A stretch of 64,000 nucleotides of DNA from Stegostoma tigrinum (Eukaryota). Below, one piece after another: positions 1-64,000 of the stretch. The position numbers were made by a program, and so were the translations under genes. The stretch lies in assembly GCF_030684315.1 (NCBI RefSeq), contig NC_081391.1, positions 14,113,342-14,177,341 of the forward strand, in the 5' to 3' direction. Position 1 is the stretch's first letter; every line of letters begins with the position of its first letter. The notes under the pieces are model-generated. The model made no database searches, had not been told where the DNA came from, and worked only from the letters and a program-made list of their open reading frames with translations.

Positions 1-1807
1 TATCTCACACCCAGGAATGATGAATACACGTGCAGCTAAAATTTTGTATTGTTTTCAAAAGAGAAAACACGCCTGCATGTGCAAAAGAAAGACTTGACAC
101 CCACTTTCAGAGAAACAGGGCTGTTGGATGCTTATTTTCATGTCTAGCTTGCATAGCAATAGCTTCCCTGTCAACCTCCACCAACCTAGACTGATGCTAA
201 AGTCAACTGAAATCACATGTTGATGCCAACATAAATTATGTGCGGGCTGGCTCAGCTTTCCTCAACAAGAGCTTAAGGGAAGAGATCCATCAGCGACCCC
301 CTCTCTAGCCTTGTGGAGGAGCCAGCAATGCTGGGAGCAATAATATTAAACTTAGCAACTGGGATCTGCCACACCTGGTCTATTCTACTCCAATCATTTT
401 TATTACTTTGTGCTGAGAGTGCATCCTAGAACTTGAGGTTGGGGCCTGTGGGCAGGAAAATCACTTTTTGCTATTATCTCACAGCACGTACAATGAATAC
501 ACATGCAGTTAAGATTCTCGGTGAGCCAGTTGAGGTTCAAGCCAAGACCAGCCGTGTGCCCTGCTGACCACCGCCACCAACTGCCTGCCTCAGGACAGCC
601 ATCAGCAGTTGCTCACAGTGACCAGTTCATTTGTTCCTTCGCCTGAGGAATATGTGCTGCTCTCCCCGGGGATGTGGATTGAATACCCATTGTAGCTCGA
701 CAAGAGAATTCACACGGGGGGAACCGTTTGCCATGAGTAATCCAAAGCTGTCCTAATGTGGCTTTGCTCCATTTACTTTCTTGCTCTCTGCCAAGTCTTG
801 GTCAAAAACCCCACCACGCCTAGTAATAAACTTCAGGCCGGCCAGCCCAGAGCTGGGAATATTCAGCACAAGTCTGCTTGAAAAAATTCACCTGAGCTGG
901 ATGCACTTAATGGCACCTACAGCAGGATAATAGTGACCTGGGAATAACACAGCAACGCTCCTGGTTAAATGCTGCCATTTGATTGGCTCTTGCTGCTAAA
1001 GCCAGCATTGAGCCCACAAAGCTGCTCCCTTGGTTCCTCTGAGCTTCCCCCACGGGGAGGGTTACTCCTGATGCAGGTTGATTTCACCCGATCACATTGA
1101 AGGAGCAGTGTGACTCAGGGAGGAGAACTGGAGATGCTGACTTTCCTGAATGGCTGCTTCCTTTATCTTTCGAGGTGTCAGAGATCGTGGTTTAGGGTGG
1201 GGGCTGTCAGAGACATCCTGGGGCATGTTTCAGGGAGTTTTGTAGCGAGTGCACACTGCAGCCTTCACTGAGGTGTGGGTCTTTAAGGCACTGAATGTAT
1301 TTGTTCCACCACATAAAGTGTTTTATTTTAAACAATCTTGAGTCTTGGCTGTAGAATCCCTGTCGTGCAGGAAGAGGTTTTTCAGCTCATTTCGTCTGCA
1401 CTGATCCTCTGAACAGCATCTTGTTCAGACACACCCTGCCTTCTTACGCCATCTTTCCCATGGCCAGTCCAAAATAAACTGCATGTCTTTGGACTGTGGG
1501 AGGAGGTCCACACAGGCACGGGGAGGATGTGCAGCCTCTACACGTGACTGGAATTGACCCCAGGTCCCTGGCACGAGGGTTCAGTAATGCTAACCATTAA
1601 AATACCCTGTTTGCATACAATTAGAGTTAATGACTCATTCCATATGCAAACAGACCCTTCAGCTACTCCAGCATTATTCCTAACTTCAGTCTTATCGATG
1701 GTGGACAGACTCTGAAAAGTCTGATGTAGAGTTATTCACAACAGAATTCCCAGACTCTGACTTGGTCTCAAAGCCATGAGCTCATTAATTAATTGCCCAT
1801 GGTTTCT

Positions 1808-3010
1808 TAGAAAATAGAACCTAGAACAGTACAGCACAGTTCAGGCCCTTCAGCCCACGATGATGTGCCGAACGTTTATCCTAAACCCAAGGCCTGTCTC
1901 ACCTCCACTACTTTATGCTATCATCCATATGCTTATCTAATAGCCGCTTAAATGCCCCTAACGAGGCCGACTCCACTACACTCTCCGGAAATGCAATCCA
2001 TGCCCCGGCCACTCTCTGAGTAAAGAACCTACCTCTGACATCTCCTCTGTATCTACCTCCACTCACTTCAAAACTATGCCCCCTCATAATAGCTAACTCC
2101 ATCTTAGGAAAAAGTCTCTGGCTGTCTAATCTGCCTATACTTATGATCATTTTGTACACCTCTATCAAGTCACCTCTCATCCTTTGTTCTGAAGAGAAAA
2201 GCACTCGTTCTCTCAACCTTTCCTCGTAAGACCTTCCCTCCATTCCAAGCAACATCCTGGTAAATCTCCTCTGCACCTTTTCTAACGCTTCCACATCTTT
2301 GCTGGAATGAGGTGACCAGAACTGGACACAATACTCCAGATGTGGCCGAACCAGGCTTTTGTCTAGCAGGAGCATAACTTCACAGCTCTTGAACTCAATC
2401 CCTCTATGAATGAAAGCTAACACACCACATGCCTTCTTAACAACTCTATCCACCTGGCTGGCAGCTTTCAGGGAACTGTGGACATGAACCCCGAGATCCA
2501 TCTGCTCCTCCACACTGCCAAGAATCTTTCCATTAACCCTGTATTCTGCTTTCAAATTTGTCCTTCCAAAATGAATCATTTACCAAAATCATAAATAGAA
2601 GAGGACCCCGAACAGACCCTTGAGGTACACCACTCATAACTGAGCACCATGTTGAATATTTTCAGTCAACTGTCACCCATGTCTTCCATGGGTCAGCCAA
2701 TTCTGAATCCAATCTGCCTCATTTCCCCCGTCGCATGCCTCCTGACTTTCTGCCCGAGCCTGCCATGGGCAACCTGATCAAACGCCTTACTTCAATCCAT
2801 GTATCCCACATTCACTGATCTACCTTCATTCACATGTTTGGTCATCACTTCAAAGAATTCAATCAGATTTGTGAGGCATGATGTGATCATTAATTCTGTT
2901 TCTTAGAGTCCTTCCCATTAATTTGCCAACCACTGGCATAAGACTAGCTGGCCTGTAATTTCCAGGGTTACCCCGATTCCCTTTTTTGAACACATGAATA
3001 ATATTCACAT
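1808..3010 (-). mobile_element. CR1-clade LINE (HER1-like), 5'-truncated and decayed
   Basis: ORF 1908-2579 is the CR1 ORF2 C-terminus ([23 protein letters not shown]); TAGAAC-type tail at about 1808-1828; 5' boundary approximate. Confidence 0.92.
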
Positions 3011-3840
3011 TTGTCCTTCAAAGCAAAAAGATAGCACTAGACTGCAACCTGCTATTTGAAGCAGATATTGAGTAAAAGTAACTTGCTTCCACCAGTCTGT
3101 ACATCAGTGCTGTGATCATACTCGAACGTTCATTGGGGATCCTCAATTCCCAAAGCCTCACAGGCCACCAGTGCATGGGAGGCTGCTCCATTCAACGCAG
3201 TTGCTGAGCCATACATTCTACAGAATGTAATGTAAACAGGACCAGCCACTCTCCATTTGGAAACATGCTGGAGTTAAGCTCTCGATCTACTTCAAACAAT
3301 TAAAAATCAAACTTTGCGATAGAAAGTTTGCATGTGCTATACATTTCCAGCAGCAATGTAGACAGGGAGGTGTGAGGTCTACTATGCAGGAGAGGCACTC
3401 AGCACATTTAGCGCCTTGCTTTTCAAACTGCACTTCATGAACCCAACATCAAGGAGATCACAGCAGATTCAGAATGGATCCACAAAGGAATGAGCTTCCT
3501 GTATGAGATAACCCAAAAGCACATTGTTTCTGTCGCTGCACAGCAATAAGAAAATGTTTATTGTTAACAAAATCTGGCCATTTTTCAATGGGCTCCAACG
3601 CTGTTATTCAACAAGTACAAAGACTAATCCCTCAGAGTAACAAACTGACAGAATTCTGCCAATCTGTGATGAGTGTGTCTTAAGATATAATCTCAGATAC
3701 AATTGTGAACTTTTAGAGTATATTTTATTGTCATTTTCTCATAGAAATACTTCCAGAATTTGCACTTGTGCAGGAGGTCAAAGGTCATTCAGCAATTCCA
3801 TCATCGACCAGTTGTCAATTCTGATCGTTTTCTGGATCCA

Positions 3841-3962
3841 ATTCCCATCCTGCACTGATTGGACGTGGCAGCTGATCAATTGATTAACAAGAGTGATTGG
3901 CCATCACTGATGATGTCATTTCCTGCTTCATAAAATGAGAGTCTGCTCCTGGAGTATAAGTA
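3841..3962 (+). promoter_or_regulatory. Core promoter, copy 1
   Basis: Inverted CCAAT (ATTGG) at 3858-3862 and 3896-3900, TGATGTCATTTCCTG at 3911-3925, TATAAG at 3955-3960; the block is conserved before all 8 copies. Confidence 0.75.
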
Positions 3963-4444
3963 ATGCCCCAAGGACGTTATGTTTTTTTGTCTAGTTGATG
4001 TTGGTTCTAAATTGGTCACTTATGTTGTGAATAGAGTAAAACAAACTCCTCATCACAAGATGGCCTCCCAGATTAGTCAGAACTATCACCAGGATTGTGA
4101 AGCTGCTGTCAACAAGCAGATTCATGTGGAGCTCACTGCCTCCTATCTCTATCAGTCTTTGGTGAGTGCTGTCCCTAGGGGGTTAAAACTTGATCTATGT
4201 AGTTGCAGTAAATGGTTTCTCTTGAATTTAAATAACTGGACACTCTCTCTGGTCGACTGAGTTTTGTGGTCCTTTCCTAAATATTAATTCAGGATAAGGG
4301 CAATGTTACTATACCAATGGGGTTTGATAATGATGTACTCTGAAGCTGGGTCCCAGTTGGCATTTGGAGATATGTGGAGGTTTAAGTGTCCCTGGAGATA
4401 TTTGCCAGTTTTGATTGGCAGTAGATGTCATTTCCTCTAAGATT

Positions 4445-4580
4445 ACACAGCAGGCTGAGCAGGATGGCTGATGTTTTGGGGCTTGACCCTTCTGAAGGTG
4501 TGTCTAGGCCCAAAACATCAGCTTTCCTGCTCCTTTGCTTGGCCTGATGTGTTCATTCAGCTCTACATCATTGTATCTCA
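4445..4580. mobile_element. Penelope-like hairpin remnant, intron 1 of copy 1
   Basis: gctgatgttttgggg...cccaaaacatcagc inverted pair. Confidence 0.5.
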
Positions 4581-4900
4581 AGGGGTAGAGTGTGTTTGGA
4601 AGTTGTGTTCAAGTAACCTTGGTGAGTGCTGCAGGGGACCTGGTAGATAATGGACCCTGAAAGGAGGTGGTGAATGCAGTCCCCATCAAGTGGGCTGCTC
4701 TGTCCTGGATGGTGTCTGCTTCTTGCATGTGGCAGCTCCACCTCCACAGACACATGGAGAAGCTTCATCACACTCAGCTTTTTTCTCTTAGAAAGAAGAT
4801 GCTTCATGACAGATGGATGAAGCCTGTGTAAACTCCATTTGGGAGGTGGGTACAGCTTTCATTGGTGAGCTAGTTGATGGGTGTTAATTCCTGACCAGGG
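4581..4900 (-). mobile_element. Old LINE ORF2 3' relic in intron 1 (also at about 32030-32350, 39000-39310, 49470-49790)
   Basis: The minus strand reads [12 protein letters not shown], resembling the 'LD.IQ.RAARLI' segment of non-LTR ORF2; shared by several copies and so ancestral to the array. Confidence 0.45.
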
Positions 4901-7200
4901 TCCCAATTCCCTTGGGGAACATGTGTGCCAATTCTAAAATCCTTCCTATTCTCTCCTGCCACAGCTTGTCCCTACCCCAGTTAAACAGCCAAGAAATTTT
5001 GTTTGACTGCTTCTGCTTCAAGAAAGTAACTTCCCACCAGGTTTCCTCAACAACAAAACCCTTAGCTCCTGTTTCAAATATCAGAAGAATAGCCCTTCAT
5101 AAACCTCAAGGCATTGGATTGTGAATATCTCGGTTCGGAAGTGAGTCACATATGGGTGGACAAACAACAGAACGCTGCCTGCTGGAATAAGCCAAACTCT
5201 GGTGTCCAGCTTTGTGTTAACTAGTGATGTTAGATCAGCCATTATGTGGAGGTACATGTCGCATTGGCCTGCTCCCTCTCTCCCTCTCCCCCCTGCGTGC
5301 TCTTGTGGTCATGTGACCCTTGTTTTCTCCCCCCCGACCCCTTCTGGATGTGAGTGCACTAATTTTAGTGTGCTATAAACTATAGCTGCAACAATCCAGA
5401 GGCTGTTACTGGGTAGGTTTTCCTTTGCACTATCTTGTTGTCGCTTTCTCTCATTCGCCTCTACTATATCTTGTAGTAATAAAATATACCGTACACTATC
5501 TCCCTGGTTTTGAGGCTGCAGAAACCTTGCTTCCTCCTGGTTATATTGTTACAGCAGTGTCTAACATGCATTTCCATGCCAGCCCCAAAGGAGCAATAGT
5601 GTTGCAGCTCCGCTACTCAACTATAGCCTGCACTCCAGCTCCTGGTGCTTGTTTCAGCTGTTTTTTAGGCTCTAAATTTGTCCAATTCAAATGAAGGTTA
5701 GTGAGTGAAAACATGGCTGGATGCAAGAAGAGCTATAATGCTGTGCCAGACAGCTTGAGCAATTCACTGTTTTAAGCCAAACTTTTGCCAGTTTCCAATA
5801 GGAAATTGGGATTGTTGTTAGTTCCCAGTTGAAGGATCTGCTGGCCAGCTGGATATCAGCGAATTCTCAACCATGTTCACATACCACGCAGTTACCAGCT
5901 AACTGAGCAGTTAGCTTGCTGCAGAAGGCTGAACTAGAATTTGGAGTCAGTGCTGTGTTCAATGGGCTTTAACATGTTTTCTCCCTTCCAGATGACCTAC
6001 TTTGACTGGGATGATGTGGCCCTCCCCCACTTCTCCCAGTTCTTCAAAGATCAGTCCCAGGTGAAGCAGGAACCTGCAGAGAAGCTGCTGAAATTCCAGA
6101 ATCAGCGTGGAGGCAGAGGCTGAGTCCTCCTCCAGGATGTGAAGGTTGGAGTTGTGTGGGAGGGTTGCAGCTGTGGGGAAGAGAATGGCAGCTCTTGTGG
6201 TGCTGCTTCCTGTTGGGATGTAAAAATCCTCTTTTGGCCTGGCTTCCCTGTTTGATTTCTTTTGAAGGCAGTTTCTAAACTAGCCCTATTGTCCACCATG
6301 TCTATGCTGCCCACAAACCTCAAACTACATTAACACAATTTCCTTGCACTTAGTCCCCAGCCTACTATCTTCTGGCATGAAGAAGTTGTTGAGATTAGGC
6401 TTCAATGTTGCTGGAGTAACTTCCTCCACTGACCCCTCAGGTCATGCATCCCATACCTCTCCCACCCTCCATTTATCCTCCAATCTCCTCAAACCTGTGC
6501 CATCTGGTCTTCATGTCTGCCACAGGGACTGTCTATTGTCCATGCTCCCTGATCTTCCACACTTCCATGAGATAACCATCCCAGTCTATCCAACCTCCCT
6601 CTCATCATTGTTTTTTTTGTCATTTTTCTTCCCCCATCTTGGGCCAACATCCTGATGACCCTCACCTGTACCCCCTCCAGTGTCACCCTGTCCTTCTGAT
6701 TGTGGTTCTGGTCACCACACTACATTCCTTCTTTGGTCTGGCCAATGCTGCCATGTTTATGGCAAGACTCATCCTTTTTACTGATCCCCAACTCCTGGAG
6801 ACCAGCATCATGTCAGCCCCTTCCCCACTCTGTCTACCTTTGCTGAACCTTGAGGGATGGCCTTGGGCATTTGTTGCTTGTCCCTTTTATTGTAAGCACA
6901 TTGCTGCTCCCTTCAATGAATTAAACAGCAGTGATGTCTGATCATCCTGCTCAGACATGTATGAAGCCACTGGCACAGGTGAGACATAGATGCCTGGCCT
7001 GCAAGGTCCAGATTGGTACTCTACCTCAAGAGCCCTTGAGACTAAGGTGTGAATGTCCTGATCTAAATGACAAATGGGCACTGGTGCAAACAGTTTAACT
7101 TTGTGTGAAATAAATCCCTGTCCCCACAATGACTTCATGCTTCAGATCAAGGATAAATGGAGCAAAGTGAAGTCACCTACAAGTCATCAATGTGGGTTTT

Positions 7201-7445
7201 AGGGGTGGCACAGTTGCTCAGTGGTTAGCACTGCTGCCTCAGTGCCAGGGACACAGGTTTAGCTCTGGCCTCTGGTGACTGGTGCTGACATGATCAGTTT
7301 CTTCCTACAGTCCAAATATGGGCAGGCTGGGTGAAGTAGCTGTGGGGGAAATGCAGGGCTATGGGATCAGGTAAATCTGAGATCTGCTTCAGAAGGTTGA
7401 TTGCAGACTCAATGGGCTGAATGGCCTGCTCCCATGCTGCAGGAA
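7201..7445 (+). mobile_element. tRNA-derived SINE (HE1/V-SINE-like) at the end of intron 2, copy 1
   Basis: Head ggtggcacagttgctcagtggttagcactgctgcctc (A-box-like) and CR1-like tail atgggctgaatggcctg. Confidence 0.75.
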
Positions 7446-8331
7446 GTCTGATTCTGAGGCTTAACTGTTCTTCTTTTCCCCCCTCCAGAAGCCAGAGAGG
7501 GATGAGTAGGGTAACAGCCTGCAGGCAAGGCAAGTTCTCCTGGATCTGGAGAAGAACGTGAACCAGAGTTTGTTGGATCTACACCAACTCGCCACAGCCC
7601 AGACTGACCCTCATGTAAGCTTCACCTCTTCATTCTCACCACTGCCATGCCTCCTCAACTTCATTGGTTGATCTTTGTGGAGTGGAAAGTCACAGACGTA
7701 ACTCTGTCCAGATGCTACATTGTCATCATAATTATGTTATTAAGGTACAATGTTACAATTGCTCAACACCAAACTGAAATAGGAATTTGGCTGACAGTCT
7801 AGTGGGAATGCTGATGTGATTTTTGGCTGCTGAATTGGGGATTGTTGCACTATACAATACAACTTGGAGCTCTTTAAGAAGGTGAGATGGATCAGCTGAA
7901 ATGTTGTCGTCACTGGCATCAATTCTCCACCTGGTAGCTAGATTTTCAGGGCTGTCTAGAGCAAGTTATGGCTAAGGGTTTTTCAGTGGGAATTATGAAG
8001 TTGTCTTGGACAGTGTTAATGCACTCAGTTGTCATCTTCCTCTGTTGCAGCTGTGACTTCCTGGAGACTCTCTATTTGGATGAGGAGGTGGAGATCATCA
8101 AGCAACTGGGTGACTACATCACCAACCTGAAGCACCTGGGAGCCCCTGAGAATGGGATGGGAGAGTACCTGTTTGACAGGCTCTCCCTGGAGGACAGCAG
8201 TTAGTGTGGCCTGGAGCACTGTCTACTTGGTCTGAATGCATGCCCCTCTTCACCTTGGACAACCTGTCTCCTTCCAAGGAGAAGGGACTTGGAGCAAAGA
8301 ATGTAATGGCTGTAGCAGCCGAATGGGAATG

Positions 8332-8337
8332 AATAAA
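8332..8337 (+). terminator. Polyadenylation signal, copy 1
   Basis: AATAAA about 128 nt after the stop, at the same position in all 7 complete copies, followed by GT-rich sequence. Confidence 0.75.
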
Positions 8338-11300
8338 ATGATGTGTTGATCTTGCTTATTGTCCATCATTCAGAGAACTGGGTGGTGTCTCTCGAGAGCT
8401 TGAAGCCTGTAATCTTTCTGTAGTTTGATTGGCTGGTCCAATTACAATTGGACATGAGACTAATTCACTGGGTCTTTTGACAATTTCCCCACCTCACTGG
8501 TCAGGGATAATGAGATGGAGTGCCTCCTTTGTGTGAAACAAGATATTCCCCTCCCACCAGAATTTGAGGTTGTGGTTTGATGCTGTTGGCCGAGAAAACG
8601 TTTTCGACAATGACTAGCATACTGTTGGATGTGGTGTGCACAACTGTAGTTAACAGAACGTGGAATTCCTTTTGCAAAAGCAACTTCCCACACCTTTTAT
8701 CAAAAGCTGGGACCAGGCCCCAACATTCTGCAAATTAGGGAAATTTTAACTTGTACATGGATAAGGCATGGAAAAATTAACGTTAAATACCTTTCCTCAT
8801 CAGCCTCCCTGAACAGTACCTTACACTCCAAGTGACAGAAATCACAATTTGACGACAAAACTAACTAATCTGCTGGCTGGATCAGCTCAGCCGAAGGAGG
8901 TGAGATATCGGGATGTGTTTCCTTGCCAGGGGCAGGAACCAGCTCATTGGGAGAGGATACCACTTCAGCTGGTCTGCTATTCATTGTGACTCGGGCCCTA
9001 ACATGACGTGACGAGTATATTCTATTCTCAGTTCTCAGCATTGTTGTCTCCTTTGTTTCTGTTACTTTTTTCTTTACACCCCCCTCCCCCACAACCATGT
9101 GTGCAGCCCAACAGCGTTGGGTGCTGGTAAAGGGTCAAACCAGGACCAGCAGTCAAGGTGGTGGGGGGTGGGGTGCCACGTGCCACTCTCTAAAACCCAT
9201 TCACCCTTCCCTTGTTACACGTCTCCACCAGTTGGCAATGCTCACCAGTTGATTCCTCCTTCAGTCTGAGTTACCACACGGTGACACTTCAGGGGATTTT
9301 ATAGCCACTTCAGCTCCAAAAGGAGTCAATGCCCATGGTTGCTGGGGGCAGTATGCGCAGAAGCAATCCCAATTTGTCCGAATGTGGCTCCCTTATTCCA
9401 CTTTCTTTCCCTATCCTTGCACTTACTCTACCGCTTCATCCAAGGAAAAATTTTCAAGCCTACCACCCCCGAGACCTGGGAAAGTGCAGCCCAAATTTTC
9501 ACAGCAGCCTCTATCAGACAGTCAGCTCACATTCACCTGAGCTGTATGGACGTATAATGCCTGCTCTTGATGCCACCCACAGTGGCAGTGTCTTGAGCAT
9601 AGCATAGCACAGCAGCGCTCCTGGTTAAATGTTGCCATTTGATTGGCTCTTGCTGCTAAAGCCTGCATTGAGCGCACTAAGCTGCTCCTTTGGTTCCTCT
9701 GAGCTTCCCCCACGGTGAGCGTTACTCCTGATGCAGGTTAATTGGGTGAAATCACATTGAAGGAGCAGTGTGACTCGGAGAGGAGACCTGGAGATGCTGA
9801 TTTTCCTGTCCCCCTGCTTCCCTTATCTTTCGAGGGGTCAGAGATCCTGGGTTAGGGAGGGGGCTATCAGAGACATCCTGAGGATTGTTCCAGGGAGTTT
9901 TGTAGCGAGTGCACACTGCAGCCTGCATGAGGGTGTGGGTCTTTAAGGCACTGAGCGTGTTTGTTCCTCCACAGAGAGCAGTTTAATTGCAGCAAATTGA
10001 AGTCTTGGCTGGAGAATCCCAATAGTGCAGCAAGAGGATATTAGGCCCATTAAATCTGCATCGACCCACTGAACCACATCCTGCTCAGACCCAACCCTTT
10101 TGCTTAACCCCACGGACAATCGAATTACCTTGGATGCGCATTGTCACTATGGGGCTATTTAGTATTACCAACCCACCTACCCTGCAAATCATTGGGCTGT
10201 GTGAAGAAACTCAAGCACCTGGAGGAAATCCACGCAGGCCATCAGCCAGGGGTAGAATCGAACCTGGGTCCCTGGCACTGAGGCGCCAAAACATTCTAAA
10301 GTACCAAAGGGAAGGAATGCACTGTGGCAAACTACGTCATGGGAATAGACTCTGCAGCCCAGCCCGAACTTGCAGACCAGGTTTTCATAAACTGTGTAGT
10401 GCCATTTGCCTACATTTGGCCCATCTTTCTCGAAACCGTTCCTTTCCATGTAAATCTCCAAATGTCACTTAAATGTTGTAATTCTATCCACCTCGACCAC
10501 TTCCTCTGGCAGCTCGTTCCATGCACGTACCACCCTCTGTGTGAAAATGTTGTCCCTCACGCCCCTTTTAAATCCTTCCCCCTCTCCCATCAAACCGGTG
10601 CCCTCTAGTTTTGGACCCCCCTACCCTGTCCCAGCATGCTTTTTATATACAGTCAATCTTGAGTGTGCCAATGGCAAGGCTACATTTAGTGCTCAGCAAC
10701 TGTTCCACTTCAGGAGGTGGTGATGAGCTGGTTATTACAGTCCACCTGGTGTCGGCGAGACCGGAATGATGCTGCTGCTGCTGCTGAGGAGGGGCTTCTG
10801 GGATTTTCGTTCACAAACAGGGATAGTGTTCCAAGTCAGGATGGTGACAGATTTACATGGAGCTGCTTGAGTGTCGTCGGAGCTGCCTCAAGCGAGAACA
10901 TTGTAAACTATTCCAGCACTACTCCCAACTTCAGCCTTATTGACGGTGGACAGGTTTTGGAAACTCAGGAGTTGAGTACTTCCTGACAGAATTCCCAGCA
11001 TCTGAATTCCCAGTTTCTGAGCTGTACCATCTACAGAACGCAATGTATACAGGACCAGAAATTCCTCACTTGGAAACCTGCTGGGGTTAATCGCTAGTTC
11101 TACTTCAAACAATGAAAAACGAAACTGGGAGACAGAAATGTTCAACGTGCGATACATTTCTAGCAGCAACTGAGACATAGAGGCCTGAGGCCTACTGTGT
11201 AGAAGAGGCACTCAGCACATTTAGCGTTTTGCTTTTCAAACTGGGCCTTCAAGGTCAAGGTCAGGGAGATCACATCAGATGCAGATTGGATCCACAAAGT

Positions 11301-11653
11301 ACATCAGTTGCCTGTTTTAGATGATCCAAAAGCACATTATTTCTGTTGCGGCACAGAAATAGGAAAATGTTCAGATCAACCAAATCGAGCCATTTTTCAA
11401 AGAGCTCCAACACCAACGTTCAAAAATTATGACGACTAATCCCTCAGAATAACAATCTGACAGAATTCTGCAAATCTGTGATGAGTGTGTCTTAACGCAC
11501 AACTTCAGATACAGACGTGAAGTTTTAGAGTATATTTTATTCTCATTTTCAGGGAGATGTCCTCCCAGAATTTGCACTTGTTCAGGAGGTCAAAGATCAT
11601 TTCAGCAATTTCATCATCAACCACTCATCAATTCTGATTGGTTTTTTGACCCG

Positions 11654-11775
11654 ATTCCCATCCTGCACTGATTGGATGTGGCAGCTGATCAATTGATTAA
11701 CAAGAGTGTTTGGCCATCACTGATGATCTCATTTCCTGCTTCATAAAATGAGTGTTGGCTCCTCGGGTATAAATA
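11654..11775 (+). promoter_or_regulatory. Core promoter, copy 2
   Basis: ATTGG at 11671-11675; second box changed to TTTGG; TATAAA at 11768-11773. Confidence 0.75.
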
Positions 11776-11861
11776 GAGTCCCAGGGCAGGGATGTTTATT
11801 GTTGTTCTTAACTTTGTTAATTTTGTGGTGCGGAAACTAAAGCAAGCTTTTCCTTTATATG

Positions 11862-14800
11862 ATGGCATCCCAGATCAGTCAGAACTATCACCAGGATTGT
11901 GAAGCTGCTGTCAACAAGCAGATTAATGTGGAGCTCACTGCCTCCTATCTCTATCAGTCTTTGGTGAGTGGTGTCTCTGTTGGGTGAAACATACTTCTGT
12001 TCTGTTGAAGTGAACTCTACTCCTTGGATGTAATTAAGTTGTCTATCTTATAGACTGAGTTTTGTGGCTCCTACCTCTTTCTCAATGCAGGATGAGTGTG
12101 ATGTTACTGTAACAATAGTTTGGTGTCCAATGTTACTCTAACTTGGGTCCCAGTTGGTTCTCAGTGAGATGTGGAGTGTTCTTGTAGTTACTTGCCTGTC
12201 CCATGATGGTGCTGTGACTGGTGGTAATTATAGCTTCCTGTGGCTGTTTGAAACTTGAGGGAACTAATTTAAAAATGAATTGGGACTAACCATTGTGGGA
12301 ATGGAAGCACCATCAGCTAGTCACTGCTCTTCTTTTCCTTCTTGTATCCTTGCTTGTATTTGAATTTTGTGGTGATCCCAACTTAACATCTCAAATAATC
12401 TTGAGAATCTTGATTTCCTATTGCAATCAGCTTAGAATAGGCTTGTTCTAGCCCTACAGAGCTGGGCTGAGAGGTGGCAAATGGAGTTTAATGCAGACAA
12501 GTGTGAGGTGATGCACTTTGGTAGGAGTAACCGGAAGGCAAAGCACGAGGCTAATGGTAAGATTCTTAGTAATGTAGATGAGCAGAGAGATCTCGGTGTC
12601 CACGTAAACAGGTCCTTGAAAGTTGCCATCCAGGTTGACAGGGTGGTTAAGAAGGCAGTGTTTTCTCTTTGATTAATAGAGGCATTGAGTTCTGGAACCA
12701 AGAGGTTATGGTGAAGCTGTACCAAACTCTGGTGTGGCTGCACTTGTAGTATTGTATACAGTTCTGGTCACTGCATTATAAGGATGTGGAAGCTTTGGCA
12801 AGAGTGCAGAGGAGGTTTACTAGGATGTTGCCTGGTATCGAGGGAAGCTCTTATGAGGGAAGACTGAGGGACTTGAGGCTGTCTTCATTGGTGAGAAGGT
12901 TGAGAGTTGACTTAATTGAAACATATAATATTCTGAGGGTTGGAAAGGGAAATCCTCTTTCTGCGGACGGTGAGCATGAGGGGGCATAGCTGTAAATTGA
13001 GGGATGATAGATATAGGACAGATGTCTGAGGTAGTTTCTTTACTCAGTAGTAAGGGAATGGAATGCTTTGCCTGTGACGGTAGTAGATTTGCCAACTTTA
13101 GGTACATTTAAGTCGTCATTGGACAAGCATATGGACGTACAGGGAATAGTCTAGGTTAGATGGGCTTGAGATCAGTATGACAAGTTGACACAACATCTAG
13201 GGCCTGTACTGTGCTGTTATGTTCTAGTTTCAGATTAAACTGGGTGAGGTTGTGACTGGTATCTGATCAAGCAGATCTCCATTTGAGATCTACTTTGCTT
13301 TTTTTCATACTCATGAGGTGGGTGTGGGCTGTCTGTATATGAAGTGTTGGAGCTTTTCCAAGGCACGGCACTGCCGTGGGGCTGAGAATGTGCGGAGGGT
13401 ACTGACCCAGTGAATATGCAAAAAATAGCTTATTCCTGTTGTATTTGGCCTGACTCTAACTAGCCCCTCTTTCCCCAGGTGGTTGGGTGCCTGTGCCCTT
13501 CCAAGGGGTAGAATGTGTTTAGAAGGTGTTAGAAGTAACCTTAGTGAGTGTTGCCGGGTGCTCTCTGGGCTTGTGCTTGTCAGCAGGAAGTCCTGTCATG
13601 ATGAGGATCAAGTCCCTGTCAGCCCCACTTTGGGAGGTGGCAACAGCTTTCATTGAGCCAGCAGTTCAGTTTTAATCGCTGACCCATGTTCCTAACACAA
13701 CTTGGAAGCATGTCCCAAGAGTAAAATCTCCACTATTCTACATCTTCTAACTGCCCATTTAAATGGGCAATGATAAATTGTGCTTGTGTTTGCATTTGAC
13801 AATTAAAGCAACTTTTTTCAGCAGGATTCCCAAGAATGTGTGTCTTAGTAGCTGCTTCCAATAGCAGACCTGGTAAACCTGAATACATTGAATTGTGAAC
13901 ATCCTGGTTTAGAAATCTACAGGACTTTGCCTGTTGGATTAAGTCAACAGTAGCATTTCCAGGTTACTGTTTTAATAAGTGATGTTGTCTAGAGAGTAGG
14001 TGATCTGCAGGTCACTGTCATATTTGTCATGTGATCAGTTTGTTTTGTCAATCATTGTTTCATGTGTAATGGTACAAGTTGCTAGCAGTCTCAGTACAGC
14101 TGTTTTAGTTGCAGCAGTAAACTGTATCTAGAACAATCCAAAGACTGTCCCGAGGCAGGCTTTCCTTGGCAGATTCTTGGTGCCCATGTCCTTCATTCAT
14201 CCCTTCCCCCTCACCCCAGCCACCCCACTACTGCAGCCCTTGTCAACCTAATACAGTGCATCCAATTGCATTGATCCTGACTAAGCAGAAAATGTGCTCC
14301 TTCCTAGCTGTTGGTTGCAGTGATGGGATCTGTTTTCTGGCCTTTGCCAAAGGAGCAATAGCGTGCCCTGCAGCTGTTCTATTGGTGCACATCCTGCATT
14401 CCAGCTTCTGGCATTTCTTGAAACCCTATTCAATCAGTAATTTATCCCATTTCTGGTGGAGGTTAATCAGTAAAAACATCAATTCACACTTGTTCTCACC
14501 CAATGCTGTGCCAGACCCACTGAGCAATTTGCCAGGAGTTTCAAACCAAAATAAAACACATGGTGTTTACAGCTTACCTGGAGGAAGCTGGGATTGTTTT
14601 GATTTTTCCAATTCAACAGGAACTGCTCAAAACTGGGTTCTGAATTGTTAATGCATCAGGTACTTAACAGCTTATTGTCAGTCTGATTTTTAGAATGCTC
14701 AAGTAGCCCTGGAGCTCTGAACTAAAATTGGCCCGTGACTTGTTAATGGGCTTTACCTTGATCTCCCTTCCAGATGTCCTACTTTGACCGGGATGATGTT

Positions 14801-17035
14801 GCCCTCCCCCATGTCTCCCGCTTCTTCAAACATCAGTCCCAGGAGAAGCGGGAACATGCAGAGAAGCTGCTGAAATTCCAGAATCAGCGTGGAGGCCGGG
14901 TCCTCCTCCAGGATGTGAAGGTTGGAGTTGGGTGGGGTGGGGGTTGGGATGGTAATGGCTGCTCTTGTGGTGTGGTTTCAAGTCAGTGACAAGGTTTTCA
15001 TTTGAGTCAAAACTTTGTTCGGCCTGTTTGATCTCCTTTTTGAAGCCAGTGTAGAAAGAAGCCCTTTGGCCCACCATGTCTTTGCTGACCCCCCCAAACA
15101 CTAAAGCACATTAATCCCATTTATCTTCCCTTGGTCCACAGGCCACTGTCCTGGCACTATGTACTTGTCCAGCTGGACCTTAAACTGATCTGGAGTAGCT
15201 GACTCCACCACCATCCAACCCTTTATGTGGTTCATCTCATATTTCTAACCTCCCCCTCGGAGGAGGGTGAAGAGAACGTTTCCTCCAATCCCCTCTAACC
15301 TGCTTACTCCACAAACCTGGTTTCTCTCTGGTCTTGGTGTCTGCCATGGGGAAGACATTCCATCAACTGGCCACTCTCTACTCTTCAATAGTTACATCAG
15401 GTCACTCCCTCAGCCGTTCCTGCTCCACAGAAAATCCCAGCCTATCTAACCTCCAATCAATGGATCTTGGGCAACAGCCTGGGCAACCTCACCAGCTTCC
15501 CCCTGCAGTGCCATCCTGTCCTTGTGACTGGTGAGGCCCAAGAGGGAATAATGTGGTGACTAGAAGAACAAACTGTGACAAGACTGGTCCCCTTCCTGTT
15601 CCACCACACCCAACTAATAGAGGTTGCTTGCCCTCTGTCACTGTTACACCCTGTTGACCTTGTCTGAACTTTGAGGGATCTATGGTTGTGGGCCTTTCTT
15701 AACTGTTAGCAGCACAACACACTTTGCAAACACCTCGCTGTCCCTTGGATGAATTAAATAGCCGTGATGTTTCTGATCATCCTGCTCAGGCATGTATGAA
15801 GCCACCAGCACAAGTGGTACTTGAACCTTGGCCTTGTCAGCCAGAGACAGGGGCACTACCACTGTACCATGACAGCATTTAGGATTCACTCGTGAATATC
15901 CTCGCAATTCCATCAGATGGACCCTGATGCAAATCTTGTCATTATCCCCCACAATGACCTGTTATTCACCTTCCTCCTTCAGATCAAGGACCGACAGGCA
16001 AGGTGAAAGCAATTCTGAAGGAACTGTTCTTCAGCTGTGCTCCAGGGCTGCCTCAGGGGCTAGCAGTGTTCTCAGTGCTAGGGACACAGGTTTTGATCTG
16101 GCCTCTGGTGAGGGACTGGTGTTTACATGTCCTCCCCATGTCTGCGTTGGTGTCCTCATAGTATAAGAGGATTGGCCATCTGAAATGCAGGGTTACAGGA
16201 ATAGAGGGGGAGTGGGATGAGCTGGGATGCATTTCAGAGCAGTTCTGCACTGATCGATGTTGTAGAGATTCTGAAGCTTCACTTTCCTTCTTTCCATCCT
16301 CAGAAGCCAGAGAGGGATGAGTGGGGTAACAGCCTCCAGGCAATGCAGGTTGCCCTGGATCTGGAGAAGAATGTGAACCAGAGTTTGCTGGATCTTCACC
16401 AACTTGCCACAGCCCAGACTGACCCTCATGTAAGCTTCACCACTTCATTCTCTTCACTGCTGGTCACTCAGGGCAACACCTTCAATGGTTGGTCTTTTGT
16501 GGATTAGAAGTTGCCTGCTGTCTCAGACAAGTACCATTTGGATCTCTTCAGATCTGTACCAATGCTTATAATCTGATCAGCTCAGCAATCAAGTAAAATG
16601 GGAATTTGGATTATAATCTAGTAGGAGTGATGAAGTGATATTGGCCACTGAATGCTCATCCAGGATTATTGCAGTGGAATGATCACTATCCATCATAATC
16701 CAACACAGCATCACTTAACAAACTGCAAGAGCAGTTGAAATACATGGTCCTCACTGGCATAGTCTCCAGGTGTTAGGTTTTCAGGGTAGTCTCGAGCTCA
16801 TATGGCTGAGTGTTTTGCAGTAGGAAATCTGAGGTTGTCTTGGATAGCATTAATGTAGCAAGTTGTCATATTCTTGCAGCTGTGTGACTTCCTGGAGACT
16901 CACTATTTGGATGAGGAGGTGGAGATCATCAAGCAACTCGGGGACTACATCACCAACCTGAAGCGCCTGGGAGCCCCTGAGAATGGGATGGTAGAGTACC
17001 TGTTTGACAGGCTCTCGCTGGAGGACAGCAGTTAG
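11862..17035 (+). CDS. Ferritin subunit (L/M-lineage-like, 176 aa), copy 2; exons 11862-11963, 14774-14920, 16304-16429, 16880-17035
   Basis: Spliced frame is open: [180 protein letters not shown] introns lie at the conserved vertebrate ferritin positions. AATAAA at 17165-17170. Confidence 0.93.
12455..13228 (+). mobile_element. CR1 LINE 3' fragment in intron 1 of copy 2
   Basis: [16 protein letters not shown]...[11 protein letters not shown] fragments with a tgttat/gttct tail. Confidence 0.9.
16055..16270 (+). mobile_element. Decayed SINE at the same intron 2 position, copy 2
   Basis: cagtgctagggacacaggttttgatctggcctctggtga matches the copy 1 element. Confidence 0.55.
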
Positions 17036-17164
17036 TGTGGCCTGGAGTACTGTCTGCTTGGTCTGAATGCATTCCCCACTTCACCCTGGACAACCTGTCT
17101 CCTTCCAAGGAGAAGGGACTTTTGTAGCAAAGAATGTAATGGCTGTACCAGCTAAATGGAAATG

Positions 17165-17170
17165 AATAAA
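17165..17170 (+). terminator. Polyadenylation signal, copy 2
   Basis: AATAAA at the conserved position. Confidence 0.8.
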
Positions 17171-20158
17171 ATGATGTGTTGATCTTGCTTATTGTCCATC
17201 ATTCAGAGCTCTGAATACTTTGGGTGATAGCTCTTGCTTGAAGCCAATTTGTTTTCTGTCATTTGATTGGTCCAATTTCTAATTGGATTAGGCAACCCTT
17301 CACAGAATCGCTCACTATCCCCACATTAGAATGTAACTAGATGGAGTGTTTTTTTTGGTTAGTCCTGTGGAAATTGAAGGTGTTTCTCCTCCAAATAGGA
17401 TAAGGTTGGGATTTGTCAATTGTGGCACTGGCTTTCTTCTAGAGGACAATTAGTGCGCTTCTGGATATGGTGGGTTCAACTGTAGCTCAAAGAAATTGTC
17501 TTCCTCTGGTGACAGGAAGCTCCCACACCGTCCAAAGAGACTTCTCTACCTAGCCTGATAGAATTTGGGATAGTGGTGTTCAATTGCACATTTCCCTTGA
17601 AATCTCTTCCCCGCCTCAGCCATCCTGCGTACTCAATTATTGCCTGAATGATGACAGCAACAAAAAGTGAAGACAGCCCTTTATCTACTGACCCAGCTGC
17701 CTGATCACAAAGGTCTAAAGGTAGAGGCCCAGCAGGCTCTGATTTGAATCCAGCTGGCGGAAGCAGCAGAGGTGTGAAACAATCTCGACTGCCTGGTATA
17801 TCTTTTTTTTTTTCCCCATTGGGCCCTACCCTGACAAATAAAACACTATATTCTCAGTATTGTTACTTTTGGTTTCACCATCCCAAACTGTGGCTGGAGC
17901 TCTTTCTCTTCCGCCTCTCCCCGCTTCGCTCACCCCGCCCTCCCCCCCACCCAACCTTTTCTATCCACGTGCCCCACCAGCCTAAACATTCACCACAGCC
18001 CCTTTCCCTGCGAGTCAGCTCAAGACATTCACCTGAACTGTACTGGATTAGAATGCAGGGCCTCATTGCTGCTTACAGCAGGATAACAGGGACCTGGGAA
18101 GAACACAGCAATGCACCTGGTTAAATGCTGCTGTTTGATTGGCTCTTGTTGGTAAAGCCAGCATTGAGCACACTAAGCTGCTCCCTTCGTTCCTCTGAGC
18201 TTTCCCCCATGGTGAACATTACTCCTGATGCAGGTTGATTGGGTGAAATCACATTGAAGGAGCAAAGTGGCTCGGAGAGGAGACATGGAGATGCTGACTT
18301 TCCTTTACGGCTGCTTCTTTTATCTTTCAAGGTGTCAGAGATCATGGGTTCGTGAGGGGGCTATCAGAGACATCCTGAGGATTGTTCCAGGGAGTTTTGT
18401 AGCGAGTGCACACTGCAGCCTTCATCAAGGTTGGCGGGGGGGGTGCTGCAGAGTCAAAAGGCGCTCAACATATTTGTTCCACCACATAAAGCAATTTATT
18501 TTCGGTGAAAATAAGTCTTGGCTGCAGTAACCCTCAAGTGCAGGAAGGGACCATTAGGCCCATTAAATCTGCATCGACCTTCTGAACAGCATCCTCCTTA
18601 GACCCAACCCCTTTGCCTTAACTCCACATTTCCCACGGCTAATCGACCTAGCCTGCAGGCCCCTGCTCACGATCGACAATCTGCAAATCATTGGGCTGTG
18701 TGAGGAAACTCAAGCACCTGGAGGAAATCCACGCAGTCCATCACCCAGGGGTAGAATCGAACCTGGGTGCCTGGCACTGAGGCGCCAAAACATTCTAAAG
18801 TACCAAAGGAAAGGAATACACTGCGGCAAACTACGCCATGGGAATAGACTCTGCAGCGCAGCCCGAACTTGCAGACCAGGTTTTCATAAACTGTGTAGTG
18901 CCATTTGCCTACGTTTGGCCCATCTTTCTCTAAACCGTTCCTTTCCATGTAAATCTCCAAATGTCACTTAAATGTTGTAATTCTATCCACCTCGACCACT
19001 TCCTCTGGCAGCTCGTTCCATACACGCACCACCCTCTGTGTGACAATGTTGTCACTCACGCCCCTTTTAAATCTTGCCGCTCTCCCCTCAAACCGGTGCC
19101 CTCTAGTTTTGGACCCCCCCTACCGTGTCCCAGCATGCTTTTTATATACAGTCAATCTTGAGTGTGCCAATGGCAAGGCTACATTTAGTGCTCAGCAACT
19201 GTTACACTTCAGGAGGTGGTGATGAGCTGCGTATTACAGTCCACCTGGTGTCAGAGAGACCGGAATGATGCTGATGCTGCTGCTGTTGCTGAGGAGGGGC
19301 TCCTGGGATTTTCATTCACAAACAGGGATATTGTTCCAAGTCAGGATGGTGACAGAGTTACATGGAGCTGCTTGAGTGTCGTTGGTGCTGCCTCCAGCGA
19401 GAACATTGTAAACTAATTCCAGCACTACTCCCAACTTCAGCCTTATTGAGGGTGGGCAGGTTTTGGAAACTCAGGAGTTGAGTACTTCCTGACAGAATTC
19501 CCAGCATCTGAATTCCCAGTTTCTGAGCTGTACCATCTACAGAACGCAATGTAAACAGAACCAGAAATTCTTCACTTGGAAACATGCTGGGGTGAATCAC
19601 TAGTTCTACTTCAAACAACGAAAAACGAAACTGGGAGACAGAAATGTTCAACGTGCAATACATTTCTAGCAGCAACTGAAACATAGAGGCCTGAGGCCTA
19701 CTGTGTAGAAGAGGCACTCAGCACATTTAGCGTTTTGCTTTTCAAACTGGGCTTCAAGGTCAAGGTCAGGGAGATCACATCAGATGCAGATTGGATCCAC
19801 AAAGTACATCAGTTGCCTGTTTTAGATGATCCAAAAGCACATTATTTCTGTTGCTGCACAGAAATAGGAAAATGTTCTGATCAACCAAATCGAGCCATTT
19901 TTCAAAGAGCTCCAACACCAACGTTCAAAAATTATTACGACTAATCCCTCAGAATAGCAATCCGACAGAATTCTGCAAATCTGTGATGAATGTGTCTTAA
20001 CGCACAACCTCAGATACAGACGTGAAGTTTTAGAGTATATTTTATTCTCATTTTCAGGGAGATGTCCTTCCAGAATTTGCACTTGTGCGGGAGGTCAAAG
20101 GTCATTTCAGCAATTTCATCATCAACCAGTTGTCAATTCTGATTGGTTTTTTGACCCG

Positions 20159-20280
20159 ATTCCCATCCTGCACTGATTGGATGTGGCAGCTGATCAATTG
20201 ATTTACAAGAGTGTTTGGCCATCACTGATGATCTCATTTCCTGCTTCATAAAATGAGTGTTGGCTCCTGGAGTATAAATA
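20159..20280 (+). promoter_or_regulatory. Core promoter, copy 3
   Basis: Same variant block as copy 2; TATAAA at 20273-20278. Confidence 0.75.
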
Positions 20281-20366
20281 GAGTCCCACGGGAGGGATGT
20301 TTACTGTTGCTCTTAACTTTGTCATTTTTCTGGGGAGGAACATAAAGCAAGTGTTTCCTTTATGAG

Positions 20367-23300
20367 ATGGCCTCCCAGATCAGTCAGAACTATCACCAGG
20401 ATTGTGAAGCTGCTGTCAACAAGCAGATTAATGTGGAGCTCACTGCCTCCTATCTCTATCAGTCTTTGGTGAGTGGAGTCTCTGTTGGGTGAAACATACT
20501 TCTGTTCTGTTGAAGTGAACTCTTCCCCTTGGATGTAATTAAGTTGTCTATCTTATAGACTGAGTTTTGTGGCTCCTACCTCTTTCTCAATGCAGGATGA
20601 GTGTGATGTTATTATAACAATAGTTTGGTGCCTAATGTTACTCTAACTTGGGTCCCAGTTGGTTGTCAGTGAGATGTGGAGGGTGGAGTGTTCTTGTAGT
20701 TACTTGCCTGTCCCATGATGGTGCTGTGACTGGTGGTAATTATAGCTTCCTGTGGCTGTTTGAAACTTGAGGGAACTAATTTAAAAATGAATTGGGACTC
20801 ACCATTGTGGGAATGGAAGCACCATCAGCTAGTCACTGCTTTTCTTTTCCCTCTTGTATCCTTGTTTCTATTTGAATTTTGTGGGGATCTGAAGTAAACC
20901 TGCCAATTGTGACTGAGAATCTTGATTTCCTATTGCAATCAGCTTAGAATAGGCTTGTTCTAGCCCTACAGAGCTGGGCCGAGAGGTGGCAAATGGAGTT
21001 TAATGCAGACAAGTGTGAGGTGATGCTCTTTGGTAGGAGTAACCGGAAGGCAAAGTACAGGGCTAATGGTAAGATTCTTGGTAGTGTAGATGAGCAGAGA
21101 GATCTGTGTCGATAGGTAGACACGGAATGTTGAAAGTTGCCACCCAGGTTGACAGGGCAATTAAGGCAGTGTTTTGTCTTTTATTAAGAGGATTGAGTTC
21201 TGGAACCAAGAGGTTATGGTGAAGCTGTACAAAACTCTGGTGCATACAGTTCTGGTCACTGCATTATAAGGATGTGAAGCTTTGGAAAGGGTGTAGAGGA
21301 GATCTGCTAGGATGTTGCCTGGTATGGAGGGAAGATCTTATGAGGAAAGGCTGAGGGGCTTGAGGCTCTCTTCATTAGAGAGAAGAAGGTTGAGAGGTGA
21401 CTTAATTGAAACAATAAAATAATCAGAGGGCTGGATAGAGAGAGCCTTTTTCCTAGATGGTGATGGTGAGCATGAGGTGGGGTAGCTTTAAATTGAGGGC
21501 TGATAAATATAGGACAGATGTCAGAGGTAGTTTCTTTACTCAGTAAGGGAATGCAATGCTTTGCCTGTGACAGTAGTAGATTTGCCCACTTTAGGTACAC
21601 TTAAGTCATCATTGGATAAGCAAATGGGCATACATGGAATAGTGTAGGTTAGATGGGCTTGAGATCAGTATGACAAGTCGGCACAACATCAAGGGCTGAA
21701 GGGCCTGCACTTTGCTGTTATGTTCTATGTTCAGATTAAACTGGGTGAGGTTGTGACTCTTATCTGATTAAGCAGATCTCCTTTTGAGATCTACCTTGCT
21801 TCTCTTCATACTCATGAGGTGGGTGCGGGCTGTCTGTATGTCAAGTGTTGGAGCTTTTCAAAGGCACAGCACTGCCATGGGGCTGAGAATGTACTGACCC
21901 AGTGACTCTGGTAAAAAGTTTATGCCTGTTGTATTTGGCCTGATTCTAAACTAACTGGACCCTCTTTCCCCAGGTGGGGTGCTTGTGCCCTTCCAAGGGG
22001 TAGAAGGTGTTTATGTAACCTTAGTGTTTGTTGCAGGGTGCTCTCTGGGCTTGTCCCTGTCAGCAGGAAGTCCCCTCCTGATGAGGATCAAGCCCCTGTC
22101 AGCCCCACTTCGGGAGGGGGAACAGCTTTCATTGAGCCAGCAGTTGGGTTTTAATCACTGACCCATTGTCCCAACACACCTTGTAAGCATGTGCCAGGAA
22201 TGAAATCCTTACTATTCTACATCTTCTAACTGCACATTTAAATCGCAAAGATAAATTGTGCTTGTGTTTGCATTTGAGAATTGAAGCAACTTTTTTCAGC
22301 AGGATTTGTAAGAATGTGCTTGTTACTGGCTGCTTCCAATAGCAGACCTGCTAAACCTCAATACATTGAATTGTGAACATCCTGGTTTAGAAATCTACAG
22401 GACTTTGCCTGTTGGATTAAGTCAACAGTGGTTTTTCCAGGTTAATGAGGGATCTTGTCTGGAGAGTAGTTGATCTGCAGATCACTGTCATATTTGTCAT
22501 GTGATCAGTTTCTTTTGTCAGTCTTTCTTTCATGTGTAATGGTACAAGTTGCTAGCAGTCTGAGTCAGTGCAGCTGTTTTAGATGCAGCAACAAACTGTT
22601 GCAGTAACAATCCAAAGGCTGTCCTTCGGCAGGTTTTCCTTGGCAGATTCTTGGAGCTAACGTCCTTCATTCATCTCCTCATGCGCCCCCCCCCAGCCAC
22701 CCCAATACTGCAGTTCTTGTCAAACTAATAGATACAGTGCATCCAATTGCATTGATCCTGACTAAGCAGAAAATGTGCTCCTTCCTAGCTGTTAATTGCA
22801 GTGTCTAGGATCTGTTTTCTGGTCTTTGCCAAAGCAGCAATACAGTGCCCTGCAGCTGTTCTATTGGTGTACATCCTGCACTCCAGCCCCTGGCATTTCT
22901 TGAAACCCTATTCAATCAAAGATTTATCCCATTTCTGGTGGAGGTTAATCAGTAAAAACATCAATTCACACTTGTTCTCACCAAATGCTGTGCCAGACCC
23001 TCCTGGGCAATTTGCCAGGAGTTTCAAACCAAATTAAAACACATGGTATTTACAACTTACTGGAGGAAGCTGGGATTGTTTTGATTTTTCCAATTCAACA
23101 GCAATTGCTCAAAACTGGGTTCTGAATTGTTAATGCATCAGGTACTTAACAGCTTATTGTCAGTTTGATTTTGAGAATGCTCAAGTAGCCCTGTAGTTCT
23201 GAACTGAAATTGGCCCATGACTTGTTAATGGACTTTACCTTGTTCTCCCTTCCAGATGTCCTACTTTGACCGGGACGATGTTGCCCTTCCCCATTTTTCC

Positions 23301-25527
23301 CAGTTCTTCAAACATCAGTCTCAGGAGAAGCGGGAACATGCAGAGAAGCTGCTGAAATTCCAGAATCAGCGTGGAGGCGGAGTCTTCCTCCAGGATGTGA
23401 AGGTTGGAGTTGGGTGGGGTGGGGAATGGGATGGTAATGGCTGCTCTTATGGTGTGGTTTCAAGTCAGTGACAAGGTTTTCATTTGAGTCAAAACTTTGT
23501 CCAGCCTGTTTGATCTCCTTTTTGAAGCCAGTGTGGAAAGAAGCCCTTTGGCCCACCATGTCTATGCTGACCCCACAAACACTAACAACATTAATCCCAC
23601 TTACCTGCCCTTGGTCCACAGGCCACTGTCCTGGCACTAAGTACTTGTCCAGCTGGACCCTAAACTGATCTTGAGTCGCAGTCTCCACCACCATCCAACC
23701 CTTTATGTGGTTCATCTCATATTTCAAACAGCCCCTCAGAGGGGTGGGGGTGGGGTGAAGTTTCCTCCAATCCCCTCTAACCTGCTTACTCCACAAACCT
23801 GGTTTCTCTCCTGTCTTGGTGTATGCCATGGGGAAGACATTCCATCAACTGGCCACTCTCTATTCTTCAATTACATCAGGTCACTCCCTCAGCCGTTCCT
23901 GCTCCACAGAAAATCCCAGCCTATCTAACCTCCAATCAATGGATCTTGGGCAACAGCCTGGGGAACCTCACCAGCTTCCCCCTGCAGTGCCATCCTGTCC
24001 TTGTGACTGGTGAGGCCAAAGAGGAATAATGTGGTGACCAGAAAAACAAACTGAGGAGACTGGTCCCCTTCCTGTTCCACCACACCCAACTAATAGAGGT
24101 TGCTTGCCCTCTGTCACTGTTACACCCTGTTGACCTTGTCTGAACTTTGAGGGATCTATGGTTTTGGGCCTTTCTTAACTGTTAGCAGCACAACACACTT
24201 TGCAAACACCTCGCTGTCCCTTTGATGAATTAAATAGCTGTGATGTTTCTGATCATCCTGCTCAGGCATGTATGAAGCCACCAGCACAAGTGGTACTTGA
24301 ACCTTGGCCTTGTCAGCCAGAGACAGGGGCACTACCACTGTACCATGACAGCATTTAGGATTCACTTGTGAATATCCTCGCAATTCCATCAGATGGACCC
24401 TGATGCAAATCTTGTCATTATCCCCCACAATGACCTGTTATTCAACTTCCTCCTTCAGATCAAGGACCGACAGGCAAGGTGAAAGCAATTCTGAAGGAAC
24501 TGTTCTTCAGCTGTGCTCCAGGGCTGCCTCAGGGGCTAGCAGTGTTCTCAGTGCTAGGGACACAGGTCTGGATCTGGCCTCTGGTGAGGGACTGGTGTTT
24601 ACATGTCCTCCCCTTGTCTGCGTTGGTGTCCTCATAGGATAAGAGGATTGGCCATCTGAAATGCAGGGTTACAGGAATAGGGTGGGAGAAGGACGAGTTG
24701 GGATCCTCTTCAGAGCAGTTACAGACTGATCCACGTTGTAGAGATTCTGAAGCTTAACTGTCCTTCTTTTCCCTCCTCCAGAAGCCAGAGAGGGATGAGT
24801 GGGGTAACAGCCTGCAGGCAATGCAGGTTGCCCTGGATCTGGAGAAGAATGTGAACCAGAGTTTGTTGGATCTACACCAAGTCGCCACAGCCCAGACTGA
24901 CCCTCACGTAAGCTTCACCTCCTCATTGACTTCACTGCTAGGCCCTCAGGGCAACACCTTCATTGGTTGGTCTTTTGTGGATTAGAAATTCAGTTAGACT
25001 TTGTTTTTGTGCAGATGACATGGATCACTTCAGATCCATAGTGATTACAAAATCATTGCTGAGCAGTTGACTCCAAGTATGTATTTTAACTTGTAAACCT
25101 GTGGGGAGGACTGAGGCGATATTGGTGACTGAATTCTCATTCAGGGCCACTGCAGTGGAATGACTTTTATCCATCACAAGTCAACTCTGCTCCAGTAAAT
25201 AAACAGCAAGATGAAGCAGCTAAAAAGCAGTTGTCCTCTTTGCACAATTTCTCCAGGCGTTGGCTCTAGTCATCCCTGACAATCTCCCTCCATATGCATG
25301 TTTTTCAGTGGGAATTCTGAAGTTGTCTTGGATAGTGTTGATGTACCAAGTGTCATATTCCTCTGTTGCAGCTGTGTGACTTCCTGGAGACCCACTATTT
25401 GGATGAGGAGGTGAGGATCATCAAGCAACTTGGGGACTACATCACCAACCTGAAGCGCCTGGGAGCCCCTGAGAATGGGATGGGAGAGTACCTGTTTGAC
25501 AGGCTCTCCCTGGAGGACAGCAGTTAG
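20367..25527 (+). CDS. Ferritin subunit, copy 3; exons 20367-20468, 23256-23402, 24782-24907, 25372-25527
   Basis: Open spliced frame of 176 aa with GT-AG introns; R79G variant; AATAAA at 25654-25659. Confidence 0.92.
20967..21731 (+). mobile_element. CR1 LINE 3' fragment in intron 1 of copy 3 (same insertion as in copy 2)
   Basis: Same flanks (gttctagccc ... cagattaaac) as 12455-13228, so it was inherited through the duplication. Confidence 0.9.
24530..24745 (+). mobile_element. Decayed SINE at the same intron 2 position, copy 3
   Basis: Duplicate of 16055-16270. Confidence 0.55.
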
Positions 25528-25653
25528 TGTGGCCTGGAGTACTGTCTGCTTGTCTGAATGCATTCCCCACTTCACCCTGGCCAATCTGTCTCTCTCCAGG
25601 GAGAAAGGACTTTGAGCAAAGAATGTAATGGCTGTACCAGCCGAATGGAAATG

Positions 25654-25659
25654 AATAAA
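25654..25659 (+). terminator. Polyadenylation signal, copy 3
   Basis: AATAAA at the conserved position. Confidence 0.8.
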
Positions 25660-28049
25660 ATGATCTCTTGATCTCAGTTACTGTGCATCATTTTGAGACC
25701 ACTGATACCTCTTTGGTCAAGCAAGCTTTCTTGCCTCACTTCACCACTGCTTTTCCCCAAACCCCTGTGGACAGACTCCAGGCCTATGGGAGCCAGTTGG
25801 GGTTCAAATGGGGCCTGTGACCGACCCTGATGACAACCATCAACTAGTGGCCCTGCTGACCAGTTCACTTTGTCACTGAAGTCTGCTGCTCCTCCCAGGG
25901 GACCTTGGGTTTACTAAACTTTCTTGGTTCACTGCATAGATTTGTTTTTCCCCCAGAAGGAATCCAAAATTCCTTCAAGTGGCTTCCTCAGTTTGTTGCT
26001 TTCTTTCCTCCGCCCAGGGCTCAGGCCCTCCCCATAACTGGAAGTCCACCAGCCCTGAGCTGGGGGAAATTCAGCCCAAACATTCTGAACAGTCACATTC
26101 CAGAGAATCATCTCCAGATTCTCTGGGGCTACTTGATTGATAGTGGATGCTCTTTCTACCATAAATACAAGGATTGGTGACCTGGGGCTTGGATGATTGC
26201 CCATGGTTCAAAATACTCACATTTGGTTTCTGCTTGCAGCTACAACTGGCCTCTGACTGTTGAAGGGTTTGTACAAAAAGCTGCTACCTTGGTTCTTGGA
26301 ACCTTTCCATGGGCTGATGAAATTTTTTTTGACCCAGTGAGGGAGCAGGGATTTCTGGGGAAGATGGGGGCTGTCTCCTTCAGTCAAGATGCCTGGACAT
26401 GCTGACTTTGCCTTACAGCTGTTTCCTTGATCATTCAAGGTGTCTGATCATGGGTTAGGGAGGGGGTGATCAGAGACAGCCCGGAGATTATCTTGAGTTT
26501 TGGCACAAGTGCACACTGTAGCCTTAGGAAGAGTGTGGGTCATTAAGGTACTGAATAGATTTGTTCCATCACAAAAATCGTTGTTGTTTGGCCCAGTCTC
26601 TATCCTTGGTGATAGAATCCCTGCTCTCTGGCAAGAGGCCATTTGACCCAGGTAGCATCAACCTTCTGACCAGAATCCTGCTCAGTCCCACCCCAGTCCT
26701 TTAACCCTGTGTCTTCCCCATGGCTAATCCAGCTTGCCCCTTGTCAATATCACCAACTTAGCATTGCCTATCCACTTGACCAGCAAATAGTTCAGATGGT
26801 GGGTGGGAAACCAAACAGACACTGTAAATGTACAAACTCCCCAGGGTGCCCTAAGGCTGTAATAAATCCCATGTCGCTGTGAGGTAAGTGTTCGCTACTG
26901 AGACACTGTCTCACCCTAAAGTACCGAACAAAGGAATATGCTGTTGCATACTGTCAGAGTCCTACAGCAGAGATACAGGTTGTTTGGCTCAAACCGTCCA
27001 GGTCGAGCAGTGTTCCAAATCTGAACTAGTTGTGTTTGCCCCATATCCCTCAACCAGTCCTTTCCCTGGAAATCACCAAATGTCTTTTAACAACTGCAAT
27101 TGCACCTACTTCTCGTGCTTTATGTAGCCACTCATTCTTGACATAAACCATTTTCTGTGGGGCAAAGCTGTTCTTCAGCTTCCCTCCCTCTCCACCCCCC
27201 TCCCCCCCCAAACTCCACATGCCTGTGTGTGAAAACATTACCCCTACCACCTCTAGTTTTGGACTCCCCGACCCTGTCCCAGCATGCTTACTGTATGCAG
27301 TCAATCGTGAGTCTGCCAAGGGCAAGGCCACATTTAGTACTCAGCAAGTGTTACACTTCAGGAGGTGGTGATGAGCTGGTCATTACAGTCCACCTGGTGT
27401 GGGAGAGACCGGAATGATGTTGCTGCCGAGGAAGGGCTTCTGGGATTTTCATTCGCAAACAGGAATATTTTCCCAAGTCAGGATGGTGACAGACTTAAAT
27501 GGAGCTCCATTGCGTGTTGTTGGTGCTGCCTCCAGCCAGAACATTGAAAACTGTTCCAGCATTACTCACTCCTAACTTCAGTCTTATTGATGGTGGACCG
27601 GCTTTGGAAAGGTAGAAGTTGTGTAATCACAACAGAATTCCCTGCCTCTGACTTCCCAATTTTTGAGCTGTTCACTCTACAGAATGCAATGAAAACTGTA
27701 ACAGATACTGTACCTTGGAAACATGCTGGCGTTAAGCGCTGATTCAACTTCAACAATGAAAAACCAAACATGGAGACAGAAATGTTCAACGTGCGATACG
27801 TTTCTAGCAGCAGCTGAGACACAGAACCCTGAGGCCTACTGTGTATAAGAGGCACTCAGCACATTTAGCATCTTGCTTTTCAAACTGGGCTTCATGCGAC
27901 CCTAAGTCACGGTGATCACAGCAGATTCAGAATGGATCTACAAAGGACATCGGTTGCCTGTATCAGACGATCCAAAAGCACGTTATTCTATTACTACACA
28001 CAAATAGGAAAATGTTCATATCAACCAAATCAGGGCATTTGACAAAGAT

Positions 28050-29508
28050 GAGGATAGCAAAGGTCATTCCCCTGTTCAGAGGATAGCAAATGTGGTTCCC
28101 CTGTGCAAGAAGGGGAGTAGAGACAACCCTGGTAATTGTAGACCAGTCAGCCTTACCTCAGTTGTTGGTAAAGTGTTGAAAACGGTTATAAGGGATAGGA
28201 TTTATAATTATCTCGAAAAGAATAAATTGGTTAGGGATAGTCAGCATGGTTTTGCGAAGGGAAGGTCGTGACTCACAAACCTTATTGAATTCTTTCAGAA
28301 GGTGATCAAACAAGTATTTGAGAGTAAACCGGTTGATGTGGTGCATATGGATTTCAGCAAGTCGTTCGATTAGGTTCGCCACAGTCGGCTATTGTACAAA
28401 ATGCGGAGGAATGGAATTGTGGGAGATATAGCAGTTTGGATCGGAAATTGGCTTGCTGAAAGAAGACACAGGGTGGTAGTTGATGGAAAATGTTCATCCT
28501 GGAGACCAGTTACTAGTGGTGTACTGCAAGGGTCGGTGTTGGGTCCACTGCTGTTTGTCATTTTTATAAATGACCTGGATGAGTTTGTAGAAGGATGGGT
28601 TAGTAAATTTGCAGACGACACTAAGGTCAGTGGAGTTGTGGATAGTGACGAAGGTAGCTGTAGGTCGCAGAGAGACATAGATAAGCTGCAGAGCTGGGCT
28701 GAGAAGTGGCAAATGGAGTTTAATGCAGACAGGTGTGAGGTGATGCACTTTTGTAGGAGTAACTGGAAGGCAAAGTACAGGGCTAATGGTAAGATTCTTG
28801 GTGGTGTAGATGAGCAGAGAGATCTCGGTGTCCATGTACACAGATCCTTGAAAGTTGCCACCCAGGTTGACAGGGTGGTTGAGAAGGCATACAATGTTTT
28901 GGCTTTTATTAATAGAGGGATTGAGTTCCAGAACCAAGAGGTTATGGCGAAGCTGTACAAAACTCTGGTTAGGCCGCACTTGGAGTATTGTGTACAGTTC
29001 TGGTCACCCCATTATAAGAAGGATGTAGAAGCTTTGGAAAGGGTGCAGAGGAGATTTACTAGGATGTTGCCTGGTATGGAGGGAAGGTCTTAAGAGGAAA
29101 TGCTGAGGGACTTGAGGCTGTTTTCATTCGAGAGAAGAAGGCTGAGAGGTGACTTAATTGAAACATATGAAATAATTCGAGGGTTGGATAAGGAGAGCCT
29201 TTTTCCTAGGATGGTGACAGCGAGCACGAGGGGGCATTGCTTTAAATTGAGGTGTGAACGATATAGGACAGATTTCAGAGGTAGTTTCTCTACTCAGAGT
29301 AGTGAGGGAATGGAACGCTTTGCCTGCAACGGTCGTAGATTCGCCAACTTTAGGTACATTTGAGTCGTCATTGGACGAGCATCTGGACGTACATGGAATA
29401 GTGTAGGTTAGATGGGCTTCATATCGGTATGACTGGTCGGCACAACATCGAGGGCCGAAGGGCCTGTACTGTGCTGTAATGTTCTATGTTTTATGTTCTA
29501 TATTCTAT
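28050..29508 (+). mobile_element. CR1 LINE, 5'-truncated, upstream of the copy 4 promoter
   Basis: RT motifs QGSVLGP and FADD in ORF 28392-29093; (ATGTTCT)n-like tail; it interrupts sequence that is contiguous in other units (caaaga|gctccaacacc). Confidence 0.95.
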
Positions 29509-29758
29509 GGCTCCAACACCAATGTTCAAAAGTTATGACGACTATTCCCTCAGATTAACAATCCGACAGAATTCCGCAAATCTGTGATGACTGAGTCTTA
29601 ATGCACAACCTCAGATACACAAGTGAAGGTTTAGAGTATATTTTATTGTCATTTTGTGGCAAATACATTTACAGAATGTGCACTTGTACAGGAGGTCAAA
29701 GGTCATTCAGCAATTCCATCATCGACCAGTTGTCAACTGTGTTTCGTTTCTGGATCCA

Positions 29759-29880
29759 GTTCCCATCCTGCACTGATTGGACGTGGCAGCTGATCAATTG
29801 ATCAACAAGAGTGATTGGCCATCACTGATGATGTCATTTCCTGCTCCATAAAAAGAGGGTCTGCCCCTGGGGTATAAATA
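29759..29880 (+). promoter_or_regulatory. Core promoter, copy 4 (separated from its ATG by a CR1)
   Basis: Conserved block with two ATTGG; TATAAA at 29873-29878. Confidence 0.72.
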
Positions 29881-29904
29881 GAGTCCCACGGGAATGATGT
29901 TGAT

Positions 29905-31169
29905 TAGAACATAGAACATAGAACATAGAACAGTACAGCACAGCACAGAACAGGCCCTTCAGCCCACAATGTTGTGCCGACCATTGATCCTCATGGATGC
30001 ACCCTCAAATTTCTGTGACCATATGCATGTCCAGCAGTCTCTTAAATGACCCCAATGACCTTGCTTCCACAACTGCTGCTGGCAACGCATTCCATGCTCT
30101 CACAACTCTCTGCGTAAAGAACCTGCCTCTGACATCCCCTCTATACTTTCCACCAACCAGCTTAAAACTATGACCCCTCGTGCTAGCCATTTCTGCCCTG
30201 GGAAATAGTCTCTGGCTATCGACTCTATCTATGCCTCTCATTATCTTGTATACCTCAATTAGGTCCCCTCTCCTCCTCCTTTTCTCCAATGAAAAGAGAC
30301 CGAGCTCAGTCAACCTCTCTTCATAAGATAAGCCCTCCAGTCCAGGCAGCATCCTGGTAAACCTCCTCTGAACCCTCTCCAAAGCATCCACATCTTTCCT
30401 ATAATAGGGCGCCCAGAACTGGACGCAGTATTCCAAGTGCGGTCTAACCAAAGTTTTATAGAGCTGCAACAAGATCTCACGACTCTTAAACTCAATCCCC
30501 CTGTTAAAGAAAGCCAAAACACCATATGCTTTCTTAACAACCCTGTCCACTTGGGTGGCCATTTTAAGGGATCTATGTATCTGCACACCAAGATCCCTCT
30601 GTTCCTCCACGCTGCCAAGAATCCTATCCTTAATCCTGTACTCAGCTTTCAAATTCGACCTTCCAAAATGCATCACCTCGCATTTATCCAGGTTGAACTC
30701 CATCTGCCACCTCTCAGCCCATCTCTGCATCCTGTCAATGTCCCGCTGCAGCCTACAACAGCCCTCTACACTGTCAACGACACCTCCGACCTTTGTGTCG
30801 TCTGCAAACTTGCTGACCCATCCTTCAATTCCCTCGTCCAAGTCATTAATAAAAATTACAAACAGTAGAGGCCCAAGGACAGAGCCCTGTGGAACCCCAC
30901 TCACCACTGACTTCCAGGCAGAATATTTTCCTTCTACTACCACACGCTGTCTTCTGTTGGCCAGCCAATTCTGTATCCAAGCAGCTAAGTTCCCCTGTAT
31001 CCCATTCCTCCTGACCTTCTGAATGAGCCTTCCATGGGGAACCTTATCAAATGCCTTACTGAAGTCCATATACACCACATCCACAGCTCGACCCTCATCA
31101 ACCTTACTAGTCACATCCTCAAAAAACTCGATAAGGTTTGTAAGGCATGACCTACCCCTCACAAAGCCG
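29905..31169 (-). mobile_element. Young CR1 LINE, 5'-truncated, inserted between TATA and ATG of copy 4
   Basis: Uninterrupted frame of about 390 codons (30005-31183) with [17 protein letters not shown] and FADD; perfect (AGAACAT)n tail at about 29906-29931. Confidence 0.97.
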
Positions 31170-31244
31170 TTCTTCATTTTCATTGTTCTTCCTAATTTTG
31201 TTATTTTGGTGGTGAGGAAAATAAAAGAAATTTATTGTCACAAA

Positions 31245-34200
31245 ATGGTCTCCCAGATCAGTCAGAACTATCACCAGGATTGTGAAGCTGCTGTCAACAA
31301 GCAGATTAATGTGGAGCTCACTGCCTCCTATCTCTATCAGTCTTTGGTGAGTGCTGTCTCTCGGGGTTAAACATATAAATCTGTTCTGTTGAAGTAAATT
31401 CTTTGCCTGGCCTCTAGTGAAGCTGACAATCTAGTAGATTGAGGTTTTGTGGCTCCTACCTAAATATCAGTTCAGGATAGAGGTGGTGTTACTGTCACGA
31501 TGGTGTAGGATACTGATGTATGTTAACTCAGGTCCCAGTTGGCCTTCAGTGGTATCTGGAGGGTAAAAGCCTCTTGCTTTTGTTTTCTTTCTGACACAAG
31601 TTTCCTGACTTCATTTGCCTGATCTCTGTGGTGGTCCTAAACAAACATGCTGATTTTTTTTAACACTGACAATAACAATAACTTCCCTGTTGCAGTGGCC
31701 CTTGTTAGTCTGAACAAACCTGAGGCTAGTCTGTGACTGGTATCTATTTTATGTAGATCTCCTTCATTGAGGCTGACTTGGCTTTACTTGTATTTATTGA
31801 AGATGTGGGTGTGGCCTATCCCGTCCCTACTGAGAGTAGATCTGCCGTGTGTGAGAAATGTTGGATCCCCTCTCTGCCCCCTCTCCTCCCCACCCCACCC
31901 CACACTGGGGCTGCAGGAATGTGCTGAGGCTATTAGCCCAGTGACATTGAAGAAATGGAGGTTGTTCCCATATCATTTAGCTTGACCTAAAACAAAATGT
32001 CCCCTCTATCCTGGTGGTGATGTGACTGTGCCCTTCCAAGGAGTAGAATGTGCTTGGAAGGTCTGTGTTGAAGTAACCTTGGTGAGTGCTGCAGGGGACC
32101 TGGTAGGTAATGGACCCTGAAAGGAGGTGGTGAATGCAGTCCCCATGAAGTGGGCTGCCCTGTCCTGGATGGTGTCTGCTTCTTGCATGTTGTAGCTCCC
32201 CTTCTACAGACACATGGGGAATATTCATCTCCCTCTGGGCTTGTGCCTATTGGAAGGAAGTTATCTTGTAATGAGGACTAAGTCCCTATAAGCCTCACTT
32301 GGGAGGTGGGACCGCTTTATTGGTGAGCCAGTTGTTGGGGTTTAATCACTGTGTCCCACCTCTACTGGCACATGCTTCCCAAGGATAAAATCCCGACTAT
32401 CTTCTGCCACAACTTGTAACTACCCACTGAAACCACAGATATTTGCTTGCCTGAGTGTGGTTTTTGGATTTGAGGATTCAAGTAACTTTTCAGGAGTCCT
32501 TCCCCAGAATATAACTCTTAGCTGATGCTTCCAATAGCGAGCATTAGCTCTTAAACCCTTACATCGAATTGTGAACGTGACAGTTTAGATATGAGTCACA
32601 TGGGCTGAAAACCTACAGGATTTTTTGCCTGTTTGGGTAAAGTCAGGGCAAGTGTTTTTCCAGGTTACTGTTTTCACTAGTGACGTTATCTACAGGCCAC
32701 TAATAGTTGACATTTGATCATTTGTTTTGCAATTTGTTTCAGTCATGTGACTTGGTGCAAGCTTTTGACAGCCTGAGTTTGCACTATTTAGGCAGAGCAA
32801 TAACCCACTGCTGCAACGATCCAAAGGCTGTTACTGGGCAGGCTTTCCTCGGCATTATCTTAGTGCCAAACTCCAAACTGGAGACAGCACACCTTTGTAG
32901 AGTTCATGTGTACACTTACATCACAATCTCGTTGATCCTGGGTTTGCAGAAAACATGCTCCCTACTAGTCGTTGACTACAGCAGGGTTTCAACATCTTTT
33001 TTTCCAGTTTTCCCCAAAGGCAAAACATAGTACCTTGCGTCTTGTAGTTGAGAACTGGAATGGGGAGTGAGCCAGTGATGTCTGATGTAATTTTAACTTG
33101 ATCTTCCAGATGTCCTACTTTGACTGGGACGATGTTGCCCTCCCCCATTTCTCCCAGTTCATCAAACATCAGTCCCAGGAGAAGCAGGAACATGCAGAGA
33201 AGCTACTGAAATTCCAGAATCAGCGTGGAGGCCGGGTCCTCCTCCAGGATGTGAAGGTTAGAGTTGGCAATATATGGCTGCTCTTGTCATGTGGCTTCAA
33301 GTCATCAGTGGCAGGATGTTTGCCTCCTCTCAGGAGAGTGAAGAGTTCTTTCAGTTTGGTTTCTAAGTTTCATCTCCTCGAAGTCATGCAGTGTATGGGA
33401 AAAGCCACTTGCCCCCCCATAAACAGAACTACACTCATCTGACTTGCTTGCACTTGGTCCACAGATGACTATACCCTGGCATGAAGTACATGTCCAGATA
33501 CTGCTGGAGTTGCTATCTCCACTGCCATCTCTTCCCCTCCCCACCCAGACCACGGTTCAACTCGTATCTTGATCAGCCTCCTTTTTGGGAAAGTGGTTTC
33601 CTATAATTGCCCCTCTATAACCTGCTTACTCCTCAAACCTGTGCTCTCTGGTCTGTCTTCCTCATGGCCCACATTCTCCCCATCTCCTGTCCCAACTTCC
33701 CTCTGCTAACTGCCTCAGCCTGTTTGTCCTCCAGGGAAAACCCCAGCCAATCCAACACCTGAATGGATTTTCCACCTGAGGGACCTTCCTGCTCTTCTGA
33801 TAGTGGTCCTGTTCACAACACCATTGCTTCTTTGACCTGGCCAAAATTTGAGTGGGAGAAGAAATGGCTGCCCTTGGGGTGTGGCTTCCATTCATCAGTA
33901 ACAGGATGATGACATCCTGAAGGCAGGCGCAGGAAGTGAAGTGCTTCTGTCTTTCACCCATCATTCTAACTACATCTTGTGCAAGAACTATACTGTCTAA
34001 ATTCTGCGTGATAATCTCAAACACGCTCCTTTGTTCCTGGCTTCGGTGAAATCAAACGTACACTCGGGTCGAAAGTTCAAGGTCTGCTGCTAATAACGTG
34101 GCTGGACTCTTTTAGTTTTAAAGCAGTTCTGTTTGTACCAAGTACAATCAGACAAGATCTGTGTGTCTGTGTGCTCCTACCATTAGACATGACGACAATG

Positions 34201-35035
34201 ATTGCTTTCCCTTTACATGAAGGGTCAAGGTTCAATTGTTGGACAAGGGTGCTGCATGTAATGGGGAACAGTGAGGTTTGTCCTGGAGCTTAGCTGTCCT
34301 TCTTTCCATCCTCAGAAGCCAGAGAGGGATGAGTGGAGTAACAGCCTGCAGGCAATGCAGGTTGCCCTGGATCTGGAGAAGAATGTGAACCAGAGTTTGC
34401 TGGATCTACACCAACTCGCCACTGCCCAGACTGACCCTCATGTAAGCTTCACCTCCTCCTCATTGTCATCACTGCTACACCCTCAGGGCAACACTTCATT
34501 GATTGGTCTTTGTGGTTTGGAAATTCACTGCTGTAACACTTTGCCTGGATGACATTGGACCTGTAGTGATCATGCTGAGGATCTGTGTTCACAGTTGTTA
34601 AAATGGGAATTTGGATCAGTATCTGGAAGGAGTGTTGAACTGATACTGGCCACTGAATTCTCGTTTAGTATCATTGTCCGTCACAATCCACCTCCAATCC
34701 ATTTCACAAACAGCAAGACGGAGCAGCTGAAATCCTATTGTCCTCACTGCCAAATATTCTCCAGGTGCTGGCTTGATTTTTTTCAGGGCTGTTGAGAGTG
34801 GGTATGGTGAAATGTTTTGCAGTGGGAATTCTGAATTTGTCTTTAATAGTGATCACAATTTCTCATTCTGCTGTTGCAGCTGTGTGACTTCCTGGAGACC
34901 CACGATTTGGATGAGGAGGTGGAGATCATCAAGCAACTTGGGGACGACATCACCAACCTGAAGCGCCTGGGAGCCCCTGAGAATGGGATGGGAGAGTACC
35001 TGTTTGACAGGCTCTCCCTGGAGGACAGCAGTTAG
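31245..35035 (+). CDS. Ferritin subunit, copy 4 (open frame, possibly decaying); exons 31245-31346, 33110-33256, 34316-34441, 34880-35035
   Basis: Open frame, but with R43W, F55I, Y137D and Asp at 151, and a 1.26-kb CR1 between TATA and ATG; AATAAA at 35162-35167. Confidence 0.75.
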
Positions 35036-35161
35036 TGTGGCCTGGAGTACTGTCTGCTTGGTCTGAATGCATTCCCCACTTCACCCTGGGCAATCTGTCT
35101 CCTTTCAGGGAGAAGGGGCTTGTCGCAAAGAATGTAATGGCTGTACCAGCTGAATGGAATG

Positions 35162-35167
35162 AATAAA
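35162..35167 (+). terminator. Polyadenylation signal, copy 4
   Basis: AATAAA at the conserved position. Confidence 0.8.
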
Positions 35168-36602
35168 ATGATGTATTGATCTTGCTTATTGTCCCTCATT
35201 CAGATTATTAAATATTTTGGGAGATGTCACTTGAGCTTGAAGCCTGTTTATCTTTCTCTAATTTGGCTGATCCAATTAGTAAATGGACTCAGCAAAACTT
35301 CTAGGTCTTACCCCATCCCCTGAATGTTGGAAAGTAGCAAGATGGAGTTCCTTGTTGTGGTCCCAAAGAAATTCAAGATATTCTCCTCAAATAGGTGAAG
35401 TTGGTGGTTTGTCAATTGTGGGGTGGCACTTCTTCTGGAGGACAACTGGCACATTTCTGGCTACGGGCCATTCGGATCATTAAAATCTGCATTGACACTA
35501 TGAACAGCATCATGTTCAGATCTTCCCCCCCCAGCCCCCCCATTTCCCATGGCTAATTTACCCAGACTGTATGACCCCTTGTCACTATTGGCAATTTAGC
35601 ACGGCCAGTACACCTACTCCACATGTTGTTTGACTGTGGTGGGAGACTGGAACAGGTGAAGGAAATCCACACAGACATGAGGCAAATGTATAAACTCTGC
35701 TCAGACAGTTTTCCCCCAGGCTAGAATCAACCTTGGGCTCCTGGTGTGGTGAGGTAACAGTGCTAACCGCTGAGGCCCCTTCACCCCGTGAAGTACCAAA
35801 CAAAGGAGGAGGAGGCTGTTGCAAAGTCAGAGCCATCCATCATGGAAATAGACTCTTAAGCACAACATGTCCTTGCTGACCAGGTTTCCACAAATTGTGT
35901 CGTGCTATTTGCCTACTTGCTGTCCAAATCCCTCTTAAATAGTTAAATCCCTCTAAATCGTTCTATCCCATATACATGTCCAAAGTCTTGAAATTGCACC
36001 CAAACCTATCGTTTCTGTTGGCAACTTCTTCCAGACACGCACCGCCCTCTTTGTCAAAACGTTCCCCCTCAGTCCCTTTTAAATCTTTTCCCCTCTCCCC
36101 TCAAACCGATGCCCTCTAGTTTTGGACTCCCCTACCCTGTCCCAGCATGCTTTTTATATACAGTCAATCTTGAGTGTGCCAAGGGCTAGGCAACATTTTG
36201 TGTTCAGCAACTGTTACACTTCAGGAGCTGGTGATGAGCTGGTTATTACAGTCCACCTGGTGTGGGGGAGTCCGGAATGATGCTGCTGCTGAGGAGGGGC
36301 TTCTAGGATTTTCATTCTCAAACAGGGATAGTGTTCCTGGCGATAGATTTACTTCAAGCTGCTTGAGTGAGGTAGGGGCTGCACTGAGCCAGAAAATTCT
36401 GAACTGTTCCATAAATATTCATTAACACATCCTGACCCCAATGTTATACATGGTGGACAGGCTTTGGAAAGTCAAAAGTTGAATACTTTGGAACAGAGTT
36501 CCCAGCCTGTGACCTACCAGTTTCTGAGCTGTATGTTCAGCAGAATGCAATGTAAACAGCACCAGACACTGTCTGCTCAGAAACAGACTGGAGTTAAGCG
36601 CT

Positions 36603-36835
36603 AACACGGTGGAGCTGGATGAACACAGCAGGCCAGGAAGCATCAGAGGATCAGGAAAAGCTGATGATTCAGATAGGGACCCTTCTTCAGTAAAGGAAGA
36701 TTCAGCACATTTCTGAAGAAGCTTCCTGACCCGAAACATCAGCTTTCCTGCTCCTCTGATGCTGCCTGGCCTGCTGTGTGCATCCAGTTCCACATTGTGT
36801 TATCTCTGACTCCAGCAACAGCAGTTCTTACTATC
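36603..36835. mobile_element. Penelope-like inverted-repeat remnant (about 190-bp hairpin)
   Basis: Left arm tggagctggatgaacacagcaggccagg...cttcttcag is complementary to right arm ctgaagaag...cctggcctgctgtgtgcatccagttcca. Confidence 0.6.
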
Positions 36836-37781
36836 CGTGAGGAAGTTCAGCGCTGGTCATCCTCGAAGTGATTAAAAACTGAACACGGAGATAAAAGTGC
36901 TGAACGTGCAGTATAATTCTCACAGCTATCTCCTGGTCCATTTACGTATAGAGCCTGAGGCCTGTTGTGTGTCTGAGACACTCAGCACCTTTCGCATTTT
37001 GATTTTTCAATCTGGCCTACTCAGATCCACAGTCGACGAGATCTCGGCAGATTCAGAATGGATCCACGATGTACATCAGTTGTCTGTACTAAATGGTCCG
37101 AAAGCACATGGATTCTGTTGCTGTAGCTCAATAGGAAAATGTTTACTGTTGACAAAATCTGGCCATTTCTCACTGGGCTCCAACACTGTTGTTCAAAAGG
37201 TACAAAGACTAATCCCTCAGAGTAACAAACTGACAGAATTCAGCAAATCTGTGATGAGTGTTTATTAAGAAATAGCCTCAGATACAAAAGTGAAGTTTTA
37301 GAGTGTATTTTATTCTCATTTTCAGGGAGATGTACTTCCAGAATTTGCACTTGTGCAGGAGGTCAATCAGCAATTCCATCATCGACCAGTTGTCAATTCT
37401 GTGCTTCCTCAGACCCAAGTCCAAACAGATCACAGTAGATACAGAATGAATCCACAAAGTAGATTGTTTTTCTGTATTAAATGGTCCAAAAGCATATGGG
37501 CTCCGTTGATGCACAGCAATGGGAAAATTTTACTGTTAACAAAACCTAGTCATTTTTCAATCGGCTACAAATCAATGATTCAAAACCGACAGAATTCAGC
37601 AAATCTGTGATGAGCGTGTCTTAACACATAACCTCAGATACAAAGGTAAAGGTTCAGAGTCTATTTTATTCTCATTTTCAGGGAGATGTACTTCCAGAAT
37701 TTGTACTTATGCTGGAGGTCAAAGGTCATTCCGCAATTCCATCATCGACCAGTTGTCAATTCTGATCATTTTCTGGATCCA

Positions 37782-37902
37782 ATTCCCATCCTGCACTGAT
37801 TGGACGTGGCAGCTGATCAACTGATTAACAAGAGTGATTGGCCATCACTGATGATGTCATTTCCTGCTTCATAAAATGATGGTCTGCATTGGGGTATAAA
37901 TA
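37782..37902 (+). promoter_or_regulatory. Core promoter, copy 5
   Basis: Conserved block; TATAAA at 37895-37900. Confidence 0.75.
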
Positions 37903-37989
37903 ATGTCCTAAGAGAGTGATGTTTTAGGTGTAGTTGGTTTTCTTTCCAAGTTTGTTGTGCTGGGTTAGGAAAGCTGTTTGTGTCACAAG

Positions 37990-40900
37990 ATGGCCTCCCA
38001 AATCAGTCAGAACTATCACCAGGATTGTGAAGCTGTTGTCAACAAGCAGATTAATGTGGAGCTCACTGCCTCCTATCTCTATCAGTCTTTGGTGAGTGCT
38101 GTCCCTGTGGTGTTGAAGTTAAATCTGTTATGGTTAAGTCAACAGTTTTTCTTGTTTGTAACTAACTTGGAACTACTGTAGATAGTGTTTTATATTTCCC
38201 TTCTATTTAAACACCAGGAGAAATCTAATGCTATTAGAAAAATGCGGTATGACACTGATATACAGTAACTAGGCCCCTGTTGACTTTCAGTGACTGTCTG
38301 GTGGGTGAAGTGCTTTGAGAAATACATCTTGTAATTCACTGTCAGGATTGTGACTGGCAGTAACTGTCACTATCTCTGAAGATTATCATAACTTGACAGT
38401 ATGTTAGAAAGAAGATAACGGAGTGTGGGGCTGGATGACCACAGCAGGACAAGCAGCATCTCAGGAGCATAAAAGCTGATGTTTTGTGCCTGGACCCTTC
38501 ATGCTGCTTGGCCTGCTGTGTTCATCCTGCCTGATGCTTTGTTTTCTTGGATTCTCCAGCTTTTGCTGTTCCCATTATTTGAGTCTTTTAGAAAGAAGCT
38601 GGGATAACCATTAGTTCATTAGCCTCCTGTTGTAATGTGTCCTGGTGTATCTGTTTTGTCTTGTGATGCATGTGAACAAACCAGGGTTATATTTCCTGTT
38701 GGAGAAAGGTGTCATAGTGACTGTCCAGAATAACCAAATCTGATTTGCCTCAGCCTTCAGGGTTGGGCTGTGACTCCCTACCTGTTTAAATAGGTTTCCA
38801 GTGAGGCCTGTTGGGCTTTTTGCTCTCCATGAGGTGGGTGTGACCCATTCTCTCTCAACCTACAGACAATTGATCTGCTGTAGTGTGATATATTGGAGAC
38901 TCCTGGGTCTGCAGGAATGTGTTGAGCCAGTGAAGCAAGGCTTTTCCCATACCACCTCTCCTGGTCTGAAACAAGCCCCCTTTCACCAGCTGGTGGTGTG
39001 CCTGTGCCCTTCCAAGGGGGAGAATATGTTTGGAAGGTGAGAGCTGCAGCGGACCTAGTAGATAATGGACCCTGAAAGGAGGTGGTGAATGCAGTCCCCA
39101 TGAAGTGGGTTGCTCTGTCCTGGATGGTGTCTGCTTCTTGCATGTTGTAGCTCCACTTCTCCAGACACATGGAGAATATTCATCACTCACTGGGCTTGTG
39201 CCTGTTGGAAGGAAGTCGTTTCCAATGACATGAGGATCAAGTCCCTGTAAGCCCACTTTGTGAGATGGGAACAGCTTTTCCTGCTGAACTAGGTGGGTTT
39301 TAATCACTGGCCAGTGTGCCTACTCAACAAGAATTGTGCTCATATAAAATCCTCACTGTTCTTCACATGTCACATCATGTAACAACCCAGTTAAATCACA
39401 CTGTAATCCACCAAGGCAAATCGTCAAGAGCAACTTCTCACCAGGTTTCTTCCCTCAGAACAATCCTCATCTGCTTTATGAAGCAGCCTAAAGTGTTCAC
39501 TGTTATTCCAGCTTGTTGTTCAAGTGTGAATGTCAGATTAGAATGAGTGCAAGGGGTGGGTCAGGTCTAGAATTTGACCTGTACAAATGGGTCAAATCAG
39601 GTTTTCCAGCTTCATGTTAACGAGTGACATGATCTGCAGAACAATAGTTCATCTCAAGGTCTCTCTGACCTTGCTTCAGTTTGTTTTAAGCAGTGATGTT
39701 TGTATGCAAGCTTCTGAATGTGAGTGTGCTACATAAATGGGTGTAGTAGCCTATTGCAGTAACAACCGAATGGCTGTCACTGGGCAGGATTTCCTTTGCA
39801 GAATCTTGGTTCCACTTTTGCTCTTTCTCCCCCCATAATGCCAACAGCATCTCTTGCAGAGCTATCATCCAATCCGATTGATCTCCAGGTTGTAGAAGAC
39901 TCGCTCCCTCCTGGCTATATTATTACAGCAGTGCCTAGTGTCTGTATGTTACTTTAGCCCCAAAGGAGAAATGTAGTGTCGTGCAGCTACCCCACCCTGA
40001 GTCCATCCTGCACATCAACTCCTGGCCATTCCTCCAATTCTGTGACATCCATCAGTGGAAACATGAATTCAGCTTTTCTCAGCATACGCTGTGCCAGACC
40101 ACCCCCCACCCTGAACAATTTGATAGTGCTTTCAAACCCAAACAGGGTATCTGCAGGAAGCTGGGTTTGTCTAGATTGACCCAGTTAACAGATCTGCCGG
40201 CAAATTGAACCACACTAGGTTCACAGGCCAATTTTGTGTAGCCGCACTTTGACAGCTGGCCGAACCTTCAGTTTGCTTTTGAAGGATAAACCAGGTCTGC
40301 AGTTCTGAACTATATTCAGGCCCAGTGGTACATTTTAATGGGCTTTAACTTGTTCCCTCTCCCTTCCAGATGTCCTACTTTGACCGGGATGATGTTGCCC
40401 TCCCTCGTTTCTCCCGGTTCTTCAAAGATCAGTCCCAGCAGAAGCGGGAACATGCAGAGAAGCTGCTGAAATTCCAGAATCAGCGTGGAGGCAGAGTCCT
40501 CCTCCAGGATGTGAAGGTTGGAGTTGGGAAGAGATGGTTGGGTAGGGTGAGGTTTCAAGTCAATGACCAGCATGTCTCACACTGAAAAGTGAGACATGCT
40601 ACCATTTTGGCTTCCCAGTTTCTCCTGAAATACCAGAAATCCCACAAACAAGCCCTTTGGCCCACCATGTCTATGCTGACCCAACAAACACCCAACCACA
40701 TTAATCCCATCAACCTGCACTTGGACTGCAGCCCACGATGAGCTGGCATTAAGTAGTTGTCCAGATGTTGCTGGAGTAGATGCCTTCACTCGGGTGTTGC
40801 ATTTCACAAACCTACTTCTGTGTTTTAGGAGGAGTTGGAGGTGGTGGGTTTCCTCCGACCTGGAGCCTCACCTGCACCCCCCTCCAGTGTTTATCCTGTC

Positions 40901-42400
40901 CCTGTGATTGTGGTTCTGGTCACCACACTGGCCAGGTCAAAGATGGAAGACAATGCTGCCTAGTTTCTGACCAGACTTGGGCCACCCAATAGGGACAGGC
41001 ATCATGTAGGCCAACTTCACCCTCTGGTTGACCTTTGCTGATCCTTGAGAGGCCAAAGGTCTTGGGCACTTTGGTATCTCTGCTCCTTGCCATTAAAAAC
41101 CCTGCTGTCCCTTGAATGAATCCAACAGTGATGTTTCTGATCCTGCTGCTCAGACAGATATGAAACAAATGGCACAGGTGGGACTTCAACCTGGGCCCTT
41201 GTGTACCAGACACAGGGACAGTACCACAGCACCAAGAGCCCTTGGGATTAGGCTGTGCATGTCCTGATCTAAACTCCAGCAGATGGACACTGGTGTAATC
41301 CACACCAGGGTGTGAATTAAATCCTTATCCCCATGATGACATGGTCCTGGACTTCCTCATTCAGATCAAGGATAAATGGGGCAAGGTGAAAGCAGTTCCC
41401 AAGTAACTTTGATCTTCATGTGGACCTCAGGGATGGCACAGTGGCTCAGTGATCAGCACTGCTGCCTCAGTGCCAGGGACCCAGGTTTGGTTCTGGCCTT
41501 GGGTGAATGATTAGAATTCACATTTCTCCCTGCATGGGTTTCCTCCCACAGTCCAATGATGTGCTGGTTAGGAGGATAGGTCATGGGAAGTGAGGGGTTG
41601 CAGAATTGGGTGGGAGTCTTTTCAGGGGGTATTGATGGTCTGAATGGCCTGCTCCCATGCTGCAGGGATTCTGTTTCTGAAGATTAACTGTACTTCTTTC
41701 TATCCTCAGAAGCCAGAGAGAGATGAGTGGGGTAACAGCCTGCAGGCAATGCAGGTTGCCCTGGATCTGGAGAAGAATGTGAACCAGAGTTTGCTGGATC
41801 TACACCAACTCGCCACAGCCCAGACTGACCCTCATGTAAGCTTCACCTCCTCCTCATTCTCATCACTGCTGGACCCTCAGGGCAACACTTCATTGGTTGG
41901 TCTTTGTGGTTTGGAAATTCACTGCTGAAACAGTTTTTGTCTGGATATGACATTGCTATCACTGTATTCACTCCAGGTACAATGTCACAACTGCTCAGCA
42001 ATGAGTGACATGGGGAATTTGGGTTATAATCTAGTGGGAGTGCTGAAGTGATATTGGCCACTGAATTCCCATTCGGGGCCACTCGAGTTGAAATACTAGT
42101 GTCCTCACTGGCACAAATTCTCCAGCTATCGGCTGCACTTTGAGGACTGTCTGGAGTTAGTTATGGCTGAGTCTCTTGCAGTGGGAATTCTGAAATTGTC
42201 CTGTGCCATGTTAATGCACAAGTTGTCATGGTCCTCTGTTGCAGCTGTGTGACTTCCTGGAGACCCACTATTTGGATGAGGAGGTGGAGATCATCAAGCA
42301 ACTTGGGGACTACATCACCAACCTGAAGCGCCTGGGAGCCCCTGAGAATGGGATGGGAGAGTACCTGTTTGACAGGCTCTCCCTGGAGGACAGCAGTTAG
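37990..42400 (+). CDS. Ferritin subunit, copy 5; exons 37990-38091, 40370-40516, 41710-41835, 42245-42400
   Basis: Open spliced frame of 176 aa with GT-AG introns; additional E61Q; AATAAA at 42528-42533. Confidence 0.92.
38410..38580. mobile_element. Penelope-like hairpin remnant, intron 1 of copy 5
   Basis: ctggatgaccacagcaggacaagcagcat / atgctgcttggcctgctgtgttcatcc inverted pair. Confidence 0.5.
41430..41670 (+). mobile_element. HE1-like SINE, intron 2 of copy 5
   Basis: ggatggcacagtggctcagtgatcagcactgctgcctcagtgccagggacccaggtt head. Confidence 0.78.
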
Positions 42401-42527
42401 TGTGGCCTGGAGTACTGTCTGCTTGGTCTGAATGCATTCCCCACTTCACCCTGGACAACCTGTCTCCTTCCAGGGAGAAGGGACTTGGAGCAAAGAATGT
42501 AATGGCTGTACCAGCTGAATGAAAATG

Positions 42528-42533
42528 AATAAA
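42528..42533 (+). terminator. Polyadenylation signal, copy 5
   Basis: AATAAA at the conserved position. Confidence 0.8.
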
Positions 42534-44006
42534 ATCATGTGTTGATCTTGCTTATTGCCCATCATTCAGAGCCCTGTATAATTTTGGTAGTTATCCTGAG
42601 AGATTCAAGCATTAATTTTTCTGCAGTTTGATTTTGCTGATCAAATTACTAATTGGGCTAAACATCTCATTGGTTCTATCCTCCATCCCACTCCGTCCTC
42701 TGTCAGACAGGGATTACAAGAGGAGGTTGCTCTGGCCTGTGAATCAATGATATTCCTCCAAGCAGAACTTGAGGATATTGGGGTTTTGTCGGGTGGAACT
42801 TGCTCTTTGCAGTTGTGTTTTTATAAAATTACGTTTCTGGATGTGATGCATACAATGGGAGGGGGGGAAAATCTTCCCTTTTACGGGAAGGGAGTTCTCC
42901 TGCTCTATACAAGGGAAGACGAGACACCCAGTCTCATGAATATCTGACAACCCTGTTTCCACGTTCACCTAGTCTGTCAAAGAGCTTTGCTTTTTCCCCC
43001 CTCCCCCACATGCAAAGATTTATTGCTGATGTGAAAGGAAAATGCCAATTTGAAGACAAAGCTAAGTGAGCTGGTACTGCAATAGTTGCTGTTACTGTAG
43101 GCCTAACCATGGAGGTGGTGGGATGAGCTCATTGGGCAACAATGCCATCTTTCTTGGGCAGGGGAGAATACAATGACAGTAAATTGTCCTGGCGCTGTTA
43201 GGATTCACCTATAGATGCAGCTTCAGGCAGAGCTAAGGGTCAAACCAGCCCTGGGACATGCACTATTGGTTGTGGGTTTTCCCTTTTTTTTTTTCCTTCC
43301 ACACTCACCCACTAGAGCCTCCCTGATCCTGCCATTAGCAATTGGGCAGGTTCGCCAGCTCATGCCTCCTTCGTCTGAGATAAATATGCTGGTCCTACTG
43401 GTCGCTTTGATTCAGTACCCACTGGAATCAGGGAGTCAATTCCCCCATCGGGCCATGTTTCCCAGAAGCAACCCAAAGTTGTCCTGATGTGGCTTATTCA
43501 TTCCTGTTTTCTTTGCCTGTTTATAGGATTCACTCCAACAACCAGCCACTTCAGAATCAGCACATTGTCTCATTGCCACCTACACCAGGAGAGGAGTGGC
43601 CTGGGAGTAACTCAGCAACGCTCATCGTTACATGCTGCTGTTTGATTGGCTCTTGCTGCGAAAGCCAGCACTAAGTGCACTCAGCTGCTCCCTACGTTCC
43701 TCTGAGCTTCCCCCTGTTCTGCAGGTTGCCTTCTCCCAGTGATGGAGAACGAGCAGCGATTTTCTGTTCAACTTGGGAATGGTGTGACTTAGGGGAGGTA
43801 ACCTGGACCTGCATACCATCCTGTACGGCTGTTTACTTCAGCATTTGAGCTGTCAGTGACGTTCTGGGGATTACCACTGCGTTTTGCAGCTCCTGTGCAA
43901 TACAGCCTATGTAGGGGGCATGGTTCTTATGTGACTCAACATATCTGTTACATGACAGAAATCCTTTTTATTTTGACCAATCTTCATTCTTGGCGATGGT
44001 GTCCCT

Positions 44007-46489
44007 CGTAGACCATAAGACATAGGAGTGGAAGTAAGGCCGTACAGCCCATCAAGACCACTTCCCCATTTAAATCATTGCTGATGGGCATTTCAACTCC
44101 ACTTCCCTGCACTCTTCCCCCTAGCCCATGATTCCTTATGAGATCAAGAATTTGTCGATCTCTGCCTTGAACGCATCCAACGTCCCGGCCTCCGCTGCAC
44201 TCTGTGGCAATGAATTCCACAAGCGAACCACTCTCTGGCTGAAGAAATGTCATCTCATTTCGGTTTTAAATTGACCCCCTCTAATTTTAAGGCTGTGCCC
44301 ACGGGTCGTAGTCTCCCCGCCTCACGGAAACAACTTCCGAGCGACCACTTGTAAACCATACATTATCTTATAAGTTTCTATTAGATTTCCCCCTCAAACT
44401 TCTAAACTCAAATGAGTACAGGATCCTTAGCCGTCCATCATACATTAAACTTAATATTCCTAGGGATCATCTGTCTGAATCTCCACTGGACACGCTCCAG
44501 GGCTAGTATGTCCTTCCTGAGGTGTGGGGCCCAAAATTGGACACAGTACTCTAAATGGGGCCTAACTAGAGCTTTATAAAGCCTCAGAAGCCCTTCACTG
44601 TTTTTATATTCCAACCCTCGAGAGAAATGACAACATTACATTCACTTTGTTAATTACGGACTCTACCTGCAAGTTAACCTTCAGAGAATCCAGCACCAAC
44701 ACTCCCCGATCCCTTTGTACTTCTGCTTTGCGAATTTTCTCACCATTTAGAAAATAGTCCATGCCTGTATTCTTTTTATTCTAAAGTGCAAAACCTCACC
44801 TTTACTCACATTGAATTTCATCAGCCACTTCCTGGACCGCTCTCAAACTGTCGAAATCTTTCTGCAGCTTCCCCACCTCCTCAGACTACCTGCTATTCCA
44901 CCTATCTTCGTATCATCGGCAAACTTCGCCAGAATGCCCCCAGTCCCTTCATCCAGATCATTAATATACAAGGTGAACAGTTGCGGCCCCAACACTCAAC
45001 CCTGCGGGACACCACTCGTCACCGGTGGCCGTTCCGAAAAAGAGCCTTTTATCCCAACTCTCTGCCTTCTGTCAGACAGCCAACCATCAATCCAAGCCAG
45101 TAGCTCACCTCGAACACCATGGGCCCTCACCTTGCTCAGCAGCCTCCCGTGAGGCACTGTATCAAAGGCCTTTTCGAAGTCTACACAGATAACATCTACT
45201 GGGTTTCCCTGGTCTAACATACTTGTTACCTCTTCAAAGAATTCTAACAGGTTTGTCAGGCACGACCTCTCCTTACTAAATCCATGCTGACTTGTCCTAA
45301 TCTGACCTTGCACTTCCAGGAATTTAGAAATCTCATCGTTGACAATGGATTCTAGAATTTTACCAACTACCGAGGTTAGGCTAATCGGCCGAAAATTTTC
45401 CATCTTTTGCCTTGATCCTTTCTCAAACAAGCGGGTCACAACAGCAATTTTCCAATCACCTTGGACTTTCCCCTGACTCCAGTGCCTTTTGAAAGATCAC
45501 GACCAAAGTCTCCACTATTTCCTCAGCCACCTCCCTCAGAACTCTAGGATGTAGCCCATCGGGGCCAGGAGATTTATCAATTTTTAGACCTTTTAGCTTT
45601 TCTAGCACTTTCTCTTTTGTAATGCCTACCATACTCAACTCTGCCCCCTGACTCTCCCTAATTGTTGGCATACTACTCATGTCTTCCACTGTGAAGACTG
45701 ACGCAAAGTACTTATTAAGTTCTTCAGCTATTTCCTTATCTCCCATCACTAGCTTCCAGCATCATTTAGGAGCGGCCCAATGTCTACTTTTGCCTCTCGT
45801 TTGTTTCTTATGTATTGAAAGAAGCTTTTACTATCATTTCTAATATTACTAGCTAGCCTACCTTCATATTTCATCCTCTCCTTCCTTCTTGCTCTCTTTG
45901 TTATCCTCCGTCTGTTTTTGGAGCCTTCCCAATCTCCTGATTTCCCAGTGCTCTTGGCCACTTTATGGGCTGTCTCTTTTTCTTTGATATATTTCCTGAC
46001 TTCCTTTGTCAGCCATGGCTGTCTAATCCCACCCCGGATAATCTTTCTTTTCTTTGGGATGAACCTCTGTACTGTGTCCTCAATTATACCCAGAAACTCC
46101 TGCCATTGTTGCTCTGCTGTCTTCCCCGCTCGGCTCTGCTTCCAGTCGATTTTCGTCAATTCCTCTCTCATGCCCCTGTAATTACCTTTATTTAACTGTT
46201 ACACCATTACATCCGATTTTGCCTTCTCTCTTTCAAACTGCAGACTGAACTCTACCATATTATGATCGCTGCCTTCTAAGTGTTCCCTTACTTTAAGGTC
46301 TTTTACAAAGTCTGGCTCATCACATAACACTAAGTCCATAATAGACTGCTCCCATGTGGGCTCCATCACAAGCTGTTCCAAAAAGCCATCCTGCAGACAC
46401 TCCATGAAGACCCTTTCTTTGGGTCCACTGGCAACATTATTCACCCAGTCCACCTGCATATTGAAGTCCCCATGATCACCGTGACGTTG
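44007..46489 (-). mobile_element. CR1 LINE of a second family, about 2.5 kb, 5'-truncated within the endonuclease domain
   Basis: Frameshifted ORF2 pieces: DLVLC/SDHN (APE C-terminus), KSPGPDGLHPRVL, RPISLTSVVGK, SGVPQG. The empty paralogous site is at about 54817-54831. Confidence 0.95.
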
Positions 46490-46499
46490 CCTGTTGTCC

Positions 46500-46803
46500 A
46501 GGATGAGGCCATTTGGCCCGTGGAGGATTGAATCTCTTCACCCCATCCTGTTCAGACCCACCCCATTCCCTTAACGCTGTGTTTCCCATGGCTAATCCAG
46601 CTCGCCACTTGTCACTGTCAGCAATTTAGCACTGCCTATCCACTTAACCTGCAAATCGTTGCACTGTGGGAGAAAACAAGAACATGGGAGACATGGGAAG
46701 AATATGCAAGCTCCAGACAGACAGTTCCTGAAGGCTGTAATGGAACACAGGTCTCTGGCGCTGGGAGGTAACCGTGCGAACCACTGAGCTACCATCACAC
46801 CCT
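46500..46803 (-). mobile_element. HE1-like SINE in the intergenic module (paralogues at about 1370-1600, 10040-10290, 18550-18790, 26640-26915, 35510-35790, 54840-55132, 61590-61870)
   Basis: Reverse-complemented head (aaccactgagc...), central tgtgggagaaaac...cacacagac segment and tail; recurs once per unit. Confidence 0.65.
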
Positions 46804-47727
46804 AATGTACCAAACAAAGGAATATGCTGATGCATTCTATGAGAGTCATTGAGTCATACAGCCTGAAAACAGACCCTTCAGCTCAACCTGTCCATGCCGA
46901 CCACGTTTCCGTAACTGAATGAGTCCCACTTGCCCACGTTTGGCCCATATCCCTCGAAACTATTCCCATAAATGTAAATCTCTAAATGTCTCTTCAACGT
47001 TGTAATTGTACCCTCTTCTACCACTTCCTCTGGCAGCTCATTCCATATACACATCAACCTATCAGCGAAAAAGTTGTCCCTCAACAAGTTCTCCTTTTCG
47101 AATCTTTCCCCTCTCCCCTCAAACCGATGCCCTCTAGTTTTGGACTCCCCTACCCTGTCCCAGCATGCCTTTTATATACAGTCAATCTTGAGTGTGCCAA
47201 TGGCAAGGCTACATTTAGTGCTCAGCAACTGTTACACTTCAGGAGGTGGTGATGAGCTGCTTATTACTGTCCACCTGGTGTAGCAGAGCCCGGAATGATG
47301 CTGCTGCCGCTGCTGAGGAGGGGCATCTGGGATGTTCATTCACAAACAGGGATAGTGTTCCAAGTCAGGATGGTGACAGATTTACATGGAGCTGCTTGAG
47401 TGTCGTTGAGGCTGTCTTGAGCCAGAACATTGTAAAGTCATCCATCACACTTCCTAACTTCAGTCTTGTTGATGGTGGACAGGCTTTGGAAAGTCAGGAG
47501 TTGAGTGATTCACAAAAGAATTCCCAGCCTCTTCCCACATTCTGAGCTGTTTGTTCTACAGAGTGCAATGTAAACAGGACCAGAACCTCCCGTTTAGAAA
47601 CACGCTGCAGTTAAGCGCTTGTTGTCCTCGGAGCAGGTAAAAGCTGAACACAGAAATAGAAATATTGAATGTGCGATATATTTCCAGCACCTGATACCTC
47701 AGCAGTTTAGCTGGCAAAATCAGCCCA

Positions 47728-47855
47728 TTTCTGAAGAAGGGTCCCAACCCGAAAAGTCAGCCTTCCTGCTCCTCTGAAGCTGCCCAGCCTGCTGTTGCCC
47801 TCCAGCTCCACGCTGTCTTATCTCTGACTCCAGCGTTGACAGTTCTTACTACCTC
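47728..47855 (+). mobile_element. Penelope-like terminal repeat, single arm
   Basis: ctgaagaagggtcccaacccgaaaagtcagcc...tgactccagc. Confidence 0.55.
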
Positions 47856-48424
47856 TGAGGGAGTTAAGTGCTCGTCATTCTTGAACTGACTAAAAACTGA
47901 ACACTGAGATAAAAATGCTGAACATGGAATATATTTCTAGCGGCTGTCACCTGGGCTTTTTGGGTATAGACCCTGAGGCCTACTCCCGCACAGCACATTT
48001 TCTAATTTGATTTTCAAACTGGACTTACTACGATCCAAAGTCAACGAGATCCTGGCAGATTCTGAATGGATCCACAGCCTGTAGGTACCTGTATTAAATG
48101 GCCCAAAAGCACGTGAATTCTGTTGCTGCACACCAATACGTAAATGTTGACTGTCCACAAAATCTTGCCACTTTTCAATGGGCTCCAACACCGTCGTTCA
48201 AAAGGTACAAAGACAAACCCCTTAGAGGAACAAACTGACAGAATTCAGCAAATCTGTGATGAGCGAGTCTTAACACATAACCTCAGATACAGAAGTTTCA
48301 GAGTATGTTTTTTGCCATTTTCAGGGAGATGTCCTTCCAGAATTTGCACTTGTGCAGGAGGTCAAAGGCCATTCAGCAATTCCATCATCGACCAGTTGTC
48401 AATTCTGATCGGTTTCCGGATCCA

Positions 48425-48546
48425 ATTCCCATCCTGCACTGATTGGACGTGGCAACTGATCAATTGATGAACAAGAGTGATTGGCCATCACTGATGATGT
48501 CATTTCCTGCTCAATAAAATGAGGACATTCAAGTGAGGTATAAATA
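48425..48546 (+). promoter_or_regulatory. Core promoter, copy 6
   Basis: Conserved block; TATAAA at 48539-48544. Confidence 0.72.
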
Positions 48547-48645
48547 GTGTCTCCACGCGACTGATGTTTTTGGTGTAGTTGGTTTTCTTTCTAAGTTTGT
48601 TCTTTGTTTGTGTGGAAAAAGGAAAGCCCCTTTTCTCCTCATAAA

Positions 48646-51600
48646 ATGGCCTCCCAGATTAGTCAAAACTATCAACAGGTTTGTGAAGCTGCTGTCAACA
48701 AGCAGATTAATGTGGAGCTCACTGCCTCCTATCTCTATCAGTCTTTGGTGAGTGTTGTGTTTGTGAGGTTAAAATTCAATCTATTGTTCTGAAGTGAGCT
48801 ATTTCCCTTGTAGATTGTGTTTCATATCTCTTACCTATTGAACACATCAGGAGAAATGTGATGTTATCATATCAGTGGGCTATGATCCTGATGTACAGTA
48901 ATGGTGGACCCTGTAGGTCTTCAATGATCTCTGGAGGGTGAAGTGTTTTTTGACTTAATTCAAAATTCCCTGATAAGACTATGCCTGGCAGTAATTGTCA
49001 CTCCCTCACTAGGATTATCAAAAAGTTATCTAATTTCTGAAGGAACTGGAATAACCATTGGCTAGTTACTGGCTTCTGTTTTTAATTTCTTGCTTTCTGT
49101 TTATTTAGTGATGCATGTCATTGAACAACATGCTGACTTAGTATAGTAGTAAGGCATTATGGTAGCACTTTCCAATTAACCAAATCTGATCTGACACAGC
49201 CTTCAGGGTTTGGGTGTGACTATTAGCAGCTCAAATAGGCCTTGTTGGGGGCCTACTGGGCTTTGTGATCATTATTGAGATTGGTGTGGCCCTTCCCATA
49301 ACACTTGACACGAAGTTGATCTGCTGTGGTGTGTGAAATGAGATACTGGTGCTTCTGGAATGTGCTGAGGGTATTGCCCCAGTGACAGTGATGAAATGGA
49401 TTGTTCCCAGACCAACTATCCTGGTCCTGAAACACACTGGCCCGTTAGACCAGGTGGCAGTGTGCCTGTGCCCGTCTAAGGGGTAGAATGTGTTTGGAAG
49501 TTGTGTTGAAGTAACCTTGGTGAGTGCTGCAGGGGACCTGGTAGATAATGGACCCTGAAAGGAGGTGGTGAATGCAGCCCCCATGAAGTGGGCTACTCTG
49601 TCCTGGATGGTGTCTGCTTCTTGCATGTTGTAGCTCCCCTTCTACAGACACATGGGGAATATTCATCTCTCTCTGGGCTTGTGCCTATTGGAAGGAAGCT
49701 GCCTCGATGTAAGGATGGAGTCAGTATAACCTCCATTTCGGAGGTGGGAACAGCTTTTACTAGTGAACCACTTGGGGTTTAATCACTGGCCAGTGTCCCA
49801 GCACAACAGGGAATTATGTACCAATCAATAAGTCCCCACTATTCTGTCTTCTGCAACTTTGAGCTACCCAATTAAACCATACTTTTTTGCCTCACTTTGT
49901 ATTTGAGGGTTGAAGTAGCTTTTCCCACCAGGTTTCCAGCAGTGTGTTTACTGGTGACATTATCCATAGAACAAGAGTTGATCTAGAGATCAATTGTCTG
50001 TCTCCAACATTTCACTTTTCTTCAGTTTGTTCTTACAATTTGTTTTATCGGTGTGATTCTTGTTTGCAAGCTTCTGGATGTGAGTGCACTCAATAAACAG
50101 GTGTGTAATAGCCTTCTGCGGCCACAATCCAAAGGCTGTTACTGGGCAGGCTTTCCTCACCAGAATCTTGGTGCCACTTTCTCCTCCATGCTGCAGACAG
50201 CATGTCCTGTAGCGCTAAAATATATGGTACATCTAATGCCATGAGTCTTGTGGTTGCACAACTTGCTTCCTCCTGGTTGTCCTGTTCGAGTAGTGCTCAA
50301 CATCTCTATTAAGAGATACCAAGGTCGGGAGATGTTTGAGCGCAGCAGGCCAAACAGGAAATCTGACACTATGGGCTAACATTTGTTTGCCACCTTCTCC
50401 CCAAAGGAGAAATGCAGTGCCTTGCAGCTGCCCCAACCTGAGTCCATTCTGCATATCAGCTCCTGGCACTCGGTTAAAATGTTAGTCCATCCCTAGTTTC
50501 ATTCAATCCTGATGAGTGTTCAACAAAGGAAACATGAATTCAAGTTTACTCTCTTAATGCCAGACCCCCTGAGCATTGTACTGTGTATCTTAAACCAAAA
50601 CACATGGTATGCACATTCTCCCTGTAAGAAGCTGGGTTTGTTCAGATTGATCCAGTTCAAGGATCGTCTGGCTAATTGGACAACACGAGGTTCATGACCA
50701 CAGTAATGTACCAGAACATAACAGCTAGTGGCATTCTGGATCAAACTGACAATTCTAAACCAGCCGTCAATTTCTGAGATCTACAATTGGCTCCAGTGGA
50801 GCCTTTAATGGGATTTGACATGTTCTCTCTTCCAGATGTCCTATTTTGACCAGGATGACGTTGCCCTCCCCCATTTCTCGCGGTTCTTCAAAGATCAGTC
50901 CCAGGAGAAGCGGGAACATGCAGAAAAGCTGCTGAAATTCCAGAATCGGCGTTGAGGCTGAGTCCTCCCCAAGGATGTCAAGGTTGGAGTTTGGTTTGGG
51001 TGAGGGTGGGTGGTGACGGGTGAAAAATGTCAGCTCTCAATGTGAGGTTGCAAGTCAGTGACGAGGACTTCACATCCTGATGGGAAGTGACAAATATGTT
51101 CTTCTGTTTGGGTTCCCTGTGTCCTGACTCTGAATTCAACAAATCACAGAAACAAGCCCTTTGCCCAACATGTGTATGCTGACCCACCAAATGACATTTT
51201 GCTGCACTTGGTCTACAGGCTACTCTGCCCTGGCATGAAGTACTTGGCTAGATGTTGCTGGAGTGGCTGTCTCATCCATATTTCTACCATCCTCTGGTCG
51301 GGTTTGGGGCAGGGGTGAGGGAGGACACTTCCTCAAACCTGTGCCCTCTGGTCTTGGTGCCTGCCATGGCAAAGACCTCTGTCCTTCCATCTTCCAACTG
51401 CCTCAGCCTCTCAACCTCCAAGGAAAATCCCAGCTTCTGGAACCTGTCTTCAATGGATTTTCAGTCTTGAGGCAATTTAGTATTCCTCACCTGCAGCCCT
51501 TCCAGTGCCATCCTGTCCCTCGGATTTGGGGTTCTGGTCACCACCCTGCATTCCGTCCTTGGCCTGGCTCACGTTGCAAAGCTTGGTACAAGACTGAGCT

Positions 51601-53403
51601 CTATACTGTGCCCCAACTGAAGGGGACGAGCATCATGTCAGCCACCTTCACCAGCCTGTCTACCTTCACTGAGCCTTGAGCTATCTATGGTCTGGACGTT
51701 GTTATCTTAGTTCCTTTTATTCTAAAAGCTTTGCTGGCCCTTCAACCAACTAAGTTGCAGTGATGTTTCTCCTCCTGCTCATGAGGAGGAGGACATGGCC
51801 TCGCAGTATTATTGTTGAACTGCCAGTCAGACCCAGGCCATGTTATCGGGTCACATGTTTGAATCCTGCCACAGCAGGTGGAATTTTGACTCCACTTAAA
51901 TAATCTGGAAATAAGAACTGAATGATGACCATGAATCCATTGATTGTCAGAAACTCATCAGGCTCAATATCCTTGTTTAGGAAGTAAATTTTATCTCGTC
52001 TGAACTACATGTGACTCCACACTTACAGCAATGTGGTTGACTCTTTATTGCCCTCTGCAGAATTAGGGATGGGCAATACATGTTGCCTGGTCAGCAAGCC
52101 CTCTCCAAATCCCACCAATAAAGGGGACATGGAATGCTGCCATCAGCACAGGTGGGACTTCACCCTGGGCCTTGTGTTCCAGTTACAGGGATATTACCAC
52201 GGTACCACAAAAGGCCTTGGGAATTAGGGTGTGACTGTCCCGCTTGGAATTCCATCAGAGGGACACCAGTACAAACCACTTTGTGCCAATTTAATCCTTC
52301 TCCCCACAATGACCTGTTCCTGAGCTTCATGCTTCAGATCCAGGATAAACAGCAAAGTGAAAGCAATTCAAATAACTGTTCCTCATCTGGGCTTCAGCGA
52401 CAGAATAGTTGCTCAGTGGTTCGCACTGCTGCCTCAGAGCCAGGGACACAGGTTGGATCTGGTCTCTGGTGGCTGTTTGGAACTTAGACACACACCCTCC
52501 ATGGGTTACCTCCCACAGTCCAATGATTGCCAACTTGAACCTGGATATGGGAAAGGCAGACCCACATGAAAAAGGTGAGTGGAATTCGGTGGGATACTAC
52601 TGAGGTAGTAGTTGGTCTCAATGGGCTGAATGGCCTGCTGCAGGAATGCTGTTGCTGAAGCTTAACTGTCCTTCTTTCCCTTCTCCAGAAGCCAGAGAGG
52701 GATGAGTGGAGTAACAGCCTGCAGGCAACGCAGGTTGCCCTGGATCTGGAGAAGAATGTGAACCAGAGTTTGCTGGATCTACACCAACTCGCCACAGCCC
52801 AGACTGACCCTCATGTAAGCTTCACCTCCTCCTCATTCTCATCACTGCGACACCCTCAGGGCAACACCTCATTGATTGGTCTTTGTGGTTTGGAAATTCA
52901 CTGCTGTAACACTTTGCCTGACTGACATTGGGCCTGAAGTGATCATGCTGAGAATCTGTTCAGCAGTTGTTAAAACGGGAATTTGGATCATTATCTGGAA
53001 GGAGCATTGACCTGATACTGGCCGCTGAATTCTTGTTTAGTATCATTGTCCATCACAATCCACCTCCACTCCATTTCACAAACAGTAAGATGGAGCAGCT
53101 GAAATCCTATTGTCCTCACTGGCACAAATTCTCCAGGTGCTGGCTTGAGTTTTCAGGGCTGTTGAGTGGGTATGGTGCCATGTTTTGCAGTGGGAATTCT
53201 GAAGTTGTCTTTAATAGTGATCACAATTTCTCTTTCTTCCATTGCAGCTGTGTGACTTCCTGGAGACTCACTATTTGGATGAGGAGGTGAGGATCATCAA
53301 GCAACTTGGGGACTACATCACCAACCTGAAGCGCCTGGGAGCCCCTGAGAATGGGATGGGAGAGTACCTGTTTGACAGGCTCTCCCTGGAGGATAGCAGT
53401 TAG
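48646..53403 (+). pseudogene. Ferritin copy 6, pseudogene; exons 48646-48747, 50836-50982, 52689-52814, 53248-53403
   Basis: Exon 2 has two in-frame TGA codons at 50953-50955 and 50959-50961 (CGT TGA GGC TGA GTC); the other exons are open. Confidence 0.93.
52395..52650 (+). mobile_element. HE1-like SINE, intron 2 of copy 6
   Basis: gttgctcagtggttcgcactgctgcctcagagccagggacacaggtt head. Confidence 0.7.
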
Positions 53404-53529
53404 TGTGCCCTGGAGTACTGTCTGTTTGGTCTGAATGCATTTCCCCACTTCACCCTGGACAATGTCTCCTTCCAGGGAGAAGGGACTTGGAGCAAAGAAT
53501 GTAATGGCTGTACCAGCTGAATGGGAATG

Positions 53530-53535
53530 AATAAA
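53530..53535 (+). terminator. Polyadenylation signal, copy 6
   Basis: AATAAA at the conserved position. Confidence 0.75.
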
Positions 53536-56500
53536 ATGATGTGTTGATCTTGCTTATTGTCCATCATTCAAAGCACTGTATAATTTTGGTAGTTATTCTG
53601 AGATGAAGCATTTAATTTTTCTACTGTTTGACTGGTTGATCAAATTACTAATTGGGCTAAACATTTCCTTGTTTCAACACTCAATCCAATCCATACTCTG
53701 TCAGACAAGGATACCAAGAGGAAGTCGCTCTGACCTATCAATCAATGATATTCCTCCAACCGGAACTTGAGGATATTGGGTTTGTTGGGTGCAACTTGCT
53801 CTTCACTGTTTGGTTTTTTCAAAAAAAACTACACTTCTGGATGCGATCCATACTATGGAAGGAAAGAAACTCCCTTTTTGGGAAAGGGAGTTCTCCTGCT
53901 CTGCCTAAGGGAAGAGGAGACGCCCAGTCTCACGATTATCTGACAGTCCTCTTTCCACATTCAGCTTGTCTGTCCAAGAGCTTTCGCTCACCCCTCCCCT
54001 ACTAAATGGTACTAGCACCCTCAATATTCACCTCCCAGATGTGGCTTCGGGTTATTGGGATGAGCTAAGGTTCAAACCAACCTTGGGACATGTACTATTG
54101 GTTGCGGGGTTTTTCCTTCCCCGCTCACCCACCTGACCCTCCTCTGATCCTGCGTTAGCAATTGGGCATGTTGGCCAGCTCATGCCTCCTTCGTCTGAGA
54201 TAAATATGCTGGTCCGACTGGTCGCTTCGATTCACTACCCACTGCAATCAGGGAGTCAATTCCCCCCCAGTGGGGGCATGTTTCCCATAAACAACCCAAA
54301 GTTGTCCGTCTGTGGCTTATTCATTCCTCTTTGCTCTGCCTGTTTACACGATTCTCTCCAACAAACAGCCACTTCAGAATCAGCACATTGCCTCATTGCC
54401 ACCTACAGCAGGTGACGAGTGGCCTGGAAGTAACACAGCAACGCTCATGGTTACATGTTGCTGTTTGATTGGCTCTTGCCGCTACAGCCAGCGTTGAGTG
54501 CACTCAGCTGCTCCCTATGTTCCTCTGAGCTTCCCCTGTGCTGCAGGTTGCCTTGACTCCGTGATGGTGAACGAGCAGTGATTTCTGTTCAACTTGGGAA
54601 TGGTGTGACTGAGGGAGGAAACCTGGAGCTGCATACCATCCTGTACGGCTGTTTACTTTATCGTTCGAGCTGTCACACATTCTGGGGATTACCTCTGACT
54701 TTTGCAGCTCCTGTGCAATGTAGCCTTTGTAGAGGGCCTGGCTCTAATGTGACTGAACATATCTGTTACATGACAGAAATCCTTTTAATTTGGAGCAATC
54801 TTAATTCTTGTCAATAAGTCCCTGTTGTCCAGGAAGCAGCCATTTGGCCAGTGCAGCGTCGACACTCTACACCCCATCCTGTTCAGACCCACTCCATTCC
54901 CTTAACACTGTTTCCCATGGCTAATTCAGCTAGCCCCTTGTCATTCAGCAATTTAGCGTTGCCGATCCACTTAACCTGAAAATTGTTGGACCGTGGGAGA
55001 AAACTGGAGAACCTGGGAGACACCGGGAGAAAATGCAAACTCCAGACAGACAGTTCCCGAAGGCTGTAATGCAACGTAGGACCTTGTCACTGGGAGGTAA
55101 CCGTGCTAACCACTGAGCCGCTATCACACCCTAATGTACCAAACAAAGAAATATGCTGTTGCAGACCATGAGAGTCACAGAGGCATACAGCATAGAAACA
55201 GGCCCTTCAGCCCAGCCTGTCCACGCCAACCACGTTTCCACTACTGAACAAGTCCCACTTGCCCACGTTTTGCCCATATTCCTCCAAACCAAATCTGTAA
55301 ATGGAAACATCTAAATGTCTCTTCAATGTTATAATTGTAAACACTTCTACCACTTCCTCTGGCAGCTCATGCCATACACACACACCATCGTCTCTGTGAA
55401 AATGTCCCTTTTAAATCTTTCCCCTCTCCCCTCTCCTCTCAAACCGATGCCCTCTAGTTTTGGACTCCCCTACCCTGTCCCAGCAAGCTTTTTTTCTACA
55501 GTCAATCTTGAGTGTGCCAATGGCAAGGCTACATTTTTTGCTCAGCAACTGTAACACTTCAGGAGGTGGTGATTAGCTGCTTATTACAGTCCACCTGGTG
55601 TAGGAGAGACCGGAATGATTTTGCTGCTGCTGCTGCTGAGGAGGGGCTTCTGGGATTTTCATTCGCAAACACTGATATTGTTCCAAGTCAGGATGGTGAC
55701 AGAGTTACATGGAGCTGCTTGACTGTTGCTGGGTCTACATGCAATCAGAAAATTGTACAGTGTTCCATCACACTTCCTAACTTCAGTCTTCTCGATAGTG
55801 GGCAGGCTTTGGGAAGTCAGGAGTTCAGCAATTCACAACAGAATTCCCAGCCTCGGGAAATTGAAATCAGCATTGAAACTTGTGGGTCAATCCAATAAGA
55901 TAGTGCTAGATTGCAATCTGCTTTTGAAGCTGGGAGGCCAGTTGCTCAGCTCGACAATATAGACAATGCAATGTAACCAGAACCAGAAACTCTCACTTGG
56001 AAACACGCTTCAATTGAGGGCTGGTTCTGTTTTGAAAAATTAAAAACTGCGCATGGACATAGAAGTGTTCAACATGCGATACATTTCCTGCAGCAATTCA
56101 GTAGAAAGGCCTGAGGCCTACCGTGTACCTGAAGCACTCAGCACATTTAGCATTTTGGTTTTCAAACCGTGCTTCCTCAGACCCAAGTCCAAACAGATCA
56201 CAGTAGATACAGAATGAATCCACAAAGTAGATTGTTTTTCTGTATTAAATGGTCCAAAAGCATATGAATTCTGTTGACGCACAGCAATGGGAAAATTTTA
56301 CTGTTAACAAAATCTAGTCATTTTTCAATGGGCTACAAATCTGTGATTCAAAAGGTACAAAGACTAATCCCTCAGAGTCACAAACCGACAGAATTCAGCA
56401 AATCTGTGATGAGCGTGTCTTAACACATAACCTCAGATACAAAGGTAAAGGTTCAGAGTCTATTTTGTTCTCATTTTCAGGGAGATGTACTTCCACAATT

Positions 56501-56580
56501 TGTATTTCTGCTGGAAGCCAAAGATCAGTCAGCAATTCCATCATCGACCAGTTGTCAATTCTGATCGGTTTCTGGATCCA

Positions 56581-56702
56581 ATCCCCATCCTGCACTGATT
56601 GGACGTGGCAGCTGATCAATTGATTAACAAGAGTGATTGGCCATCACTGATGATGCCATTTCCTGCTTCAGAAAATGAGAGTCTGCTCCTGGAGTATAAG
56701 TA
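56581..56702 (+). promoter_or_regulatory. Core promoter, copy 7
   Basis: Conserved block of copy-1 type; TATAAG at 56695-56700. Confidence 0.75.
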
Positions 56703-56799
56703 ATGCCCCAAGGAGGTTATGTTTTTTTGTATAGTTGATCTTGGTTCTAAATTGGTCACTTTTGTAGTGAAGAGAGTAAAACAAACTCCTCATCACAAG

Positions 56800-59700
56800 A
56801 TGGCCTCCCAGATTAGTCAGAATTACCACCAGGATTGTGAAGCTGCTGTCAACAAGCAGATTCATGTGGAGCTCACTGCCTCCTATCTCTATCAGTCTTT
56901 GGTGAGTGTTGCCTCTCAGGGGTTTAACATTTAAACTATCATGTCAAAGTGACTGGTTTCCCTTGTTTCTAACTAACCTGATATTCTTGTACACTGACTG
57001 TAATTGTTCTTAACTGAACTGTAATTCAGGATGAATGTGATGTTTCCATAGCAATGGGCTATGGGACTGATGCCCCACTTGGCCTGCAGCGACACATTGA
57101 GGTGAAGTGTTCTTGGTGTTCTCAGACTCCCTTAGACTGTTGTGACTGGCAGTAACTGTTACTCCCTCATTAGGGTTGTTGAAAGTGAAGGTTTGTTAGG
57201 CCTGTTCCTGGGGTTGCATGATCTAGTGTATTGGTGCTACTGGAATGTCTGGAGATTTTTCACTCTATAACAGTGAAGAAATGGAGATTCTACTCTCATG
57301 CTGGCCCTATTTGAAACAGGCCTCTTTTGTCAGTTGGTGCTGTGCCTGTGACCACCTGAAAAATGGTCTCATTTGTAGGTGAGAGAGATAATAGGAAGTG
57401 CAGATGCAGGAGAATCTGTTTATAACAAGGTGTCGAGCGAGAATAACAGCAGGCCAAGTGGCACCTTAGGAGCAGGAAAGCTCCTGTTTCTGGACTAAAG
57501 GGTCTAGGCCCGAAACATTAGCTTTCCTGCACTGAAGATGCCACTTGGCTGGCTGTGTTGTTCCAGCTCTAAACCTTGTTATCTTGGACTTATGCATGCA
57601 AGGTGTTATTCTTTTTCAGTGAGGGGAACACATCATGCCTTGCGATTGCCTCACGTTTGTTTTTTATTCTCCAGTAGGATTGACTGTAGAACAGTACAGG
57701 CCCTTCAGCCTTCGCTGTTGTGCTGACCTGTCATACCGATCTGAAACCAATCTAAGCTACACTATTCCATATGTGTCCATGTGCTCATCTAATGATGACT
57801 TAAATATACCTCAAGTTGGCGAATCTACAACCGTTGCAGGCAAAGCATTCCATTCCCTTCCTATTGAGTAAAGAAACTACCTTTTGACATCTGTCCGATA
57901 ACTTCCAACCCCCAGTTTAAAGGTAGGTCCCCTCATGCTTGCCGTCACCATCCTAGGAAGAAGCCTTTCCCTATCTAACCCTCTGAATATTTTGTCTCAA
58001 TTAAGTCTCCTCTCAAACTTCATCTCTCTCTGTTGAAAACAGCCTCAAGCCCCTCTGCCTTTCCTTGTAAGATGTTCCCTCCATACCAGGCAACATCCCA
58101 GTACATCTCCTCTGCACCCTTTCCAAAGCTTCCACATCCTCCTTATAATGCAGTGACCAGAACTGTACGCAATACTCAGTGTGGCCACACCAGAGTTTTG
58201 TACAGCTGCAGCATAACCTCTTGGTTCCAGAAAACAATCCCTCTATTAATAAAAGCCAAAACACTATGCCTTAACAGCCCTGTCAACCTGGGTGGCAACT
58301 TTCAAGGACCTGTGTACATGGACAACGAGATCTCTTTGCTCATCGACACCACCAAGTTTCTTACCATTCGCCCAGTACTTTGCCTTCTGGTTACTCCAAC
58401 AAAGTGCATCACCTCACACTTGGCTGCATTAAACTCCATTTGCCACCTCTCAGCCCAGCTCTGCAGCTTATCTATGTCTCTCTGCAACCTACAGCATCCT
58501 TCGTCATTATCCGCAACTCCACCATAGTGTCGTCTGCAAATTTACTAACCCATCCTTCTACGCCCTCATCCAGGTCATTTATAAAAATGACAAACAGCAG
58601 GAGACCCAGCACCGACCCTTGCGGTACACGACTAATAACTCGTCTCCAGGATGAACACTTCGCATCAACTACCACCCTCTGTCTTCTTTGAGCAAGCCAA
58701 TTTTCAATCCAAACTGCTATATCTCCCACAATTCCATTCCACTACACTTTGTACAGTAGCCTATTGTGGGGAATGTTATCGAACGCCTTGCTGAAATCCA
58801 TATACACCACATCAACCGGTTTACTCTCATCTACTTGTTTGGTCTCCTTCTCAAAGATTGAGGGTCTGAGTGGCCTAATCCTGTTTGTTCTGCTAACAGT
58901 TTTTTGTTTCTTTGGTTCTTTAAAAATGAACCAGTGTCTTCAGGATTGCCTCTAATTATTTTGAACTGAGTAGAAGCCGTCACTTTGTCACAAGCTCCAA
59001 CTTCATGTTCAGCATGGAACCAAGTTTAAATCTACATCTGCATGACTGACTGACCAACACTCGCTTCTCTCCCGTCCCAATATACCGGAGGTTTAACACC
59101 TTTATTGAATAGTCAGCCTGATCGGGAAGGCTCGCTTCTTCTCACCACTGAGACTGAACTGTGGCCAGTGATGTGTTTAATGGGCTTTTGTCTGTTTTCT
59201 TTTCCAGATGTCCTACTTTGACCAGGACGATGTTGCCCTCCCCCATTTCTCCCGGTTCTTCAAACATCAGTCCCAGGAGAAGCAGGAACATGCAGAGAAG
59301 CTGCTGAAATTCCAGAATCAGCGTGGAGGCCGGGTCCTCCTCCAGGATGTGAAGGTTAGAGTTGGCAATATATGGCTGCTCTTGTCATGTGGCTTCAAGT
59401 CATCAGTGGCAGGATGTTTGCCTCCTCTCAGGAGAGTGACGAGTTCTTTCAGTTTGGTTTCTAAGTTTCATCTCAAAGTCATGCAGTGTACGGGAAAAGC
59501 CACTTGCCCCCCCATAAACAGAACTACACTCATCTGACTTGCTTGCACTTGGTCCACAGATGACTATACCCTGGCATGAAGTACATGTCCAGATACTGCT
59601 GGAGTTGCTATCTCCACTGCCTTCTCTTCCCCTCCCCACCCAGACCACGGTTCAACTCGTATCTTGATCAGCCTCCTTTTTGGGAATGTGGTTTCCTCCA

Positions 59701-61118
59701 ATTGCCCCTCTATAACCTGCTTATTCCTCAAACCTGTGCTCTCTGGTCTGTCTTCCTCATGGCCCACATTCTCCCCATCTCCTGTCCCAACTTCCCTCTG
59801 CTAACTGCCTCAGCCTGTTTGTCCTCCAGCCAATCCAAGACCTCAATGGATTTTCCACCTGAGGGACCTTCCTGTCCTTCTGATAGTGGTCCTGTTCACA
59901 ACACCATTGCTTCTTTGACCTGGCCAAAATTTGAGTGGGAGAAGAAATGGCTGCCCTTGGGGTGTGGCTTCCATCCATCAGTAACAGGATGATGACATCC
60001 TGAAGGCAGGTGCAGGAAGTGAAGTGCTTCTGTCTTTCACCCATCATTCGGTCTACATCTTGTGCAAGAACTATACTGTCTAAATTCTGCATGATAATCT
60101 CAAACACGCTCATTTGTTCCTGGCTTCGGTGAAATCAAACGTACACTCGGGTCGAAAGTTCAAGGTCTCCTGCTAATAACGTGGCTGGATTCTTTTTTTT
60201 AGTTTTAAAGCAGTTCTGTTTGTACCAAGTGCAATCAGACAAGACCAGTGTGTCTGTGCGCTCCTACCATTAGACATGACGACAGTGATTGCTTTCCCTT
60301 TACATGAAGGGTCAAGGGTCAATTGTTGAACAAGGGTGCTGCATGTCATGGGGAACAGTGAGGTTTGTCCTGGAGCTTACCTGTCCTTCTTTCCATCCTC
60401 AGAAGCCAGAGAGGGATGAGTGGAGTAACAGCCTGCAGGCAATGCAGGTTGCCCTGGATCTGGAGAAGAATGTGAACCAGAGTTTGCTGGATCTACACCG
60501 ACTCACCACAGCCCAGACTGACCCTCATGTAAGCTTCACCTCCTCCTCATTCTCATCACTGCTACACCCTCAGGGCAACACTTCATTGATTGGTCTTTGT
60601 GGTTTGGAAATTCACTGCTGTAACACTGTCTGGCTGACATTGGACCTGAAGTGATCATGCTGAGGATCTGTGTTCACAGTTGTTAAAATGGGAATTTGGA
60701 TCAGTATCTGGAAGGAGTGTTGAACTGATTCTGGCCACTGAATTCTCGTTTAGTATCATTGTCCGTCACAATCCACCTCCATTCCATTTCACAAACAGCA
60801 AGATGGAGCAGCTGAAATCCTATTGTCCTCACTGCCAAATATTCTCCAGGTGCTGGCTTGATTTTTCAGGGCTGTTGAGAGTGGGTATGGTGAAATGTTT
60901 TGCAGTGGGAATTCTGAAGTTGTCTTTAATAGTGATCACAATTTCTCATTCTGCTGCTGCAGCTGTGTGACTTCCTGGAGACCCACTATTTGGATGAGGA
61001 GGTGGAGATCATCAAGCAACTTGGGGACGACATCACCAACCTGAAGTGCCTGGGAGCCCCTGAGAATGGGATGGGAGAGTACCTGTTTGACAGGCTCTCC
61101 CTGGAGGACAGCAGTTAG
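56800..61118 (+). CDS. Ferritin subunit, copy 7; exons 56800-56901, 59208-59354, 60403-60528, 60963-61118
   Basis: Open spliced frame of 176 aa with GT-AG introns; R43Q, R63Q, R157C; AATAAA at 61246-61251. Confidence 0.88.
57385..57590. mobile_element. Penelope-like hairpin remnant, intron 1 of copy 7
   Basis: ataacaagg...caggaaagc / agggtctaggcccgaaac...gctttcctg...ccttgttat. Confidence 0.5.
57687..58856 (-). mobile_element. CR1 LINE, 5'-truncated and decayed, in intron 1 of copy 7
   Basis: [18 protein letters not shown] and EYCVQFWS fragments in shifted frames. Confidence 0.92.
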
Positions 61119-61245
61119 TGTGCCCTGGAGTACTGTCTGCTTGGTCTGAATGCATTCCCCACTTCACCCTGGACAATCTTTCCCCTTCCAGGGGGAAGGA
61201 ATTTTGTAGCAAATGATGTAATGGCTGTACCAGCTGAATGGAATG

Positions 61246-61251
61246 AATAAA
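61246..61251 (+). terminator. Polyadenylation signal, copy 7
   Basis: AATAAA at the conserved position. Confidence 0.8.
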
Positions 61252-62702
61252 ATGATGTATTGATCTTGCTTATTGTCCCTCATTCAGATTACTAAATATT
61301 TTGGGAGATGTCACTGAGCTTGAAGCCTGTTTATCGTTCTCTAATTTGGCTGATCCAATTAGTAAATGGACTCAGCAAAACTTCTAGGTCTTACCCCATC
61401 CCCCGAATGTTGGAAAGTAGCAAGATGGAGTTCCTTGTTGTGGTCCCAAAGAAATTCAAGATATTCTCTTCAAAGAGGTTAAGTTGGGTGTTTGTGAATT
61501 GTGGGGTGGCAATTCTTCTGGAGGACAACTGGCACATTTCTGGCTACGGGCCATTCGGATCATTAAAATCTGCTTTCACACTATGAACAGCATCATGTTC
61601 AGATCTTCCCCCCGCCCCCATATTTCCCATGGCTAATTTACCCAGACTGTATGACCCCTTGTCACTATTGGCAATTTAGCACGGCCAGTACACCTACTCC
61701 ACATGTTGTTTGACTGTGGTGGGAGACTGGAACAGGTGAAGGAAATCCACACAGACATGAGGCAAATGTACAAACTCTGCTCAGACAGTTTTCCCCCAGG
61801 CTAGAATCAACCTTGGGCTCCTGGTGTGGTGAGGTAACAGTGCTAACCGCTGAGGCCCCTTCACCCCCTAAAGTACCAAACAAAGGAGGAGGAGGCTGTT
61901 GCAAAGTCAGAGCCATCCATCATGGAGATAGACTCTTAAGAACAACATGTCCTTGCTGACCACGTTTCCACAAATTGTGTCGTGCCATTTGCCTACTTTT
62001 TGTCCAAATCCCTCTTAAACAGTTAAATCCCTATAAATCGTTCCATCCCACATACATGTCCAAAGTCTTGAAATTGTACGCAAACCTCTCGTTTCTGTTG
62101 GCAGCTTCTTCCAGACACGCACCGCCCTCTTTGTGAAAACGTTCCCCCTCAGTCCCTTTTAAATGTCCCTTTTAAATCTTGCCCCTCTTCCCTCAAACCG
62201 ATGACCTCTAGTTTTGGACTCCTCCTACCCTGTCCCAGCATGCTTTTTTATATACAGTCAATCTCGAGTGTGCCAATGGCAAGGCTACATTTAGTGCTCA
62301 GCAACTGTTACACTTCAGGAGGTGGTGATGAGCTGCTTATTACAGTCCACCTGGTGTGGGAGAGACCGGAATGATGCTGCTGCTGCTGCTGCAGAGGGGC
62401 TTCTGGGATTTTCAATCTCAAACAGGGATCGTGTTCCTGGCGATAGATTTACTTCAAGCTGCTTGAGTGAGGTAGGGGCTGCACTGAGCCAGAAAATTCT
62501 GAACTGTTCCATAAATATTCATTAACACATCCTGACCCCACTGTTATACGTGGTGGACAGGCTTTGGAAAGTCAAAAGTTGAATACTTTGGAACAGAGTT
62601 CCCAGCCTGTGACCTACCAGTTTCTGAGCTGTATGTTCAGCAGAATGCAATGTAAACAGCACCAGACACTCTCTGCTCAGAAACAGACTGGAGTTAAGCG
62701 CT

Positions 62703-62935
62703 AACACGGTGGAGCTGGATGAACACAGCAGGCCAGGAAGCATCAGAGGATCAGGAAAGCTGATGATTCAGATAGGGACCCTTCTTCAGTAAAGGAAGAT
62801 TCAGCACATTTCTGAAGAAGCTTCCTGACCCGAAACATCAGCTTTCCTGCTCCTCTGATGCTGCCTGGCCTGCTGTGTGCATCCAGTTCCACATTGTGTT
62901 ATCTCTGACTCCAGCAACAGCAGTTCTTACTATCC
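62703..62935. mobile_element. Duplicate of the Penelope-like hairpin at 36603-36835
   Basis: Near-identical sequence and flanks. Confidence 0.6.
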
Positions 62936-63518
62936 GTGAGGAAGTTCAGCGCTGGTCATCCTCGAAGTGATTAAAAACTGAACACGGAGATAAAAGTGCT
63001 GAACGTGCAGTATAATTCTCACAGCTATCTCCTGGTCCATTTACGTATAGAGCCTGAGGCCTGTTGTGTGTCTGAGACACTCAGCACCTTTCGCATTTTG
63101 ATTTTTCAATCTGGCCTACTCAGATCCACAGTCGACGAGATCTCGGCAGATTCAGAATGGATCCACGATGTACATCAGTTGTCTGTACTAAATGGTCCGT
63201 AAGCACATGGATTCTGTTGCTGTAGCGCAATAGGAAAATGTTTACTGTTGACAAAATCTGGCCATTTCTCACTGGGCTCCAACACTGTTGTTCAAAAGGT
63301 ATAAAGACTAATCCCTCAGAGTAACAAACTGACAGAATTCAGCAAATCTGTGATGAGTGTTTATTAAGAAATAGCCTCAGATACAAAAGCGAAGTTTTAG
63401 AGTGTATTTTATTCTCATTTTCAGGGAGATGTACTTCCAGAATTTGCACTTGTGCAGGAGGTCAATCAGCAATTCCATCATCGACCAGTTGTCAATTCTG
63501 ATCGGTTTCTGGATCCAA

Positions 63519-63638
63519 TTCCCATCCTGCACTGATTGGACGTGGCAGCTGATCAATTGATTAACAAGAGTGATTGGCCATCACTGATGATGTCATTTCC
63601 TGCTTCATAAAATGATGGTCTGCATTGGGGTATAAATA
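63519..63638 (+). promoter_or_regulatory. Core promoter, copy 8
   Basis: Conserved block; TATAAA at 63631-63636. Confidence 0.75.
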
Positions 63639-63733
63639 ATGTCCTAAGAGAGTGATGTTTTAGGTGTAGTTGGTTTTCTTTCCAAGTTTGTTGTTTTGTT
63701 GTGCTGGGTTAGGAAAGCTGTTTGTGTCACAAG

Positions 63734-63835
63734 ATGGCCTCCCAAATCAGTCAGAACTATCACCAGGATTGTGAAGCTGCTGTCAACAAGCAGATTAATG
63801 TGGAGCTCACTGCCTCCTATCTCTATCAGTCTTTG
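63734..63835 (+). CDS. Ferritin copy 8, exon 1 only (gene runs past the window end)
   Basis: [34 protein letters not shown] followed by donor gtgagt. Confidence 0.9.
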
Positions 63836-64000
63836 GTGAGTGCTGTCCCTGTGGTGTTGGAGTTAAATCTGTTCTGGTTAAGTGCACTGTTTTTCTTGTT
63901 TGTAACTAACTTGGAACTACTGTAGATAGTGTTTTATATTTCCCTCCTATTTAAACACCAGGAGAAATCTAATGCTATTAGAAAAATGCGGTATGACACT

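Follow-up and report, generated by a model that had tools for sequence, protein, structure and literature searches.

Two amplified, IRE-free ferritin classes in the shark Stegostoma, one a predicted ferroxidase-null subunit

Contig C50 of the Stegostoma genome carries two large arrays of ferritin genes: array A, which encodes a predicted ferroxidase-null subunit marked by lysine at position 62, and array B, in which the catalytic site is intact. Our preferred reading, to which we give a probability of about 0.6, is that the array-A product likely co-assembles with that of array B into iron-storage cages, of which the ovary or oocyte probably keeps a stockpile. The amplification itself is already in print in outline, in the ferritin passage of a Greenland shark preprint (10.1101/2024.09.09.611499), where it takes up a single paragraph and the genes go by names taken over from human. 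From the residues, the IRE searches and the tree presented here, the two classes can be identified as an intact-site subunit and a K62 subunit, neither with an IRE and each belonging to the M/L side of the ferritin family.

Ferritin genes of the window and their promoters

The window, by which we mean the whole 64-kb stretch of DNA analysed, holds seven whole ferritin genes, five of them with open frames, and exon 1 of an eighth. A preliminary description had placed eight units, five with complete open frames, between 4060 (the first ATG) and 63835 (the end of the last exon 1), and all eight were rebuilt. Each gene is built as four exons of 102, 147, 126 and 156 nt, with GT-AG introns. The features are as follows.

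4060..8204 (+): copy 1, broken; exons 4060-4161, 5992-6144, 7489-7614, 8051-8204; stop codons in exon 2 and in exon 3, frame shifted at exon 4; residues K62, P65, E141
11862..17035 (+): copy 2, open 176-aa frame; exons 11862-11963, 14774-14920, 16304-16429, 16880-17035; K62 codon 14846-14848, E141 codon 16916-16918, AATAAA 17165-17170
20367..25527 (+): copy 3, open frame; exons 20367-20468, 23256-23402, 24782-24907, 25372-25527
31245..35035 (+): copy 4, open frame; exons 31245-31346, 33110-33256, 34316-34441, 34880-35035; a LINE fragment parts it from its promoter
37990..42400 (+): copy 5, open frame; exons 37990-38091, 40370-40516, 41710-41835, 42245-42400
48646..53403 (+): copy 6, broken by exon-2 stops; exons 48646-48747, 50836-50982, 52689-52814, 53248-53403
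56800..61118 (+): copy 7, open frame; exons 56800-56901, 59208-59354, 60403-60528, 60963-61118
63734..63835 (+): copy 8, exon 1 only, the rest of the gene lying past the window; intact; unit 143 of array A
3951..63638 (+): eight TATA-box motifs, one per copy, starting at 3951, 11764, 20269, 29869, 37891, 48535, 56691 and 63627
30005..31231 (-): LINE-type reverse-transcriptase fragment (RVT_1, E 2.7e-24) in the 5' leader of copy 4

Residues are numbered as in human FTH1 without its Met; the numbering was checked on the named protein P0011, from which copy 2 differs by one residue and which is colinear with frog M ferritin over 1-176, and against the ligand lists of PMC10114856 (Table 1). As previously described, K62 and E141 are present in all seven complete copies, as are E27, Y34 and E107, and residue 65 is H in every copy but the first; there it is P.

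The eight TATA-box motifs compare with 0.42 expected from shuffling, and lie about 95-110 nt upstream of the ATG. Copy 4 is the exception: there a 1.3-kb LINE fragment sits between the TATA box (29869) and the ATG (31245), and the frame is still open. No IRE was found between the TATA motifs and the ATGs of the window copies, and Rfam gave no match in the window. The same holds for 167 array-A leaders and 20 array-B leaders, none of which has an IRE, in a search that recovered both positive controls (2/2). IREs were detected solely at two single-copy somatic-type ferritin genes.

Size and upkeep of the two arrays

Array A comprises 170 units over 1.42 Mb (C50:12,987,143-14,403,990), or about 167 genes, so that the earlier proposal of an array of at least 8 genes was right as to the array and far too low as to the count. 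Of the units, 112 are intact and 58 fail the intactness test. A long-ORF scan of the flanks gave only repeats among the matches listed. The nearest named proteins are from Stegostoma, Chiloscyllium, Hemiscyllium and Rhincodon, in accord with the earlier guess of a probable shark, and the labels borne by named members of the class, 'heavy' or 'middle' subunit-like, are those that had been foreseen from automated pipelines.

The second IRE-less array, B, lies on the same contig, outside what the preliminary description could see; it has the catalytic site and is the likely partner of array A. Genome-wide, 231 matches of a B motif were found, and we take the array to hold roughly 200 or more intact-site genes. 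A separate 15-nt search pattern, with 2,928 matches, was dropped as too loose. An aligned sample of array B has E27 in 42/44, E62 in 49/50, H65 in 50/50, E107 in 51/52 and Q141 in 53/53 copies. A broken, intronless B-type copy on C11 points to transcription of B in the germ line. The FTH1-type gene is single and on a contig other than that of the arrays.

Might the array be an artefact of assembly? One 126-kb block of array A occurs as a head-to-tail repeat with 99.78% identity, and about 15 units may be falsely duplicated there; the unplaced contig C216, too, may be a duplicate of some of array B. Against this, there is no N across 1.5 Mb at array A; 96 distinct coding sequences occur among the 112 intact copies; the window copies are mutually 94-98% identical; most of the repeated blocks differ by 0.5-2.5%; and the genomes of other sharks have many annotated members. 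We find such an origin scarcely credible.

One might also suppose that array A is mostly a neutral by-product of unequal crossing-over, in which K62 was fixed once and then carried along. The 58 units that are not intact and the many recent block duplications would suit such a history, as would the private changes of the copies, which look unselected, there being no excess of synonymous changes in intact over broken copies (24:61 versus 33:97, p=0.64). Nor is K62 invariance within the array special, since 90 of 176 sites are invariant among 82 distinct array-A proteins, and the A-to-G change at the first codon position is found at just 8 of 40 sites; neither test within the array gave a signal, which counts against our preferred reading. 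A neutral history is nonetheless highly improbable, for the class is a single clade whose frames are open in 10 genera, at 78-95% identity to P0011 across distant sharks, pairwise pN/pS in array A is 0.36, and transcripts are spliced. On our preferred reading, single copies would turn over freely, about a third being broken, and the class-defining K62 would be retained.

The catalytic centre and the history of K62

The array-A product is a ferritin by its match to Pfam PF00210 (E 6.7e-36). Its model (pLDDT 87) is a four-helix bundle with a short E helix (helices 11-39, 46-72, 93-120, 124-154 and 161-172), with a Foldseek TM of 0.94 to frog M ferritin. The ligands listed for a catalytic ferroxidase centre are E27, E62, H65, E107 and Q141 (PMC10114856). 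Array A departs from this H/M set, with K62 in 168 of 169 exon-2 copies and E141 in 167 of 167 exon-4 copies. E62K alone is said in a review to abolish ferroxidase activity in FTHL17 (PMC7760355), so that by analogy the loss of activity put forward in the preliminary description is well predicted; the double change E62K/H65G is given as ferroxidase null (PMC6929972).

Much else is retained. E27, E64, E107, H118, C130, D131, E134 and I144 are each present in 112 of 112 intact copies, H65 in 108, E140 in 111 and E61 in 107. At position 57, 64 of these copies have D and 48 have H; position 60 is Q or R. Judged by the acidic nucleation residues of the L chain at 57 and 64, as defined in PMC4117605, part of the L-type nucleation patch appears to be missing from the array-A sequences, which weighs against our preferred reading.

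Could the centre have been rewired instead, such that iron is still bound and slowly oxidised by E27, H65 and E107 in concert with E61, E140 and the newly gained E141, or a different metal, for example zinc, is bound there? The upkeep of E27, E107 and H65 in array A speaks for it, as does that of E107 (55/55) and E27 (54/55) in the class across sharks, whereas mammalian L-type chains have lost E27 and H65. However, activity is reportedly abolished when the bridging E62 is lost, and 5 of 23 class-A members outside the carpet sharks have R, C or Y in place of H65, which suggests a relaxed need for this ligand. E107, in turn, may be retained through pairing with K62, the two forming a salt bridge in the L chain. 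We regard a rewired centre as quite unlikely.

What is the history of K62? It is present in 55 of 55 class-A proteins from 10 shark genera, against E62 in all 32 of the comparators chosen, and is one of only three sites invariant in class A and unlike at least 90% of the others; two partial Chiloscyllium models of the class, P0006 (in its first exon-2 repeat) and P0032, have E62. E141 is limited to carpet sharks. From these alignments the ancestral change of class A is K62 alone, with E141 added in carpet sharks, so that of the half-conversion by K62 and E141 envisaged earlier, the first part stands as ancestral and the second is a later, local addition. In the tree, class A is sister to B (96/86, starred), and a grouping of A with L is rejected (p-AU 0.0156), the L rows being long branches other than canonical human FTL in a sample outside which lie frog L and eutherian FTHL17. 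FTH1 and mammalian FTL each group apart from both arrays. The sister relation of class A to array B, and not to the mammalian light chain, makes K62 probably convergent. K62 is also found in lizard proteins and in marsupial proteins labelled FTHL17, the latter falling with tetrapod M-type ferritins, apart from class A.

Array A shares with the mammalian light chain (FTL) K62, E141, a hydrophobic residue 144, R172/L173 at the four-fold channel, and the predicted role of a non-catalytic partner, and a seal 'ferritin light chain-like' protein, P0288, has K62 and E141 as in array A, but Y27 and G65. The neighbours of human FTL are BAX, RUVBL2 and GYS1; RUVBL2 (C50:18.55 Mb) and a BAX-like gene (C50:26.43 Mb) are on the contig of the arrays, megabases away from both, and linkage to glycogen synthase failed, the glycogen synthases lying on C20 and C33. 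The light-chain likeness proposed earlier does not amount to orthology, for the two are not one clade (AU p=0.016). FTL has lost E27 and H65 for Y27 and G65, whereas array A keeps E27 in 112/112 and H65 in 108/112; FTL is one copy against 167; and array A has no IRE. Frog and fish M ferritins are the closest solved structures (70% identity, TM 0.94), with the same length and exon plan and an M/L-type chromosome, but they are catalytic, with E58/Q137/D140 (frog numbering) where array A has K58/E137/I140.

Expression and probable function

The expectation that the array is expressed was borne out. Contigs of a public run, X10, cover all three splice joints of copy 5 and also cross the introns of a B copy; X10 is read as RNA because of its exon-only cover and its splice joints. 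This one run, whose tissue is not on record, is the source of the splicing evidence for both A and B. Runs X1, X4 and X9 (a small share, under other organism codes) cover only repeats or 40 nt of a B gene. In the DNA-like runs X11, X12 and X14 exon bins are deeper than intron bins, which fits many copies and is not a count, and summed contig depths are not taken as expression level or copy number.

How might the two classes work together? Fe(II) would enter through three-fold channels that are intact in A and B subunits (H118, C130, D131, E134), be oxidised at array-B subunits, and be mineralised inside a 24-mer of mixed composition, where array-A subunits would supply the structural or nucleating part, by analogy with mammalian L chains. 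Hundreds of short, TATA-driven, IRE-less genes would yield bulk apoferritin whatever the iron level of the cell, and this could be a maternal store for the large-yolked embryo. A and B would have been born by duplication, in cartilaginous fishes, from an M/L-type locus, such that an H/L-like division of labour evolved apart from the mammalian one. The M144 of array B, which may bear on catalysis, weighs against this scheme.

A different model for the array-A product is FTHL17. FTHL17 is intronless, whereas array A has four exons, about 167 copies and a co-amplified partner with a catalytic site. FTHL17 has the same E62K with the other centre residues kept (array A adds E141/I144 in carpet sharks), and it forms a small multigene cluster in mouse. 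It is described as X-linked, germ-cell-expressed, inactive and partly nuclear, and, in a point that weighs against our preferred reading, as unstable and regulatory and not an iron store (PMC7760355); germ-line expression of the shark class is known only by way of the Greenland shark preprint. Might the array-A product then form a cage or oligomer poor in iron that serves the oocyte as a structural element, a protein reserve or a nuclear regulator, independent of B? The missing IRE, the apparently incomplete nucleation patch and the recurrence of K62 in the marsupial and lizard proteins would agree with this. Iron entry and transit residues are retained, however (D131 and E134 in 112/112, E140 in 111, E61 in 107), and an intact-site array is co-amplified and spliced in the same run, and we judge this role unlikely.

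In the Greenland shark, the two-class ferritin cluster is described as ovary-specific in expression (10.1101/2024.09.09.611499), with which the oocyte role guessed at earlier agrees. One may ask if, instead of the oocyte, it is an immune or blood-forming tissue that the bulk product serves, in iron withholding or recycling. The epigonal organ surrounds the shark gonad, an 'ovary' sample may include epigonal tissue, and the source of X10 could be any tissue. But the preprint's term is ovary-specific, and separate somatic IRE-bearing genes exist; a role of this kind is very unlikely.

A broader proposal, which we put forward tentatively and at somewhat less than even odds, is that a two-subunit ferritin, one chain catalytic and the other inert, arose independently in sharks, that both chains escaped IRE control, and that their genes multiplied to about 400 as the chief means of loading iron into very large eggs, which would make the arrays a protein-coding analogue of oocyte gene amplification. 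The K62 switch-off would then have three separate origins: in sharks, in the L chain of mammals, and in germ-line ferritins of the FTHL17 type. The residue, IRE and tree data provide a natural test case for the repeated evolution of inert ferritin subunits, with E62K alone in most sharks and E62K, Q141E and I144 in carpet sharks, and maternal iron supply in sharks becomes directly testable. They are also a warning that the labels 'heavy', 'middle' and 'oocyte isoform' mask a catalytically different class.

Our literature search found one preprint alone on shark ferritin expansion; a second Greenland shark preprint has neither 'ferritin' nor 'FTH'. The first gives 155 'FTL' and 179 'FTH1' copies, and describes the expansions of Greenland and great white sharks as on one scaffold, mostly full length and ancient (10.1101/2024.09.09.611499). 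Its classes are named by human genes, in a passage that is without active-site residues, IRE status or phylogeny. There, as here, two ferritin classes of more than 100 copies each share one chromosome (in Stegostoma, 170 A units and 231 B motif matches, both on C50), and the expansion is almost certainly the same one; we infer that 'FTL' and 'FTH1' correspond to A and B. In Carcharodon, A- and B-type proteins are encoded on one 33-Mb contig.

Extent of the K62 ferritin array

The ferritin array is real, far larger than the window shows, and already known in outline, being very probably the same expansion as that of the Greenland shark preprint (10.1101/2024.09.09.611499). Within the window, which spans G000:C50:14,113,342-14,177,341, a six-frame motif scan with exon building gives seven ferritin genes with all four exons, plus exon 1 of an eighth, at 4060-63835 and all on the plus strand. 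The preliminary description claimed Lys62 and Glu141 (human H-chain numbering without Met) in every complete copy, and five open frames; we find K62 with E141 in 7/7, copies 2, 3, 4, 5 and 7 open, and copies 1 and 6 broken. Its guess about pipeline labels was also right, the closest named relatives being carpet-shark proteins that carry 'heavy' or 'middle subunit-like' labels. Its figure of at least eight genes caught a real array but fell far short of the 170 units counted here. TATA motifs accompany all the window copies (8 found against 0.42 expected), and an Rfam scan of the window found no iron-responsive element (IRE). The window also holds reverse-transcriptase (RT) fragments:

1908-2579: RT fragment
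28374-29093: RT fragment
29900-31200: LINE RT fragment with a (TAGAACA)4 tail, separating copy 4's TATA box from its ATG
44996-45496: RT fragment

The K62 array (array A) occupies C50:12,987,143-14,403,990 on a single strand with a median spacing of 8.4 kb, in a stretch (C50:12.96-14.457 Mb) that was examined whole and contains no N. Four exons are present in 164/170 units, and 112 are intact by strict criteria (free of indels and stops, with an ATG and canonical splice sites); their 96 different coding sequences encode 82 different proteins. K62 is found in 168/169 exon-2 copies, the remaining one being deleted there, and E141 in 167/167 exon-4 copies. Among the intact copies E27, E64, E107, H118, C130, D131, E134 and I144 never vary, and 108/112 keep H65. 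All 159 genome-wide matches to an A-specific motif lie within the array stretch, so that class A is confined there as far as the motif detects. Might the array be an artefact? One 126-kb head-to-tail block (G000:C50:13,662,674-13,915,830, 99.78% identity) could be either a very recent duplication or a haplotype artefact or false duplication; the remaining long repeats show 97.5-99.5% identity, and that the array as a whole is artefactual is barely credible. Just to its left lies a degenerate (CA)n/(TG)n repeat of about 10 kb (G000:C50:12,974,000-12,984,000; loci L002, L003).

A second array and the single-copy loci

Other ferritin loci of the genome include:

G000:C50:19.95-21.56 Mb and unplaced contig C216 (L049-L056, L168-L180, L185-L200), mixed orientation: array B, about 200 or more copies, IRE-less, ferroxidase ligands intact
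G000:C50:21,570,738-21,574,993, minus strand: divergent single ferritin gene, in the interval separating array B from the M-type gene that has an IRE
G000:C50:21,591,671-21,601,906, plus strand: second divergent single gene, same interval
C50:21.61 Mb: M-type single-copy gene, apart from the arrays
C20, 18.05 Mb: FTH1-type single-copy gene, exon 3 90% identical to a Callorhinchus protein grouping with H chains
L184:5465-5950 (G000:C11:45.82 Mb): intronless, broken B-type copy, a processed pseudogene

With exon 3 of the database protein P0009 as query, all 150 scored matches, part of 460 candidates, fall at C50:19.95-21.55 Mb or on C216. A B-specific 22-mer has 231 matches (positions listed for the first 100), a number in which C216 may be double-counted. 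In the 410 kb sampled, the ligands among aligned copies are E27 42/44, E62 49/50, H65 50/50, E107 51/52 and Q141 53/53, with M144 and L173 fixed. The intronless copy would imply that B has at some point been transcribed in the germ line. One of the two divergent genes (loci L158, L057, L058) reads K61, E62, Q65, and the other K64 with E62, H65 and Q141.

Rfam places IREs at exactly two of the ten loci scanned, the FTH1-type and M-type single-copy genes. A loop-and-stem scan that recovered both positive controls found no IRE in any of the 167 A and 20 B leaders covered; none was found in L057 or L159.

Evolution of K62 and E141

All 55 named full-length class A proteins, from 10 genera and with partial and fused models omitted, have K62. 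E141 with I144 occurs in all 32 members from the four carpet-shark genera; the 23 members from the six other genera all have Q141. The partial or fused models listed with the tree have K62 too, but two partial Chiloscyllium models read E62. E62 is present in 32/32 comparators chosen to exclude known K62 exceptions (a Heptranchias B-type, lizard and marsupial proteins, L chains). A tree of 44 proteins, built without six trait columns, recovers A as a clade (100/99) whose sister group is B together with chimaera and sawfish proteins (96/86). Its L-type rows, which have long branches, are placed with weak support among the M-types of bony vertebrates. The 56-row tree built earlier, which kept every column and had no L rows, agrees on A and B. 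A topology that forces A together with the two mammalian L rows fails the AU test (p-AU 0.0156).

C50 also carries RUVBL2, a BAX-like gene, UBE2M and CHMP2A, whose human counterparts lie close to FTL in 19q13; C50 lacks glycogen synthase. These neighbours and the trees, together with a section of PMC4117605 in which teleost M and tetrapod L are treated as orthologues, indicate that the arrays most likely derive from an M/L-side locus and that K62 of array A is most likely convergent with mammalian L. K62 recurs, with E27, Q141 and mostly H65 kept, in P0117, P0200 and P0305 (lizards), the P0150 cluster (marsupials) and P0068 (the Heptranchias B-type), all M-side ferritins of other vertebrates or lineages, which suggests repeated switch-off at one residue.

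Is array A then a neutral by-product? Pairwise pN/pS among intact copies is 0.36, but intact and broken copies show no difference in their private changes (p=0.64); single copies appear loosely held while the class is kept, and neutrality is very improbable. In the literature searched, which most subscription journals lie outside, neither the K62 class nor the loss of its IRE nor its independent origin turned up; the passages of PMC11719527 add nothing on sharks beyond a 1952 report. Three shark-type ferritins (P0034, P0323, P0326) are filed under bacterial names (Aeromonas, Salmonella), probably as host contamination.

Expression and proposed role

Classes A and B are both spliced in one sample, the public run X10 (source tissue unrecorded; copies, level and cells unspecified). 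The run covers the exons of copy 5 but unique intron bins hardly or not at all, and its contigs join these exons at GT..AG over all three introns; contigs are likewise joined over the introns of a B gene.

What might class A do? Table 1 of PMC10114856 gives E27, E62, H65, E107 and Q141 as human H ferroxidase ligands and includes E58, Q137 and D140 among those of frog M. Protein P0011, one residue off copy 2, aligns gaplessly to frog M, where these three correspond to 62, 141 and 144. The bridging E62 is lost in class A; the entry channel is intact, and the predicted fold is sound (pLDDT 87, TM 0.94 to frog M). A rewired active site seems unlikely. E62K/H65G is null for activity in the portion of PMC6929972 concerned, and a statement in PMC7760355 has E62K alone abolishing activity in FTHL17. 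An FTHL17-like, iron-independent role, with which the missing IRE would agree, is a lesser possibility. We favor, at a probability of about 0.62, a non-catalytic A subunit that would co-assemble with B into mixed cages. This subunit would be produced in large amounts, free of feedback from iron, most likely as a maternal store in the ovary. The sequence shows no evident signal peptide, so the storing cell would itself make the protein. An immune or epigonal role, which the unrecorded tissue of X10 would accommodate, we hold rather improbable. The 'light-chain-like' of the preliminary description survives in part: array A is predicted to work like an L chain, but by residues, IRE and tree it stands outside the FTL family.

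Exon-skipping joints (1 to 3, 1 to 4, 2 to 4) occur among X10 contigs of both classes (window 37990-42400 and array B locus L053), and may reflect either true skipping or noise from assembly.

What the first reader, a model, noticed from the sequence alone, without database searches (positions are those of the whole stretch)
11862..17035. Many mammalian FTL-type residues beyond the active site: deep orthology or convergence
Seen: AAVN in helix A, exon 1 ending in [34 protein letters not shown] and GEYLF.RL.L, with Leu rather than His at the fourfold-channel position 173. Established (from recalled sequences): these match human FTL rather than FTH1 (AAIN, SM, EERE, NDPH, NEQV, KMG, DKHT). The 176-aa length and YHQDCEA / EHAEKL / [10 protein letters not shown] are H/M-like. 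The threefold-channel residues H118, C130, D131 and E134 are intact. The L-type nucleation patch is only partial (H/D57, Q60, E61, E64). Inference: either an L-chain lineage already existed in the gnathostome ancestor, or sharks evolved the same L signature independently.
Basis: partly seen in the sequence, partly recalled or inferred. Interest (0 to 1): 0.7.

Follow-up and report, generated by a model that had tools for sequence, protein, structure and literature searches.

The report
Shark ferritin resembling mammalian light chain
A tandem run of shark iron-storage (ferritin) genes has lost key iron-oxidising residues in the same way as the mammalian light chain; part of the match clearly arose separately in sharks, while a shared ancient origin of the rest is unlikely but not excluded.

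Summary
The gene is real: copy 2 of a tandem array of four-exon ferritin genes (7 full copies, 2 with stops), zebra-shark type (copies 3 and 5 equal Stegostoma proteins). The listed residues are present, except that this copy reads V, not G, before EYLF. Most are not L-specific. Where mammalian L and H differ, this chain has the L residue at 13 columns and the H residue at 30; tetrapod M chains score 13, invertebrates 12. E141 and R172 are confined to carpet sharks (20/20 and 19/20, against 0/25 in other sharks' K62 chains), so they are convergent. Only K62, L173 and partly L37 could be inherited with FTL. Six of seven free trees join this subfamily to a shark sister array with an intact active site; one joins it to L. 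No AU test rejected L orthology (p 0.11-0.62), FTH1 affinity or a control, so trees are not decisive. FTH1 lies on another contig; flanking synteny was untestable. Best reading: a shark-specific, ferroxidase-impaired, IRE-less, probably ovarian chain of the M/L locus that converged on L (0.62); strict FTL orthology 0.2.

The parts
11768..11773 (+). TATA box 94 nt before the ATG; implies a short 5' UTR, in which no IRE loop was found
   Evidence: TATAAA 94-107 nt upstream in 5 of 8 exon-1 copies; no CAG(T/A)GH between TATA and ATG; 0 Rfam hits in the window
11862..11963 (+). Copy 2 exon 1 (34 codons): E27 and Y34 kept, T29, L37
   Evidence: loose ends matching its 3' end in run X5
14774..14920 (+). 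Copy 2 exon 2 (49 codons): H57, Q60, E61, K62 (codon AAG), E64, H65
   Evidence: 100% identical to P0010
16304..16429 (+). Copy 2 exon 3 (42 codons): E107, H118
   Evidence: joint 14918>16302 GT..AG
16880..17035 (+). Copy 2 exon 4 (51 codons + stop): C130, D131, E134, E141, V166, R172, L173
   Evidence: joint 16429>16880 GT..AG
17165..17170 (+). AATAAA polyadenylation signal, 130 nt after the stop
   Evidence: 127-130 nt after the stop in 7 of 7 full copies
4060..8204 (+). Copy 1, pseudogene: stops in exons 2 and 3, altered exon-4 acceptor
20367..25527 (+). Copy 3, intact; identical to Stegostoma protein P0437; 90% identical to the copy-2 unit over 7.1 kb
31245..35035 (+). Copy 4, intact frame, K62/E141
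37990..42400 (+). Copy 5, intact; identical to Stegostoma protein P0427
48646..53403 (+). Copy 6, pseudogene: two stops in exon 2
56800..61118 (+). Copy 7, intact frame, K62/E141
63734..63835 (+). Exon 1 of copy 8; the array runs off the window end

Best explanation
The gene belongs to a shark-specific ferritin subfamily ('shK') that arose by tandem duplication in the M/L ferritin locus, as sister of a second shark array with an intact active site ('shE'), and converged stepwise on the L chain. K62 and L173 were fixed before hexanchiform and galeomorph sharks split; E141, R172 and LLK came later, in carpet sharks only (distribution shown). Each is one base change from the M-type codon (inferred from the codons). 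How it works (inferred): loss of the bridging ligand E62 and of Q141 cripples the di-iron ferroxidase centre, while the threefold entry channel stays intact. The chain therefore most likely co-assembles with ferroxidase-active shE or M chains into 24-mer cages, as a structural, weakly nucleating L-like partner. With many copies and no IRE, output is set by transcription and dosage, probably for bulk iron storage in ovary or oocytes.
For: E141 in 20/20 carpet-shark shK rows and 0/25 other shK rows; R172 19/20 and 0/25; carpet sharks are nested in shK (97/90, 99/83); E141 needs 2 changes even on the tree forced to join shK and L. shK+shE is in 6 of 7 free trees: 925, 933, 942 and 819 of 1000 bootstraps and both LG trees without trait columns. 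The one tree joining shK and L owes it to the trait columns 173 (+8.1 lnL), 62 (+3.4) and 37 (+1.2). K62 recurs elsewhere: a marsupial M-like gene with K62 and L173 nested in tetrapod M (99/96, 97/88), one shE copy (P0048) and a marmot H-like protein. L173 needs 7 changes on the 55-row tree. No K62 in 29 batoid, 21 sawshark, 5 coelacanth, 31 ray-finned or 2 chimaera rows held (2 and 3 batoid and sawshark rows have a gap there). Only 3 of 6 L-stem characters are in the window chain. shK, shE and the single M-like gene share one contig length per species (Stegostoma 26,869,179), FTH1 another (64,382,378). pN/pS 0.12-0.52 in 15 of 15 pairs. Spliced forms and exon-only cover in run X5 (30,612 of 714,730 contigs laid). 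Ovary expression of the Greenland-shark ferritin cluster (bioRxiv 10.1101/2024.09.09.611499, one passage).
Against: No AU test rejected shK+L: p 0.528 with the held tree 0.47 lnL higher than the free one, 0.621, 0.508 and 0.109 without trait columns, 0.425 with lungfish L added. Parsimony length 1146 (shK+L) against 1147 (shK+shE). SH-aLRT for shK+shE is only 60-84. The control forcing the marsupial gene into L was not rejected either (p 0.303), so that independent origin is also unproven. Gene conversion in the array could make shK and shE look like sisters. Lungfish L keeps E27 and H60 and has L37 and K62, like basal shK. The absence counts rest on capped hit lists; holocephalans are 2 rows and no cyclostome was identified. 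The published ferroxidase-null mutant is E62K plus H65G (PMC6929972, PMC4029007; passages), and the shark keeps H65. The tissue and kind of run X5 are not on record.
Confidence: 0.62

Rival explanations
1. Strict deep orthology: shK is the shark orthologue of lungfish/tetrapod L. K62, L37 and perhaps L173 were fixed in a gnathostome ancestor, the gene was lost in chimaeras, batoids, ray-finned fishes and coelacanth, and E141 and R172 were added in parallel later.
For: Not rejected by any of 5 AU tests (twice, 47); best LG tree on all columns; a true L chain exists already in lungfish, next to an M gene (XP_043939310 and XP_043939307), with E27, L37 and K62 as in shK; same kind of locus as L (M and L share a contig in crocodile, monitor lizard and two frogs).
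Against: 5, 11, 25 and 120 of 1000 bootstraps; support comes from the trait columns themselves; needs about four independent losses; S16, G19 and L144 of the L stem are absent; K62 is one transition from E and recurs.
Confidence: 0.2
2. The whole shark array (shK plus shE) is co-orthologous to L as a gene lineage, the single shark M-like gene being the M orthologue; ferroxidase loss then happened separately in shK and in L.
For: shK+shE+L is a split in 3 of 7 free trees; V20, T125, G166 and L173 are common in shK, shE and L; AU p 0.429.
Against: Support 66/27 at best; 72, 25 and 37 of 1000 bootstraps; the shared residues are labile (4-12 changes).
Confidence: 0.13
3. The array derives from FTH1 (as the public 'heavy subunit-like' names suggest) and all L-like residues are convergent.
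For: AU p 0.296, 0.244 and 0.241, not rejected; in some trees shK+shE sits near H and shark M (92/92, 94/89); 30 H-like columns.
Against: 0 of 1000 bootstraps in four sets (twice); each of three sharks checked has FTH1 on a different contig from the array (Stegostoma, Scyliorhinus canicula, S. torazame); best solved-structure matches are M chains (284 against 268 bits); no IRE.
Confidence: 0.05

Closest known systems
Amphibian and teleost ferritin M (middle) subunit, e.g. bullfrog M, PDB 1MFR
   Same: Best solved-structure match (282-284 bits); 176 aa; [28 protein letters not shown]; same locus type.
   Different: M keeps E62 and Q141 and mostly H173; this chain has K62, E141, L173.
Ferritin L clade (mammalian FTL, reptile L, amphibian 'light chain, oocyte isoform', lungfish XP_043939310)
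   Same: K62, E141, L37, R172/L173; intact threefold channel; neighbour of an M-type gene.
   Different: Keeps E27 and H65; has H/D57 and Q60 rather than the E57/E60 patch; lacks S16, G19, L144; only 61-65% identical; no IRE found; multi-copy.
Shark ferritin clusters reported in Greenland and great white shark (bioRxiv 10.1101/2024.09.09.611499)
   Same: Very large tandem ferritin clusters, conserved between sharks; ovary-specific expression reported for the largest.
   Different: The passage read labels copies FTL or FTH1 by similarity and gives no active-site classes or tree; supplements could not be seen.
'Lower subunit' ferritins (bullfrog L, PDB 1RCD/1RCI; Callorhinchus NP_001279207; salmon NP_001134896; lungfish XP_043938097)
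   Same: Another vertebrate ferritin line with a degraded ferroxidase centre, present in a cartilaginous fish.
   Different: Different changes (Q107, E62 kept, S/C141); never joined L or shK in 1000 bootstraps.

Membership tests
Animal maxi-ferritin | Ferritin domain PF00210 over the whole chain | tested here: met
   P0010 (1 residue from copy 2): 123.8 bits, cut-off 24.5
Animal maxi-ferritin | Four exons, three introns | tested here: met
   joints; standard structure per PMC4117605 (passage)
Ferritin L clade (FTL) | K62 | tested here: met
   7 of 7 full copies; 45 of 45 shK rows
Ferritin L clade (FTL) | E141 inherited from the clade's stem | tested here: not met
   present here but 0/25 in non-carpet-shark shK; 2 origins on either topology
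Ferritin L clade (FTL) | Other stem characters S16, G19, L37, L144 | tested here: not met
   only L37 present
Ferritin L clade (FTL) | Loss of E27 and H65 (amniote L) | tested here: not met
   both kept; lungfish L also keeps E27, so this does not define the root of the clade
Ferritin L clade (FTL) | Acidic nucleation patch E57/E60/E61/E64 | tested here: not met
   H or D57, Q60, E61, E64
Ferritin L clade (FTL) | One clade with lungfish and tetrapod L | tested here: inconclusive
   1 of 7 free trees; 5-120/1000 bootstraps; AU p 0.11-0.62; control not rejected
Ferritin L clade (FTL) | BAX/GYS1 neighbourhood | not testable with these tools
   ferritin copies span 4060-63835 of the window and no flanking gene was identified; no genome held; 18 proteins scanned for fused neighbour domains gave none
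Ferritin L clade (FTL) | Iron-responsive element in the 5' UTR (recalled for FTL) | tested here: not met
Ferritin L clade (FTL) | No ferroxidase activity | not testable with these tools
   needs an assay; the published null is E62K+H65G
Ferritin M subunit | Complete ferroxidase centre | tested here: not met
   K62, E141
Ferritin M/L locus | Same chromosome as the species' M-type gene | tested here: met
   equal contig lengths for shK, shE and M-like genes in Stegostoma, Rhincodon, Carcharodon, Cetorhinus, Heptranchias, S. canicula; a proxy, not gene order
FTH1 | Placement in the H clade | tested here: inconclusive
   0/1000 in four bootstrap sets but AU p 0.24-0.30
FTH1 | FTH1 locus | tested here: not met
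   Stegostoma FTH1 (P0487) on a 64,382,378-bp contig, array on 26,869,179

The most novel reading that the evidence does not exclude
The shark K62 subfamily is the true orthologue of FTL: a ferroxidase-impaired L chain existed in the ancestor of jawed vertebrates as an IRE-less ovarian iron-store subunit, survives in sharks, lungfish and tetrapods, was lost in chimaeras, rays, ray-finned fishes and coelacanth, and later gained E141 and R172 in parallel in carpet sharks and in the lungfish-tetrapod line. Teleost M would then be a paralogue, not the orthologue, of FTL.
Probability: 0.2. Interest if true: 0.65.

Novelty: new variant of a known kind. Interest (0 to 1): 0.43.

Why it matters
The usual picture is that fishes have H and M chains and that M is the orthologue of mammalian L (PMC4117605). 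The data here show a true L chain beside M in lungfish, a shark subfamily carrying L-type lesions, and an older 'lower subunit' line. A catalytically impaired ferritin subunit therefore seems to have arisen several times in vertebrates. The shark series (K62 alone in most sharks, K62 plus E141 in carpet sharks) gives natural intermediates for testing what these substitutions do, and it suggests that reported shark 'FTH1/FTL expansions' need splitting into active and impaired classes before claims about iron handling or longevity. It is a refinement of a known family, not a new system.

Tried and rejected
Own-genome search for synteny: no genome held. Pfam scan of 18 proteins, mostly long gene models, for fused neighbour genes: only ferritin; the FCH and PAD hits lie inside ferritin repeats and were rejected as noise. 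AU tests: eight hypotheses or repeats over four data sets rejected nothing, including the control; LG search noise was up to about 5 lnL, since two constrained searches scored below a free tree that satisfied the same constraint. The quick tree left the backbone open. Idea that teleost or chimaera 'lower subunit' is the FTL orthologue: 0/1000 bootstraps, long branches, not AU-tested. Sequencing-run search: no RNA holder listed on record; X1-X3 are another organism with small shares and were not used as evidence. Rfam: 0 hits. Earlier findings of this scan: none by sequence or words. Literature: ten searches found no paper on active-site classes or phylogeny of shark ferritins; a second Greenland-shark preprint (10.1101/2025.02.19.638963) has no ferritin mention in its main text; PMC5568229 mentions ferritin once, for liver; PMC13207978 gave only general statements. 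Structure and complex prediction were not run: they could not separate the hypotheses.
Full report
Numbering. Residue numbers are human-H numbers, equal to window residue + 3 (offset read). shK = shark chains with K62; shE = shark array chains with E62; shM = single M-like shark gene. These labels are mine.

1. The observation. Motif scans and exon mapping show seven complete four-exon ferritin genes and exon 1 of an eighth, all on the + strand. Copy 2 (11862-17035) encodes 176 aa with GT..AG introns. Copies 1 and 6 carry stops. Copies 3 and 5 are identical to Stegostoma tigrinum proteins and copy 2 differs from P0010 at one residue, so this is zebra shark. Pairwise pN/pS among six copies is 0.12-0.52 (15 of 15 pairs below 1). 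A TATA box lies 94 nt before the ATG, AATAAA 130 nt after the stop, and no IRE was found. In run X5, whose kind and tissue are not on record, contigs cover exons at summed depths of millions against under 4,000 in introns, show both tested joints, and number 30,612 of 714,730 records. This shows spliced forms of the family; it does not measure expression or single out this copy.

2. Are the residues an L signature? Mostly not. Bullfrog M shares AAVN, DEWG, DPHLCDFLE, RLG and GMGEYLFD. In an 84-row alignment, at columns where mammalian L and H majorities differ, the carpet-shark chain has the L residue at 13 and the H residue at 30. Tetrapod M scores 13/39, invertebrates 12/37, reptile L 28/23, amphibian L 23/26. 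Five columns are informative: L37, K62, E141, R172, L173.

3. Distribution of those five. K62 and L173 are in all 45 shK rows, from Heptranchias, Heterodontus, lamniforms, carcharhiniforms and carpet sharks. E141 is in 20/20 carpet-shark rows and 0/25 others; R172 in 19/20 and 0/25; L37 in 20/20 and 13 of 23 filled (one long and one bacterially named row were left out of the non-carpet set). Carpet sharks are nested within shK, and E141 needs two origins even when shK is forced to join L. E141 and R172 are therefore convergent whatever the deep tree. L173 also occurs in 9/12 shE, 3/11 tetrapod M and 2/9 fish M rows. K62 also occurs in a marsupial M-like gene, one shE copy and a marmot H-like protein. 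No K62 was seen among 29 batoid, 21 sawshark, 5 coelacanth, 31 ray-finned and 2 chimaera rows; these come from capped lists (120 of 533, 120 of 260, 120 of 4278, 150 of 4932) and cluster look-ups.

4. Trees. shK (100/99), shE, L and H are each well supported; the backbone is not. shK+shE appears in 6 of 7 free trees, which are not independent: 925/1000 (84 rows), 933 and 942 (55 rows with lungfish L, with and without seven ferroxidase columns), 819 (54 rows with 'lower subunit' chains), and two LG+G4 trees without trait columns. The LG+G4 tree on all columns joins shK and L, by 1.04 lnL, driven by columns 173, 62 and 37. Against my reading: the tree holding shK and L together scored 0.47 lnL above the 84-row free tree, and no AU test rejected it (p 0.528, 0.621, 0.508, 0.109, 0.425). 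shK+H was in 0/1000 bootstraps in four sets yet not rejected (p 0.24-0.30). A control forcing the marsupial gene into L was not rejected either (p 0.303). So 176 columns lack the power to decide. Rows were hand-picked subsets (84, 56, 55, 54) of 545-575 proteins held; no cyclostome was identified.

5. Locus. No flanking gene was identified in the window and no genome is held, so the BAX/GYS1 test was not possible. As a proxy, shK, shE and shM share one contig length within each of six sharks, while FTH1 lies on another contig in the three sharks checked. L and M-like genes likewise share a contig in crocodile, monitor lizard, two frogs and lungfish. The array is thus most likely the shark M/L locus.

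6. How it works. Shown: E27, Y34, E61, H65 and E107 are kept; E62 is K and Q141 is E; the threefold channel is intact; position 173 is Leu; the nucleation patch is partial. From papers: the centre uses E27, E62, H65, E107, Y34 and Q141, and E62K plus H65G abolishes activity (PMC6929972, PMC4029007; passages). Inferred: two of these ligands are changed, so oxidation is much reduced, though H65 remains and no assay is known to me. Inferred: the chain works in mixed cages with active shE or M chains from the same locus. Inferred from the missing IRE, the copy number and the ovary-specific expression reported for the Greenland-shark cluster (one passage): bulk, transcriptionally driven iron storage in ovary or oocyte.

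7. What is known. Teleost M and tetrapod L were described as one orthologous group (PMC4117605; passages; its reference 18 was not read). Large shark ferritin clusters are reported (bioRxiv 10.1101/2024.09.09.611499; one passage; supplements not seen and they may bear on novelty). Ten searches found nothing on active-site classes of shark ferritins, but most subscription journals are outside the library. It works like an L chain (inferred); membership of the L clade fails several defining features and is inconclusive by tree.

8. Verdict. A real, moderately interesting variant. The headline of many FTL residues is overstated. Convergence within the M/L locus 0.62; strict FTL orthology 0.20; whole array co-orthologous to L 0.13; FTH1 origin 0.05. 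Interest 0.43.

Noticed in passing
proteins P0506 / P0257 (Protopterus XP_043939310 and an unnamed relative): Lungfish has a true L-clade ferritin (100/99 with tetrapod L) next to an M-type gene, keeping E27 and H60; this puts L before tetrapods and makes teleost M at best a co-orthologue of FTL.
   Followed up: partly
proteins P0531, P0517, P0312, P0317: A 'lower subunit' line with Q107 occurs in chimaera, teleosts and lungfish; the chimaera protein's best solved match is bullfrog L ferritin. It may be an old ferroxidase-poor gnathostome paralogue distinct from FTL.
   Followed up: partly
proteins P0296, P0507-P0516: Marsupial genes named 'heavy chain A-like' or 'FTHL17' fall in the tetrapod M clade and carry K62 and L173, suggesting M survives in marsupials in an impaired form.
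   Followed up: partly
protein P0089 (bird): A bird ferritin of the M clade has an intact active site but an L-like C-terminus (R172, L173).
   Followed up: no
proteins P0183, P0532-P0545 (stingrays, manta): Batoid shE-type copies have R172/L173 with E62 intact and lie on several different contigs in Hypanus and Hemitrygon, unlike the single shark cluster.
   Followed up: no
proteins P0036, P0458, P0461, P0550; P0197, P0208: Shark-type ferritins filed under Aeromonas and Salmonella, and reptile-type L chains filed under panda and a nematode: probable contamination or mislabels.
   Followed up: no
window 12440-13230 (intron 1 of copy 2): Looks by eye like a LINE 3' fragment (recalled likeness, not tested).
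   Followed up: no
window 28291-29475 and 57688-58857: A 1.2-kb element, 86.5% identical, in opposite orientations: probably a mobile element.
   Followed up: no
window 33104-37401 and 59202-63500; 10182-17203 and 18681-25692: Recent unit duplications (96% over 4.3 kb; 90% over 7.1 kb) with mixed upstream types, consistent with unequal crossing-over and birth-and-death turnover.
   Followed up: partly
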